A stretch of 64,000 nt of DNA from contig NC_135823.1 in assembly GCF_964213995.1 (NCBI RefSeq), positions 20,832,001 through 20,896,000 of the forward strand. The letters run 5' to 3'. The translations under genes were made by a program, and so were the position numbers. This DNA is from Mustelus asterias (Eukaryota). Below are positions 1 through 64,000 of the stretch, in pieces (positions within the stretch are counted from its first letter, which is position 1; every line of letters starts with the position of its first letter). The notes beneath the pieces are model-generated. The model did no database searches and was not told where the DNA came from. It saw only the letters and a list, made by a program, of their open reading frames with translations.

Positions 1-112
1 ACATGTAGGCCAGACCAGGTAAGGATGGCAGATTACCATCTGTAAAGGACATTAGTGAACCAGATGTTTTTTTTTACAACAAATGACAATGGTTTCATCA
101 TTAAACTTTTAA

Positions 113-585
113 GTGGAAAAGATTGAAAGGGTGCAGAGGAGATTTACAAGGATGTTGCCTGGATTGAGTGGCATGTCTTATGAGGATAGGCTGAGGGAGT
201 TCGGTCTTTTCTCCTTGGAGAAATGAGAGGAGACCTAATAGAGGTATATAAGATGTTGAGAGGCATAGATCGGGTGGACTCTGAGGCTTTTTCCCAGGGT
301 GGAAATGGCTGCTACGAGAGGACACAGGTTTAAGGTGCTGGGGGGGTAGGTACAGGGGAAACGTTAGGGGGAAGTTTTTCACACAGAGGGTGGTGGGCGA
401 GTGGAATTGGCTGCCGTCAGTGGTGGTGGAGGCAAACTCAATAGTCTCTTTTAAGAGACTCCTGGATGAGTACATGGGACTTAATAGGATGGAGGGTTAT
501 AGGTAGGCCTAAAAGGTAGGGATATGTTCGGCACAACTTGTGGGGCCGAAGGACCTGTTTTGTGCTGTAGTTTTTCTATGTTTCT
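113..585 (+). mobile_element. CR1/HER1-type LINE 3' fragment with TSD
   Basis: CR1 ORF2 C-terminus (ERVQRRFTRMLPGL..SYEDRL), ttctatg tail, 13-bp direct repeat attaaacttttaa at 100-112 and 586-598. Confidence 0.85.
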
Positions 586-1435
586 ATTAAACTTTTAATT
601 CCAGATTTGTATTGAATTCAAATTTCGCCATCTGCTGTGGTGGGATTCGTAATAGGGTTCCCAGAGATGTCCTGGATCTCTGGATTACTAGCCCAGTGAC
701 AATACCACTGCTTCCCCTGTACAATCGGGGGGGGCTGGGTGGTGGGGTGGAGATCTTCAAGATGGCCCCAATCCCGTTTGTAAAAATTCCGTTCTGTGTC
801 CACTGGGGAGATGATGGCCTCGTGATATTATCGCTAGACTATTAATCCAGAAACTCAACAAATGTTCTTGGCACCTGGGTTCGAATCCCGCCATGGCAGA
901 TGGTGGAATTTGAATTTGATTTTTTAAAAGAATCTGGAATTAAGAATCTACTGATGACCGTGAAACCATTGTCGGAAAAACTCATCTGGTACACTAATTT
1001 CCTTTAGGGAAGGAAATCTGCTGTTCCTTTCCTGGTCTGGCCTACATGTAACTCCAGAGCCACAGCAATGTGGTTGACTATCAACTACCCCTCGAGGGCA
1101 ACTAGGAATGGGCAATAAATGCTGGACAGCCCATATCCCATGATTGAATTTTTAAAAATTGCATACCGGAGGAAAGGGTATTGGGAAAGAAAACAATTAA
1201 TCTGCAATGAGGAATCTTTATTTAGTGTTATTGGAGGTGAACAGTCAGAAGCGTCAAATTCCCTGCCATTTATGCAAGTTGGCAATTTCCACATTTTCTT
1301 TCTTATTTAAGCATGTCTCACAGAGCCTCATTGAACAGAGAAAGACAAAGATATTTTCTGTTCCTTGCCTCCCTCTTTAAACTACAAGTTGGGATAAAAT
1401 GCCAATTTTAATTCTGTGTATTCTTTTTGATTCAG

Positions 1436-1581
1436 GATTCTGGATACGATGTTGAGCTGTTTGAGAATGCCCCTGACCCTGAGTTCATCTGTACCATCTG
1501 TCACGGTGTGCTCAAAAACCCGGTGGAACTTGGCTGCCAGCATGTCTTCTGCAAAAGCTGCATTGCAAAGTGGCTTACAGA
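1436..1581 (+). CDS. RNF151: RNF151-like RING finger protein, first visible coding exon (the ATG exon was not located, probably upstream of the window)
   Basis: ttcag|GAT...GA|gtaaag; translates DSGYDVELFENAPDPEFICTICHGVLKNPVELGCQHVFCKSCIAKWLT, a C3HC4 RING start resembling RNF151 (GYDLNLF...CSVCHGVLKRP); neighbour of RPS2 as in human. Confidence 0.9.
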
Positions 1582-1833
1582 GTAAAGACTTCTTGCTCAT
1601 TTTTAAGAGTTCCTGGGGTATTTCAGTGTGTGTGTATGCCTGTACCTGGAGACTTCTGTATGAAATGCTATGTTTGAAAGTGAGGGTCTGTGTTTAAACT
1701 ATGGTTAAAAATGATGAAATATTGCTTTTGCTAAAGTTTCTATTGTTGAGTGAATTTTGACACATCTTGCATCTATATTGAAATATGTGGGAAGATTTTC
1801 AGCTGTTGCTCTTTAAGAGTACACTTGAGATGT

Positions 1834-2024
1834 AAAAGCAAATTACTGCGGATGCTGGAATCTGAAACAGAAAATGCTGGAAAATCTCAGCAGGTCTGAC
1901 AGCATCTGTGGGGAGAGGATAGAGCCAATGTTTCGAGTCTAGATGACCCTTTGGGTGATGAAAGGTCATCTAAACTCGAAACATTGGCTCTATTCTCTCC
2001 CCACAGATGCTGTCAGACCTGCTG
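1834..2024. mobile_element. Short Penelope-type non-autonomous element, fold-back copy
   Basis: About 65-bp near-perfect inverted repeat around 1952-1958; flanking acacttga..tgt direct repeat. Confidence 0.7.
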
Positions 2025-2816
2025 ACACTTGATGTGTCATGCATGCTGTTAGCTCACAGTCAAATAGCAAACTCCTGGGGCCATTTCCTATTGAAAAATA
2101 TTTTTCTCCCCCTTTCCTGCCTCGACCCCACCTGATTAGCACTGCTGCCTCACAGCGCAAGTGTTCAATTCCGGTCTCCACACTGTGTGGAATTTGCATG
2201 TTCTCCCAGTGTCTGGGTGGGTTTCCTCCAGATGCTCCAGTTCCCTCCCACAGTCCAAAGATGTGCGGGTTAGGTTGATTGGCCATGCTAAATTAACCCT
2301 TAGTGTAAGGGAGACTAGCTAGGGTAAATACATGGGGTTATGGGGATAGGGCTTGGGTAGGATTATTGTCAATGCAGGCTTGATGGGGCTGAATGGCCTC
2401 CTTCTGCACTGTAGGGATTCTATGATTCTATCTGATTGGATTTGAATTTAGATCACAAGGTCAAAGAACACTACTGACTTGGCTGCACTCCCCTCATAAA
2501 CGTTTAACAGTAAATGCACTTTATTTAGGAATTTATGTCTTTCCAGTAGATGCATATCCATCCTTGAGCATTTTTTTTTGAAGTAGAGATTTAAATATTA
2601 AGTTTATCTCCAATTCCATAACATCTTTCCCTGCTATGGCTTCACACATGCTTATGGTGAAAGCTCTTATTTATAGTTCATATGACCCTAAATTTGCATA
2701 TTGCCTCCCCTTCTCTTCTCTCTCTCTCTCCCCCAACCCCCCAAAACTAGGGTTTCGATAGGTGTACTTATTAACTTTTGCTTCCAGGATGCTGGAGACA
2801 GAGAAATGAGTTGTAT

Positions 2817-2948
2817 AAAAGCAAATTACTGCGGATGGCGGAATCTGAAACAAAATCAGAAAATGCTGGAAAATCTCAGCAGGTCTGACAGTGTCTGCGG
2901 AGAGAGAAACCGAGCTAATGTTTTGAGTCTGTATGACTCTTTGTCAGA
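2817..2948 (-). mobile_element. Short Penelope-type element (same family)
   Basis: aaaagcaaattactgcggatg...gactctttgtcag; flanked by cagagaaat(g/a)agtt. Confidence 0.7.
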
Positions 2949-3759
2949 GAAATAAGTTATCTCCGGCGTATTGCTGTGCAGTAACACTGCTCCACAATAT
3001 ATCGTTAGACACAACTGGGTACAGTTCACTTATCACTAATCAAATAGAGTAGTAAGGTTCAAATAAAAACACAGCTTATTCAATTATTAACAATGTCAAG
3101 TTGGCTGAGACGGTTGAGGGTTGCTTCTCCCATCTGTCTAAGGAGAGAGAATGGGGAGGACAATGGGTGGAGGAAGCAGGATGTTTTTGCCCTAAGATTG
3201 GATGAGTCATAGAGATGTACAGCACAGAAATGGGCCCTTCGGCCCAACTCGTCCATGCTGACCAGGCTTCCTAAATTGATCTAGTCCCGTTTGGCCCATA
3301 ATCGCACTAAGCCTTTCCCACCCATGTACCTGTCCAAATGTATTTTAAATGTTGTAATTGTGCCCGACTCTACCACCTCCTGGAAGCTTGTTCCATATAC
3401 ACACCACCCTTCTGAAAAAATTACCCCTCGGGTTCCTTTTTAAACCTTCCTGCTCTCACCTTAACCCTATGCCCTCTAGTTTTGGACTTCCCTGGGGAAA
3501 AGACTATGCCTCTTATAAACCTCTATAAGGTTACCCCTCATCCTCCTACGCTCCAGGGGAAAAAAAGTCCCAGCCTATCTGAAAGTATGTTTTGAGGGAT
3601 ACATTTGAATGTACTTTAGGAGACTGATGTGATCTAAATCTTTAACTTGTGGCTCGTATATAAAATGGTAGTCAAAAAAAAATTGTTTGCAAAGTATATT
3701 AATAGTTCCAGGTGTCCTATGGAATAATGAATTAACACGTCAATTGGTGAAGATGTTTT

Positions 3760-4072
3760 CGGCATGGTGGCAGTGGTTGGCACTGCTGCCTCACAGCGCC
3801 AGGGACCCGGGTTCAATTCCTGGCTTGGGTCACTGTCTGTGCGGAGTTTGCATATTCTCCCCATGTCTGTTTCTTTTGGGTGCTCCGATTTCCTCCCACA
3901 ATTCAAAGATGTGCGGGTTAGGTGGATTGGCCATGCTGAATTGTCCTTTAGCGTCAGGGGGGCTAGCTAGGGTAAATGCGTGGGGTTATGGGGATAGGGC
4001 CTGGGTGGGATTGTGGTCGCTGTAGACTCGATGGGCCAAATGGCCCCCTTCTGCACTGTAGGAGTCTATGAT
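3760..4072 (+). mobile_element. HE1-type V-SINE, representative of roughly 28 full or partial copies in the window
   Basis: tRNA-like head (TGGCACAGTGG A box, GGTTCRATTCC B box), V-domain ctgtgtggagtttgcacgttctccccgtgtctgcgtgggtttcctccgg, gattctat tail; other copies near 2130, 5138, 11645, 21387, 25030, 38775, 43362, 44925, 46710, 48515, 49203, 49960, 50325, 52703, 60400, 63253. Confidence 0.9.
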
Positions 4073-4148
4073 TCACATTGTTCCTGAATACATTGTTACA
4101 ATCACAATGTGGGTTTGCATTTGCCTAACATAATATAATTCCCTTCAG

Positions 4149-4245
4149 GAAGAAGGAGTGTCCTTACTGCAGGAAGAAGGTGCGGAGTGTGGCTCGATCC
4201 GTGATACCCATGATCCACAACCTGATTGGTCGATTGATCATGAAG
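4149..4245 (+). CDS. RNF151: RNF151-like exon (end of RING)
   Basis: cttcag|G...AAG|gtaagc, 97 nt, phase-compatible; (E)KKECPYCRKKVRSVARSVIPMIHNLIGRLIMK supplies the last CxxC pair. Confidence 0.9.
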
Positions 4246-4709
4246 GTAAGCTGAGAGTTGAAGTTGTGTGAAGCTAATTGATATCGGCTACAATGGGACC
4301 TGCTTTAAAGAAGCCAGTGCACATCACTGTCATTGGTTTCCGTCCTGTGATTTCCCCCGGTCTTGTTTCTCACATCCGTGAGTGAAGGTGGAAAAATGCT
4401 GAGGAAATTTGCCCGGTGGGGAAGGAGCAAGTAAGAAACTTGCCTGGATAACTGGCTTTCCTGCGTCAATTTTGTTTGTACATTTTAAGGGTTGAAGGGC
4501 AGGTCTTCAGTCTGTCTTTTTTCATTTGGAAAGAAGTCCTAACTCTTTTTTTTGGATTGCGATCAGTGCTCTCAAAACTAGATCGTCGAATTTTGCAGTA
4601 CAAAATTCTGCCATTTGGTCCATCGTTCCCTGTACCAGCTCTTTGAAAATGTGATCCAATCTGTCCCCTCTACTTGCTCTTTGCCTAACCACTCTACACC
4701 ATTTTCCTT

Positions 4710-5110
4710 GAGGGGAGAGATGGTGGTGCAGTGGTAATGCCACTGGATTAGTAACCCAGAGGTCCAGGCTGATGTTCTATGAACGTGGGTTCAAATCCCA
4801 CCGCGACGGCTGGTGGAATTTGAAATTCAGTTAATACGTTTTCTTCTCAAATCTGGAATTGAAAGCTCATCTTAGTAGGAATGACCTTTTCAAAAAGGAA
4901 AACCTATCTGGTTCACAAATGATCTTTAGGGAAGGAAATCTGTTGTCCTTACTTGGTCTGGCCTACATGTGTCCCCAGACCCACAGCAATGTGATTGACT
5001 CTTAACTGCCCTCTGAAAAGGCCTAGTGAGCCATTCGTTCAAGGGCAATTAGGAATGGGCAACAAATGCTGGCCCAGCCAGCGATGCCCACATCCCATGA
5101 ATGACTAATT
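4710..5110 (+). mobile_element. Second tRNA-derived SINE family (also about 805-1160)
   Basis: tggtgcagtggtaatg...gggttcaaatccc head, ggaaggaaatctg...ggtctggcctacatgtg core; tail aagggcaattaggaatgggcaacaaatgctggcc shared with LINE 3' ends in the window. Confidence 0.75.
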
Positions 5111-5468
5111 TTTAACAATTCTCCTGTTTTATTTTTTGGGGGCAGCATGGTGGTTAGCACTGCTGTCTCACCGCCAGGGACCCAGGTTCGATTCCCGGCT
5201 TGGGTCACTGTCTGTGTGGAGTTTGCACGTTTCCCCCGTGTCTGTGTGGGTTTCCTCCCACAGTCCAAAGGTGTGCAGGTTAGGTGGATTGGCCATGTTA
5301 AATTGCCCCTTAGTGCTAGGGGGATTAGCTTAGGGCAAATGCATTGGGGTAAATGGGGATGGGGCCTGGGTGGGATTGTTGTTGGTGCAGACTCGATGGG
5401 CTGAATGGCCTCCTACTCTGTAGGGATTCTATGATAATGGCTCTTGGCTCTCCGCTTCTGTAATGCAG

Positions 5469-5859
5469 TGTGAAAACCTTGTCTATGGTTGCCGGGAGAC
5501 GTTTCCCCTTGAACAGTACACGAGGCATAAAGCTGCTTGCGAATTTAGGATGGTCAGATGCAAGCATGAAGCCTGTACCACCGAAGTCTTTCAGAAGAAC
5601 CTTGCTGCTCATGAACAAGTTTGTGAACATTGGAGCCAGTCTTGCAGAATGGGATGTGGAGCCCAGCTTACCCAGATCCAGCTGGAGGAACACAACTGCT
5701 ACCGGGACGCAAAGAAAAAGTACAAGGAAAAGATAGCTCTTCTCAGAAGTCGGTTGTGCAGGATGCACCATCGCCTGAAGCTATTTGAAGGGATCATTCA
5801 GGATTGGGTCTCGGATGATCACTTGCAGTTTACCGATCCTACTGCCTATGAAGATGATG
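5469..5859 (+). CDS. RNF151: RNF151-like exon (TRAF/SIAH-type zinc fingers and coiled coil)
   Basis: tgcag|TGT...GAT G|gtgagt; CENLVYGCRETFPL...CRMGCGAQL...HNCYRD resembles RNF151 CPLGCGATL...HNCYRE. Confidence 0.9.
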
Positions 5860-5984
5860 GTGAGTAACTATATGGCTCAACACACAATTAATTAGTTACT
5901 TGTGGGTAAAGTTGCAGGAGGGTGGCACAGCCAGTGATGCCCACATTCCATGAATGAATAATGTTTAAATTCTCTCGTTCTTTT

Positions 5985-6300
5985 TGGGGCAGCATGGTGG
6001 CACAGTGGTTAGCACTGCTGCCTCACAGCGCCGCGGACCCAGGTTCGGTTCCCGGCTTGGGTCGCTGCTTGTGCGGGGTCTGCACGTTCTCCCCGTGTCT
6101 GCGTGGGTTTCCTCCGGTTTCCCCGCCACGGTCCAAAAGACGTGCTGGTTAGGTGCATTGACCACACTAAAATTTTCCCTCTGTGTACCCAAACAAGCGC
6201 CAGAGTGTGGCGACTAGGGAATTTTATAGGGGGAGTAACTTCTTTGCAGTGTTAATGTAAGCCTACTTGTGACACTAATGAACAAATAAACTTGAAACTT
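5985..6300 (+). mobile_element. V-SINE variant with alternative 3' tail
   Basis: Same head and core as HE1 but tail gtgtacccaaacaggcgccggagtgtggcgac...cttgtgacactaataaataaactt; also near 7025, 13900, 30760, 34045, 54345, 62545. Confidence 0.8.
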
Positions 6301-7805
6301 AAGAAGAGCAGCACTCTGACTAACGGTGGAGTGATTTGTCCCAGAATCTTGTAGAAAGGTGAGATTCCAGCATTGGTCTCGAAGGAACAGTCCAGTTGTT
6401 AATACTCTATAAAGGGAACAGGTGGCAACATATTTCCATTTAGGTTTCAATACCTAGGATGGAAAATTTAACTCTCAGCCCAAGAGGAATACTAATAACC
6501 GCATGAAAAGGGAATGTAAAAGCAGGCAGGATAGGTTGAATCATTCCTCAATAAAGAGCCAACCTGTCATTGACCAAACACCATTACAGAAAACAGATCT
6601 TGTTAATCTTAGCTACAGCTGTTCGCCGCAGGTTAACGAGAAGAAATTAGACTGAAAACTGCCATTTTGCTTTGTGATTTGACCCATTCGCCACCCATCT
6701 AAAATCACAAAGCCACTGCAGAGTTGCCAAGTTAGAATGGTCTTCCCATGCATAACGACACAAAGGAGTTGAATGCTGGAGTTGTAACAAAGACGCTATG
6801 TGAACTCATGAAAAGCAAGTGATTAATTGTGGAAATCCTTTTCTATGCTGCCCAGGGGTACAGTAAATGCTAGCATGCTGACTCGTTGAAATTGAATTAA
6901 ATAAACCTGGTAACCTATGGGCCGAGGCCGTGGACTCTTTTGCCTTTTCCTAAAAGCCTGCTAATGTCCTTCAGTGAAGTGAACCTGCCACCCTTGCTCA
7001 GTCCGGCTGAACGTGACCACTATACAGCACGGTAGCACAGTGGTTAGCACTGCTACTTCACAGCACCAGGAGCCTGGGTTCGATTCCCAGCTTGAGTCAC
7101 TGTCTGTGTGGAGTTTGCGCGTTCTCCCCGTGTCTGCGTGAGTTTCCTCCGGATGCTCCGGTTTCCTCCCTCAGTCTGAAAGACGTGGGTTAGGTACGTT
7201 GGCCGTGCTAAATTCTCCCTCAGTGTACCCAAACAGGCGGCGGGGTGTGGCAACTAGGGGATTCTCACAATAACTTCATTTGCAGTGTTAATGTAAGTCT
7301 ACTTGTGACACTAATAAATAAACTTTATAACCATTTATTTTTTAATGCCCCTGAGTTTGTATACGAAGGCTGTGCGACAGTCACTTGGGAAAGGAAGTAC
7401 CGACAAGTCGACGTGCCTCGCACCCTGAAAACAAATGTCTATCGATTTTATGGAAAAACATTTTGGATGGTAGATAGCGACATGAGGGGAGTCTTTCAGA
7501 CTGTGGGAGGAAACCGGAGCATCCGGAGGAAACCCACGTAGACACGGGGAGAACATGCAAACTCCACACAGACAGTGCCTCAAGCTGGGAATCGAACCCA
7601 GGCCCCTGGTGCTGTGAAGCGGAGTGGAGATAAACTTTCTCTGTCAGCTTTTGGTGACCCAAACTGTGTGAGAGTGCTCTCGTTTGTTCTGAACTGACTG
7701 ACCTTTGTACAGTCCTATTCAATGCTCTCAACAGCCGATACAGGCTGTAGCTTTTCAAATGATGGTACAATAGAAAAATACAACTAATGTATTTCTGTGT
7801 CTCAG

Positions 7806-7943
7806 GAAATGCAGACTTGGCTGCTGAAGCCCAAGAAGGTGACGATGACAACATTATGGATGCAGAGTTCGATGAAAATGAAAGCCCGTATTCCTGGAGC
7901 TGGAGTAACATAGGAAATGGAGATGGGCAGTCAGCAGAGGAAG
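7806..7943 (+). CDS. RNF151: RNF151-like acidic exon, GC donor
   Basis: ctcag|GA AAT..., open acidic frame GNADLAAEAQEGDDDNIMDAEFDENESPYSWSWSNIGNGDGQSAEE, ends AAG|gcaagt; phase 1 at both ends. Confidence 0.65.
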
Positions 7944-9593
7944 GCAAGTCAGGAATGGTGGGTGGGGGTGTAGGGAGAGGTGCGTGCAGAGAAAACATTA
8001 TTGATGTCGTAGATCATTTAGTCATGAAACTAATAACGTTATTTATGGCATGGTTAATCAGTATGGTTGAAGTCCGGTTAAGGTTACCTTTATATTGCAT
8101 GCATTACAGTGAACAGTTGTGAGAGCCAGAAAGGTTCTAGTCAACACATGGGTTTTGGGGTTATTAGAAATGCACTAAGGCATGTTCTGATTTGGGTGGG
8201 GCTGATGGACCAAGGTTCCTCTCTTGGCTGGATCTGCTACTGTGTATGTTAGATGTGACAAAGGCCCACTAATCTTATGTTTCTAGTTGCTCAACATGTT
8301 TCATTGCGAGCACTTATCGTCCAGTTCAAGTGGACACCAAATAGTGATTCTGAATGAATTGGGTGGTTTTCCAAATATGTTTCAGGTGCCATTATAGTCC
8401 TTTAAGCCTGAAAAAAGCAGTAGTACAATCAAATGCCAATTCAGGTCAGGTAAAATAAAGTTGTTTCAAAGCGCATGATGTCTAAGTTTCATTAGTTACC
8501 TCCTTTCTCTTTGCTGCCAGCTTTGTAAAGTTAGCCCCATGAGCTACTCTTTGCTTTCTGCCCCTGAGCTGTTCTGAGTTCCGGGAGGTTTTCTAGTTTC
8601 TATCAAATTCCAATGCAATGTGCAGATTTGGCTGCATCTTGCCATTTGTGAGCTAAGCTAGCAGCGAGGGTATAGCACTGAGATCCCGGTGATTGCCACT
8701 GATCCACTTTTACTTTTAAAATACGTGGCAGGAGCCATGTGATCTCTGCCCCCTGTGTCCCTGCTAATTTAAAGGGTCCTGATAACTGGGAAACCAGGTT
8801 TGTGCAAAGTGGCATAACATGGGATTCAGAAGACTAACCTGAGAACGTTGAAAACTAGGAGTAGGCCATATGACCCCTCCGGCCTGCCCTGTCATTCATC
8901 TGATCTTCTGTCTCCTCATTCCACTTTCCTGCTCTATCTCCATACCCCTGAGAGCTTAAAAAATTCTCCATCTCCGGGACAATATGAACATTTTCAATTG
9001 AGTATCCATGGTCCTCTGGTAGATAAAGGTTCACAACCCTGAGTGAGTAAATTTCACAGAAATGCAGAATGATTACAGCACGAGGCCTTTTGGCCCATTG
9101 TGTCTGTGCCAGCCCTCCGAAAAGAGCAGTTTGCTTTGTGCTATTCCCCTGCCTCTTCCCTGCAATTGTTCCTTTTCAGATAATTCAATTACCTGGTGAA
9201 TGCCTCAATTGAACCTGCCTCCACCCTACTCTCTGGCAGTGCAGATCCCAATCGCCTGCTGTGTGAAAGTTTTTTTTTCTCCTTTCTCTATTGCTACTTT
9301 TACCGATTCCCTTAAACTTGTTCCCTCTGGTTCTCAATCTTTATTTGGCACCATTTCCCTCTGTCTAGAATCATCGTGATTTTCACAGCCTCTTCCAAAC
9401 GTTCCCTTCCCCAAAGAAAACAAGTTGTAACTTCTTCAATCTATCTACTTAACTCATCCCTGGAATCATTCTTGTGAATCTTTTCTATACACTCTTTCTA
9501 ACCCCCCCCCCCCCCCCATCTCTCCTGAAGTATGAGGGCTAGAATTGATTGTAATACTCTAGTTGCAGCTAAACCAGTGTTCTATACAATATT

Positions 9594-11235
9594 GATGTGG
9601 GGATGTCGGCGTTGGACTGGGGTAAATACAGTAAGAAGTCTCACAACACCAGGTTAAAGTCCAACAGGTTTATTTGGTAGCACAAGCCACTAGCTTTCTG
9701 AGCACTGCCCCTTCATCAGGTAAATGGGAGTTCTGTTCACAAACAGGGCATATAAAGACACAAACTCAATTTACAAAATAATGGTTGGAATGTGAGTCTT
9801 TACAAGTAATCATGTCTTAAAGGTACAGACAATGTGAGTGGACAGAGAGTTAAGCACACGTTAAAGAGATGTGCATTGTCTCCAGCCAGGACAGTTAGAA
9901 ATGTTGCAAGTCATGGGGGTTACAGATAGTGTGACGTGAACCCAAGATCCCGGTTGAGGCCATCCTCGCGTGTGTGGAACTTCGCTATCAGTCTCTGCTC
10001 AGCGACTCTGCGCTGTTGTGTGTCGTGAAGGCCGCCTTGGAGAACGCTTACCCGAAGATCAGAGGCCAAATGCCTGTGACCGCTGAAGTGTTCCCCAACA
10101 GGAAGAGAACATGCTTTCCTAGTGATTGTCGAGCGGTGTTCATTCATCTGTTGTCGTAGCGTCTGCATTGTCTCCACAATGCACCATGCCTCGGGACATC
10201 CTTTCCTGCAGCGTATCAGGTAGACAACGTTGGCCGAGTTGCAAGTGTATGTACTGTGTACTTGGTGGATGGTGTTCTCACGTGAGACGATGGCATCCGT
10301 GTTGATGATCCGGCACGTCTTGCAGAGGTTGCTGTGGCAGGGTTGTGTGATGTCGTGGTCACTGTTCTCCTGAAGGCTGGGTAGTTTGCTGCGGACCATG
10401 GTCTGTTTGAGGTTGTGCGGTTGTTTGAAGGCAAGAAGTGGGGGTGTGGAGATGAACTTGGCGAGATGTTCGTCTTCATCAATGACATGTTGAAGGCTCT
10501 GGAGAAGATGTCATAGCTTCTCCGCTCCGGGGAACTACTGGATGACGGGTACTCTATCTGCTGTGTCCCATGTTTGTCTTCTGAGGAGGTCGGTGCGGTT
10601 TTTTTGCTGTGCCACAAGCCTGCCACAGCAACCTCTGCAAGACGTGCCGGATCATCGACACGGATGCCATCATCTCACGTGAGAACATCATCCACCAGGT
10701 ACACAGTACATACTCCTGCAACTCGGCCAACTCAACAATCACCAGGCAAGAGTGTTCTCTTCCTGGTGGGGAACACTTCAGCGGTCACAGGCATTCGGCC
10801 TCTGAACTTTGGGTAAGCGTTCTCCAAGGCAGCCTTCACAACGCATGACAGCGCAGAGTTGCTGAGCAGAGACTGATAGCCAAGTTCCGCACACATGAGG
10901 ACGGCCTCAACCGAGATCTTGGGTTCATGTCACACTATCTGTAACCCCCACAACTTGCCTGGGTTTGCAAAATCTCACTAACTGTCCTGGCTGGAGACAA
11001 TTCACACCTCTTTTAACCTGTGCTTAATCCTCTCGCCACTCACATTTGTCTGTACCTGTAAAGACCCGCATTCCAACCATTATTTTGTAAATTGAGTTTG
11101 TGTCTTTAGATGCCCTGTTTGTGAACAGAACTCCCACTCACCTGACGAAGGGGCAGCAAGCACTCCGAAAGCTCGTGGCTTGTGCTACCAAATAAACCTG
11201 TTGGACTTTAACCTGGAGTTGTGAGACTTCTTACT
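9594..11235. mobile_element. Penelope-like element (GIY-YIG endonuclease region and pLTR) in inverted arrangement
   Basis: ORF 9920-10399(-) NVVYLIRCRKGCPEAWCIVETMQTLRQQMNEHR...VGEHF...GLNRDLGF is a GIY-YIG domain; mirrored arm 10609-11235(+); ctatacaatatt at 9582-9593 and 11234-11245. Confidence 0.9.
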
Positions 11236-14200
11236 ATACAATATTAACATATCTTTATTGTTCTAGTCATGCATCACCTTGTGTCAGTCCTAAATGGTCA
11301 GCCATTGTCCTGAGACTGTAACCTCATTTCTAAATTCCCCAGCAAGGGGACGCAACCTCTTTGTTTACCCTCAGAATCTTTCATTTCATATCACACTTCC
11401 TTCTCCAGAGAATATTTCATAAAACAGCTCCTTCCCCTTTGCAGTACTGTCTCCAAGGCAAAGTATATCCTTCCTTCCATAAGGAGACCAGAACTCTGCA
11501 CAGGGCTCCGGGTGTGGTCTCATCAAGTTCTGAATAAAATTTTATGCATTAGTCCTTCAAATGTGAGCATCGCTGGCTGGCAAGGCGAGCATTTATTGTC
11601 CATCCCTAATTACCCTCTAAGGTGGAATGAGAAACCTGTTTATAGAATAGAATCATAGAATCCTACAGTGCAGAAGAAGGCCATCTGGCCCATCGAGTGT
11701 GCACTGACCACAATCCCACCCAGGCCCTATACATTTATCCTAGCTAGTCCCCCCCCTGACACTAAGGGGCAATTTAGCATAGCCAATCTACCTAACCTGC
11801 ACATCTCTGGACTGTGGGAGAAAGCAGGAGCACACGGAGGAAACTTGTACATTCACAGGGAGAACATGCAAACTCCACACCAACAGTGACCCAAGCCGGG
11901 AATCTAACCCAAGTCCCTGGCACTGAGGCAGCAGTGATGACCACTGTGCCATCGTGCTGCCCCAGGAGGTACATCCACAGCGCTATTTAGTGAGGGAGTT
12001 CCAGGATTTTGACCCAGTGATAGTGAAGGAACAACAATAATCTGGAAATCTCCGACCCTGTCCGCAGCTGGGATTTTCCGGTCCTGCTGCAGTGAATGGA
12101 GACTTGGCTGAGTGCCAAATTCTCCATTCTCGCTGGCAGCAGTGGCAGGGCATCCAACATCGGAGAATTCTAGCCATAGTTCCGAGTCAGGATGGTGTTT
12201 GGAGGAGAACTTTCAGGTGGTATTCCCATGCGTCTGCTGCCCTTGTCCTTCTAGATGGTGGAAGCCACAGGGTTTGAAGGTCCTGTCAAGAGATTCTGGG
12301 CAAGTTTCTCAGGGTATTTTGGTGGTGGAGGGAGCCAATGGTTAAGGTGGTAAATGGGCTGCCAATCAAGCAGGCTTCTTTGTCCTTGATGGTGTTGAGC
12401 TTCTTGAGTTTTTTTTGAGCTGCACTCATCCACGCTCGTGGAGATGGTGGACAGGCTTTGGGGAGTTGTTACTCGTTATGAGTTCCTCATCTCTGATCTG
12501 ATCTGTTCTTGTCTCTGCTTGAAAGCATGTGTTGGAAGGATTTACAGGTTTTTACTTTCCCAAACGCAACTTCTCACACACACCACTTTACCCTTGGGGA
12601 ATAGTGGGGGAAGTGGTGCAAGGGTTCCCAAGCTGATGATCAGCCCATTGAACCACACTGAAGGCTGCTTCTAGACCAGAAAGTCCTCATGTTGGACTCT
12701 AACCTGGAGCTTCTTCCAGTGTTAGGGATACTACCTCTATGCCACAAGGTCTCTAACAGGTTCTTATTTAATCTGTTTGGTTGCATTATGAACATATGTT
12801 CCTTGCCTATCTGGTCCAAGACTGGCACTTAAACCTGGAGCTTCTGTCTCCGAGGTAGATTGCACCACAAGACCACCACCTGTTCTCGTTGTTAACAGTA
12901 TGTATGCACCCAGTCTAGTTCAGTGTCTATTCAATGACAATCCGCAATATGTTGACAGTGGGGGATTCAGCAATGGATGTCAAAGGGAGCCAGTTAGATT
13001 CTCTCTTGTTGGAGATTGTCTGTCTGGCAATGATGTGTGGTATAAATATTACTTGCCATTTATTTTGCTCACGCTGTCTTGATGTCACTGTCAAGTGCCT
13101 TGGCGTCGAGGGCAATGATTCTCAGCTCTGGAATTCAGCTCTTTAATTAGTGCTTGGGCTAAGGCTGTAATGAGGTGTGGTGCTGAGTTACTCTGGCAGA
13201 AACCAAATGGAACAGGTTATTGCTGTGTAAGTGCTTCAGGTAAGAGGTGACCAGATCGAAACCTGTAAGATCCTGAGGGGTATTGTCAGGGTAGACGAAG
13301 ATGAGGAGAATTTTCTCTGAGGGTCGTAGGTCTCGAACACTTCCTCAAAAGGCAGTGGAAGCAAGTCTTTGAATATTTTTAAGGCAGAGTTAGATTCTTG
13401 CTTAACAAGGGGGTGAAGGGTAATCGGGGGCTGACTTTCGCGTGATACACTAGCTCTTGGGGAACCTTTGTTGAAGGTGGTTTTTCTCTCCCTAATGGGG
13501 AAGGAATTGACACGGAATTGGACATCATTTCTGACTAGACAGATGTGTGTAAATCTTTGCTATATTGTTATTAATCCAGTCTGTTCTTTGTATATTTTTG
13601 GTTTGGATTGACTCTGCCAGCAGATAGTCTAATTGAAGAAAGAACAAACCAAAGCATTAAAAAAAAAAATGTTAAAGGAGCAGTTGAAATGCACACGGTC
13701 AAAACTTGAGCACGGTACAATGCAGTTTTCCTGACCATTTATTTCATTTCTCCAGATGCTGCCCTACATTTTGTTTCTTTTTTGCTTTTCCTCCATAGCA
13801 AGGACCTTTTGTACTGCTGCCTAACCATGTCCTCAAACCTCCAAAGGTTACCATACTCACACTAGTGAGGAGGCCAGCACCTTAGGCACACATTATTTAG
13901 GTTTATTTATTATTGTCACAAGTAGGCTTACATTAACGTTGCAATGAAGTTACTGTGAAAATCCCCATGTCACCACACTCTGGCGCCTGTTCGGGTACAC
14001 TGAGGGGGAATTTAGCATGGTTAATGCACCTAATCATGTCTTTTGGACTGTGGGACGAAACCGGAGCACCCGGAGGAAACCCACATAGACACGGGGAGAA
14101 TGCGCAGACAGTGACCCAAGCCAGGAATTGAATCTGGGACCCTGGCACTGAGGCAGCAGTGCTAACCAATGTGCCGCCCAATGAAAGTGGTCAGATGAAT

Positions 14201-14245
14201 CTTCTGATGTAGAATTTCAACCTATTAAATGTATGCTTTGACCAG

Positions 14246-14504
14246 GTGACTCTGAAGATATTGAGGAGGAAGAGCTGGTAGATGAAATAGTGCCTGAGCA
14301 GACAACTGAGGACACCCTTTCGGTCAGTTCCAGATCCAGCACGGAACAAGAAGCCAGTCTCACTGCTTCCCCGACCCATTTATATTTTGAAACCGAAGAT
14401 GGTGCTGAAGGTAGCATTGCCTCAGAGAATGCCACTTCCTTGTCTGCTCAAGATGCTTCCAACAGAAAAAGGCTCCAGCCTTGTCTGCTGCAGTGTTCCT
14501 TCAG
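14246..14504 (+). CDS. RNF151: RNF151-like acidic/Ser-rich exon
   Basis: accag|GT GAC...TTC AG|gtaatt; GDSEDIEEEELVDEIVPEQTTEDTLSVSSRSS...LQCSF, open, phase 1 in and phase 2 out. Confidence 0.65.
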
Positions 14505-16013
14505 GTAATTTACTTTTCTTTCAACAGATTCCAAAGACATTTTAAAAAATTCTCTCATGGGAGTTCGCTGTTAAAGGAGCCTTGGTAAGTTGCAGTGCAC
14601 CTCGTGTGTGTCGGTGGTGGAGAGTGTGAATATTTAGGTTGGTGGGTGGAGTGTTGATTGAGCAGGCTGCTTTATCCTGAGTGATCTTGAGCTGCTTGAG
14701 TGGTGTTGGAGTTGCACTCATTCCATCCCACCCCTGACTTGTGCCTTGTAGATGGTGGACAGGCTTTGGAGAGACGGGTGGTGAATTAATCGCAACAGAA
14801 TTCCCAGCCTCTGACCTATTCTTCTGGTCACGGTATTTGTATGGCTATTCCAATTCCGTTGCTGGTCAATGGTAACATCCAATATATTAATAATGGGGGA
14901 ATCCATTGCTGATAAAGGCATTGAATGTCAAGGGGAGATGGTTAGATTCTCTCTTGTTGGAGATGGTCATTGCCTGGCACTTGTATGATGCAAATGTCCG
15001 TTGCCACTTATCCCAGGTCTGAATGTTGGACACAAACTGCTTCATTATCAGCGAATGGTGCTGAACATAGTGCAGCCATCACTTCTGACCGTATGATGGA
15101 AGGTCATTGAAGATGGGCGTGACTGCTGAACTCCTACAATGATGTCCTGGGGTGGCGAAGTATGGCCTCCAACAACGCCACCCATCATCTTTTGTGCTAG
15201 ATATAACTCCAAGTGGAGGGCTTTCCCCCTGATTTCCATTTACTTCAACTTTGCAAGGGCAGTTGAGACTCCGAATAAGAAATGAGCTGGTCACTAAAAT
15301 GTCTGCTTGGTGCTCTAGAATCACAATTTGGATTAAAAGCTTAATGTTGCACAAATGTCTCCATGTTAGCTTAACAGACCTGCCAACTGGTGTATAATAG
15401 CTTTAATTATATTTAAAATGTGTACAGCACTATGGGATATGTTGCTACTTGTTAATAAGCACCGTATTGAAAGAATTAACCTACTAGTCCCTAAAATCTC
15501 TGCAGAATGGCTAACCTGGAGTATTTCTGTCATCCTTGCTGATCCCTAACTAACCCATCAGTGAAACTATGAACGTTTTGCCTCTGTAGGAGTTTGGATA
15601 GGATTGTGTTCAGTGTTTGTAGAAAGTATTGGGCTAACATGAGCCATCTATTTCATTCTTATATACTCAGCATTGTAAATTAGAGGGGAAACAGAAGGAG
15701 GTTGTCCCTACCTTATCAGATTGTGAGAATGGAGTATGTATAATGGGGGGGACGATGTGGAGGATGTTTGTAGCATTCCATCAAGCAAATATGGATGTTT
15801 CCAACTGAACAATCTGTTTAAGGAATCAGGTATTCTACTGACTTCCCCATATTTTAAACTAACGAGTAAATTTGCATTTAGATCACTTTTAAATGCACAG
15901 TATTCCTTTTATTAATTACATGTAGAGATCTCATCAAGATCTGATTTCCTTTTGTCTGAAAGCAGCAACTCCAGCTACAAGAGAACTCCATTCCTCTTTC
16001 TTCCCCACTTTAG

Positions 16014-16089
16014 GCGCCGGAAGTCCATTTGGAAGCGCAGCGGCCTCGGCTTAAGGTTTCTTTCCTGGAGACATACCCAGCCACGTTAG
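16014..16089 (+). CDS. RNF151: RNF151-like putative terminal coding exon
   Basis: Strong pyrimidine tract ttcctctttcttccccactttag|G; (R)RRKSIWKRSGLGLRFLSWRHTQPR*; followed by repeat-poor AT-rich UTR-like sequence and AATAAA at 17579. Confidence 0.55.
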
Positions 16090-17578
16090 TAATATTGTGT
16101 TCCCTTTTGTCAGTTGATCAAAGACGAAAAGCTTGCACTTGTTAATTGCTTCAACTGAGTTCATTTTTGCTTATTTCCATAATTTGTGCTGTTGCCTTTG
16201 AGAAGCTTTTCAATAATTGCCAATAGTGTGAATGGTTGTAAATTTGTTCTTTATTCTTGTTGAGTTTTTGAAAGTTGGTGGTCGCATCTAGAACTGCCCT
16301 AAGTATGGTAATTCTCCAGTGAAGGATTAGGTAACACTTTTAAGTATAGTGCCAGCCAGATGTAAAGCCGCTCCTGCATTAATGCACCTCTACTGCACCG
16401 TTTGTTGTACCAGCTCAGTATGGCATGTTCTTAAGGCTGACAATCATGAGCAATTTTTTTTCCATGTCTGTGCTCATGGGAACTGGATTGAGACTGGTTC
16501 ACACAGTTGGCTGCAAGATGAGGTGTGGATGATCCATCCAGTTGTCAGCGCAACTCCACTGCAGAATTGCCCACTTGTCAATGTTGCTGAAAGGCCACTA
16601 ACCTCGGTCTTCAGAATGGAACGAGCAAGTACTTACAGACCACCTTGAAGCATAGACATCTGAACAACCAGTGCCCCAAATGGACATGCTGTATTTCCCC
16701 CAAATCCTTGATTTCTTTCCTTCACCACTACCAAGTAAGTATGTCGGTACCAATCTTGCCTTGAGATATTTATCAAAATTAAACTGGTCAATAAAGGTGA
16801 CTTCAGTTGTACGTTTAGACTACAGGCTTAAGCAATGGTGTTCTATCGCACCCCCAAGTATTGTTTTGAGCTCTTCAGTTAACATGCTAAATATTATAAA
16901 CACAGTGCAGAACTTCCAGCATTTATTTCCATTACAAATGTTTGACTAATCATGACCAATTTTCAATGCATTTCTTTTTGTGAAAATCAGATTTATGGAG
17001 GTTGAGACGAACAGAACATTTTCCACTCTCGGTCAGTGTTGACCAGTGAATTCAAACTTTGCAGCAGTTTTATACAGCAGTAGACAATGCTAATTATTTG
17101 TAATTTTATGTACAAAGGTTATGCTTTTGCTCTTTTTTTTATGAAGTGTATTAGGAGCACAAAATTAACTTCGCCACAAGTGGTTTAGTGTATGAGAATT
17201 CTACTCCAATTCCACTCTATCGATCTCTAATTTAAGTATGGGACCAAATACTTAAAAAAAAATAGGAGGCAATCGAGGAGAAATTAAACCCTGGATGGTA
17301 AAAGCACACTGGAAAGAGTGGGAAATTAATCTTTCCTGTGTCAATTTTTTGCCTAAGAACTTGCATTGCAATATTTTCTATTCTGTATAACTCCAGTTAA
17401 AATTTGAAAAGGGCAATTGTGGCTACATAATGCTAATGAAGATGTTCTTTTGATTAGTTATTGAATCTTGTGTTATCTGCCTGGCTGTGCTGTTAGTGTT
17501 TGTTTGAACTTTTGCTTTTTAATTTGCAGCATCTAGTTGTATTTGACTTTTCTATCTTGTAAGTTGAAATTTTTTCAA

Positions 17579-17584
17579 AATAAA
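17579..17584 (+). terminator. Candidate poly(A) signal of the RNF151-like gene
   Basis: AATAAA after a U-rich 1.5 kb stretch; repeats resume shortly downstream. Confidence 0.4.
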
Positions 17585-19409
17585 AAGTGTTGGCATTGAA
17601 GTGCTTTTTTCATAAACTCAGCTAAGTATTCTTAAAACATGCTTCCATCACTCTTTGTGAAGAAAAATGAGCATTGACTGACTTTATATGCACATCCCTA
17701 CACTAAGCTGGTATCAATTCTCAATGTGTAGCTACTGCCTAAGGTATTTCAACTTCTAATTACCAGTGAGTTATTTTTCACATGCATGTCACTGGCAAGA
17801 CAAATTCATATTTGCCCACTAAGGTGTTGGTGAGCCACTGCAGATGCAGGTACACCCACAAAGCTGTTCGAAAGGGAGTGCCAGAATTTTCACTCAAAAC
17901 AACTGAAGAGATTATTTGGGAACTTGTGTCTGCTGACCTTGACTTTGTAGGTGGCAAAGGTCATAAGTTTGGGAAGGTGCCTTTTGACGGCTTGATGAGT
18001 TGCTGCAGTCATTGTTGAAGGGAGTGAATGTAGTGGATGGGGCACTGATCAAGCTTGACCTTGATGGTGTCAAGATCCTTGTGCTGTTGGAGCTGCACTC
18101 ATGTGTGGAGTATTCTAACACTCCTAAGATGTGTTTTGGATGGTGGTGGACAGACTCTGGGGAGTCAGGATGTAGTCACGCACTCTGGAACTCTGATTTG
18201 CTCTTGTAGCCACAGTATTTATATGGCTGTTTCGTAAGTATCTGGTGAATGGCAATCCCCAGGATGGTGATGGGGGAATTTAATAATGGCAGTGCCATTG
18301 ACAGGGAGAATACTATGTCACTTGTCAGCTCAAATGTGAATGTTGTCTAGGTTAACTGTTACATTGACTCACCTTGTGTTACTGAACACTTTCCTCTTCT
18401 GACAAGGTCACTGAAGGAACCTCGTGGAATGATTGGCCTCCAACAATCACATCTAACTTACTTTTGTGCGAAGTACAACTTCAAGTGGCACCAACTTCAA
18501 TTTTGCTGGGACCCCTTGATGCCAAAGGCAATCACTCATCTTAGGGTTCTCAATTTGAAAGACTGCATTCATGCAAGCAATACTTAACACACTTCCTACC
18601 GAGTGCAGAAATATTGCAGTATTATGCTTGAGTAGTGCTGTACTCATTTATGATTCACTCCAATAAGATTTCTAACTTTGAAGTCAAGTATCATTTGCTT
18701 ATTAAACATAAATGCTTGAACAGTGAGTGGTTTTTTTAAAAAAAAGTGAATTAAGTTTACAAATTGTGCAGCATTCATACATTATTGGAACTGATATATG
18801 TAAAGCACTTAAAATAACATTGAGAACTGGAACCATGTAAGGAATTTAGTCAAACTTGCCTTGATTGCTTTATTTTACATTAACAGCATTATAGAAATAC
18901 ATAGTTTAAAATAGTACATATGAAAACTTAACAGCCATAAAGTAAACTTCAGATAATTAAAAGGGTTGGAAATCTGGTTAGCAGCACTTGTCAGGGGCAG
19001 AGAAGAGTTAAATAGTTACATCACTTATTTACAGCCTTTATTTTAGTAAAAACTACATATCTCTGTATCCGTGGAGAGAGTTAGTGTTTTGAGTCCTATA
19101 TGCCTAACTTTTATTTCAGATTTTCAGCAGCCACAGTATTTTGATTTTTAAACATATCTTCACAAAACCTGAACAAAGACATTCTAGAAATAAAGGCAGT
19201 GCATGAAGCTTAAAGTGTGGTGCAGCTCAGCTGCCAACCACATTCAGAGGGGCTCAGTGCAAAGTGTGCTGGTTATCTCTCCTCTCTGCCACCCACCCCC
19301 CAAAACCACATCAGCTCTTTGGTCAGTGGTGGACCTGTGACCAAGTAGCTGAGGAAGACAGCCATATTGCCAGTTCTTATAATGCCCATAGGATATGCTG
19401 GGCAGGGGG

Positions 19410-20620
19410 CATGAAGACCCAAGACATTTTATTTATTTTTGGTTGTGATGTACACTTAGCAATGTAGTTTTGTTTTCTCTCATTGCACATAATCTGTTGT
19501 ACCTACAATGAATTTCCACTAAGAAAAAAAAATCATTCTAGTCTTCGGAGCCTAGCTTCGGTTTGGCTGAAAGTTCATTTCCTTATTTGATGCCAGACTT
19601 CTGATTCTAAAGACCATACCTGTAACCGACAACAAAAATTAAATCACAAATTAAAACGCACAACTGCAAGTAAAAAATGCTCTCAAAAAAGGAGTTGTAA
19701 CAAAAGTTATTTATTGGCACACGGGTTTTATTGACCACAAGCAACACAGAAGTGGGCAATAAGCTTTAGTGTGCCTTTTAATGTAGGCACTCTTATCTTA
19801 CCCACAGTAACTAATAATGCTGTTGGTAACTTTCAGAGGGTGCCATGGGTCACACTAGTAACAAGTCTCAACACCGGGTTACTGTCCAACACCGGCATCT
19901 CCACATCATGGGTCACACTACCCAGTTCACAGAGCACATGGCGCCAGGTTCTGAACTAGGTCATTGGTAATAGTGACAATTTCTATAAAATATAGATTAA
20001 TGCCAGGCTCCAGATAGTTATTTGACAGGAGTGGCACTCATTTTAGACATGGCAGATATACCCATGGTCAGCAAAGAAAATGAACTCACTTTGGGGCCAT
20101 GAAGACAGGTTTCACCATTTGCAGGTTGTATTTCCACCCCAATACATTTAAAGTTAACATTTAGAAGACTTTAACCAGGGTATAATTAACACCATCGCTT
20201 TTTAATAAATGTGAAAATTATTTTCTTAATTTCACAAAACATTTCATATTAAAGTGATGGGGAGTTTATTTTGGAATTACAAAACACCTTAGCTTGAAAT
20301 GAACAAAAAAGATGTTTAACAATGTTTTTTGTTGTTAAAAATATACTTTATTTGTAAAATTTTAAAAGGCTGTAATCAGCTACAGTAACTACAACACTTA
20401 CCCCAGCGCACCGTCTTCACTGCCTCTTAAACAGCAGCAAATACTATTTATAGGGCGGTGAAATGCTCACCCTAAATCTGAATAACACAGAAAACAAAGG
20501 CGCTTCTTGAATACGTCTCTAATGATCTATGCACGATCTGGGGTCTGCACTCGCTCTTTGGAAACCCCAGAATCTGAATAATACAGATAACAATGATAAT
20601 GCAGACAGTAAGGGGAAATG
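19410..20620 (-). ncRNA. SNHG9: SNHG9-like non-coding snoRNA host transcript (ends approximate)
   Basis: Minus-strand donor GG|gtaagt at 20401-20396, acceptor ttttgttgtcggttacag| at 19620, AATAAA near 19430; the intron contains an H/ACA snoRNA; divergent from RPS2 exon 1 as in human. Confidence 0.55.
19709..19845 (-). ncRNA. SNORA78: H/ACA box snoRNA, SNORA78 (ACA64)-like
   Basis: Hairpin ggcaccctct...agagtgcc, H box ACATTA (19784-19779), hairpin ggcacac...gtgtgcc with pocket GCT/AAACCC, terminal ATA+3 nt; about 90 nt upstream of a 3' splice site; syntenic with human SNORA78. Confidence 0.8.
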
Positions 20621-20629
20621 ATATATACT

Positions 20630-20830
20630 CGGTCCGGAGTCCCCGGCGAGAGCTGGTGTGAGGTCTCGCGAGATTCCGGAGGCTTTAAGTAGGCCGCGCG
20701 GGCCGACCTCCGGCCTCTGACTGAAAATTATCACGTAAGTGGCGGCAGTTGGGAGCGGCGGCAATCGGTGTAAAATCAGAGCCATCCGCCTGCCAGCGGC
20801 TCAGATAAAGGCTGCAAAATACCCGGCCGG
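20630..20830. promoter_or_regulatory. CpG-rich bidirectional promoter RPS2/SNHG9 with TCTCGCGAGA palindrome
   Basis: Dense CpG; perfect TCTCGCGAGA at 20664-20673 (motif typical of ribosomal-protein and housekeeping promoters); tttaagta at 20684. Confidence 0.75.
20705..20734 (+). other. RPS2: RPS2 non-coding exon 1 (start approximate)
   Basis: Pyrimidine-rich cctccggcctct start followed by ...tatcac|gtaagt donor at 20735; exon 2 begins caaATG. Confidence 0.6.
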
Positions 20831-22576
20831 TCTTAATAAAGCGTCTCGTGTGATTATTTAGTGTTTTTAACGTGAAAGGGAATGGATGATGAGGGAGTTT
20901 GGTGGGGAGCTGGCTCCATGTTTGCCTGGGACTGGCGGCATGCCCACATTTACTTGGATAGACCCCCTCTCTTTACTCTGCAGTGAATTTTCCGGATTAA
21001 AATTCACCTTGAACCGAAGCTGATGGGAGTGAGAGGAGGTGTGGATGTTGGCCGCTCACCCACATGGAGTTGGGCCCTCAGATTGCTGCAGCCTGAAGGA
21101 TAAGCACTTCTCAATCCTGCCTCTCACTGTGTGTGTAAAACAAAAAGGGAATAATTCAACCAGGATAAACCCAGGATCTTCCAATCCTGTATTACAGAAA
21201 GCCAGTGGAGGAATAATCTCACCCTGCCATTGTGAAATGATATTTTGAGGCTCTGGTTGACCTGAATTGTTGTCTTTATCCTGAACTGCTTTCATATCTG
21301 TGCAGGAGTGGTTCTGCTTTCAGTATGTAGAGGACATAAATGAAATGTATAACACTATAGCCATCAGAATGAGGCTACGGTTATGGGTAATACAATGGCT
21401 AGCACTGCTGCCTCATAGCGCCAGGGACCTGAGTTCAATTCCGGCCTCGGTCACTGTGTGGAGTTTGTACATTTTTCCCCGTGTCTGCGTGGGTTTCCTC
21501 CGGGTGCTCCGGTTTCCTCCCACAGTCCAAAGATGTGGGGGTTAAGTGGATTGGCCATGCTAAATTGCCCCTTAGGGTCAGTAGGGTAAATTATGGGGAT
21601 AGGGCCTGGGTGGAATTGTTGTCGGTGCAGGCTTGATGGGTTTATACATGTAGGGATTCAATGATATCTGCAGGAGTGGTTGTGCTTTCAAAATGTAGAG
21701 GACAAATAAAATGTGTAAAGCTATAGCCATCTAAATGGAGGCTACGGTTATGACAGGACAGTAGTTTTGGAGCCAAGTGTTAATGGTCTCGCCCCAAGAA
21801 TTCAGAGGTTTGTGTGCTAAATTATCACCCTTTGTTGGACTGCCAGCCTTCGTGCAATACACCCTGTACGCCAAGTATGGTGATAGCTTTCAGATGAGAT
21901 GTTGAACTGAGACCTTATCTGTCTCTGTAGGTGGGTGTCAGATTTCATTGCTCTACCTCAAGTACAGGGGTGGTGTCCTGCCTGATATTTTTCTCTGAAC
22001 CAGCATCCGTACACCTGAGCTATCATCATTATCTCATTACCATATTGCATGTTGACTGCCATGCCGTGAGGCTATGAAAGGGACTATATAAATTAAGCAG
22101 AGTAGGATGATGGGGGCAAAGATCAGTACCTTTGGCTCTGTCACGCAGCTATCCAGATTCAGCCTCTAAGCTTTTCCTTTTAAAGTATCCAATTCCTCAC
22201 AGAAAGTTAGTTTTGAATCTGCTTCCATCAACCTTTCAGGTGGTGCAGCAGTTTGAGGTGGTGACCTTTTGAAAGTCTTCAAAATTGAAGTGTTTCAAAC
22301 TCAGGGTCATTCGCACTGACAGTACGATCACTGTACATAAGTAATGATTCAGATTGTGATCGACACAGATAAAGTTGAAAGTGCTGATACGAAAATGATT
22401 TGTGTTTTCGTGCAAGTACTGCATTAGTTGTTGTGGAAACAGCCCCTGGTATAGAATGTGATTTGAACAGCAACCATGTCAAAAATTAGTGCCACTCGAA
22501 ATGCTTCCAAAATGATGAATGTGCTGCGACGGGAGCTTTTGATCGCTTAATAAACTTCACCTTTGTGTTGCAGCAA

Positions 22577-22711
22577 ATGGCGGACGACGCCGGTGGTAGA
22601 GGAGGTTTCCGCGGTGGCTTTGGCTCTGGTGGTCGTGGGCGGGGCCGAGGCCGCGGTAGGGGCCGGGGCAGAGGCCGTGGTGCCCGTGGTGGAAAGGCTG
22701 AAGATAAGGAG
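22577..22711 (+). CDS. RPS2: 40S ribosomal protein S2 (uS5), first coding exon
   Basis: [16 protein letters not shown]...[12 protein letters not shown]|gtaaga; RG-rich N-terminus. Confidence 0.98.
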
Positions 22712-22826
22712 GTAAGATACGACGTCAGCGTAAATTTGTGCAATGAGTTTGGCAATTAATGTACTTAAAATTCATTGTTTTGGCATGAGCCCCTGAAACG
22801 TCTTCCCTTTCATTCTCCCTTCACAG

Positions 22827-22916
22827 TGGGTGCCAGTAACTAAGCTTGGGCGTTTGGTGAAGGACATGAAGATCAAAACTCTGGAGGAAATTTACCTCTT
22901 CTCCCTCCCTATCAAG
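22827..22916 (+). CDS. RPS2: RPS2 exon
   Basis: [30 protein letters not shown], ag/gt flanks. Confidence 0.98.
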
Positions 22917-23018
22917 GTAATATTTGAGATATTTTCCACCTTGTAAATGCCTGCCAGCTTTAGTAAATCTACCTTTTGCAGTGGGCATTACTCTTATATA
23001 ATTCCCCTTTCCGTCTAG

Positions 23019-23126
23019 GAGTCTGAAATCATTGACTTCTTCCTGGGATCAGCATTGAAGGACGAGGTTCTGAAGATCATGCCTGTACAGAAGCAAACTC
23101 GTGCCGGTCAACGTACAAGATTCAAG
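23019..23126 (+). CDS. RPS2: RPS2 exon
   Basis: [36 protein letters not shown]. Confidence 0.98.
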
Positions 23127-23282
23127 GTATGTTTATGCCTGCCTGTTGGCAATTCTTTTAATTCCTCAACCTTTCTTCCGCAGGAAAGAAGTTTGGAACG
23201 GCATTTTAATGACAAACCTTTATCCTGCAGGAAAGAGGTTTGGAACGGCATTTTAATGACCCTCTTTTTAACATCTTTTCAG

Positions 23283-23456
23283 GCTTTTGTTGCTATTGGT
23301 GACTATAATGGACATGTTGGATTGGGTGTCAAATGTTCCAAGGAAGTGGCCACCGCCATTCGCGGAGCCATCATTCTGGCAAAGCTGTCGATCATCCCTG
23401 TAAGGAGAGGCTATTGGGGTAACAAAATCGGAAAGCCTCACACCGTACCATGCAAG
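23283..23456 (+). CDS. RPS2: RPS2 exon (GC donor)
   Basis: [36 protein letters not shown]...PHTVPCK|gcaagt. Confidence 0.97.
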
Positions 23457-23866
23457 GCAAGTACGAATATGGTTGATGTCTACTGTGTGCAGTGGTCAGC
23501 AGTGCATGTGAAGCAAAATAAATACTTTCATTTAACGGGGTTTCAGTATTGACCCTGTAGAAAGAGTATAGAGAATACCTGGTATCGCACAAATAAACAG
23601 CTGCCATGCTTCTTCATTTTGTGCTTTAGCTGCATTCAGTGAAGGAGTAAATCAGTGTTACAGGGTAGCCGATCATGGGAAAACTTAGCAAAATCTGTTC
23701 TGTTTGTATGTGTATTGGTTGGTTCTTCGTTGATGAGAATTGCTTGGAATTTGAACTGCCCAGTAACCGGGTGTCTACTTGGAGAAAATGTTTGAATTGC
23801 ATTTATTTCTGGGGATTCTGTTTTTTGACATGTCTCAATGCTGTAACAATTTCTTAACTTTTCCAG

Positions 23867-24026
23867 GTGACTGGCCGTTGCGGTTCAGTCTTGGTGCGTC
23901 TAATCCCTGCACCCCGTGGTACTGGTATTGTCTCAGCTCCTGTACCCAAGAAACTGCTTCAGATGGCTGGTATCGATGATTGCTACACCTCGGCCCGAGG
24001 TTGCACAGCCACACTGGGCAACTTTG
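23867..24026 (+). CDS. RPS2: RPS2 exon
   Basis: [54 protein letters not shown]|gtaagt. Confidence 0.98.
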
Positions 24027-24312
24027 GTAAGTGTAACTACAGTGTCAGGAAAAAGACTTGTGCTGTGTTGCAGTGATGTTTGTATTTCACCCTTTTGGAG
24101 TGGAAGTGGTGAGGGAATTGTGAAGATCAGGCCAGTTCTATTTGTCTTCTGTAATTTTGTTCTACCTTCTGTTTGAAGGTAGAACAAAAAGAGATTAGAC
24201 TTACAGACAAGTCTAAAATTGTCAGAAAAGGTGGCTGGCTACCGGCATCTCCACATCATGACTATGTATAAGGCCATTCTGATTGCATCTGACTCCCCTT
24301 ATATGACTGAAT

Positions 24313-24442
24313 GCCTCTCAGCTCTGCACAGTTTAACCTGCTGGTGGTATAATTGGCATATTATGAGAGGGAAATTAATGGAGTATGCACGGCAGCTAAG
24401 CCTTTTGTGTGGTTTACCTGTTCCATTTGAAATCCAACATAA
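24313..24442 (+). ncRNA. SNORA10: H/ACA snoRNA, SNORA10/SNORA64 family
   Basis: cctctcagctctgc...tgagagg hairpin, H box AAATTA (24372-24377), second hairpin with atgcacggcag...ctgttcc, ACA at 24437-24439; RPS2 introns host SNORA10/SNORA64 in human. Confidence 0.8.
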
Positions 24443-24535
24443 AACTTATTTAAGTTTATTGATTTGTATCACAAGCATTAACACTAATGAAGTTACTGTG
24501 ATAGACCTTGAAGCTCCATTTTGATATCATACTGA

Positions 24536-24673
<138 letters not shown>

Positions 24674-25531
24674 TGAAAACTTACTTTTCTTTCAGGAACA
24701 TGATTTCTTTCAAAGTGTGAAGAAATTTGAAAATTATTTTCATTTAGTTTGAAGTGATCCTTTGCTTTCACTGTACCACAGCTGCTAATCTGTATTGTAA
24801 CATATCATCAACCTCTTCTTGCTTCTGAGGTCTTGTCCCCTTGTTACAAAAATCTCATCAATCCCCCAGCAACATGGTTTTTTTGTATGAAAATTCGTTG
24901 TGAAATCAACATAACCTGCTTTTCAATTTGCTTCATTGTCTAGCCCATCCCCTTAACAACAAGCCATGATATATGCATTCCTCAAATCCTGGTCCCTTTG
25001 CACATCCTAGATTTTAATTGGTCCACCATTGATGGCACAGTGGTTAGCACTGCTGCCTCACAGCGCCAGGGACCCAGGTTCAATTCCGGCCTCGAATCAC
25101 TGTTTGAGCGGAGTCTGCACATTCCCCCTGTGTCTGTGTGGGTTTCCTCCGGGTGCTCCAGTTTCCTCCCACAGTCCAAAGATGTGCGGGTTAGGTTGAT
25201 TGGCCATGCTAAATTAACCCTAGTGTCAGGGGACTTGGGAGGGTAAATACATAGGGTTACGGAGATAGGGTTTGGGTGGGATTGTGGTCAGTGCAGACTC
25301 GATGGGCCGAATAGTCTCCTGCACTGTCGGGATTCTATGACAGCCGTGCCTTCAGCTTCCTAGCCCTCCGTTCTGGAATTCTCTGCAATCCTCCATGTCT
25401 TGTACCATTTTCTCCTTTGAACAGCTCCTGAAAACCCAATTCTGCTATTATTTCCTTCTGGTTCAGTGTGATTATTTTTGATAATGCTTGTGTGGAGCGG
25501 TTTAGGATGTTTAACTGTTGAAAGTGCTATA

Positions 25532-25962
25532 CTTGAAAGGGCTTAGTTATGAGGAGAGATTGGGTAAACTGGGGTTGTTCTCACTGGAAAGACGGAGGAT
25601 GAGGGGTGACCTAATAGAGGTGTATAAAATTATGAAAGGCATAGATAGGGTGAACGCTGGGAAGCTTTTTCCCAGGTCGGTGGTGACGTTCATGAGGGGT
25701 CATAGGTTCAAGGTGAGGGGGGGGAGGTTTAACACGGATATCAGAAGGACATATTTTACGCAGAGGGTGGTGGGGGCCTGGAATGCGCTGCCGGGCAAGG
25801 TGGTGGAGGCGGACACACTGGGAACGTTTAAGACTTATCTAGATAGCCACATGAACGGAGTGGGAATGCAGGGATACAAAAGAATGGTCTAGTTTGGACC
25901 AGGGAGCGGCGTGGGCTTGGAGGGCTGAAGGGCCTGTTCCTGTGCTGTTTTGTTCTTTGTTC
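25532..25962 (+). mobile_element. CR1-type LINE 3' fragment, young
   Basis: Open frame LKGLSYEERLGKLGLFSLERRRMRGDLIEVYKIMKG...RVVGAWNALP; ttgttct tail. Confidence 0.9.
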
Positions 25963-26654
25963 TATAAGAATGAAGTTGTTGGTGCTGTGGGGCATTCATG
26001 TGATCTTTCACTGTTTTGAAAATTCCCTCTTTCCTCCGAGATCTGATTAAACACTTTATTTTGCAGTAAGGGTGGCCACAGCTCTCGCACCGTTGATTTA
26101 CCCAGCAGCTTCTCAATGGAAACTTGTCTCCACTGACAGCCCAATTGATTTCCTCAGAAGCTCCTCAATGGGCTACAAACTGGCCACTCAACCCTGCTGG
26201 AAAGTGGGGTTATTTGAACTGAGAGGCGTGTGCCTAGAGCTTGTTCAATCAGTTTAAATACATTTCTCCAGATGTCACTAATCTTTGTCCTTCTGACGGT
26301 ATATTTTGGAAGACCTGTAAAGAGTTACAGAGCCCAGGTTGAGAATCCCTGACCTATATCATTTCTATATATACATAGAATTCCTACAGCGCTGGAGGCG
26401 GCCATTGGCCCATTGTGCCTGCACCGATGACAATGTATCGAAACTCAGTGAATTTACCCTGCTAATCCCTCTGACACTAAGGGACAAATTTAGCATGGCC
26501 AATCCACCTAACCTACACATCTGGAGCAAACATTCTGTAGCAAACATTCACATCCTCTTTGTTTTCTTTCTTTTTCATAAGGCTAACCAGTTTTTTGTTG
26601 CAGTATTTTATAATGTGCAAAGCATGCTCTAACGTTATCTCTTTTCCCTTTTAG

Positions 26655-26735
26655 GAATTCACTGATCATCTGGCCAAGACCCACACCCGCGTGTCTGTTC
26701 AAAGATCCCAGTCAGCTGTTGCTCCAGCCACATAA
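26655..26735 (+). CDS. RPS2: RPS2 last exon
   Basis: EFTDHLAKTHTRVSVQRSQSAVAPAT*; AATAAA at 26751; joined CDS is 840 nt, 279 aa. Confidence 0.97.
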   Translation, partial: EFTDHLAKTHTRVSVQRSQSAVAPAT

Positions 26736-28399
26736 AGCATTTATGCAAAAAATAAAATAAAGATCTGTTGCCCATGATCTTGTGTTTGTCATCTTTTTGC
26801 TTTGGGTAGGACTGGATTTGATGGGGGAAATGCTTTAACAGATCAAAAAATTGGCACTAATGAAGATTGCTGACTCTTCTCATGGCCTGAGCATTTTTAA
26901 TTTTAATGTAAATGTTCCTTCCATCCATACCATCAGCTTGAAATATCAATAATCAATGAACTGTATGCTGCTGATAACCACTTCTATCACTGCCTCAGCT
27001 CAAATCCTCAACCAGGCGTCTGAACTATTGATTGTTATTGCAATGTGCTGCTGATTGGTTGGCCTCCAAACTTGCACTGTTCAAACTTCAGCTCCTAATT
27101 GGGATGCTCCCATTGAGCCATTATCCCTGTCCTCATAACATTGGCTTCTGGGCTGGCATTGTTTTGATTTTAAAATTCTCAGCCTTACCCCTCTGATAGC
27201 ACTGAATAGTCTGAAATGGCATTCTCAGAACTGAGGATTGGATTTGAGGATTGCAAATGTTCCACCTGTTTGAAAAAGCGATTAACTAATAGTTACAGAG
27301 CAGTCAGCCTGAAGTTGGCAGGGAATCTTAAGTGATAGTACAGAACAAAAAACTATGGGGTAATTAAAGCATGTATTAAAGCAAGTATTTGACTAACTAG
27401 ATTATTTGAAGTAGTGATGAGGATTGTGTGGTTGATGGGCATTGGACTTAGGGGTGTGTGTGTGTGAAGTGACCTTAGCAAAACTACAGTCCACAAATTA
27501 CTGGCAGTGTGGGTATACAAAATGGATGGAAAGCAGAGTAGTGGCAAACAGTTGCTTTTCCTGGACTAATACTATAGTGATCCCCAAGAGTCAGCATTAG
27601 AACTACTGTTTCTGATATAAAGACCTGAACTTGGGTGGAGGCAAAATCTGATTCCAAAATGTATGGATGACATGAAACTTGGAAATGCAGTAAACAATGG
27701 GAACCATGGTAATAAACTTCAGGGGATGTAGACAGACTTGTGAAGATTCGCGACATGAAATTTAGTGTAGAGAAGTGTGAATTTTGTTACAAAGAATGAG
27801 TCAATAACAAAGTGAATAATACAATTTTTGAGAATGCATCTCATACTTTGTTTTTTAATGCTCCTGTGAAGTGTCTTGGGATACTTGGATTGAAGGTGAA
27901 CAGAGAGACCTGAGGATGAGTACACAAATCCTCACAGGTGGGAGAATTGGCTGAAAAGCAACCCTCCACTTTATCAAAATATTAACACACGGGAAGTTTG
28001 ATAAACCTTTGCAGAACACTGATTTGGCCTCACCTGGAGTACTGTATCCATTTCTGGACAGCACACTAGGAAGTTATCAAGTCTTGAGAGGGTGCAGATG
28101 AGGATTATTACAATGGCATAACAGATGAAAGACCTCAGTTATCTTGAGAAATTGGGGTTAAATAAAGATGCTCAAAATCAAAGGGTAGAGTTTTTACAAT
28201 CTGATGCATTCTTCAAAGGGTAGCAGAAGCAGGTTGATAATACAATTGCCCCGAAATGGAATTTAATTAAGCGGATAGATTTACCACAGTTGGCACAGGC
28301 ATATCAGACTGAATCAAACATTGAGATTGAGATTGAAAACCTGTTTTAGAACACTTGCATAGTTAATTTCAGCAGCAGATCTCCAGTGATGCTTTCCTG

Positions 28400-28497
28400 G
28401 AAGACAAAGGGTCATCCGGACTCGAAACGTCAGCTCTTTTCTCTCCTTATCGATGCTGCCAGACCTGCTGAGATTTTCTAGCATTTTCTCTTTTGGT
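28400..28497 (+). mobile_element. Short Penelope-type element (same family as 1834)
   Basis: gacaaagggtcatccggactcgaaacgtcagctc...; 14-bp TSD tccagtgatgcttt at 28382 and 28498. Confidence 0.75.
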
Positions 28498-28893
28498 TCC
28501 AGTGATGCTTTGTTTCCTTCTATTGCTAATTGCACAAGGAGTTATTCTTAGGCCTCACCTTTTGATTTATAGACAGTTTTCTGATGTAATTAGGTCTCTA
28601 TAAATATTATGAACAGCAGATCACTTTTCTGGCTGCTGGACAGCAACAGGGTTTGTAATTAAAGACTAAAGAATTCATCACTTCCCTGCACAAGTACAGG
28701 GAAAGACAAAAAACATGTAATCGAAAAACATTATGGGTTATGCACTATTTATTGTTTAACAGGTCCATGTATTTTGTCACATTCATGTGAAATTCAGCAT
28801 TTTTCACAATTTAAAGACATTCAGACTGTACATTATAGGTGAAGGTTTGTCACAAACAAATTTTAAAAATGATTTTCTAGTGGATTGTGGTGC

Positions 28894-28991
28894 TTAGGCT
28901 TCAGATGCCGTTTTTTCTCTTTCCTCAATCATCCGATGTTTTTGTTTCATTAGGCATCGTCTAGCACTGCCATAAGCCCCCAAATCACCAT
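28894..28991 (-). CDS. NDUFB10: NADH:ubiquinone oxidoreductase subunit B10, exon 4
   Basis: (Y)GDLGAYGSARRCLMKQKHRMIEEREKTASEA*; minus-strand AATAAA at 28753-28748. Confidence 0.96.
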
Positions 28992-29029
28992 CTGCAAAAA
29001 GGGAAAAAAGCAGTGAATTGAGAACAGAT

Positions 29030-29860
29030 GTCATTGTTTCTATTCAAATTATCACCTAACGCAATCTTGAATTCCTCGATTGAACCTGCTTCCACCACAC
29101 TCCCAGGCTACGCATTCCAGATCCAAACCACTTGCTACGTGAAAAAGCTTTTCCTCACATCACATTTGCTTCTTTTGCAAATCTGTCCTCTGGTTCTCGA
29201 TCCTTTTATGAGAGAGTACAGTTTCTCCTGATCTACTGCATCCAGTGCCTCCATGATTTTGAACATCTCTATCAAATCTCTTCACTGAAGTTTCTCATCC
29301 CTGGAACCATTCTTATAAACCTCTTCTGCACTCTCTCCAACGTGTTCAGATCCTTCCTATAGTGTGGTGCACAGAACTATACACAATACTCCAGGTGAGG
29401 TCTAACTCGTGTCTTGCATAAGTTCAACATAACCTTATTGTACTCTATGCCCCTATTAATAAAGCCCAGAAGAATGTATGCCTTAACTGCTCTCTCTACC
29501 TATCCTGCCACTTTCCATGATCTGCATATATACATCCAAACCCCTCTGCTCCTGCACCCCCTTAAGAATTGTATCCCTCATTTTATATTGTTTCTCCATG
29601 TTCTTCCTACCGAAATGAATCACTTCATACTCCTCCATCTGGCACCTATCTGCCCATTGCACCAACTTGTCTGTATCCTTGCTTCCAATTTTTGTGTCAT
29701 CCGCAAACTTTGAAATGATCCCCTGCACACCCAGGATCTAGATCATCAATATATATCAGGAAAAACAAGGTCGAACCCTGGGGACTCCACTTTAAGCCTT
29801 CCTCTGTGAGCTATAACCTTTCAAATCTGTGGTCAAATGCCTTATGGAAGTCCATGTACA
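29030..29860 (-). mobile_element. Degenerate CR1 LINE fragment
   Basis: ISKFADDTKIG reverse transcriptase motif in ORF 29483-29728. Confidence 0.85.
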
Positions 29861-30528
29861 CCACAAATGACCACAGGATGTTGTCAAGCACTTTATAACT
29901 AATGAACTACATTTGTGAAATGTCACCATTACAATGTAGGAAACACAGCAGCCAATTTGCATACAGCAAACTCCCCCAACAATAATAACCAGATGATCAT
30001 TTTTTTGGCGATGTTGATTGAGGGATAAATATTGGACAGGACACCAGAGAACCCCCATGCTTTTCTTCAATATATCCCACATCATAGGATCTCCCACCTA
30101 TGGAACATGTGGGAATGTTACCTTTAATATACAGAAACATAGACAAGTCGTTAACTGATCTATTCTAGAAATGTCCACCCCTCCAAATTGTTTTCCTGGT
30201 GTTCTAATCATTAGCCCCAATGTCAGTTGGCTAAAACATTTGCGGTATAATTTCTTAGGAGTTGACAGCAGCTTTTCTCTCCAGCAGCACTCTCCAGGTA
30301 TATCAATGAGATCTTGCAGTTTCACAACATGTATCAGTAAACTACAGATCATTTCAACATTTACAGGGCAAAGCCCTCTACCCACAAATACTAACAAGAG
30401 TGGAGCAAACCCTGGGCTGGGTGCTTGGAAGAGATTTTGTTAGACAAGATACAATTCCAATTATTATGGCACATTAGATTGATTATAAGGTCACACATAC
30501 AAATGACCAGCTTGCAAGCATGACTTAC

Positions 30529-30668
30529 ATCTCGATTGGTAGCCTTTTGCTCCCTGTTTGAACTGTTCCATCTCCTTAGCACAGTTCTGTACGTAGCTGT
30601 GACCTTCCCGCTGCTGACAGGCCCTCAAACGTTCCTGAAGAATTTTCATAATTTCCTGATCAACTTTG
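30529..30668 (-). CDS. NDUFB10: NDUFB10 exon 3
   Basis: [46 protein letters not shown], cag/gtaagt flanks. Confidence 0.97.
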
Positions 30669-33009
30669 CTGCAAAATACAAGTTTTCTTAAAACCACAAA
30701 AACAAAGCAAGTGCTGCTTGATAGCAATCTAACCCTTGATTCGGAACAGTCTACAAGCTAAGTTTATTTATTAGTGTCACAAGTAGGCTTACATTAACAC
30801 TGCAATGAAGTTACCATGAAAATCCCCTCGTCGCCACACTCCGGTGCCTGTTCGGGTACACAGAGAGAATTTAGCGTGGCCAATGCACCTAACCAGCACG
30901 TCTTTCGGGAGGAAACTGGAGCACCCGGAGGAAACCCACTGGGAGAACATGCAGACTCCGCACAGTGACCCAGGCTGGGAATCGAACCTGGATCCCTGGG
31001 GCTGCGAGGCAGCAGTACTAACCACTGTGCCACCATGCCACCCATCAAATGCATGCAATGTCTGAACTCTCGCCTCGGTTGTTGGTCCATTCCGAGATTT
31101 TGTGGCTATTGAAGTTTTCAATGAAATAACGCAGAGTAACGGGCACAGCAACTGCAGAAAATCACGTGCAATCTTGTCTACAAAGCAAAGACATCATTTG
31201 AGGCAGCACTGAAGACACAGCAACACCCAGCTTGTCATTAACTCTCTCAGGATTCCTCCCCCGCACTGGAAATTCAAATAGATTTTCCGAGCGAATCCTG
31301 AGCAGAAAAAAACAAGTATGGAATGAGAGAGAGTGGATAGAAAAGACTGAGAAAGGAAGAAAGAAAATGAAATGAAAATGAAATAAGTGAAGATAGAGGA
31401 CTCCAATTGCATGGAAAGACTACAAAAGCTGGGGGTTGTTCTCCTTACAGAAGAGAAAGTTGAGTGGAAATGTAAATCATGCAGGGTTTTGATGAGTAAA
31501 TGAGGAGAAAATCTCTTTCCAGTGGCAGGAGAGTTGACAACCAGGAGGCAGATTTAAAATATTCGACTAAAGAAACAGAGGCACGATGTGGAGCTATAAT
31601 GAAAGATGGTTGATGGAAGACATTTAATAACTTTCAAAGGGAATTTAGGTAAATAATTTATCCAGTCTACAGCACAGAAGCAAGTATCCAGCCCAATTAT
31701 TCTATGCCAACATTAATATTTCACCAAGCATCCTCCCATCCCTCTTCAAAAGCAAATGCTTCTATTCATTTCCATCTCTCAATCTAGCTTCCCTTTAAAT
31801 ACATCACCGCTATTTGCCTGAACTGTCCCTTGCGATTGTGCACTCCAGATTCTTACCACTCCAGACTGACATTCCAGTGCAGTCCTGTGGGAGTGCTGCA
31901 CTGCTGGAGGTGCTGTCATTCAAATAGAGACCCAGACACTGTTTGTTCTTGCGCGTGGCTGTAGAAGATGCCAAACCACTATTTCAGAGAAGACATGCGG
32001 GATCTTTCCCATGGCCATCATTTCCTGGCCATTACTGATCTCTAAACCAACATCACTAATAATATATCATCTGGTTATTACACTGTTGTCTGTGGGACCT
32101 ATCTGTGTACAAATCGGCTACTATATTTCCCGTGTTACTGCAAGGGCTTGCGAAAAGTACTCACTGGCGGTAAGACACTCTGGGACCCCCGAGATTGTGA
32201 AAGGCACAAACCATACAGATGCAAGTCTTATTTCTTTGCGGAAAGAAATTTCTCCTGAATTCCCTATTGGATTAATTAGTATCTACGTTATTATGTTACC
32301 TCTAATTTTGGACTTCACCCACAAATGGAAATATTTTCTCTCTGTCTACCCCATGTCCAATACATCACCATCTCCTCTCAAATGGGAAGAGAATAGTGCA
32401 GAGTACTCCAAACGTGGCCTGACCAAAGTTTGATACTACATTAACATAACTTTGATGCTTTTCAATTATCTCCTTCCAGAAATAAAGCCCAGTCCAGCTA
32501 AGGGTTGCTTATTTTCTGGCCATGTTAACCTTTTGGTGATATTTCTAACTCTACCGTTAGATTCTTTTGCTCCTGTACCCCATCCAGAATCTTGTCTAAG
32601 CACTACCTGGACAAAGTGAAGGGGAATGGGACTAATTAGAGAGCATGTTCAAAGTGCGGGCAAGGGTACAATGAGCTGAATGAGAGGAAGAGAATTAGAG
32701 CAAGAAAGATATTGGGAGAAAGATAGAAGGTAAGAAATAACGATGAAGGAATTAACAGAGATAAAATTACAGGGAAGAAATGAGTGTGGGACAATCTCAT
32801 ACAATCTGATTTCAAACTATTATTTGGAAAGCAGTCAATTTAAAAGTCATATTGATCGCCGACATCTGAAAATGTCCAACATGCTGTAATTTAGTTCCAG
32901 AGTATATTATTTTCTATCTTGTATGATATGGTAGGCATACAATCCTTTTCCTACATAGTGAGCACTGAAAGGCTGGCCACCCCCAGTCCACGTGATTGTT
33001 GCTAGGTAG

Positions 33010-33515
33010 GTGCCTCTGGCAAGACCACCATTTGATGCCTACCACTAACTGCCCTGAAGAAGCTGGTGGTGAGCTGTCTTTCTGAACTGCTGCAGTCCAT
33101 GTGGAGTGGGTACACCCACTGTGCAGGTATACCCACAGTGCTTAAAGAGTGTTCCAGGACTTTGACCCAGTGACGGCGATATATTTCCACATCAGGATGG
33201 TGAGTGACTTGAAGGTGGTGGGATTCCCAAACATCTGCTGCCCTTGTCCTACTAGATGGTAGAGATCGCGGGTTTGGAAGGTGCTGTCAAAGGAGCAATA
33301 GTGAGCTGCTGTCTGCATCTTTTGGGTGGTATGCACTGCTGCCACTGTGTGTCGGAAGCAGAGGAAGTGAATGTTGAAGGTAGTGGATGGCATGTCAATC
33401 AAGCAGGGCGCTTTGCCCGGATGGTGTCGAGCTTCTTGAGTGTTGTTGGAGCTGCACTCATCCAGGCAAGTGGAGAGTATTCCATCACACTCCTGACTGG
33501 TACCTTGTAGATGGT
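33010..33515 (-). mobile_element. LINE (CR1/L2 group) 3' fragment; related pieces at 12180-13200, 14560-15260, 17800-18350, 61990-62540
   Basis: Recurrent tiykaqvr...meysplaw...ldti-type sequence and common 3' UTR. Confidence 0.7.
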
Positions 33516-33634
33516 GCCCCAGAGGATAGACTTTGTTAGTCTATCTCTGCCTCACAGAAATATCACATTTAGATTGCCAGTAAAATAGCACCATCAGAAT
33601 TTTAACCAATGGCAACTTAAAATCAGATACATAC

Positions 33635-33773
33635 TAATCTCTTCTCCACTGCATCTCTGCCTCGTAGTAGCAGGGGTAATCACCCAACTGGCAGTCGGTT
33701 ATATCCGGTACACGTCTGAAATGCTGATGGTAGTAATAGAATTTGTTCTTTTCCCGCTGGCGGTCCACCCATT
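33635..33773 (-). CDS. NDUFB10: NDUFB10 exon 2
   Basis: [46 protein letters not shown]. Confidence 0.97.
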
Positions 33774-35663
33774 CTGCAAAATGATTGAAAGGAAAGAAAG
33801 TTTTATTAAACAAAGCCCTGGTCACCATCACCCAGAACGGGGTTGAATGCAGGCGGCTTGTACTGTTACAGAATACAACGTGGGATGGATAAACCTATTG
33901 CCAAGCATTATAGCTGAGAATAAAATGATAATCTAAGATTCAGCTAAATAATGTGCCAGACTGTAAAAGATTTTTCATTAAACAGGTTAGTTAGTAGGCA
34001 GTGCATCACAAATTAGGAAACACTAAATGAGGATTTGTTTTAGTAAAGTTACTGTGAAAATCCCCGAGTCGCCACATTCCGGTGCCTGTTTGGGTACACT
34101 GAGCGAGAATTTAGCACAGCCAATGCATCTAACCTGCACGTCTTTCGGACTGTGGGGGGGAAACTGGAGCACCCGGAGGAAACCCACGCGGACACGGGGA
34201 GAACGTGCAAACTCCACAGACAGTGACCCGGGTCCCTGGCGCTGTGAGGCAGCAGTGCTAACCACTGTGCCACCGTGCCTCTAACTATAAATTCCACAGG
34301 AACATGCAATGTCAAATTAATGAATTAGCCAGTATACAGAACAATGTTCCCATTAGCAACTGGACCATCTGCAGAGTACAGCAAATTGAAGGATGAAGCT
34401 GAACAGCAAATGGTTGTTCCCACGACTGTTTGATTAATGCCTGATACCGACTTATGAATTGGATGCACAACAAAGTATATCTGGGAATGATGAGATATTA
34501 CCTCAAGAAGGTGTTTAATTGACAGACTGAGATGGTGTTTCAGGGCACCCATGATGTGAGGTTCAGATGGGAAACTTAATCCTATTTAAGTCCTATTCTT
34601 AACTGCCTGGCAGTGTGTACTTTTGCTTTTAACACCCATTGATTGTTTAATAATTGTGATATAACTACCGCGTAATTGAAAATCAACAATTAAATCACTA
34701 CCATCTTCAGTTAAAAGCTAATGAATATCATTGAAAAAAGACACATGTCAAAGCTTTTCATCTTGCACTCATCAGGACATTCATAAAAATACCAGCCGTA
34801 AAGGGAACAAGAATTTACACTTCCGAAGAGAGTGCTCGGTTAGTTGGCAAGTGGCCTCTGATTGGTGAAGGTGTTGCCATGGAGAATACACCAGTTTAAC
34901 CAACAAACAATCCAAAATGATTCTCCCTCCTTTTGGAAAACCACATGTATTTCTATTTCTTGTCAGTTTGTGCAGAAGAATCATTATTCTCTAATCAAAA
35001 GTTAGGAATCGCAGCCCTCGGTAGTCCATAGGTTAAAAGTAAATGGCATGATCACCATAATTATTGATATTACATAATTGATTTGATAGAGGTGTTCAGA
35101 ACCACAAGGCGTCTGGACAGTCTAGATAAGGAAAAACCGTTCCCACTGGCGAAAGGGTCGAGAACCAGAGGGCACAGATTTAAGGTAATTGGTAAAAGAA
35201 GCAATGGAGACACGAGGAGAAATATCTTCACCCAGCAAGTGGTAAGGATTTGGAATGCGCTGACAGAGTATGATGGATGCAGGATCGATCAAGGGGTTCA
35301 AGAGGGAATTGGATTATCTGAAAAGGGAAGCACATGCAGGTTATGGGGAGAAGGTGGGGAATAGCATTCAGTGTGCAGCTTAGTAGGTGAGCTGGTGCCG
35401 GTAGAAACGGCCAAATGGTCTCTTTGTGCTGTAACAATTCTGTGATGTTATTAACCCACAAATTAAGCATTTTGAGCCTGCTTTGCCATTCAATATGATA
35501 TCCTTAGTATCCAATAATCTATCCAAAAATTTATGATGCCTTTTCACCCAAACAGGTCCATGGAATGACCCAATTCCAAAATGGTATGGCATAGAGTTCC
35601 AACTCTAAAAGATTCTTGGACACAGGTTTGGCTGTTGTGTACAGGGATGTACCATCATACTGA

Positions 35664-35759
35664 CCGTTCCCCTGCTCCGTGTGTGGGAAGGGATTCACTC
35701 GTTCATTTGACCTACTGACACACCAACTTGCTCATACTGATAAGAGACTGTTTAAATGT
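35664..35759 (+). pseudogene. Isolated C2H2 zinc-finger coding fragment
   Basis: [32 protein letters not shown]; no splice sites or long ORF. Confidence 0.75.
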
Positions 35760-36339
35760 CATACAGCCTTATGGCATATTCCACTCATACCTGTTGAAAA
35801 GAGGTGAACACTTATTAAATACATAAATGGAACTGCGCAGATAGTTCTGTGCGTACAAGAATCGCTGGCAAGGGGAGGACTAAATAAGACAGTGATTGCT
35901 ATGATAAGTCAATACCACCACTACGGCATTGTGCAAACACCAAGATGGTTGAAGGTAAACAAGTGGAACATGGTCTTTTTGGGGCAGGAGAGTGGATGGT
36001 CTACCATTTTCCAACTGATTTGTTCTCTTTGAATGTTGGGGACCTGGAGAGTTGGTCTTTATCCTGTCAACTCATTGATAAAACATCCTAAATCAGAACA
36101 TTAATATCTGTTGTTTCAGATGCATAACAATTGATGCAAAGATGGTTTTAAACATATATTTACATATATATTTATCTATGTGTGTGTGTATATATATATG
36201 GTTAAATCCATATATCTGTGTCAGCAGAGAGCTTTGAACATTTGCAGATGCCAAATGTCCTCCGGTGTTATCGGCAGCAATTTCAGATCACAAATTGAAG
36301 TCTCCAGGGGTTGTCTTGAGGATATTCTACATGAGGGGT

Positions 36340-36720
36340 TGAGTCTAGGGCTTTCTCAGTGAGGGGTTGAGTTGAAGATATTTTCTGTGAGAAAGAGTTT
36401 TTTCTCTGAGAGCTGAGGTGAGATTTGCTCTGTAAGGGATAGGGAGGAGGGTTTTTTCTGTGAGGGTTGAGTTGAGGCTATTTTCAGTGAGGGGTTGAGT
36501 TGGGGGTTGAAGGTTTTTTCAGTGAAGGGTTGAGGGTATTATATGAGGGGTTGATTTGAGGGTATGCTCTGTGAGGTTTTCAGTGAGGGGTTGAGGGGTT
36601 TATGTGGGGGGTTGAGGTGAGAGGTTTTCAGTGAGGGGTTGATGTGGGGGGGGGTTGAGGTGAGAGGTTTTCAGTGAGGGGTTGATGTGGGGGGTTGAGT
36701 TGGAGGTTGAAGGGTTGATG
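36340..36720. repeat. G-rich low-complexity minisatellite (ttttcagtgaggggttga-like units)
   Basis: Many degenerate gtgaggggttga copies in NDUFB10 intron 1. Confidence 0.8.
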
Positions 36721-36801
36721 TGAGCTGTTCTATGTGAAGGACATTCACCCTGGGCCCAGAGCAGCTGCTGCAGAATCTCAGCCTCTGCCGCCCTCACTCA
36801 C

Positions 36802-36949
36802 CTCTGAAGGTTGTAACCGGCAAATCCACCGAGTAGTAGAAAAGTTTGCTGACAATGACAGCCGGGTTGGGCAGGCCAGTTTGCTTGTCCACTACCGGGG
36901 TCCGGCTGGCCGGCTGTTTGTAAACGTCCTTGTCCCAGTCCTCCGGCAT
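36802..36949 (-). CDS. NDUFB10: NDUFB10 exon 1
   Basis: MPEDWDKDVYKQPASRTPVVDKQTGLPNPAVIVSKLFYYSVDLPVTTFR G|gtgagt; joined CDS is 525 nt, 174 aa. Confidence 0.97.
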
Positions 36950-36959
36950 CGCTCCGACT

Positions 36960-37240
36960 AGGGAGGACAGTGCACACTGCGCAGCCGCAGCATATACAAC
37001 ATGGCGTCGCTTCCTACCCACACAGACACACACAACATGGCATCGCTTCTTACCCACACAGACACACACAACATGGCGTCGCTTCCTACCCACACAGACA
37101 CACACAACATGGCGTCCTGACTATCACGCCAAAGGCCGCGCTTCCTGCCAAACGCCATGCATGTTTCGAGCATGCGGAGTTCGAGGGAACCGTGACGTCA
37201 AGAGCTGGCCGCGGCCAGGACCAAAGATGGCGCTGCTGAA
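36960..37240 (-). promoter_or_regulatory. NDUFB10 CpG-rich promoter with CRE and YY1-like motifs
   Basis: TGACGTCA at 37193-37200, AAGATGGCG near 37224, repeated CAACATGGCG. Confidence 0.6.
36996..37117. repeat. 36-bp tandem repeat, 3 full copies plus a partial one
   Basis: acaacatggcgtcgcttcctacccacacagacacac repeated at 36996, 37032, 37068, partial at 37104. Confidence 0.95.
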
Positions 37241-39506
37241 ATCATCACAGCTGGTTGCTTTGTGCTCCTAACCAGCACTCTGAGAAATGTGACGTTCTAT
37301 TAATTTGAACTCCAGTGTGGGTTATTCAAATTAAAAAGAAAAGACACAGACTTAAGGCGAGAGACTACACTCTCTCCGAGTGGATGCCAGCATGCTAGAA
37401 TAAATTCGTAACCAAAGCTTTGAAAAAAGTGCATCTTTTGAAAGAAACAATTGCAGTATTGCCTGTGGAAAGAGTGACAGTAAATTGTTAGTTTCACTAT
37501 GAAACTATATAAATCCTGAAGAAAGCAAATGGCACCATGCACTTGGTCACAATAACTTTGAGCAAACATTGACAGGGGAAACTCCCCCAAAGAATTTGCC
37601 TGGGGTGAGGAGGGAGGATATGGGTTGAGGGAGGATATGTGCTGAGGAGCAGTGGCTGGGGGTGAAGAGGGAGTGGATGGGACTCTATTAGATATTGCTC
37701 AACACTCCCTATGGATGCTTCATGCTTACTAACACCCCAGGAACTAAACTTTGAAATTGGCCCATGCATGATTCTTCCAATGTCACCATGCTATGTAAAC
37801 AGACTTGTAGACAGATAATGGCTGTCTGGGCACCACAAAATGACATCAGTAGATTTCCGCGCATGCACAGATCAGTGCGCATGTGAGAACCATTATGTTG
37901 CAGTAACAGGTGATACAGTGCACAGGGTACACAGAATATGGCGTTGCTCCCTACACATAGACACACACAACATGATGCTTGTGCCATGATGATGGATCAT
38001 AGCCCAAATTACTTACAGACAAATTGAACTTTTAAGTAAAACATGTGTTTTTAAAAATGGACATACAAGTCTAAAATGGCTGAGAATGTAAATTCTGAGA
38101 ATGTAATTCAGTGGCTATCTAGGAAATCTCTACATGGATTATATTAATTCCCAAGAACGACAATGGAATGTTTGACCCTTTTCCAGACAGACATTTCAAA
38201 GGAAGAGGCGATGCAAAAACTGAACTGTAATCCCCTGTGGAGATAATGGAAGCTGGTTACCACCTCAGCAGAAGCTACCACTATCCTGTGGGTTATATCC
38301 AAGAAGTGTTTGTGATTTTCCCCTTCCAGGGATAAACAAGGAACTGGGATAAAAAGCCAGCAACAGACCTGATCAGTGTGTACTGATACTGGGATGTCAT
38401 AGTGTGTGACACACAAACAAGAAGAGACAGCAATCAGTCATCCTTGCAAAGGAAGCTTTCCTCACAGAATTCATAGGATTCATACAGTGTCGCCACGAAC
38501 TCCTCAAGGAAAATTAAAGACTGATTCACATATCTTTGTATTAACTTTTATTTTTGGACTCACTTCTCATTTCTAATCTGCGTGAATGTATGTTGTATTT
38601 TATTATTTGTTTCTTGCGTTTTAGTAATTAATAAACCTTTCTTTAACGAGAAAGCCAGGTGCTGTTACTAACAAGAAGAATAAAGGACAGGAGTCAATTC
38701 ACAGTTTAACCCAGTTTTATTAACTAATCCTCATGAGTACCTGGGTAAACAAGTTTTTGTATGGAATCATAGACTAGAATCATAGAATGCCGACAGTGCC
38801 GAAGGAGGCCATTTAGCCCATCGAGTCTGTACTGACCACAATCCCACCCAGGCCCTATTCCTGTAACCCCACATATTTAACCTGCTAATCCCCTGACACG
38901 AGGGGCAATTTAGCATGGCCCAATCAACCCGCACATCTTTGGACTGTGGGAGGAAACCAGAGCACCCGGAGGAAACCCACGCAGACACGGGGAGAATGTG
39001 AAAGCTCCACACAGACAGTGATCAGAGGCTGGAATTGAACCCGGGTCCCTGGTGCTGTGAGGCAGCAGTGCTAACCACTGTGCCACCATAACGGTGAGAA
39101 TCCGAGGTGCCAGAGAGTCTGGCTAAAACTGGGGAATACACAAAAACTGACCCTATTTAGTCAAGGCTGCGGACCTTCAGTTCCAGCCTCCAGGGCAAGT
39201 CCAGGGTTGCCCTTGCTCCCCCCTGATATGTGCCTGTGTTTTAAATGTGACCTGTCTGAATTCCCATCAGGCCTGGCTGCAGAGGCTGTTGACTGCTGTT
39301 TAATTTAGATTGTCCAATTCTGTGTCAGGCCTAGTTGCTCAGGCTGTTGGCCACTTGGCCACACATGTCTAATTATAAGAGTATTTTTTTATTTTTATTG
39401 ATCAACTACAATCCTAATATGAGCAAAAGGTGCGGCCTGTATAATTGGTTGAAAATTCTGGAAATATTCAGCAGCTCCAAACTAACAGTAGCTGTTTTCA
39501 GCCAGA

Positions 39507-39820
39507 ACATAGAACAGTACAGCACAGAACAGGCCCTTCGGCCCACGATGTTGTGCCGAGCTTTATCTGAAACCAAGATCAAGCTATCCCACTCCCTATC
39601 ATCCTGGTGTGCTCCATGTGCCTATCCAATAACCGCTTAAATGTTCCTAAAGTGTCTGACTCCACTATCACTGCAGGCAGTCCATTCCACACCCCAACCA
39701 CTCTCTGCGTAAAGAACCTACCTCTGATATCCTTCCTATATCTCCCACCATGAACCCTATAGTTATGCCCCCTTGTAATAGCTCCATCCACCCGAGGAAA
39801 TAGTCTTTGAACGTTCACTC
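39507..39820 (-). mobile_element. CR1-type LINE 3' fragment
   Basis: TRGHNYRVHGGRYRKDIRGRFFTQRVVGVWNGLP; ttctatgttct tail. Confidence 0.85.
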
Positions 39821-40619
39821 TAACTGAAGTTGAATTTTAAACCAGCGAACGTGCCTCGAGTGTGGGAGATTTGGTTTGCACCCAGAGCCACAAGCAGGAA
39901 AGCACGTGATCTTTCAATGAGAAGTTTGGTTGAATGTGCTCCATACTGATTGGTTGTTCCTGCTATCGACGACCTCATCAAGTGCCGCTTGCGGTTGGCG
40001 GACATTCCTGTCGATCTCCAATAGTCACCGAAAGTCGTCAGGACATCGGGACAGTTAGTCAAAATTAGGCTGGACAGAGTAGATAGGGAGAAACTCATTC
40101 CCGCTCGTAAAGAACAAAAGGACACAGATTCAAGGCCATCTGCAAAAGAAGCAAATGTAATGTGAAAAAAATATTCTCCACACAGCAAGTGGTTGGGGTC
40201 TGGAGTACCCTGTCTGGCAGTGTGGCGGAGGCAGGTTCAATGGAGGCATTCAAGAGGGATTGAGATGATTATTTGAATAGAAACAGTGGTACGGGAAAAA
40301 GGCAGGGGAATGGCATTAAGTCAAGATGCTCATTTGGAGAGCCGGTGCAGACACGATGGGCTGAATGGCCTCCTGCGCTGGAACGATTCTGTGATTGTGT
40401 TCCATGCATTGTGTTTGTGAGGAAAAGCACTTGCTTCTTTCTCTGATAGGTGGCACCACAACACCACAAACCTCTGAGAAATCTGCAGCTTTACAGTTCT
40501 GTTCATAACTTCTGCGTTAGAACAACAGCAATATTATTTATGGAATTCTTAAGCTGTACAACAGAATCAAGAAATTCCCAGAAAGACAGATTATTTTAAA
40601 TTAATGATATTATAAGCAT

Positions 40620-40758
40620 TGGGGTGGGATTTTCTGGCTCCGCCCACAGCAGGGTGGGACAATCCAACCCAAATTCAACAGACCTTTCGCTGATCGTCAA
40701 ATTTTCCGTCCCGCCATGACGATTCCCGCAGCGGGCGTGACTGGAAAATCCTACCCAT
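40620..40758. mobile_element. MITE-like element with terminal inverted repeats
   Basis: tggggtgggattttctgg ... ctggaaaatcctaccca; similar ~130-190 bp TIR-bounded units near 12040, 42374, 52356, 58287, 61573. Confidence 0.6.
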
Positions 40759-41241
40759 GGTTATTTTGCAGTTATTCATTTCTTAGATAAAGTTTAAAGA
40801 GTTCACTTTTGCATATCGATCAAAAGGACTTTACATTGCACCTTCCATGGCTTCAGGACTTCTCAAAGTCTCACAACAGATATACATCCTAGCTATGACT
40901 GTAACACTACATTCTGCACTCTCTCGTTTCCTTCTCTATGAATGGCATGTTTTGTCTGTATAGCGTGCAAGAAACAATACTTTTCACTGTATATTAATAC
41001 ATGTGACAATAATAAATCAAATCAAATCAAATCAAAAGATAGTGTACACCACAGCGTAATCACTGTTGTCAGGAGGGAAACAGCCAGTTATGTTCAGCAA
41101 TGTGACAATGTCAGATATTTTGTTTATTAGTGCATTGATGAAGTGATAATTCTTAATTCCAGATATTTTTTATTGACTTCAAATTTCACCATCTGCTGTG
41201 GTGGGATTCAAACTCAGGTCTCCAGAACACTACCTTGGGTC

Positions 41242-41340
41242 AAAAACAGAAAATGCTGGAAAGTTTCAGCAGGTCTGACAGCATCTGTGGAGAGAGAATA
41301 GAGCCAATGTTTCGAGTCAGGATGACTCTTTGTCAGAGCT
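41242..41340 (-). mobile_element. Short Penelope-type element nested in a SINE
   Basis: Same family as 1834; tgggtc direct repeat on both sides. Confidence 0.7.
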
Positions 41341-44189
41341 GGGTCTCTTGGATTACTAGCCCAGTGACAATACCACTACGCCACTGCCTCCTTATGACCA
41401 TGAAACTATCACCAATTGTCATAAAAGACCTATCTGGTTCACTAATGTCCTTTAGGGAAGGAAATCTGCCGTCCTTACTTGGTCTGGCCTACATGTGACT
41501 CCAGAGCCACAGCAACGTGGTTGACTCCTAACTGAAATGGCTTAGTAAGCCACTCAGCTCAAGGGCAATTAGGGATGGGCAACAAATGCTGGCTTTAACA
41601 GTGACACCCACATCCCATGAAAGAAGAAACAAAATTTCCCTTGCTCTTCAAGATAGTGCTCCTTAGAATCTTTTGTGTTCACCCACCCAAGAGGGAAGAC
41701 GGGATCTCGGTTTACATCTCATCAGAAAGACAGCACCTCTGACAGTACAGTACTCGCTCAGTACTGCATTGAACTGTTAGCCTAGAACTTCTGCTCAAAA
41801 TATCCGTTATTGAAAGCAGTGCATTAGTTTCACACTTGACAAAGTTAGCACTTGAATATTTGGTCTTACATGTAAACCAGGGCCTTATCCATAAACCCTC
41901 TTGGGTGCATCTGAAAGATTCTATGGCACCATTTTGAAGAGCATGGGTAGTTATCTTTGGTATCCTGACCGTTATTTATCCCTGAACCAATTCTTCGACA
42001 AAAACAAGTTATCTGATATCATCACAGTGCGTTTTGTGGGAGCTTGCTGTGCACAAATTGGCTGCCGTGTTTCCTTCATCACAGATGTAACGACTCTCAG
42101 CATGCTTTGTAAATGAGACCGTCAACAATTTGAATGTATATTTTTCTGCAGAATATACATAGCTCATGAGGTCCAATGAAGAGCACTCGCCTGAAATGTA
42201 ACCTAATTGGTTCGTTTGTGCTTTTAACAGGCTACAATTTGTAATGGGTTTAACAAACCATTTATCTGTTGCCCCATGATTGACTAGTATCAATGACTCA
42301 AAAGTGCCAGTGAGGAGTTAGTAACTGGAGGAAGCATTGCTTTCCAAAGCTGCCATTATGATCCAGTAAATACTGGCCAGAATTCTCCGGCCATTCAAGC
42401 CCTGTTGCCGCTGCCAGTGAGGATGGAGTATTTGATGCTCAGCCACATTTCTGTTCACTGCAGCGGGACTGGAGCATCCCAGCTGCGAGCGAGGTCGGAG
42501 AATCGGCCCACTGCCTTTTTGTTAACGTGATTTATACTTGTATGTTTAAAAAGATTCATTTTCTACTACATTCAGTCCTCGTGATTCCTTCAGTTAATTC
42601 TCCTAAAATCCCTATACCATTTTCTTAGAGCATTTTAAAGTGAAGGGACACCTTAAAGCACGGAGGCACTGATACCACTGACTGGAAGGAGAAGGCTGTG
42701 GAAGTTCAGCATGACTCCACTGTGTCCACAGCGTCCATCAAGGTGCAAACCACTTCTCAGCTCAGTGAAATGCAGGTTAGGTGGATTGGCCATGCTAAAA
42801 TGCCCGTTAGTGTACCAAGATGTCTATGTTAAATGGATTAGCCATGGTAAATGTGTGGAGTTATGGGGATAGGGTGCAGGAAAGGGCCAGGGTAAGATAC
42901 TCTGTCAGAGAATCGATGCAGACTCGATGGGCTGAATGGCCTCCTTCTGCTCTGGAGGGATTCTATGTCTCCTAGACTAGCCTTCAAGAAGGGAAGAAAT
43001 GGGCTGGGTAAACAGTCATTAATGCTCACAAGTGCCAATTGCAAGGGGATCGACAACAAAACAGGTACCCACATCTGTTTGGACAAGTTTGGGCAATAAA
43101 TGCTGGCCAGCCAGCGATGCCCATGTCCCACAAATGAATTTTAAAAATCCAGAAGTGTTCAGGTTAGGTGAATTGGCTACACTAAATTGCCCCTTAATGT
43201 CCCAAGATGTGTAGGTTAAATGGATTAGCCATGGTAAATGTGTGGAGTTATGGGGATAAGGTGGGGGAGAGGGCATTGGTGCAGACTCGATGGGCTGAAT
43301 GGCCTCCTTCTACACTGTAGGATTTCTGTGATTCTTCTATGAAACATTTCATCACCTTTCATAGAACATAGAATCCCTACAGTGCAGAAGGAGGCCATTC
43401 GGCCCATCGAGCCTACATCGACAACAATCCCACCCAGGCCCTAACCCCATGTAGTTACCCTGCTAATCTCCCTGACACTAAAGGGCAATTTAGCATGGCC
43501 AATCCACCTAACGTGCACATCTTTGGAGTGTGGGAGGAAACTGGAGCACCCGGAGGAAACCCATGCAGACACGGGGAGAATGTGTAGACTCCGCACAGAT
43601 TGTGACCCAAGCCGGGAATTGAACCCGGGTCCCTGGCGCTGTGAGGCAGCAGTGCTAACCACCGTGCTACCGTGCCGCCTCTGAATATTACTTTACGCGA
43701 CTCGGTGTCAAAATGTGTTTGAGAATGGTCATGTAAAGTGCTTTGGGACTTCGAACTATCTTGAAGGTGCTATTAGGTGCTGGTTAGGTGCATTGGCCAT
43801 GCTAAATTCTCCCTCAGTGTACCCGAACAGGCACCAGAGTGTGGCAACTAGCGGATTTTCACAGTAACTACATTGCAGTGTTAATGTAAGCCTGCTTGTG
43901 ACACTAATAAATAAACTTTAAATGCAAATAGTTGCTCTTGAAGTCTGCCAAAAATAAAAAAGGTACATTTTTTCATTAAAACCGTACGGGTGTGTCCGTG
44001 TATGATTTGACAGGACGAAATCCAAGTGATATTTCGAGCGACAGCACTCATGTCATTTGACTGTTATTATTCACTTTATTATTTTCAGGTGGTGATGAAT
44101 CTCATGAGGGGAAAAAGAAGAGTTTTGAAAAGTGGCCAGTGAACATTTGTAATGGAGTAGACAGCTTCAGTGACACCTTGCTCTTTGGT

Positions 44190-44345
44190 GTCTGCAACTG
44201 TTGTGATTTCAAACTTGGGCAACCACCCGGTTCCTAAAATTAATCTGTGGGCTAATGGAGCCAGGAGCTAAATTGGTGACTTTATATTAAGTAACATCTT
44301 CAGGATGAGCTTATTTCAGCACTTGGAAACTGCCTCTTTCAGCTG
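44190..44345 (+). promoter_or_regulatory. RPL3L proximal promoter with MEF2 site, TATA-like box and E-boxes
   Basis: CTAAAATTAA at 44234-44243 fits YTA(A/T)4TAR; tttatattaa at 44281; CAACTG near 44195 and CAGCTG at 44340. Confidence 0.55.
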
Positions 44346-44368
44346 CTTGCTAGTGCACAGTACACACC

Positions 44369-44371
44369 ATG
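44369..44371 (+). CDS. RPL3L: RPL3L exon 1 (ATG only)
   Basis: cacaccATG|gtacgt, good Kozak context; RPL3-family genes have an ATG-only first coding exon. Confidence 0.8.
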
Positions 44372-44610
44372 GTACGTACGCTATCTCCATGAGTTTTAGA
44401 ATGAAATACTACATTTCTTTCTTTGATTATCAGTAAAACTGGGTCTGAATGTATATTTTACATTTTATTACTCTTCTGCAGTAATAGGAATTGTTAGTGA
44501 CAAGTTTATCCAGCTCATTTTAAACGGGTGGATTTTCAATCGCAGGTTACATGTGTGGGTGGACATGTTTTTTTCTTTTAAAAATTTAAGTAGTGTGTTT
44601 CTGTTTGCAG

Positions 44611-44803
44611 TCACATCGCAAGTTCTCAGCTCCCCGGCACGGGCACCTGGGTTTTCTTCCTCGTAAGCGAAGTTCCAGACACAGAGGCAAAGTGAAAAGC
44701 TGGCCAAAGGATGATCCCAGCAAGCCTGTGCATCTGACCGCTTTCCTGGGCTACAAAGCCGGCATGACTCATATCCTGCGGGAAATACACCGACCCAGTC
44801 AGA
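44611..44803 (+). CDS. RPL3L: 60S ribosomal protein L3-like, exon 2
   Basis: [64 protein letters not shown]; RHGHLG, WPKDD and HRP are RPL3L-type residues; syntenic with NDUFB10. Confidence 0.96.
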
Positions 44804-45269
44804 GTAAGGATTTGGATTATATTACTGTCCCCGCCGTTTGAAAGTCAGCAGCTCCGACGGTGCCGTGCTCGATCAGTAAAGCACTGGAGACCCAGGCCGC
44901 GTAAAGCACTGGAGTGGGAATTATGTGGGACCCAGGTTCAATTCCTGGCCTTGGGTCACTGTCTGTGTGGAGTTTGCACGTTCTCCTCGTGTCTGTGTGG
45001 GTTTCCTCGGGGTGCTCCAGTTTCTTCCCAAAGATGTGTGGATTAGGTGGACTGTCCATGCTAAATTGACCCCAGGGGGATTAGCAGGGTAAATGGGTGG
45101 GGTTACGGGAATAGGGCCTGGGTGGGATTGTGGTCATACAGACTCGATGGGCCAAATGGCCTCCTTCTGTACTGTAGGGATTCTATGATTATCAATCTGC
45201 AGAGTTCTGACTCAGAGTTGAGATAGTGCCACCGACTGAGCTAAAGCTGAATGTATCGTGCTGAAGTCC

Positions 45270-45695
45270 CAGTCCAGAGGGGTGAGCATAGAATCTAGGC
45301 TGACAGTATCCCCGGCAGTACTGAGGGAGTGCTGCACTGCCAGAGTTGCTGATTTTCGCTCCCCCTGACAGTACTGAGGGAGTGCTGCACTGCCAGAGTT
45401 GTTGATTTTAGCTCCCCCCGACAGTACAGAGGGAGTGCTACACTGCCGGAGTTGCTGATTTTCGCTCCCTCTGACAGTACTGAGGGAGTGCTGCACTGCC
45501 AGAGTTGCTGATTTTCGCTCCCCCTGACAGTACTGAGGGAGTGCCACACTGCCGGAGTTGTTGATTTTCGCTCCCCCTGACAGTACTGAGGGAGTGCTGC
45601 ACTGCCGGAATTGCTGTTTTTCAGGTGAGATTTTAAGCGAGGTCCGCTTTGCCATCTCGGGTGGGCACAAAAGATCCTGTGACATTATTTTGGGG
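45270..45695 (+). mobile_element. Deu-domain SINE (SacSINE1/AmnSINE1-like) with internal 53-bp tandem array
   Basis: tctaggctgac...cagtactgagggagtgctgcactg...tttcaggtgaga..taagcgaggtcc core; other Deu-like copies near 31860(+), 41640-41790(-), 29870-30100(-). Confidence 0.7.
45316..45620 (+). repeat. 53-bp minisatellite, 5 full units plus a partial one
   Basis: Units start at 45316, 45369, 45422, 45475, 45528, 45581. Confidence 0.95.
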
Positions 45696-47193
45696 TTCTA
45701 AGCTTTCGAATTCACCTCTCTTCCTCACTTTTCTCCTTTAACATACTCCTTAAACTTACTCTGAGGCATTTGGAAATCTGCCATAATATTGCTTTATGTA
45801 GCCTGATGTCAGATTTTGTTTTATTAAGCTCCTGTGAAGCATCTTTGGACATTTTGTTAAGTTAAAGACACTATATAAATACACATTGCTGCTGTTAAAG
45901 TACTTTCTCCGTTTTAACGTCAGTTATTAATACCAAGCAGCTGCCTGACTTCCCTCCAGTGTTCATCCTGATCTTTATTAGTGTGGCTTGGGTTGCACCA
46001 TCTGTTCTATTATATTTTGCCATGAATAACTGTTATTAACAAAATTTCCAACGTCCCTTTGCATCATTTACAATGAGTTGCTTTGCGGGGCCTGTGATTC
46101 CGCTCCGCTGCTGTAACATTGGCAGGGCAGGACTTTTAATAAATCCTGGAGCACAGTCCCGGGAATTTCCAGGGGTCAGGAATTTGTATATCATTAGGGG
46201 ATGCTTGCAGCATTATTGGGGTGTAAGAGGGGCATCAGTTAGGTGAGCGGGGTGGGTAAGGGAGGGGTTCTGGAAAATGTGACCGGCTGCTTGAGGTGAG
46301 GGGTCCCACTGGAGACTAAAGTGCTGATTTAAAATGCTGATTTTAAGAAGGCTGATTTCACAGGGACCTGGTCTGAAACATACGTGGGATTACCTTCAAC
46401 TGTGGAAGGTATGGGACATCTGCATGTTGTACAGGCACTGGCTGAGCATTTCTGTGGGCTGTGCCCAGCACCCAACACATCTTCATGACTGATGTCAGGC
46501 TGTAAAAACCACTTACCCCCTGAGGAACTCCCAATGATACCTTCACACTCTCCACAGTTTCTACCCACTCCAAATCCACTGAGACGTTTGTGGACTTCCA
46601 GGGTCACCATAATCAAACACAGCAGGTATTCTTGTACTGCAGTGTCCCACATAAAGCCTTCTATGACATATGGAATAGCCTTTCCTCCTATGTACTTTCC
46701 TCATTGTATCAGTGGTTAGCACTGCTGCCTCACAGCGCCAGGGACCCGGGTTCAATTGCGGAGTCTGTGACTGTCTGTGTGGAGTTTGCACATTCTCCCT
46801 GTGTCTGCGTGGGTTTCCATCGGGTGATCCAGTTTCCTCCCACACTCCAAAGATGTGCGGGTTAGGTGGATTGGCCATGCTAAATTGTCCCTTAGTGTCC
46901 AAAGATGTGCAGGTTAGGTTGATTGGCCATGCTAAATTGCCTTTTAGTGTCAGGGGGATTAGTTGGGTAAATATGTGGGGTTAAGGGGATAGGGACTGGA
47001 TGGGATTGTGGTTGGTGCAGGCTCAATGGCCTTCTTCTGCACTGTAGAGATTCTATGATTCTATGATAAGCATTTGGACATAAGCCAAAATTGATTTGAG
47101 AAATGATTTTGTGGAGCAGCTCCCTTTCTATCTGCTCTGAGCTGTGTTTTGAGGTGTGGAGTGGGTTTTAACCCCAACATAATTACATTACAG

Positions 47194-47362
47194 AGATCGC
47201 AAAGCGAGAAGCAGTGGAGGCAGTGACTATAATCGATACTCCACCACTGGTAGTTGTTGGGATTGTCGGGTATGTGGAGACTCCCAAGGGACTGCGGACA
47301 TTTAAGACAATCTTTGCCGAACACATAAGTGACGAATGCAGGCGACGTTTCTACAAGAACTG
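47194..47362 (+). CDS. RPL3L: RPL3L exon 3
   Basis: [57 protein letters not shown]. Confidence 0.96.
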
Positions 47363-50300
47363 GTAATTTTAAAGATTCTCTTTATTTTAGTGTCCCCTCT
47401 CTTGATTAACATGTACAGAGAAATGTGTGTGGATGACTGGTGAAAAGGAGACACGCTGCAAATCTTCCGGCCTCAGGTTGATTTGGTGTCCTGCATCTCC
47501 CTGGAGATGAGGCCTATTTGGACCATTAGACCATAAGATATAGGAGCCAAATTAGGCCATTCGGCCCATCAAATCTACTCCCCCATTCAATCATGGCTGT
47601 TAAGTTTCTCAACCCCATTCTCCTGCCTTTTTCCTGTCGTTTTGATCCCCTCACCAATCAAGAAACTATCTATCTCCATTTTAAATACATTTAATGGCCT
47701 CCACAGCCTTCTGTGGCAGCAAATTCCAGATTCACCACTTCTGGCTGAAGAAATTCTTCCTCGTCTCTGTTCTAAATGGTCGGCCTTTTACTCTGAGGCT
47801 GTGCCTTCAGATCCTAGTCTCTCCAACTAATGGAAACATCTTCCCCATGTCCACTCTATCCAGGCCTTTCAGTATTCTGTAATCCTGGAAAACGAGCAGT
47901 TCTTCGGAACATTGCCCAGAGGCTCAGGAAGGATGTAACAATGGGGGGCGCATTTGACACGTGGTGATGCGGAACTTTAACCTGGAAAACAGAGCGCATG
48001 GGGAGATCGGGAGGCAGGAGCACACCGTGGCACCTAAGCAACAAGGGGCTGATCGAGCAGCAGCTCAGCGACCCTCCTTGAAATACACGACATCATAACA
48101 AGAATGAAGATCTTGTGTCTTCAGTCAAAGATGTTTATGTTTGGACAAATGCTCCATGGAAAACCTTCAACGAGTGAAGGATCAGAAGAGAACATTCGGC
48201 CCATCAAAAGTGGCTGCTCTCCCAACCCAGTATCCAATTGCATTTTGAATCCCCCGAATGTGTTTCACACTTGCCATCTTACTTCAGATTATTCTAGAGG
48301 TTTGCCAACCTTTGAATAAGGAGTCTTAAGGCCCTTCTCTCCCTTGGACTACCAGAGCTTCCAAGGTTTTCTATTGAACATTTCTTGACCAGAGTTACAC
48401 TGTACTTGAGGTCTGGAGGGGTGGGTAACTTCAATGTGAAGGAGTCAAATTCACATTTTTCTAGTATCTAATTTTAAATTAATCTTCAATAATTGAAATT
48501 TATCCCTGTGCCCCACGCGGTGGCCCAGTAGTTAGCACTGCTGCCTCATAGCGCCAGGGTTCGATTCCTGGCTTGGGTCACTGTCTGTGTGGAGTTTGCA
48601 CATTCTCCCCGGGTCTGCGTGGGTTTCCTCCAGGTGCTCCGGTTTCCTCCCACAGTCCAAAGATGTGCGGGTTAGGTGGGTTGGCCATGCTAAATTCTCC
48701 CTTAGTGTCAAGTGGACTAGCTAGGGTAAATACATGGGGTTATGGGGTAGGGCCTGGGTGGGATTGTGGTCGGTGCAGGCTCGATGGGCCGAATGGGTGC
48801 CTTCTGCACTGTATGATTCTAAGTAATATTTTTGTTCTCTATATCTTTGCCTTTCAATTCTTTAACTATATCAATGTGATTTAATCCGAACTCCCCTCAT
48901 AATCTTATCTATTTTTTCTTTCTAGACAGAGGTTAATACCTACTCAGGCAAACTTTTTTTTTCTCGTTCTGACTACCTGAAGTAAGAAGGCCTACACCCT
49001 CACTGGGTTGCACATTTGCATAGCAACAGGAGTAGGCCCATCAGCTGCTCACAGCTGATTGAGACATGACTTTATTGCATGTGGGATGTACAGAATCCAA
49101 AATTGAATATTAAAAAAAAACAAGCCCATGTATGGTACAATGAAAGACTGGACTGTTGCAGGGGCAAGAAGCAAAGCCAGAGAGAGGAAACCAAAATCAT
49201 TTGGTGGCATGGTGGCACACTGGTTAGCACTGCTGCCTCACAACGCCAGGGACCCAAATTCAATTCCGGCCTCGGTCACTGTCTGTGTGGAGTTTGCACA
49301 TTCTCCCCATATCTGTGTGGGTTTCCTCCGGTTTCCTCCCACAGTCCAAAGGTATGAAGGTTAGGTTAATTGGCCATGCTAACTTGACTCTTGGTGTCAA
49401 GGGGATTAGCAGGGTAAATGTGAAGGGTTACAGGAATAGGGCCTGGGTGGGTTTGTGCTTGGTACAGTCTCAATGGGCCGAATGGCCTCCTTCTGCACTG
49501 TAGGGATTCTATGATATTTAGGAAAAGAGAAGTTCCTCACTGACTTGTGGGCGGCCTGGTGGCCCAGTGGTTAGCACTACTGCCTCACAGCATCAGGGAC
49601 ACACATTCAATAGGATGGGGAACACACAGACTTCTGTTAGAGAATGCACATTTGTGGATATTTTTAAACTCATTTCCACTATATGGGCATTGTATGCAAG
49701 ACTATCCTTCATTGCCCGGCTTGGATTACCCTGTGGAATTCACTGCCATAGAGGGCTGCGGAGGCCAGGTCATTGAGTGTCTTTAAGACAGAGATAGATA
49801 AGTTCTTGATCAATAAGGAGATCAAGGGTTACGGGGAGAAGGCAGGAGAATGGGGATGAGAATCATATCAGCCATGATTGAATGGCGGAGCAGACTTGAT
49901 GGGCTGAATGGCCTAATTCTGCTCCTGTGTCTTATGGTCTTATGGTTTGATACAATTTTATGGGCACGGTGGTTAACACTGCTGCCTCACAGCACCAGGG
50001 AACTGTGTTCAATTCCGGCCTCGGGTGACTGTCTGTGTGAAGTTTGCACGTTCTCCCCGTGTCTGGGTGGGTTTCCTCTGAGTGCTCCGGTTTCCTCCCA
50101 CACTCCAAAGATGTGTGGGTTAGATGGATTAGCCAAGGCAACTTGCCCCTTAGTGTCAGGGGAATTAGTGGGGTAAATACGTGGAGTTATGGGGATAGGG
50201 CCTGGATGGGATTGTTGTCTGTGCAGGCTCGATGGGCTGAATGGCTTCCTTCTGCACAGTAGGGATCGTATGATTCTATAACTTCGTAAGACAATCCTGC

Positions 50301-51654
50301 AGGTTTCAGAATCTTACAGCTCCAACATAGAATCATAGAATCTCTACAATACAGAAGGAGGCCATTCGGCCCATCGAATCTGCACCAAACACAACCCACC
50401 CAGGCCCTGTTCCCGTAACCCCACATATTTATCCTGCTAATCCCCTTGACACTAAGGTCAATTTACCATGGTCAATCAACCTAACCTGTACATCTTGGGA
50501 GTGTGGGAGAAAACCGGAGCACCCGGTGGAAACCCACGCAGACACGGGGAGAATGTGCAAATTCCACACAGACAGTGACACAAACCAGGAATCAAACCTG
50601 GGTCCCTGGCGCTGTGAGGCAGCAGTGTTAACCATTGTGCCACCGTGCCATCCATGATGGGGGTGGGGCAGGGAAATGCAGCAAGCCGTTCACTGTGGGT
50701 TGATGAATTCACTGTGGATCCTTCACAGGAAGATCCCATGGACAACCCGTTGGATCGTGTTAACCCTGAGCACAAAGTGTGACAGTAAATTTTTCATTTG
50801 TCTAGGGGATGTGGGCATCACTGGCTGGGCCAGCGTTTATTGATCATCCCTAATGACCCTTGAAATGAATGGCTTGCTGGGACATTTTCAGGGGACATTT
50901 AAGAGTCAACCACATTGTTGTGGGTCTGAAGTCATGTGTAGGCCAGACCGGGTCCTTCCCTGAAGGGAACCAGATGAGTTTTTATGGTTTCATGGTCATC
51001 ATCTTGACTTTTGCTGTGGTAGGATTTGAACCCAGATTCTCAGAGTATTACCGTGGGTGTCTGGATTACTGGTCCAATGACAACACCACTGCGCCACAGC
51101 CTCCCCTTAGATTTAGTATTGGACTTGATTGAATTGGCCAGGCTCCTACATGAAGAATGGGCACTTAAGCAGGATACTAGAGAGCAGCTGGCATCTATGA
51201 AACTCTACCCAGCGTGAATCAGAATCGCCAATGTTCCAAAACCTGGTGGATAATACGTTTACTACAGGTTAGCAGTTGTCCCTCATAAATCAATTAAATC
51301 CCGATTCTGACTCATAGTTAAATTATTTGTTGCATTTTCCAGGACACCTAGTGACCATGGGCATTGTTTTTACACGGGCAAACAGTCTCACAGTAGACAA
51401 GATGGGGCTATAAAATGATGGACTCATCGCTGTCAGATATTGGGCCAGATTAAAAAATGGGCGTCTCAGAAACTGTGTTCATTATTCCACGTAACCTCTG
51501 CCCATAAACTGAAAACATCCAATCGGAAAATCCAGGCATGTGGTATAGATATGGGTGGGACCGTTTTGGTCTTCCGGCTTTGAACTGGATGATTGGTATA
51601 TGTTCAGTGTAGTATATGCCACAGCACATGTCTCGTACCTTCACGTACCACTAG

Positions 51655-51790
51655 GTGTAAGAGCAAGAAGAAAGCCTTTACTAAATACAGCAAGAAATGG
51701 CAGGACGAAGCGGGGAAAAAACAGCTCGACAAAGATTTTGAAGCCATGAAGAAGTATTGCAAAGTCATCAGAGTCATCGTCCACACTCAG
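51655..51790 (+). CDS. RPL3L: RPL3L exon 4
   Basis: [45 protein letters not shown]. Confidence 0.96.
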
Positions 51791-53068
51791 GTGGGAACTG
51801 TTCTCTTTCTTCATTTTCCATATTTATCTTTCCCATGTCTAGCCACTCATATTTATAATGCACATTCCACAACAGGGAGCAGAGTAGGTATGATTCTCAT
51901 GCAGTGCTGCACAATAGGCTGCCTACATAGCACTTAGAGGTTTGCAGCATGGAAACAGGCCCTTCGGCCCAACTTGTTCATGTTGCTCAGTTTTTAATCA
52001 CGAAGCGAGTCCCAGTTGCCCGCATTTGGCCCATTTCCCTCTATACCCATCTTATCCATGTGACTGTCTAAATGCTTTTTAAAAGACAAAATTGTACCCG
52101 CCTCTACTACTACCTCTGGCAACTCACCACCCTCTGTGTGAAAAAATTGCCCCTCTGGGCCTTTTTGTATTTCTCCCCTCTCACCTTAAACCAATGACCT
52201 TTAGTTTTAGACTCTCCAGGCATGGAGAGTCTGAGGGATTGTGGGGTGATGAGGGTGCTAACATTAAGGCTTGGTTGACATCATTATCAGCACCATTATG
52301 ATTAGCAAAAATGGTAGCTGAGAAATTGGTTAAAATGTTAATCCCTTGCAGACAGTGGGCAGGATGTTCCTCCTCTCCGCGGCGTGATTGGAGGTGGTGG
52401 GAGGTGGTGTGCCCTTCACTGGTGGTGGGATCTTATGGTCCTGCTGTTGTCAACGAGGTTTCCCGTTGAATACACCCCTCACTTCCGGGAAACCCATGGT
52501 GGGAGTGTGCGTCGGCAAGAACGCCAGCAAGATTCCGGCCTGTATGTTTGAAATGGAACCTATCCTTTACATTTTATGTACAGCTGCTAAATGTTAAGTG
52601 AACGCAATCAGATTACAATTCGTATTCGGTTACTGTTCATTGGCATTTCATTCTGAATTTGTGCTCACAAGTATTATCTATGAACAGCATAAACTTCAAA
52701 CTTTGGGCGGCACGGTGGCACAGTGGTTAGCACTGCTACCTCACAGCACCAGGGACCTGGGTTCGATTCCCGGCTTGTCTGTGCAGAGTTTGTACATTCT
52801 CCCCGTGTCTGCGTGGGTTTCCTCCGGGTGCTCCGGTTTCCTCCCACAGTCCAAAGATGTCCGGGTTAGGTGGATTGGCCATGCTAAATTGCCCCTAGTG
52901 TCAGGGGGACTAACTAGGGTAAATGCATGGGGTTATGGGGATAGGGCCTGGGTGGGATTGTGGTCGGTGCAGACTTGATGGAGGCCGAATGGCCTCCTTT
53001 TGCACTGTTGAATTCTATGATTCAACTCTTGTACAGCTTAGCAACAGCACTGATTTGCTCTTAGGATT

Positions 53069-53199
53069 AAAGCATGAAAGCAAATTACTGCGGATGCTGG
53101 AATCTGAAACCAAAGAGAAAATGCTGGAAAATCTCAGCAGGTCTGGCAGCATCTATAAGGAGAGAAAAGAGCTGATGTTTTGAGTCCGGATGACCCTTT
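53069..53199 (-). mobile_element. Short Penelope-type element (same family as 1834)
   Basis: 15-bp TSD tttgctcttaggatt at 53054-53068 and 53197-53211. Confidence 0.75.
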
Positions 53200-56022
53200 G
53201 CTCTTAGGATTGTTTGATGTCATGCTAGGGTTGGGATTAGGAAAGACATTTGTGTGTCCTTGGGCTGGCATGGACAAGATGGACCGAGTTGGCTCCTTCT
53301 GTGCTGCAACCTTTCCACGGCACATATGGTTTTGTCAAGTGTTTAACAGATAAAAGTTTGATCAGTTCTAAATCTGCTTGCTCGCATATATTGTTAAAAC
53401 ATGCGTCACTGTGCCAAGCTCTGCTGGATTTGTGCTTTAATGTTTAGGAGAGAGGCCAGACAGGATAAAAATCAGGTCATGCTGAGGTCACGCTGTGCAC
53501 TTCAGAGTCTGTGGGATCAGATTTGGCATAATGTACATCTGATGTAAGCATCTATGGCATTATTATACAGCCCACATTTAGTATGGTGCATTACCTCTCA
53601 TGTTATGAACATTGTTGACAGTTTTCATTGAAGATGTTCTATCGATAGGACAAGGGCTAGATTTTATTGTGTAACTTACTTAGTTATATATTCCTTATAG
53701 AGTAGTTGTACCATATTTTACTTTCCTATGAGCCTGACAACATACAACAACAGTAATGAGTTGCATTTATACAGTGCCTCTGAGACAATTGAATTTCCCG
53801 AAAGAGTTCACATGGGTGAAAGTAATTGAGTGAAAGTAATCAAACACTAGAGAAAGGTATCTGGGGAATTGAGAATCAGGGGCCCAGAAGGTAAAGGCAG
53901 TAAAAAAAGGGGGAATTAAGAATAATGGTCCTAACTGTTTGTTTCCTTCGGGGTGGGGGTCACACTCTCAGAATAAAGAATTGGCCTTTTAAGATGAGTA
54001 GAAATTTCTTCTGTCAGAGAGTTGTGAACATTTTGCGTTCTCTACTGCAGTGACCTGTGGAAGCTCAGTCATTGACTAAATTCAAGAGAGACACTGATCG
54101 ATTTTTGAATATTGAGGGAGTTGAGGGATAGTGCAGAAGGTGTAGTTGAGGCCGTTATCTCACTGAGTGTGGAAGCAAAGTGGAAGGGCCGAGTGGCCCA
54201 TTCCTGCCCCTGTTTCTTGTGGTCTTATGCAAAGAATGGCGAACAAAGGTGTTATCAAAGAAGAAGATTTTGAGGAGGCTTTTGATGAAGGGGGTTAAGG
54301 TAAAGTCGCCTGATGACCATAGGCTGCTCTCCCCTTTGAGTTTTTAAGTTTATTAGTGTCACAAGTCGGCTTACATTAACACTGCAGCGAAGTTACTGTG
54401 AAAATCCCTTAGTCGCCACACTCCAGTGCCTGTTCGGGTACACAGATGAAGAATTTAGCGATCAATGCGCCTCACTGAGTTCGGACTGTGGGAGGAAACC
54501 GGAGCACCCGGAGGAAACACCCACAGACACAGGGAGAATGTGCAGACTGCGCACAGACAGTGACCCAAGCCGGGAGTTGAACCCGGGTCCCTGGCGCTGT
54601 GAGGCAGCAGTGCTAACCACTGTGCCACCATGCTGCCCCCTCAGTCAGGAACCTGACACCTGACATTTTGAAAATCTTGTCCATGGTGCGGCCGAGATGC
54701 AACTTAAAATGGCCTGCAGCCGAGAGGCTGCCAAAAACAACATTAGGCTCGAGAGATGACAGGCCAGTCATAATACACACACTTACAGTGAAGAAAAGTC
54801 AATGGTTTTTCTGCCAGGAGTTTGGATTCCGAAGGGTGAGTGGTCGGTGAGGTGTTATCTGATATATCTAATCTGATTAAACAGATTCAAACTGCATCAC
54901 AATTTTGAAATGACTGCCATTCCTCATGCCATTTAATGTTTTCTGCCTTCCTCCCTGTCACAGACCAACCCCATCCCACTCTCCCCATCTCTTTACTTCC
55001 TGAAAAATCCTTAACTCCTGAATGTTCCCCCGTTCTGACGAGTGGCCAGCGATCAGAGAGATCAGCTGGAAATTTCATGGAGGTGGCACAGGTCCCAGTG
55101 CCAAAAGTAGGATGCCACCCTGCTTCAGCCAATGGTGAGACCGAGGAGGTATTGACAATTAAGTGGCCGTTGCCAGGGGCCGCCTCGGAGCTGCTGATCC
55201 AATCAGATGGCTGGGCTGATCATCACATCAGCAACCTTAACAGCGCCGCTGGTAGGCCCTTGGCAATGGGGGTGGGGAGTGTGGTCTTTGTGCTGTTTCC
55301 CTGAGGGTGGCCCTTGCTGCCAGGGGCCTCTTCATGGGCCCTGGAGCACCCAATAACTAGAGGGCCTACCACAAAACCCCCCCCCCCGCCGCCGCACTGG
55401 AACCCATTGGGGCACTGCCAGCCTTGCACCTTGCAGTCTCCTCACATGGCAGTCAACCCTCTTGATGTGGGCAAAGTGCCCATGGAGGTGAGATTATGGC
55501 CTTTAAATTGGCCACTCAAGCAGCTTAATTGACCTCTTGGAGAGCGGCCAATCTGTCAATATTTCTGTCACTGCCCAATGGCAGTGCAGTGTGCGGGGCT
55601 GGTAAAATTCCAGCCATTACCCCTGCTTTCCCGCTACAGATGCTGGCTGACCCGCTGAGGATTTCCAGCACTTTCTGTTTCTATTTATAGTCACAAGGTT
55701 GTGAAGCAAGCGTCTTAATTATGAAACTGCTGAGGCAACTCTATTTTCTGACACAGAGCCAATCACCACCAGATTGAATGTGCACCGATGGAAGACAAGG
55801 GCGGGGTGAGGAGGGAGCGATCTTTTCTTGTTATAGACTGGGTGGGATGGCTGATCTCACACCAGCTTGGCATTCCTGCTTTTGTCCTCCCAAGAAATGG
55901 AATCTTAACGTTACTTACCTCTTTTGTCATCTTTTGAAAATGTGTGGTAAAATTTGAATCCAGAAAATGGCTGGATTTATGGCTTCATTTCCACCATCTT
56001 CAATAATAAGGAATATTTTCAG

Positions 56023-56758
56023 AGCCACCAACGCCTCTACTTTCTCAGGAGGGCGAAGGAAATTTGGCATGTCTGCTACGACTGTCACCAATGTTTACAA
56101 ATGCACCATAGAAAGCACCCTTTCCGGATGTATCACAGCTTGGTATGGCTCCTGCTCTGCCCAAGACCGCAAGAAACTACAAAGGGTCCTGAATGTAGCC
56201 CAGTCCATCACACAAACCACCCTCCCATCCATTGACTCTGTCTACACTTTCCGCTGCCTTGGAAAAGCAGCCAGCATAATCAAGGACCCCACTATATTGG
56301 GATACAGTGAAAAGTATAGTTTCTTGAACACTATACAAAAAAAGCATACCATTCATAGAGTACAATGGGGAGAAGGAAAAGAGAGAGCGCAGAATGCAGT
56401 GTTACAGTCATAGCTAGGGTGTAGAGAAAGATCAACTTAATGTGAGATAGGTCCATTCAAAAGTCTGATGGCAGCAGGGAAGGCACTGTTCTTGAGTTAG
56501 TTTCAGACTTTTATATATTTTTTCTGATGGAAGAAGATGGAAGAGAGTATGTCTGGGGTGCGTGGGGTCCTTGATTATGCTGGCTGCTTTGCCGAGGCAG
56601 CGGGAAGTGTAGACGGAGTCAATGGATGGGGGGGCTGGTTTGCGTGATGGATTGGGCTACATTCACAACCCTTTGTAGTTCCTTGCAGTCTTGGACAGAG
56701 CAGGAACCAGGTGATACAACCGGAAAGAATGCTTTCTATGGTGCATCGGTAAAAATGA
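56023..56758. mobile_element. L2/Rex1-type LINE 3' fragments in inverted orientation
   Basis: YKCTIESTLSGCITAWYG...RKKLQRV on + (56023-56291) and YRCTIESILSGCIT on - (56292-56758). Confidence 0.8.
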
Positions 56759-56843
56759 GGAAAGTACAAACTCCCCTCAAATTAAATACTTTGGTCATGG
56801 TTATATTGTCACTGACGTTTGAATGGTTTTACTTCCTCATTAG

Positions 56844-57030
56844 ATGAAGCTGCTGCCTCTGCGACAGAAGAAGGCCCACATCATGGAAATCCAACTGAAC
56901 GGAGGCACCATCGCTGAGAAAGTGGATTGGGCGCACGAGAAACTGGAGAAACATATTGCAGTGAGCACCATCTTCCATCAAAATGAAATGATCGATGTCA
57001 TTGGTGTCAGCAAAGGAAAGGGATTCAAAG
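56844..57030 (+). CDS. RPL3L: RPL3L exon 5
   Basis: [62 protein letters not shown]. Confidence 0.96.
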
Positions 57031-57154
57031 GTAACTCAGAGACTGGTTAATACTCCAGGATTCTTCAGCGGATCATTAGATAGAAATTAAAAATTGTCCC
57101 CATTCCATATCAAAAACTTACTAAAACTCACGAGTGTCAGTAGCCTAACACTCC

Positions 57155-57177
57155 TCTATATATATATATATATATAT
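57155..57177. repeat. (TA)n microsatellite
   Basis: Visible TA run. Confidence 0.9.
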
Positions 57178-58497
57178 GTGATTTTAGAATGTAACCAATG
57201 AGATCATTGGATCTGCTGTCATGTGACCAATGGTAACAGGTTGTAAGGGTCAGCTGACCCAGTAAACTTTGTAACCAATGACAAAATGATGTGATGGTCA
57301 GCTGACCATAAATAAAAACCTGTTGGGGCTTAGAATGGCCTAATGTGAGATCTCAAGTGTTGGAGTAATGAAGTTTCTTTATTAAACCTTTTTCTTTGAT
57401 TTATCTGTTGGAGTAAGTTTTGTTTCATTTTATTGTCTGTACCTGAAGAGTCCCTTCTGCTGGGTGAACAGGTGAGACTCACTGATTGGACAGGCAAACA
57501 TTACCTCAATCAGGGAGCTCATGGGCCACATTGAGGTCATTACAGAAGGTTAAGGCTTTTCCACTTACAGTTTTGTTCACAGTATTGCTCTCTATGGAGC
57601 CAAGCTCAAAGGGCTCGCAAGAACGCTTCAATACCCTTTACCCTCACTCATTGAAAAGACACAATCCAAAGAAACCTACATTCTCCAATAGTCCAGCCGC
57701 TAAAAGGATGTCCTCACATTAGTAAGGTTAAGAGTCCCTGAGGACATCATTCATTCAGATATGTTGTGTTGGGCTAAAACCTTTTAAGGCAATAAATTCC
57801 AGTGCCTGCATTTTTTTTATTGTTCATTCATGAGATGTGGGCATCCCTGGCTAGGTCAGCATTTATTGTCCATCCCTAATTGCCCTCGAGAAGGTGGTGG
57901 TGAGCTATCTTGAACCACAGGCCATGTGGTGCACAGTGCTATTAGTAAAGGAGTTCCAGGAATTTAACTCTGTGACAGTGAAGGAACAGCGATATATTTC
58001 CAAGTCAGGACAGTGAGTGGCTTGGAGGGAACTTGCAGGAGTTGGTGTTCCCATGTCATTCCAGTGGTATAATTATGTATGGAAAGTAGCTTAATAGAGG
58101 GTAGTGAATCACCAAGCATCCTTCGACAGCACCTTCCAACCTGTGACACCTATCACTTCGAAAAAATGTGGTTGAAACGTTTAAAGCAGTGTGTGGATTG
58201 GGTGCAGAATTATTACATGCAACAACTGGGAGATCATTGCGAGTTATCAAATTTACTTAATAGCAGATATGCATTTAAGAGATATATGGGTGGAATCTTC
58301 CAGCCGTTCATGCCGATGGGATTTTTCAGTCCCGCTGCAGTGAACGGGGATTCGGCTGAGCGCCAAATTCTCTGTCCTCGTTTGCAGCGGCAGCGGGCAG
58401 CGTGAATGGCCGGTAAGATCGCGCCCTTGGTGTAAAATATTCCAATCGTAACAAGTGAATGAAATGTAACGCCAACAACCAGATTTTCTCTTGTTAA

Positions 58498-58668
<171 letters not shown>

Positions 58669-59214
58669 TAGTTCAAATGCACCGGGAAGGTGTGTCTTAG
58701 AGCTTTATTCCAACTCCTCTGTTGCGTTAGGTTATGAAAGATACCATTATATTGAGTTGCCTCATGTAGCGAAAGGCTCAATTTGAAAGTAGAGCTTTGC
58801 GTGGATATGCAATCCACCGTGTAAAAGCAGAGCGTTGATCGGTTTGTGCTGAAGTACAGTTTCTACACAAAGACTGACCTCTGATCAAATAATTTGACCC
58901 TGGGTTAGTTGACTCAAGACTGTTGACTATTCCTTTCCATCAGTGCTATCATCCAAACATTGAGAGTCAATCACAGTTGCTTCGAAAATCATACAATATT
59001 TTAGCTTCAATTGGATTAATTCATGTTTTGTTTATTAGACTGGGCCATGTCATGTTTGCTATTGAGTCTTGTCATATGTCGGGGCAACCTATTGCAAAAA
59101 AACAAAACGGCTTCCTGTAATCTGCACAAATGAAGAGTAATTCGATTTAGGAGTTTTAGGCCTCGTGGGGTGAGATTCCCTTCATTTTTGATATTTTGTG
59201 GCAAATTATAAATT

Positions 59215-59268
59215 CTAAACAGAGTTATAACCCATACTAAACAGAGTTATAACCCATACTAAACAGAG
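59215..59268. repeat. 22-bp tandem duplication
   Basis: ctaaacagagttataacccata twice plus ctaaacagag. Confidence 0.9.
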
Positions 59269-59820
59269 GAAACCTGCCCCTATCCAATATGGTAGATTCT
59301 GCATGTTCCCAGAGTTCCATTCAGCATCAGACATGGGATTCTGTATTTGACTAAAAGTGAGACTACCGGGACTCCATTGGCCTGAACTGCAGCCTGAACC
59401 AGAATCCGTGGGGGGACTGCAGGACTTCCCTCACTCAAAGAGGAGGAGGTAAAGAAACAATTTTAAACCTGTAGCCCGACAAAATAAAAGATGGAGATTT
59501 ATGGGTTGGATTTCTGTTTGGGGTGGATTCGATCACAGGAAGTAGATCAGGTGGGATTTCTGTCTGCTGACCCAAGCTTCCTTTGAACATAATCTTGTTC
59601 CTCGGTCAGTCTTAATTCAAGGTGTAGGGTGGAGACCCGTCATAAACTCCACCATGCAAATGGAGCCTGTCACTTTAAGAAAGTAGAATCCAGTGGTCGT
59701 GTAGTGTGGCTCCCACTTCAATGTCAAATGGATGTAGGAGGCAGTGGTAAAATGGTCCTTTATAATCTCTGGCCACTGACACCTTGGGGCAAACCCTCTG
59801 GTCGTTTTATTTTGTTGGGC

Positions 59821-60047
59821 TATGATGCACCATCAATTTACGAGGACTCCAGCGAGTGAGTGAAAATAACAGGCTTTTAATCGCAAAGAACTGGAACACA
59901 TCCTTGTAGCTAGCCTGGCCCAGACTGAGGCAGGGGGGAGGAACTGTCACCTTTATACCTCGATCAGGTGGAAAGGGAGGAGTCTCGGGTCAGGTGCAGC
60001 AGGGGTGTGTCCAGGCATATAACATGTAATTACAGTGGGTCACCACA
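59821..60047 (-). mobile_element. Possible solo LTR (Gypsy-like)
   Basis: Degenerate inverted ends tatgatgcacc...ggtcaccaca; minus-strand TATAAA then ATTAAA; TSD imperfect. Confidence 0.4.
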
Positions 60048-61157
60048 GGCTACGGATTTCAACTTGTCTCTTTACCTCCTCGTCTTTGACCCAGGGAAAT
60101 CCTGCTATCCATTAATTATGGACATGCTGATTTTCCCTTACAAACTGAATTGATGTGAAACAAAGATTCTTTTAATGCCCATCCATAGTCACCACAAGAA
60201 GTGTGAATCTGAATTCAGAAGCTTGCATACATTTGTTAGAGTGTGAAGAAGAATAATAATTACTTTCAATACTGATCTGTAGACAAACAGGGCGGCCAAT
60301 TTTGTACACAGCAAAATCCAGAACTAACAAGTGAGACAGTTGTTGGTGGCATTCTTAAGGGAGGGAGTTGGCCTGAATATGGTGAGACTGTCTTACTTTG
60401 AATCATAAATCCCTACAGTGCAGAAGGAGGCCATTTGGCCCATTGAGCCTTCACCGACAATAATCCCACCCCAGGCCCTATCCCCGTAACCTCACATATT
60501 TACCCTGCTAATCCCCCTGACACGAAGGGGCAATTTATCATGGTCAATCCACCTAACCCGGACATCTTTGGAGTGCAGGAGGAAACAGGAGCATCCGGAG
60601 GAAACCCACGCAGACACAGGGAGAATGTGCAAAACTCCACACAGACAGTGACCCGAGGCCGGAATCGAACCCGGGTCCCTGTTGCTGTGAGGCAGCACTG
60701 CTAACCACTGTGCCACCTATCATGCCAGGGGCTCTCTTTAATTCCATTCAAAGAGTAAAGTGAACAGAGGCGTTATGGCTGGGTGGGTTGCATCCCTGCC
60801 TCTGAGCCAGAAACCCTGGGTTCAAGTCTCACTCCAGGATTTGTTAGCCACAGGAGGAGTGTTCATGATGTGGCCAAACGGTTGGGTAATCAACCTGCTA
60901 ATCCTTTCAACAGGCGCACGGCATGAGGTAAGGGCAGGAAAAATTGCAGGTCAATCATTCTTGATGTGAATTGGTGCCCCTCAAGCACTTATCCCTCTCA
61001 AACAGAGAGAGGTGCGTATGGACCCTTGTGGACTAATTATGGACAGATGGAAGGGTTGGAGCTGGGTCTTGGTTGAATAAAAGACTGCTGAATGTCTGCC
61101 TGACTATAAGGGACATTATAAGAAGTGCCTGACTGTGTTTTTCCTGGTACACATCAG

Positions 61158-61259
61158 ATATATCGCATTGGACGAGGTATCCACATCGAAGATGGCAAAT
61201 TAGTGAAAAATAATGCGTCCACTCATTACGACTTGACTGATAAAAGCATCACACCAATG
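61158..61259 (+). CDS. RPL3L: RPL3L exon 7 (gene continues beyond the window)
   Basis: [34 protein letters not shown]|gtgagt. Confidence 0.96.
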
Positions 61260-64000
61260 GTGAGTCAGTATGAACTATCTCCCTTGGAAGATGGCAGGTA
61301 ACTACAAAGCTATTCAGGTTTAGTAAAACGCTGCCCTCCTTATATGTAATTCTGAGCTCTCTTACTTGAACCACTGTTTCTCAGCAAGGTGGCCTCTGTA
61401 AATGGTTGATCACTGACGCAGTGGTTCCATGGGGCTGGAACACATCACTTGCTATTAGTGGTTACATCACCCTATGGTGTGTGTGTGTCCCTGCTGGTGT
61501 AACCACTCAATTATAGATATCACATTCCACGTAAGTTACAAATGGGGATTCCAGTTGGATAATTAGGTACCATGGCTGGAAGTTTACCATCCCGCCCACC
61601 ATGGGAATCGGAATGGGCGACAATAAGAAGGTCTGTTGACCTCGGGCTTTTATGGTTTCGGGACGAATGTGGCCGTAAAATCCCATCCCATGTTCCCAGA
61701 CCCTAGCAATGCAATTATATTAATGTGCAGGCATGTATTAACCAGCAGTATATATAGATTGTATGTGAAGTCATTAATGTAAAAGCATGCTCAAATTAAT
61801 GGCTTAAAATTTACTATCTTCAACAGTAAAACAAGTAGTCTGCATTAAAATGATGGACAAAGAGTCTATTACGGTCTATTAAACTGTCAGTAATTAGCCT
61901 GGGTTTCCTTTATCTCCAGCTGGAGATGTCATTGCTGCTAAACTAAAGATTCTGTTGTTTGCATCAGTGCCAACAAGACACACTCTCAGGTCTAACCATC
62001 TCCTCTTGTCTTTCAATGGCATTACCATAGCTAAATTTCCATTATCACCATTGACTAGAAACTGAACTGGAGCAGCCATATAAATACGGTAGTTATAAGA
62101 GCAAAGGTTGGGACTCTGGTTATGAGTAACTCGCCTCCTGGCTCCCCAAAGCTCCGCCATCTACAGGGGACAAGTCAGGATTGTGAAGGAATACTCTCCA
62201 CTTACCTGGATAAGTACAGCTCCAACAACACAAGAAGTTTGACACCATCCAAGTAAAACAACCTGTTTGATTGGCACCCCATCCGTCACCTTGAACATCC
62301 ACTCCCTCCACCGCCGACGCTCAGTAGCAGCATCTACAAGATGCACTGCAGCAACTCACTAAGGCTCCTCCAACAACAGTGAATTCTACTGCCTAGGACA
62401 AGGGAAATAGGTGCATGGGAACACCACCCCCTCAAAGTGATACACATTACTGAGTTGAAATTATATCACCGTTCCTTCACTGTCGCTGGGTTAAAATCCT
62501 GGAACTCCCTCCCTAACAGCACTGTGGGTGTACCTACACCATTTGGCACAGTGGCACACTGTTTATCACTGTCGTCTCAGGGCATCAGGAATCCGGGTTC
62601 GATTCCCGGCTTGGGTCACTGTCTGTGTGGAGTCTGCATGTTCTCCCCGTGTCTGCGTGGGTTTCCTCCGGGTGCTCCGGTTTCCTCCCACAGTCCAAAA
62701 GATGTGCTGGTTAAATGCATTGGGCATGCAAATCTCTCCCTCAGTATACCCAAACAGGCGCCGGAGTGTGGCGACGAGGGGATTTTCACAGTAACTTCAT
62801 TGCAGTGTTAATGTAACCGTACTTGTGACGGCTTAAGGGAAATTAAGATTGGGTAACATATGCTAGCCTTGCCAGCAACACTCACATCCCATGAAAGAAT
62901 CAAAACAATATATATTTTCACATCTCGCTGTAAAGTACAACTTCCCCAAACGCAGTCGGACATCATATACCGGACCAGTCTGATGTTTTTGAATTTCGTG
63001 CCCCTATCTCTCATTATGTACCATACCTGAGCACCTCCCCTCAAAGGGGGGGCTATCTCCTTTGTTTAGCACATTTTTTGTTTTACAAGATTGCTAAGAT
63101 TGGAAACTCACCACCTACTTCACCCAACTCCTTCAGAGAAGAGGTAACTTGCCATCCTTACTTGGTCTGGCCTTCATGTGACTTGAGTTCCAGACTTTGT
63201 GATTGGCACTTTGGCACGACATGGGAATGGTTAATAAATATTGGCTTGCTTTGGGGTGGCACGGTAGTTAACACTGCTGTCTCACAGCGCCAGGGACCCG
63301 GGTTCAATTCCGGCCACAGATTGCTGTCTGTGTGGAGTCTGCACGTTCTCCCCGTGTCTGCGTGTCTTTCCTCCGGGTGCTTCACTTTCATCCCACAGTC
63401 CAAAAGACGTGCGGGTGTGGCGGATTGGCCATGCTGAATTGCCCCTTAGTGTCGGGGGACTAGCAGGGTAAATACATGGGGTTACGGAGATAGAGCCTGG
63501 GTGGGATTGTGGTCAGTGTAGACTCAATGGGTCAAATGGCCTCCTTCTGCTCTGTAGGGATTCTATATCCCAGTGACAAACAGAAAGCGCATGTGGGAGA
63601 GGAGAATAAAGACAGAAATCTGCCTCTTACTGACTCAATAATCCATCTTTAAGTGGTTATAATGAAATGTAACTGAAATTCTGTTTAAAGGGAGTGAATA
63701 TTTCAGATAAACATTTAGTTTTTAAATGTTCAGCTCACTGAAAGCCTCTTTAATGCTAAATTAAATGTAATAGTGACTCTTTAGTGCGCCAATCATGTTT
63801 GTAAGAACCTATTTGCGTTACCTTATGCTCTGCTGAGTGACAGGTTCATTTACTGCACGTATAATTCAACCAATGAGCAGTTGCAATTTAGATTTGATGA
63901 ACTGCACTTACACTTACACAATCCAATTATGTTCAAATATTTTGGCTAAAGTTTTTTAAAATTTTACACCATTCTTCAAGTTGCAAAGCCAATGTGTAGA

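Follow-up and report, generated by a model that had tools for sequence, protein, structure and literature searches.

The window analysed here, a 64,000-nucleotide stretch of the Mustelus asterias contig NC_135823.1 (positions 20,832,001 to 20,896,000), carries a family of short non-coding repeats together with a longer Penelope-like insertion (Table 1). The repeats, which an earlier note had described as one tiny mobile family headed by a hammerhead-like motif, form a real family, since five copies and the remnant at 55635 match one another by blastn (78-94% identity) and exact direct repeats of 6-15 bp flank five copies. The window copies split into subfamily A (28400 and 53069) and subfamily B (1834, 2817 and 41242). 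The motifs that had been quoted at 41301-41340 and 28403-28436 read letter for letter as written. The copy at 1834 does have its TSD, but it is actually a head-to-head pair and not the single copy first described. Both suggested remnants have support: 55635 from its blastn match, with no direct repeat of at least 5 bp in its flanks, and 19060 from its plus-strand tail arm, which was better than 500 of 500 shuffles, whereas its minus-strand arm was borderline. An intact hammerhead core is found in 0/5 window copies.

Table 1. Repeat copies and related features of the window. Family positions are numbered with C17 = 0.
Feature	Position	Strand	Extent (family positions)	Direct repeats	Core and motif
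Subfamily B arm	1833..1953	-	-26 to +100; long 3' end with tail	Exact 8-bp TSD core of the whole insertion, 1821-1828 / 2025-2032	Core bases U3-A6 missing
Inverted partner arm, same insertion as 1833..1953	1956..2025	+	From about -29; short 3' end		
Subfamily B solo copy	2815..2949	-	-32 to +101	Exact 9 bp, 2799 / 2945	C3·A8 and G12>A, both changes at CpG sites
P2 Penelope-like insertion	9596..11235	-	Inverted pLTR arms; GIY-YIG-type frame 9920-10510		Own canonical hammerhead near 11140-11180
Old diverged fold-back remnant	19063..19151	.	Plus-strand tail arm, weak minus-strand head arm	8 bp, 19055 / 19152	
Subfamily A solo copy	28396..28497	+	-28 (G5) to about +66, preceded by 7 unrelated bases; 3' end of the short type	Exact 14-bp TSD, 28382-28395 / 28498-28511	U3 and U4 absent
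Subfamily B solo copy	41242..41340	-	-34 to +65; begins at helix I	Exact 6-bp TSD, 41236-41241 / 41340-41345	C3·A8; helix III palindrome broken (CpG decay)
Minimal type I hammerhead layout	41302..41340	-	Within subfamily B copy 41242..41340		Helix I (4 bp), core, a single extra base, helix II (5 bp) and GAAA; lacks an intramolecular helix III
Subfamily A solo copy	53069..53196	-	About -26 to +101	Exact 15-bp TSD, 53054-53068 / 53197-53211	Core missing; G12>A
Older diverged fragment	55635..55686	+	+17 to about +65		

The short repeats are pLTR copies of a Penelope-like element

Sequence comparison identifies the short repeats as dead short copies of the pLTR of a Neptune-type Penelope-like element with an RT and GIY-YIG ORF, the short elements corresponding to the first 100 or 135 bases of this pLTR. 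The Penelope origin proposed earlier is confirmed by long copies in which the module is contiguous with the ORF. The module is joined to the ORF end in L008 and 30 further loci, and two of the long loci (L232 and L234) have 2.9 kb in common, with DKG, YRYIDD, Cx4CxxC and GIY-YIG-type motifs. The DKG and YRYIDD motifs of a PLE-type RT lie upstream of the module in L232, L234 and L073, as judged by eye against those named in the accessible text of Craig et al. 2021 (PMC8557442). The linker CNRRRCNTC and a YCIRC...LLYIG motif are C-terminal GIY-YIG endonuclease features of the long copies, and the putative assignment to the Neptune type rests on the linker motif. The Pfam model GIY-YIG (PF01541) hit the long-copy ORF below cut-off (E=0.021), and a decayed RT piece gave no match in Pfam or PDB. 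Subfamily B is tied to the ORF through one locus (L130), with 73% amino-acid identity to the subfamily A ORF piece. At the other end, an upstream pLTR is joined to the ORF leader in five loci (L248, L250, L251, L252 and L254). The pLTR at both ends, the inverted 5' copy, the optional tail and the TSD are thus all found, as for an EN+ Penelope-like element.

Known EN+ Neptune-type PLEs, as far as they are described in the accessible sections of PMC8557442 and Arkhipova et al. 2013 (PMC3846280), share the DKG RT, the Cx4CxxC linker, the C-terminal GIY-YIG, the heavy 5' truncation, the inverted 5' copy, the TSDs and a one-ended tail of 30-40 bp. They also share putative TATA and Inr motifs, which the latter work reports in rotifer pLTRs. 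In contrast, those sections describe neither a 5' stop fixed at the edge of the hammerhead nor a majority class of 100/135-nt stubs.

The GIY-YIG element present in the window (P2) had been proposed to mobilise the short copies. Its pLTR differs from theirs and its endonuclease region, whose frame gave no match in a Pfam search, shares 28-33% amino-acid identity with that of subfamily A; on this comparison, the P2 insertion is not their source.

Hammerhead motif and core variants

The minimal type I hammerhead layout recognised in the earlier note is present in the copies, as exemplified within the copy at 41242 (Table 1). A minimal-hammerhead descriptor returned 49 matches in 1.46 Mb versus 0 on the reversed sequence, 48 of them in P2 and one in subfamily A. 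The Rfam hammerhead models matched neither the window nor any of three longer loci, which is no evidence against a hammerhead because minimal PLE motifs evidently score below these models.

The apparently novel core with C3 and A8 dissolves into two cases, and the base counts assign 'A8' to two causes. In subfamily A, the partner of A8 is U3, a covariant pair in the accessible text of Cervera and De la Pena 2014 (PMC4209133), with 6,752 exact U3-A8 matches versus 287 U3-G8 genome-wide and U3-A8 in 50/58 arms. In subfamily B, a hand count over the first 100 of 5,950 matches gave CG 40, TG 31, CA 27 and TA 2 at positions 7-8, and C3-G8 in 71/100; because this pattern is symmetric, C3·A8 is read as CpG decay of a canonical C3-G8.

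Both helices I and II appear to be kept with compensatory changes across families, helix I reading GCU/AGC, CAC/GUG or CAU/AUG and helix II existing in several paired versions. Between subfamilies A and B only, the helix changes are one-sided, whereas the 3-8 pair changes on both sides. The palindromic 15.1-16.1 stretch suited to a dimeric helix III is ACGU in 40/58 subfamily A arms, the rest being CpG decay, and it is broken in four window copies (1834, 2817, 41242 and 53069). Folding of the family version gave -8.3 kcal/mol for the hammerhead helices versus -9.8 for a fold in which core bases are paired. Dimeric PLE hammerhead variants were reportedly treated in a 2017 RNA Biology paper.

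These features closely resemble the minimal hammerheads of metazoan Penelope-like pLTRs as presented in the accessible parts of PMC4209133: a type I layout, an extra base between 9 and 10.1, G10.1-C11.1, a palindromic 15.2/16.2, a U3-A8 covariant (S. mansoni Cercyon), and mostly solo motifs from truncated copies, with opposite-strand pairs. The element itself is ordinary and its U3-A8 core already published as a covariant. What differs is the fixation of U3-A8 throughout a young vertebrate subfamily, together with copies that begin at helix I; neither sharks nor a mapping of copy ends are reported in those parts.

Most copies begin at one base, 30 nt behind a TATAAA box

The copies had been said to start at or inside the hammerhead motif, and their 5' ends do pile up there, at -34, which is not the cleavage site. 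Among 61 consecutively sampled arms reaching -34 (contig C1, its first 61 exact matches), 38 stop exactly at this base, 12 as solo copies and 26 in inverted pairs; five of the other 23 were inspected and run on, and the remaining 18, uninspected, were classed as running on because they keep the next five bases of the family. Since the 20-mer query picks arms that include AGCT, starts at -33 to -30 are uncounted in this sample, and where a junction is perfectly palindromic, -32 is indistinguishable from -34 as a start. An exact-match ratio was dropped as a stop measure in favour of inspecting arms directly because its control was too close, the next five bases being kept in 33% (2,243/6,752) and the following five in 49% (1,094/2,243).

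Position -34 is the first base of helix I and lies 30 nt behind a TATAAA box. The box is found at exactly this distance in 18/22 long A copies and also in B copies, despite a different 23-nt spacer. This fixed base, just before the ribozyme motif, is likely to mark the RNA start of the jumping gene. The module is covered by contigs of four guessed-RNA runs, one of which has 20 loose ends at -34, although contigs cannot reveal starts.

Origin of the stubs

We consider it probable that the stubs are internally primed cDNAs, made by the Penelope element's own enzyme and running off the RNA 5' end. A putative TATA/Inr promoter in the pLTR would set the transcription start at -34; the enzyme would nick the target and prime at +65 and/or +101, near the RNA 5' end, and cDNA synthesis would stop at -34, giving a 'strong-stop'-like product. 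With both nicked strands primed, two cDNAs would join, often via the self-complementary AGCT. The dominant template would be uncleaved RNA. We propose that stubs, which have no TATA box, are dead ends and not templates, and that the hammerhead heads them because it sits at the RNA start. More tentatively, the stubs might record, as fossils across the genome, a 'strong-stop' step of Penelope replication. In this plausible but less secure reading, the first base of the hammerhead is the transcription start, the two opposite target strands are used for priming 100 and 135 nt further downstream, and most events end at the RNA 5' end; longer copies would depend on a tandem transcript or on a jump to the 3' pLTR, as in LTR elements.

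Nineteen loci contain the 5' part of the ORF and seven of them reach the upstream pLTR; three of these begin at -34 (L248, L251 and L252), which favours a start site there. Some observations count against it: two of the seven extend beyond -34 and two begin downstream, and the base preceding -34 shows no surplus of the G that a cap would leave (A4 G3 T3 C2). It is worth asking whether -34 could instead be a strong block to reverse transcription in an upstream-extended RNA of the same autonomous source, such as the folded hammerhead, a bound protein or the pyrimidine tract, the stubs being ordinary 5' truncations of the 3' pLTR at a hot spot. We regard this as unlikely, though it accounts for a stop that falls on the outer border of helix I in A and B as well as in P2, independently of what lies upstream, and for the up to 23/61 arms that pass -34. 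An enzyme travelling 3' to 5' on the RNA would, however, meet helix I at +4 and not at -34, the TATAAA box stays exactly 30 nt away although the two spacers differ, and the folding energies make the hammerhead weakly stable as a monomer. In P2, 16/135 arms have their 5' end within 10 nt of the hammerhead edge, versus 10 in the 90 nt upstream; as one of the subfamilies in this pile-up has no TATA-like box at that place, a structural stop fits it too.

Another reading, corresponding to the model of the earlier note, has the short copies descend from a non-autonomous master of their own, of a retrozyme or SINE kind, that is transcribed and mobilised in trans. A defined 5' end, the high copy number (6,752 and 5,950 exact 20-mer matches) and the fact that only 1/13 subfamily A arms of at least 86% identity in 1.4 Mb reaches far upstream would suit such a master, but it seems very improbable when short and long copies are compared. 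Within subfamily A, to which this comparison applies, the majority base of 38 short arms equals that of 32 long arms at 116/116 positions; with 0/116 diagnostic positions, no private variant sets the short arms apart from the ORF-linked ones as an independent non-coding lineage, and divergence is nearly equal (3.9% versus 3.5%). Furthermore, the stubs lack a TATA box, near-full-length copies begin at the same base, -34, and neither head-to-tail tandem units nor a repeated array were found among 138 arms in 180 loci, which include six same-strand neighbour pairs within 400 nt, though a rare array may exist elsewhere in the 3.68 Gb (the tallies omit the window's own loci, L001, L051 and L101, and the duplicates L012, L067 and L068). 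Animal non-LTR retrozymes, in the accessible text of bioRxiv 10.64898/2026.07.22.740005 and PMC7229834, are likewise non-coding and pLTR-related, with a type I hammerhead and dispersed monomers, and the survey in the former finds them in one chondrichthyan. They are, however, defined by tandem units each with a hammerhead (bioRxiv 10.64898/2026.07.22.740005), of which none is seen here, and the present sequence is not distinct from its autonomous element.

Two further accounts of the 5' end are hardly credible. A splice acceptor would fit the pyrimidine tract and YAG of A and B and the D. virilis intron that ends at the 5' end of helix I (accessible part of PMC4209133), but the 12 solo stops were selected for holding the AG itself, such copies being common, a set not selected for AG has more starts at -34/-33 than at -32, and the upstream flanks have no exon sequence in common. 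As for self-cleavage after C17 creating the template 5' end, 62 exact matches seem to start at +1 and 14/30 inspected cases are joined there to the opposite arm, yet the offsets next to it yield 59 (+3) and 32 (-1), 0/30 are solo starts, 18/30 are inverted junctions, mostly via AGCT microhomology, 12/30 are copies that run on and have a small deletion or substitution, and the main peak lies 35 nt upstream with the whole ribozyme included; in subfamily A, no genomic footprint of cleavage at +1 was found. No back-joint listed from the guessed-RNA contigs, which cannot reveal circles, joins C17 to +1.

Two 3' ends, one-sided tails and proposed internal priming

Returning to internally primed cDNAs, the 3' ends of the copies fall at about +65 or +101, and TSDs measure about 6-18 bp. 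Genome-wide, a TSD of at least 8 bp flanks 17/38 short subfamily A arms versus 13/1400 mismatched flank pairs. In head-to-head pairs the tail is confined to a single arm: among inverted insertions, this holds for 22/23, and 0/23 have it on both arms.

The biochemistry behind internal priming comes from a Poseidon element, PAc of Anolis, whose clade differs from that of the Neptune-type element here and whose ORF begins in stem II. According to the accessible sections of Frangieh et al. 2024 (PMC11167929), PAc primes internally in vitro at two adjacent sites, which define the tail, and requires RNA downstream of both; both target strands are extended, unprocessed RNA is the main substrate, and insertion proceeds without need for cleavage. 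The two adjacent sites, the extension of both strands and the dispensable cleavage would be mirrored here, whereas PAc shows no strand preference between sites in vitro and the tail site here is one-armed in nearly all pairs. Against the promoter proposed here, that of D. virilis Penelope, in the accessible part of PMC2377424, is TATA-less and lies upstream of an intron.

The Penelope replication cycle is unsettled as to the RNA start, the role of the hammerhead and the origin of tandem and inverted forms. The young copies number in the thousands; their 5' end is fixed 30 nt behind a TATA box, their 3' ends fall at two fixed points and their tails are one-sided, a pattern that yields precise predictions for the existing in vitro system. 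A 5' pile-up may already be visible in the genomic-copy coverage of PMC11167929 Fig. S2.

Results

Short copies and their abundance

The repeat copies and their direct repeats claimed by the earlier note were confirmed, since the five copies and the remnant at 55635 match one another and all five insertions are bounded by exact direct repeats of 6-15 bp (see table). In the 3.68-Gb host genome, whose repeats point to a probable shark or relative, exact 20-mer matches amount to 6,752 for subfamily A and 5,950 for subfamily B, and an evenly spaced genome sample of 1.4 Mb yielded 67 arms. The main repeat of the window is a very abundant tRNA-headed SINE-like family. Besides, the exon-like stretches of the window and the snoRNA ACA64 recall what we take to be a conserved vertebrate gene cluster.

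Features of the window (extents of copies are numbered along the hammerhead strand, with C17 of the hammerhead as 0)
Feature	Window position	Extent	Character
Copy 1834		-26..+100, plus inverted partner	subfamily B
Copy 2817		-32..+101	subfamily B
Copy 28400		-28..+66	subfamily A
Copy 41242		-34..+65	subfamily B
Copy 53069		about -26..+101	subfamily A
P2 insertion	9596-11235 (-)		second Penelope-like family
ACA64	19709-19841 (-)		H/ACA snoRNA, 67.7 bits, exceeds Rfam gathering score
SINE-like copies	e.g. 2113-2430, 25034-25340, 49963-50274		about 300 bp
Tandem array	45263-45675		53-bp period, about eight units
Exon-like stretches	5424-5867, 23019-23552, 51593-51937		presumably TRAF-type zinc-finger protein, ribosomal protein S2, ribosomal protein L3

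Origin from an ORF-bearing element

The Penelope origin proposed for the short copies holds, as long copies join the same module to an RT/GIY-YIG-type ORF. Walking upstream at one locus (L008) linked the module via a pyrimidine-rich 3' UTR to the ORF end; a search with this linking stretch gave 41 matches, and in 30 fetched loci the shared sequence reaches upstream from a few bases to >1.5 kb. The 2.9 kb common to two copies contain the motifs DKG and YRYIDD along with a Cx4CxxC linker and a C-terminus of GIY-YIG type, a layout of Neptune type according to PMC8557442. Because Pfam support is weak (GIY-YIG at E=0.021 for the family A ORF; no match for its decayed RT piece), the probable assignment to Neptune-type Penelope-like elements (PLEs) is based on the motifs and the overall architecture. 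Another locus (L130) connects subfamily B to a related ORF. Since the module is also present upstream of the ORF leader in five loci, it is the terminal repeat (pLTR) of the element.

The earlier note had seen in the short copies a separate, retrozyme-like non-autonomous family, a view that found no support. When 38 short arms of subfamily A were compared with 32 long ones, the majority base was identical at 116/116 positions and divergence was equal (3.9% and 3.5%, respectively). Tandem arrays, by which retrozymes are defined (bioRxiv 10.64898/2026.07.22.740005), were not found among 138 arms. Judged from sequence, the short copies appear not to be a family of their own. Mobilisation by the GIY-YIG element of the window was likewise rejected, given its different pLTR and a frame only 28-33% identical to that of family A; no family-A body sequence occurs in the 64-kb window. 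The family of this window element (P2) is more abundant (135 pLTR arms in 1.4 Mb); it has a canonical C3-G8 hammerhead and two 3' ends separated by about 33 nt.

Hammerhead motif

The suggested hammerhead with A at position 8 stands as to its layout, which matches the minimal PLE hammerhead of PMC4209133, but A8 finds distinct explanations in the two subfamilies. In subfamily A, U3-A8 is fixed (50/58 arms; genome-wide 6,752 vs 287 exact U3-G8, the latter being a possible intermediate branch between both paired cores, or A/B chimeras), and PMC4209133 reports the U3-A8 core from S. mansoni. In subfamily B, positions 7-8 read CG 40, TG 31, CA 27 and TA 2 times in the first 100 matches, a tally that identifies C3·A8 as CpG decay of the canonical core. 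Core bases are lost in every window copy, through truncation or CpG decay. A hammerhead descriptor gave 49 matches in 1.46 Mb and 0 on the reversed sequence; 48 of the 49 came from P2, and the paired helices differ between families. For the family motif as a monomer, the core-pairing fold is predicted to be favoured (-9.8 vs -8.3 kcal/mol).

Ends of the copies

Among the 28 best matches, chosen by similarity to a window copy, 24 have their 5' end between -30 and -45, with a pile-up at -34. The first 61 exact matches on one contig comprise 38 that stop at -34, 5 that continue and 18 that were taken as continuing without inspection. Three of seven copies reaching the upstream pLTR also start at -34. 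In subfamily A the cleavage site is not a start: apparent starts number 62 at +1 vs 59 at +3 and 32 at -1. Among 30 inspected +1 starts there was no solo insertion.

The 3' ends lie near +65 or +101 and correspond to the optional PLE tail, attributed to two internal priming sites (PMC11167929). The tail is found on exactly one arm in 22/23 head-to-head insertions; one-sided tails were already known (PMC8557442, PMC3846280). At locus L014 (around 1376-1626), a head-to-head stub with a 13-bp TSD interrupts a Penelope-like copy within its RT-coding region.

Discussion

TATAAA begins exactly 30 nt upstream of -34 in 18/22 long A copies and at the same distance in B copies despite a different spacer. 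Most likely, the pLTR promoter starts the RNA at -34. However, the exact-match control for this stop is weak, and P2 piles up at its own hammerhead edge (16/135 arms) even where a TATA-like box is absent. The main rival is a block of reverse transcription at the same base.

With a promoter start at -34, the short copies could be run-off products. The Anolis protein was shown to require RNA downstream of its priming sites (PMC11167929). In a single full-length element, such RNA would exist only after the upstream pLTR, and priming there would thus give a cDNA of 100 or 135 nt by run-off at the RNA 5' end, if the requirement extends across clades. Priming of both nicked strands would generate fold-backs, and inspected fold-back junctions often pass through the self-complementary AGCT. 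Finally, stubs would not be re-transcribed because they are without the TATA box.

The element type, hammerhead, U3-A8, solo motifs, inverted pairs, tail and pLTR TATA motifs are already published. Our literature search, which was without most subscription journals, turned up no description of the present family or of a fixed 5' stop located at helix I; the novel content is one testable mechanistic hint.

At four junctions (L015, L028, L287, L311), the first 8-15 bases are briefly reiterated at the 5' side, which suggests that snap-back or template jumping occurred repeatedly where the RNA ends. Pieces of the two Penelope families also directly abut (L034:3200-3360 and 9747-9963; L206:7894-8190; L003:1082-1250; L069 near 830-900), as if the RNAs of both had served a single insertion or one family were a target for the other.

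Follow-up and report, generated by a model that had tools for sequence, protein, structure and literature searches.

The locus described here raises the question of whether SNORA78, an H/ACA snoRNA carried in human and mouse by the non-coding host SNHG9, has a counterpart in a cartilaginous fish, and of how it would be produced there. The sequence-only reading had described a well-formed H/ACA RNA of the SNORA78 type within the window, i.e. the whole stretch of 64 kb that was analysed, and had proposed a covariance-model search. In this search, positions 19709-19841 of the minus strand match the Rfam family ACA64 (RF01225) with a score of 67.7 bits (gathering score 35; E 6.9e-12), and the match covers the full model (positions 1-128 of 128). 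It is the sole Rfam match at gathering score within the window; other weak matches to miRNA and lncRNA families were below the cut-off and were dropped. A search of the animal's own genome (3.68 billion bases) with RF01225 gives one match, at the RPS2 locus (a lower bound, with 48 candidates scored). The elements of the RNA and of its immediate surroundings are as follows.

19709..19845 (-): H/ACA snoRNA, almost certainly the SNORA78/ACA64 orthologue; the Rfam match spans 19709-19841 and the fold lengthens the first stem to about 19844
19795..19836 (-): 5' pocket, made up of strands 19836-19829 and 19798-19795, able to pair with the animal's own 28S around U3088, which is predicted to correspond to human 28S-4266
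19779..19784 (-): box H with the sequence ACAUUA, located in the hinge, from the fold and box inspection
19722..19764 (-): 3' pocket, made up of strands 19764-19762 and 19728-19722, able to pair with the animal's own 28S around U3153, which is predicted to correspond to human 28S-4331
19712..19714 (-): 3' box, AUA variant instead of ACA, 3 nt from the 3' end, from box inspection
19880..19915 (no strand assigned): short high-copy repeat, upstream of the snoRNA within the predicted intron

The RNA folds into two hairpins, leaving hinge and tail open (fold z -3.06; 4 of 200 shuffles are equally stable), and its G+C content is 0.40. The hairpin-hinge-hairpin-tail order, with a box H of the ANANNA type and a 3' box of the ACA type, is thus found in the shark RNA. 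The family match, the fold and the boxes leave very little doubt that this is the elasmobranch orthologue of SNORA78.

The AUA box and the high-copy repeat inserted about 35 nt upstream of the snoRNA might be the marks of a decayed SNORA78 remnant whose expression has been lost. However, Zhang et al. 2009 (PMC2770669) cloned chicken ACA64 (Ggn119, EU240332), which by eye shares both pocket motifs with the shark RNA and likewise ends with an AUA box plus 3 nt. An AUA box can thus not be read as a mark of decay. Both pockets and both stems of the shark RNA are intact (by eye, the upper 5' stem shows a C-G to U-A exchange between chicken and shark), and it is the sole copy found in the genome. 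A decayed remnant is thus highly improbable, and an intact guide RNA is the reading that we retain.

The targets of this guide were predicted with an rDNA unit taken from the animal's own genome, the 18S, 5.8S and 28S sequences being scanned for uridines flanked by pairing with the pockets. At 14 nt from box H, the 5' pocket has 28S U3088 as its best target (4 + 8 bp, one G-U, score 11.5), the runner-up scoring 6.5. For the 3' pocket, likewise set 14 nt from its box (AUA), the best target is 28S U3153 (7 + 3 bp, one G-U, score 9.5), with just 3 bp on one side, and the neighbouring U at 3146 follows with a score of 9.0. Both distances fall within the 14-16 nt expected for such pockets. The pocket registers were picked from nine tried and then fixed for the shuffle test, in which the number of dinucleotide-shuffled rRNA sets scoring as well was 0 of 300 for the 5' pocket, 7 of 300 for the 3' pocket and 0 of 300 for the two together.

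Jorjani et al. 2016 (PMC4914119) list SNORA78 as RF01225/ACA64, hosted by SNHG9, as the sequence-only reading had stated for human, and directed at 28S-4266 by its 5' stem and 28S-4331 by its 3' stem. Deryusheva et al. (PMC6984369) assign the identical two targets and add a frog gene. U3088 and U3153 are 65 nt apart, exactly as human 4266 and 4331 are, and it is on this spacing, together with the published target list rather than an alignment to human 28S, that their predicted equivalence is based. The shark RNA is hence predicted to guide pseudouridylation at both uridines. Pseudouridine 28S-4266 was long an orphan and has recently been assigned to the 5' pocket of SNORA78; the 12 base pairs retained at the canonical distance in the shark support this assignment independently, by comparison between species.

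The neighbouring genes give the position of the snoRNA.

20713..26737 (+): RPS2, with a short non-coding exon 1 (inferred start, donor at 20735) and seven coding exons, open frame of 279 aa
1433..5837 (+): RNF151 exons (gene region to 5863)
30.5-33.8 kb (-): NDUFB10
from 44.6 kb (+): gene of the ribosomal protein L3 family (RPL3 or RPL3L)
30-62 kb to the left of the window (-): TBL3

The putative snoRNA host and RPS2 lie on opposite strands with adjacent 5' ends, within a neighbourhood formed by the RPL3-like gene, NDUFB10, RPS2, RNF151 and TBL3. The head-to-head arrangement that had been claimed is indeed present, since the minus-strand snoRNA points away from an intact plus-strand RPS2 across the most CpG-rich stretch of the window. 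In human, NDUFB10, RPS2, TBL3, RPL3L, SNORA10, SNORA64, SNHG9, SNORA78 and RNF151 are given within one interval of 33 kb (PMC10194716), and Jorjani et al. 2016 (PMC4914119) place SNORA78 on the plus strand. The synteny comparison proposed along with the sequence-only reading is therefore favorable, as NDUFB10, RPS2, RNF151, TBL3 and an RPL3-like gene also surround the shark snoRNA. Its attribution of the DNA to a cartilaginous fish also agrees with the genes: among 80 relatives of an NDUFB10 exon, the best five (84-75%) are from one shark, three rays and one skate, from which we conclude that the animal is an elasmobranch, and the one RNF151 match among two candidates is from a skate. Matches to the Pfam families Tymo_coat, TrAA12 and zf-CRD were below the cut-off and were dropped.

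One neighbour is oriented differently. In human, RNF151 runs in the same direction as SNHG9 and TBL3, whereas shark RNF151 (1433-5863, +) faces the predicted snoRNA host and points away from TBL3. This suggests a local inversion in one lineage. Six of the seven RPS2 introns are GT-AG and one is GC-AG (23457-23866, +, boundary AAG|GCAAGT). An RPS2 intron holds a short tandem duplication at 23160-23260 (+), two copies of about 50 nt which end in GGAACGGCATTTTAATGAC, and in intron 1 a direct repeat of about 80 nt (21304-21385 and 21668-21752, +) flanks a SINE-like element.

The published frog coordinates (PMC6984369) show snoRA78 (-) and snoRA10 (+) 6.6 kb apart and pointing apart, and SNORA64 is absent from that frog set. 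A similar layout is probably present in the shark.

24312..24442 (+): probable SNORA10-type H/ACA RNA, in the RPS2 intron 24027-24572, with a weak Rfam match

When the RPS2 gene is scanned de novo for boxes and hairpins, this is the sole locus returned. Its local score for SNORA10 is 18.5 bits, under the Rfam cut-off, and among several registers tried its 3' pocket matches 18S U202 with 3 + 7 bp; the published targets of SNORA10 are human 18S-210 and frog 18S-199. Searching the genome for the SNORA64/10 family gives nothing at E 1 among 43 candidates scored, so the assignment draws on the weak local score, the scan and the target match, which together make a SNORA10-type RNA probable. A second family member (SNORA64) was not found in RPS2, as in frog. 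The distance between SNORA78 and SNORA10 would be 4.5 kb in the shark against 6.6 kb in frog, and the frog layout agrees with the synteny seen here.

It remains to consider how the shark snoRNA would be made. Positions 18500-30000 were inspected by reading, as was the minus strand of 18800-21000. The minus-strand donor at 20401, the acceptor at 19620 and the poly(A) signal that the sequence-only reading had named are all found there, and they delimit the following putative host.

20445..20452 (-): TATA box TATAAATA, predicted core promoter of the host
20402..20421 (-): predicted exon 1, 20 nt, from the initiator-like GGCA(+1)GT at 20421 to the donor
19620..20401 (-): predicted GT-AG intron, 782 nt, with 89 nt between the end of the snoRNA and the acceptor
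19405..19619 (-): predicted exon 2, about 215 nt with an assumed 3' end; UGUA motifs at 19507 and 19454 precede the poly(A) signal
19428..19437 (-): two overlapping AATAAA signals (19433-19428, and a second copy to 19437)

The donor GGG|GTAAGT, with its G at 20401, has the highest score of all minus-strand donors within 19000-21500, on an approximate weight matrix. The acceptor TTACAG|, which ends at 19620, is one of five minus-strand acceptors that pass the filter in 18800-20400 and the first of them downstream of the snoRNA. Its pyrimidine fraction is 0.69, compared to 0.75-0.94 at the RPS2 acceptors (values for RPS2 that carry a small offset error). A donor-like sequence, CAG|GTATGG at 19616-19621 (-), abuts this acceptor, ranks third among the donors and could double as one.

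A donor, an acceptor and an AATAAA at comparable distances are found at 73 of 2134 background anchors (about 3%) in 144 kb of both strands, 7 of the 73 being at the SNORA78 locus itself. These three signals by themselves are therefore modest evidence, and the same figure leaves some room for the idea that they occur by chance and that the snoRNA is released from an unspliced, independent precursor devoid of real host exons. Chicken ACA64 was indeed termed intergenic, with an apparently unique transcription unit, by Zhang et al. 2009 (PMC2770669). However, this term was based on protein-coding annotation, and the human and mouse orthologues are both hosted by SNHG9 (PMC4914119, PMC10688608). 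The snoRNAs are described as intronic, in mammals at least (PMC4408788), and in the shark the best donor lies directly behind a TATA-initiator pair. An independent precursor is accordingly unlikely, and we return to a spliced host.

The TATA-initiator pair was not named by the sequence-only reading, and its presence before the donor strengthens the case for a host. From the TATA box at 20452 to the initiator A at 20421 there are 31 nt, and the donor follows after 20 nt. Counting both strands, the window and 80 kb of flanking sequence make up 288 kb, in which 88 TATA matches reduce to 9 that have an initiator 29-33 nt away, and these to a single one with a strong donor within 100 nt, the host core, a rarity which flatters the model because the criteria were chosen after the sequence was seen. 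A looser version of this search gives two sites, and only the host locus has the acceptor and AATAAA as well. That the snoRNA has a spliced non-coding host of some structure is quite likely; the exact two-exon model is only somewhat favored.

The CpG-rich region between the two genes, at about 20450-20900, bears on the place where such a host would start.

20664..20673 (no strand assigned): palindrome TCTCGCGAGA (CGCG element), the sole exact copy in the window

The most CpG-rich 300-nt stretches of the window contain TCTCGCGAGA; they have 24 CpG and an observed/expected ratio of 1.1-1.2, compared to 0.38 window-wide. The TCTCGCGAGA element is described as a driver of bidirectional transcription in CpG islands (PMC6192621), and it is present in roughly one in four promoters of human ribosomal protein genes (PMC10813206). 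In the shark, the inferred RPS2 start is about 40 nt away from it and the predicted host start about 240 nt. With distances so unequal, two cores served by one upstream element are a better fit than a single start region common to both genes. The claim that the host would start from the same TCTCGCGAGA CpG promoter as RPS2 thus holds in part: the CpG region and TCTCGCGAGA do lie between the genes, and the element may serve both, but the antisense start is more likely at the host's own TATA-initiator core (20452/20421), about 240 nt away, than next to TCTCGCGAGA. A second TCTCGCGA-type motif occurs between TBL3 and RNF151, at L012:1951 (G000:C23:20823951), and a possible TBL3 promoter is the CpG-rich stretch at C23:20809901.

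The same region allows for a host with other exons. The intronic SNORA78 could belong to a spliced non-coding RNA which starts near 20600, behind a weaker TATATAT (20627-20621), and has an exon 1 of some 200 nt, or which uses other donors, other acceptors or a later poly(A) signal. In reporters, transcription usually starts 40-70 nt from a CGCG element (PMC6192621), and the 7-mer at 20627-20621 is TATA-like; alternative donors exist at 20470, 20089 and 19619, and further AATAAA sites at 19115, 19042 and 18874. On the other hand, the core at 20452/20421 fits both consensus motifs with a spacing of 31 nt and stands 20 nt before the best donor, and in a PRDX1 construct a TATA box beside the CGCG element fixed the start (PMC6192621). 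Other exons are less likely, and we keep the two-exon model as the working structure.

With this structure the spliced RNA would be about 235 nt long, a length which depends on the assumed cleavage site, and its ATG frames comprise one of 28 codons, which runs open to the assumed end, and others of 21, 16 and 5 codons. This predicted RNA lacks a closed ATG frame of more than 21 codons, and would most likely be a by-product. Exon 2 and the end of the intron are single-copy in the genome. SnoRNA hosts typically start at a pyrimidine (TOP); the A start predicted behind a TATA box in the shark differs from this pattern, and no strict TCT motif is found at either predicted start (host or RPS2).

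Four sequencing runs from one study, whose kind is not recorded, were compared with positions 19000-21300. They give no joint at the predicted splice sites, a result which counts neither for nor against the host; the three joints listed for this interval, and one further joint, begin in the repeat, at about 19907-19910. One small run, X3 (67 million letters, RNA or otherwise), yields an unspliced contig of 1521 nt; its alignment stops at 20421, where the host is predicted to start. This contig was not counted as evidence, since contigs cannot show starts and the 20-nt exon is shorter than the 31-letter words. The cover of X3 is missing from about 20463 to 20924.

Taken together, we give a probability of roughly 80% to the following reading: the locus encodes an elasmobranch SNORA78, antisense to and upstream of RPS2, which is produced from the single intron of a short non-coding SNHG9 counterpart and guides two 28S pseudouridylations. 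Transcription would be divergent, RNA polymerase II starting at the TATA-initiator core (20452/20421), across the shared CpG region from RPS2. Splicing would join the 20-nt exon to the polyadenylated exon of 215 nt, and the 782-nt intron would be trimmed down to the snoRNA. The snoRNP would then convert 28S U3088 and U3153 (human 4266 and 4331), and the shared promoter region would couple the supply of the guide with the output of a ribosomal protein.

The closest known system is the SNHG9 locus of human and mouse, which shares with the shark locus the snoRNA family, the two predicted 28S targets, the strand opposite RPS2 and the named neighbours. In mouse, Snora78 is flanked by Snhg9 exons, and the mature RNA has 183 nt, compared to 233 nt for human SNHG9 (PMC10688608); the predicted shark host, with two exons and about 235 nt, is of similar size. 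The shark locus differs in its AUA instead of ACA box, in its much lower G+C (0.40) and in the predicted 20-nt exon 1 behind a TATA box. Mouse Snhg9 has a CCAR2-binding activity and a role in lipid metabolism (PMC10688608). It is conceivable, although rather unlikely, that the miniature two-exon design and a mature size of about 200-235 nt have been kept since the split between sharks and mammals. If so, the spliced SNHG9 RNA would seem to be under selection in its own right, for instance for its CCAR2-binding role in mouse, and the shark RNA would be a natural probe for the functional core of SNHG9. The predicted shark gene model would offer an outgroup for the age of the role of mouse Snhg9 in lipid metabolism.

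Among bony vertebrates, chicken ACA64 and Xenopus tropicalis snoRA78 are the relevant relatives, and the frog gene has both targets assigned; the sources used here name no host for either gene. The shark locus is a phylogenetically older member of the known SNORA78 locus, whose divergent layout can be read from the published frog coordinates. By parsimony from human, frog and elasmobranch, the snoRNA and its position date to the jawed-vertebrate ancestor, which is the age that had been proposed. Jorjani et al. 2016 (PMC4914119) list the conservation of SNORA78 as "Tetrapodes and Teleostes", on a scale that has no jawed-vertebrate category, so sharks may simply be unsampled there. The documented range would now extend to elasmobranchs, together with the head-to-head link to RPS2.

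Such an extension would not surprise snoRNA specialists, as SNORA78 is known from tetrapods and teleosts and conserved non-coding hosts are an established class. Conservation across gnathostomes is described for GAS5, and SNHG1 is a likewise deeply conserved snoRNA host (PMC4408788); DANCR is reported in elephant shark (PMC12694859), and in mammals the class has highly conserved transcription (PMC4739325). The shark locus resembles these three hosts, whose exons align poorly, in its conserved snoRNA payload and position, and its own predicted exons may be equally hard to align. The three are multi-exon genes with transcript evidence, whereas the shark locus has one predicted intron, one snoRNA and a promoter region in common with RPS2.

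The literature searched contains no report of SNHG9 in a shark and no relevant paper on SNHG9 and zebrafish snoRNA, and seven supplement files of the DANCR study (PMC12694859) have no entry for SNHG9 or SNORA78. A degenerate 3'-hairpin pattern matched 66 loci in metagenome contigs, none of which (0/66) resembles the snoRNA or RPS2 by blastn; one of the 66 has a loose 5' signature, and none of the 20 sent to Rfam matched ACA64. These loci were considered as possible vertebrate SNORA78 copies and are all taken as chance matches. Automated annotation of shark genomes based on Rfam probably marks SNORA78 already. A comparison of lncRNAs in 17 species, reportedly made by Hezroni in 2015 and including elephant shark, could already list a shark SNHG9 host.

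Outside the window, an intronless copy of NDUFB10 (L007, G000:C2:153599316-153599669, +) has one stop within the match and is probably a processed pseudogene.
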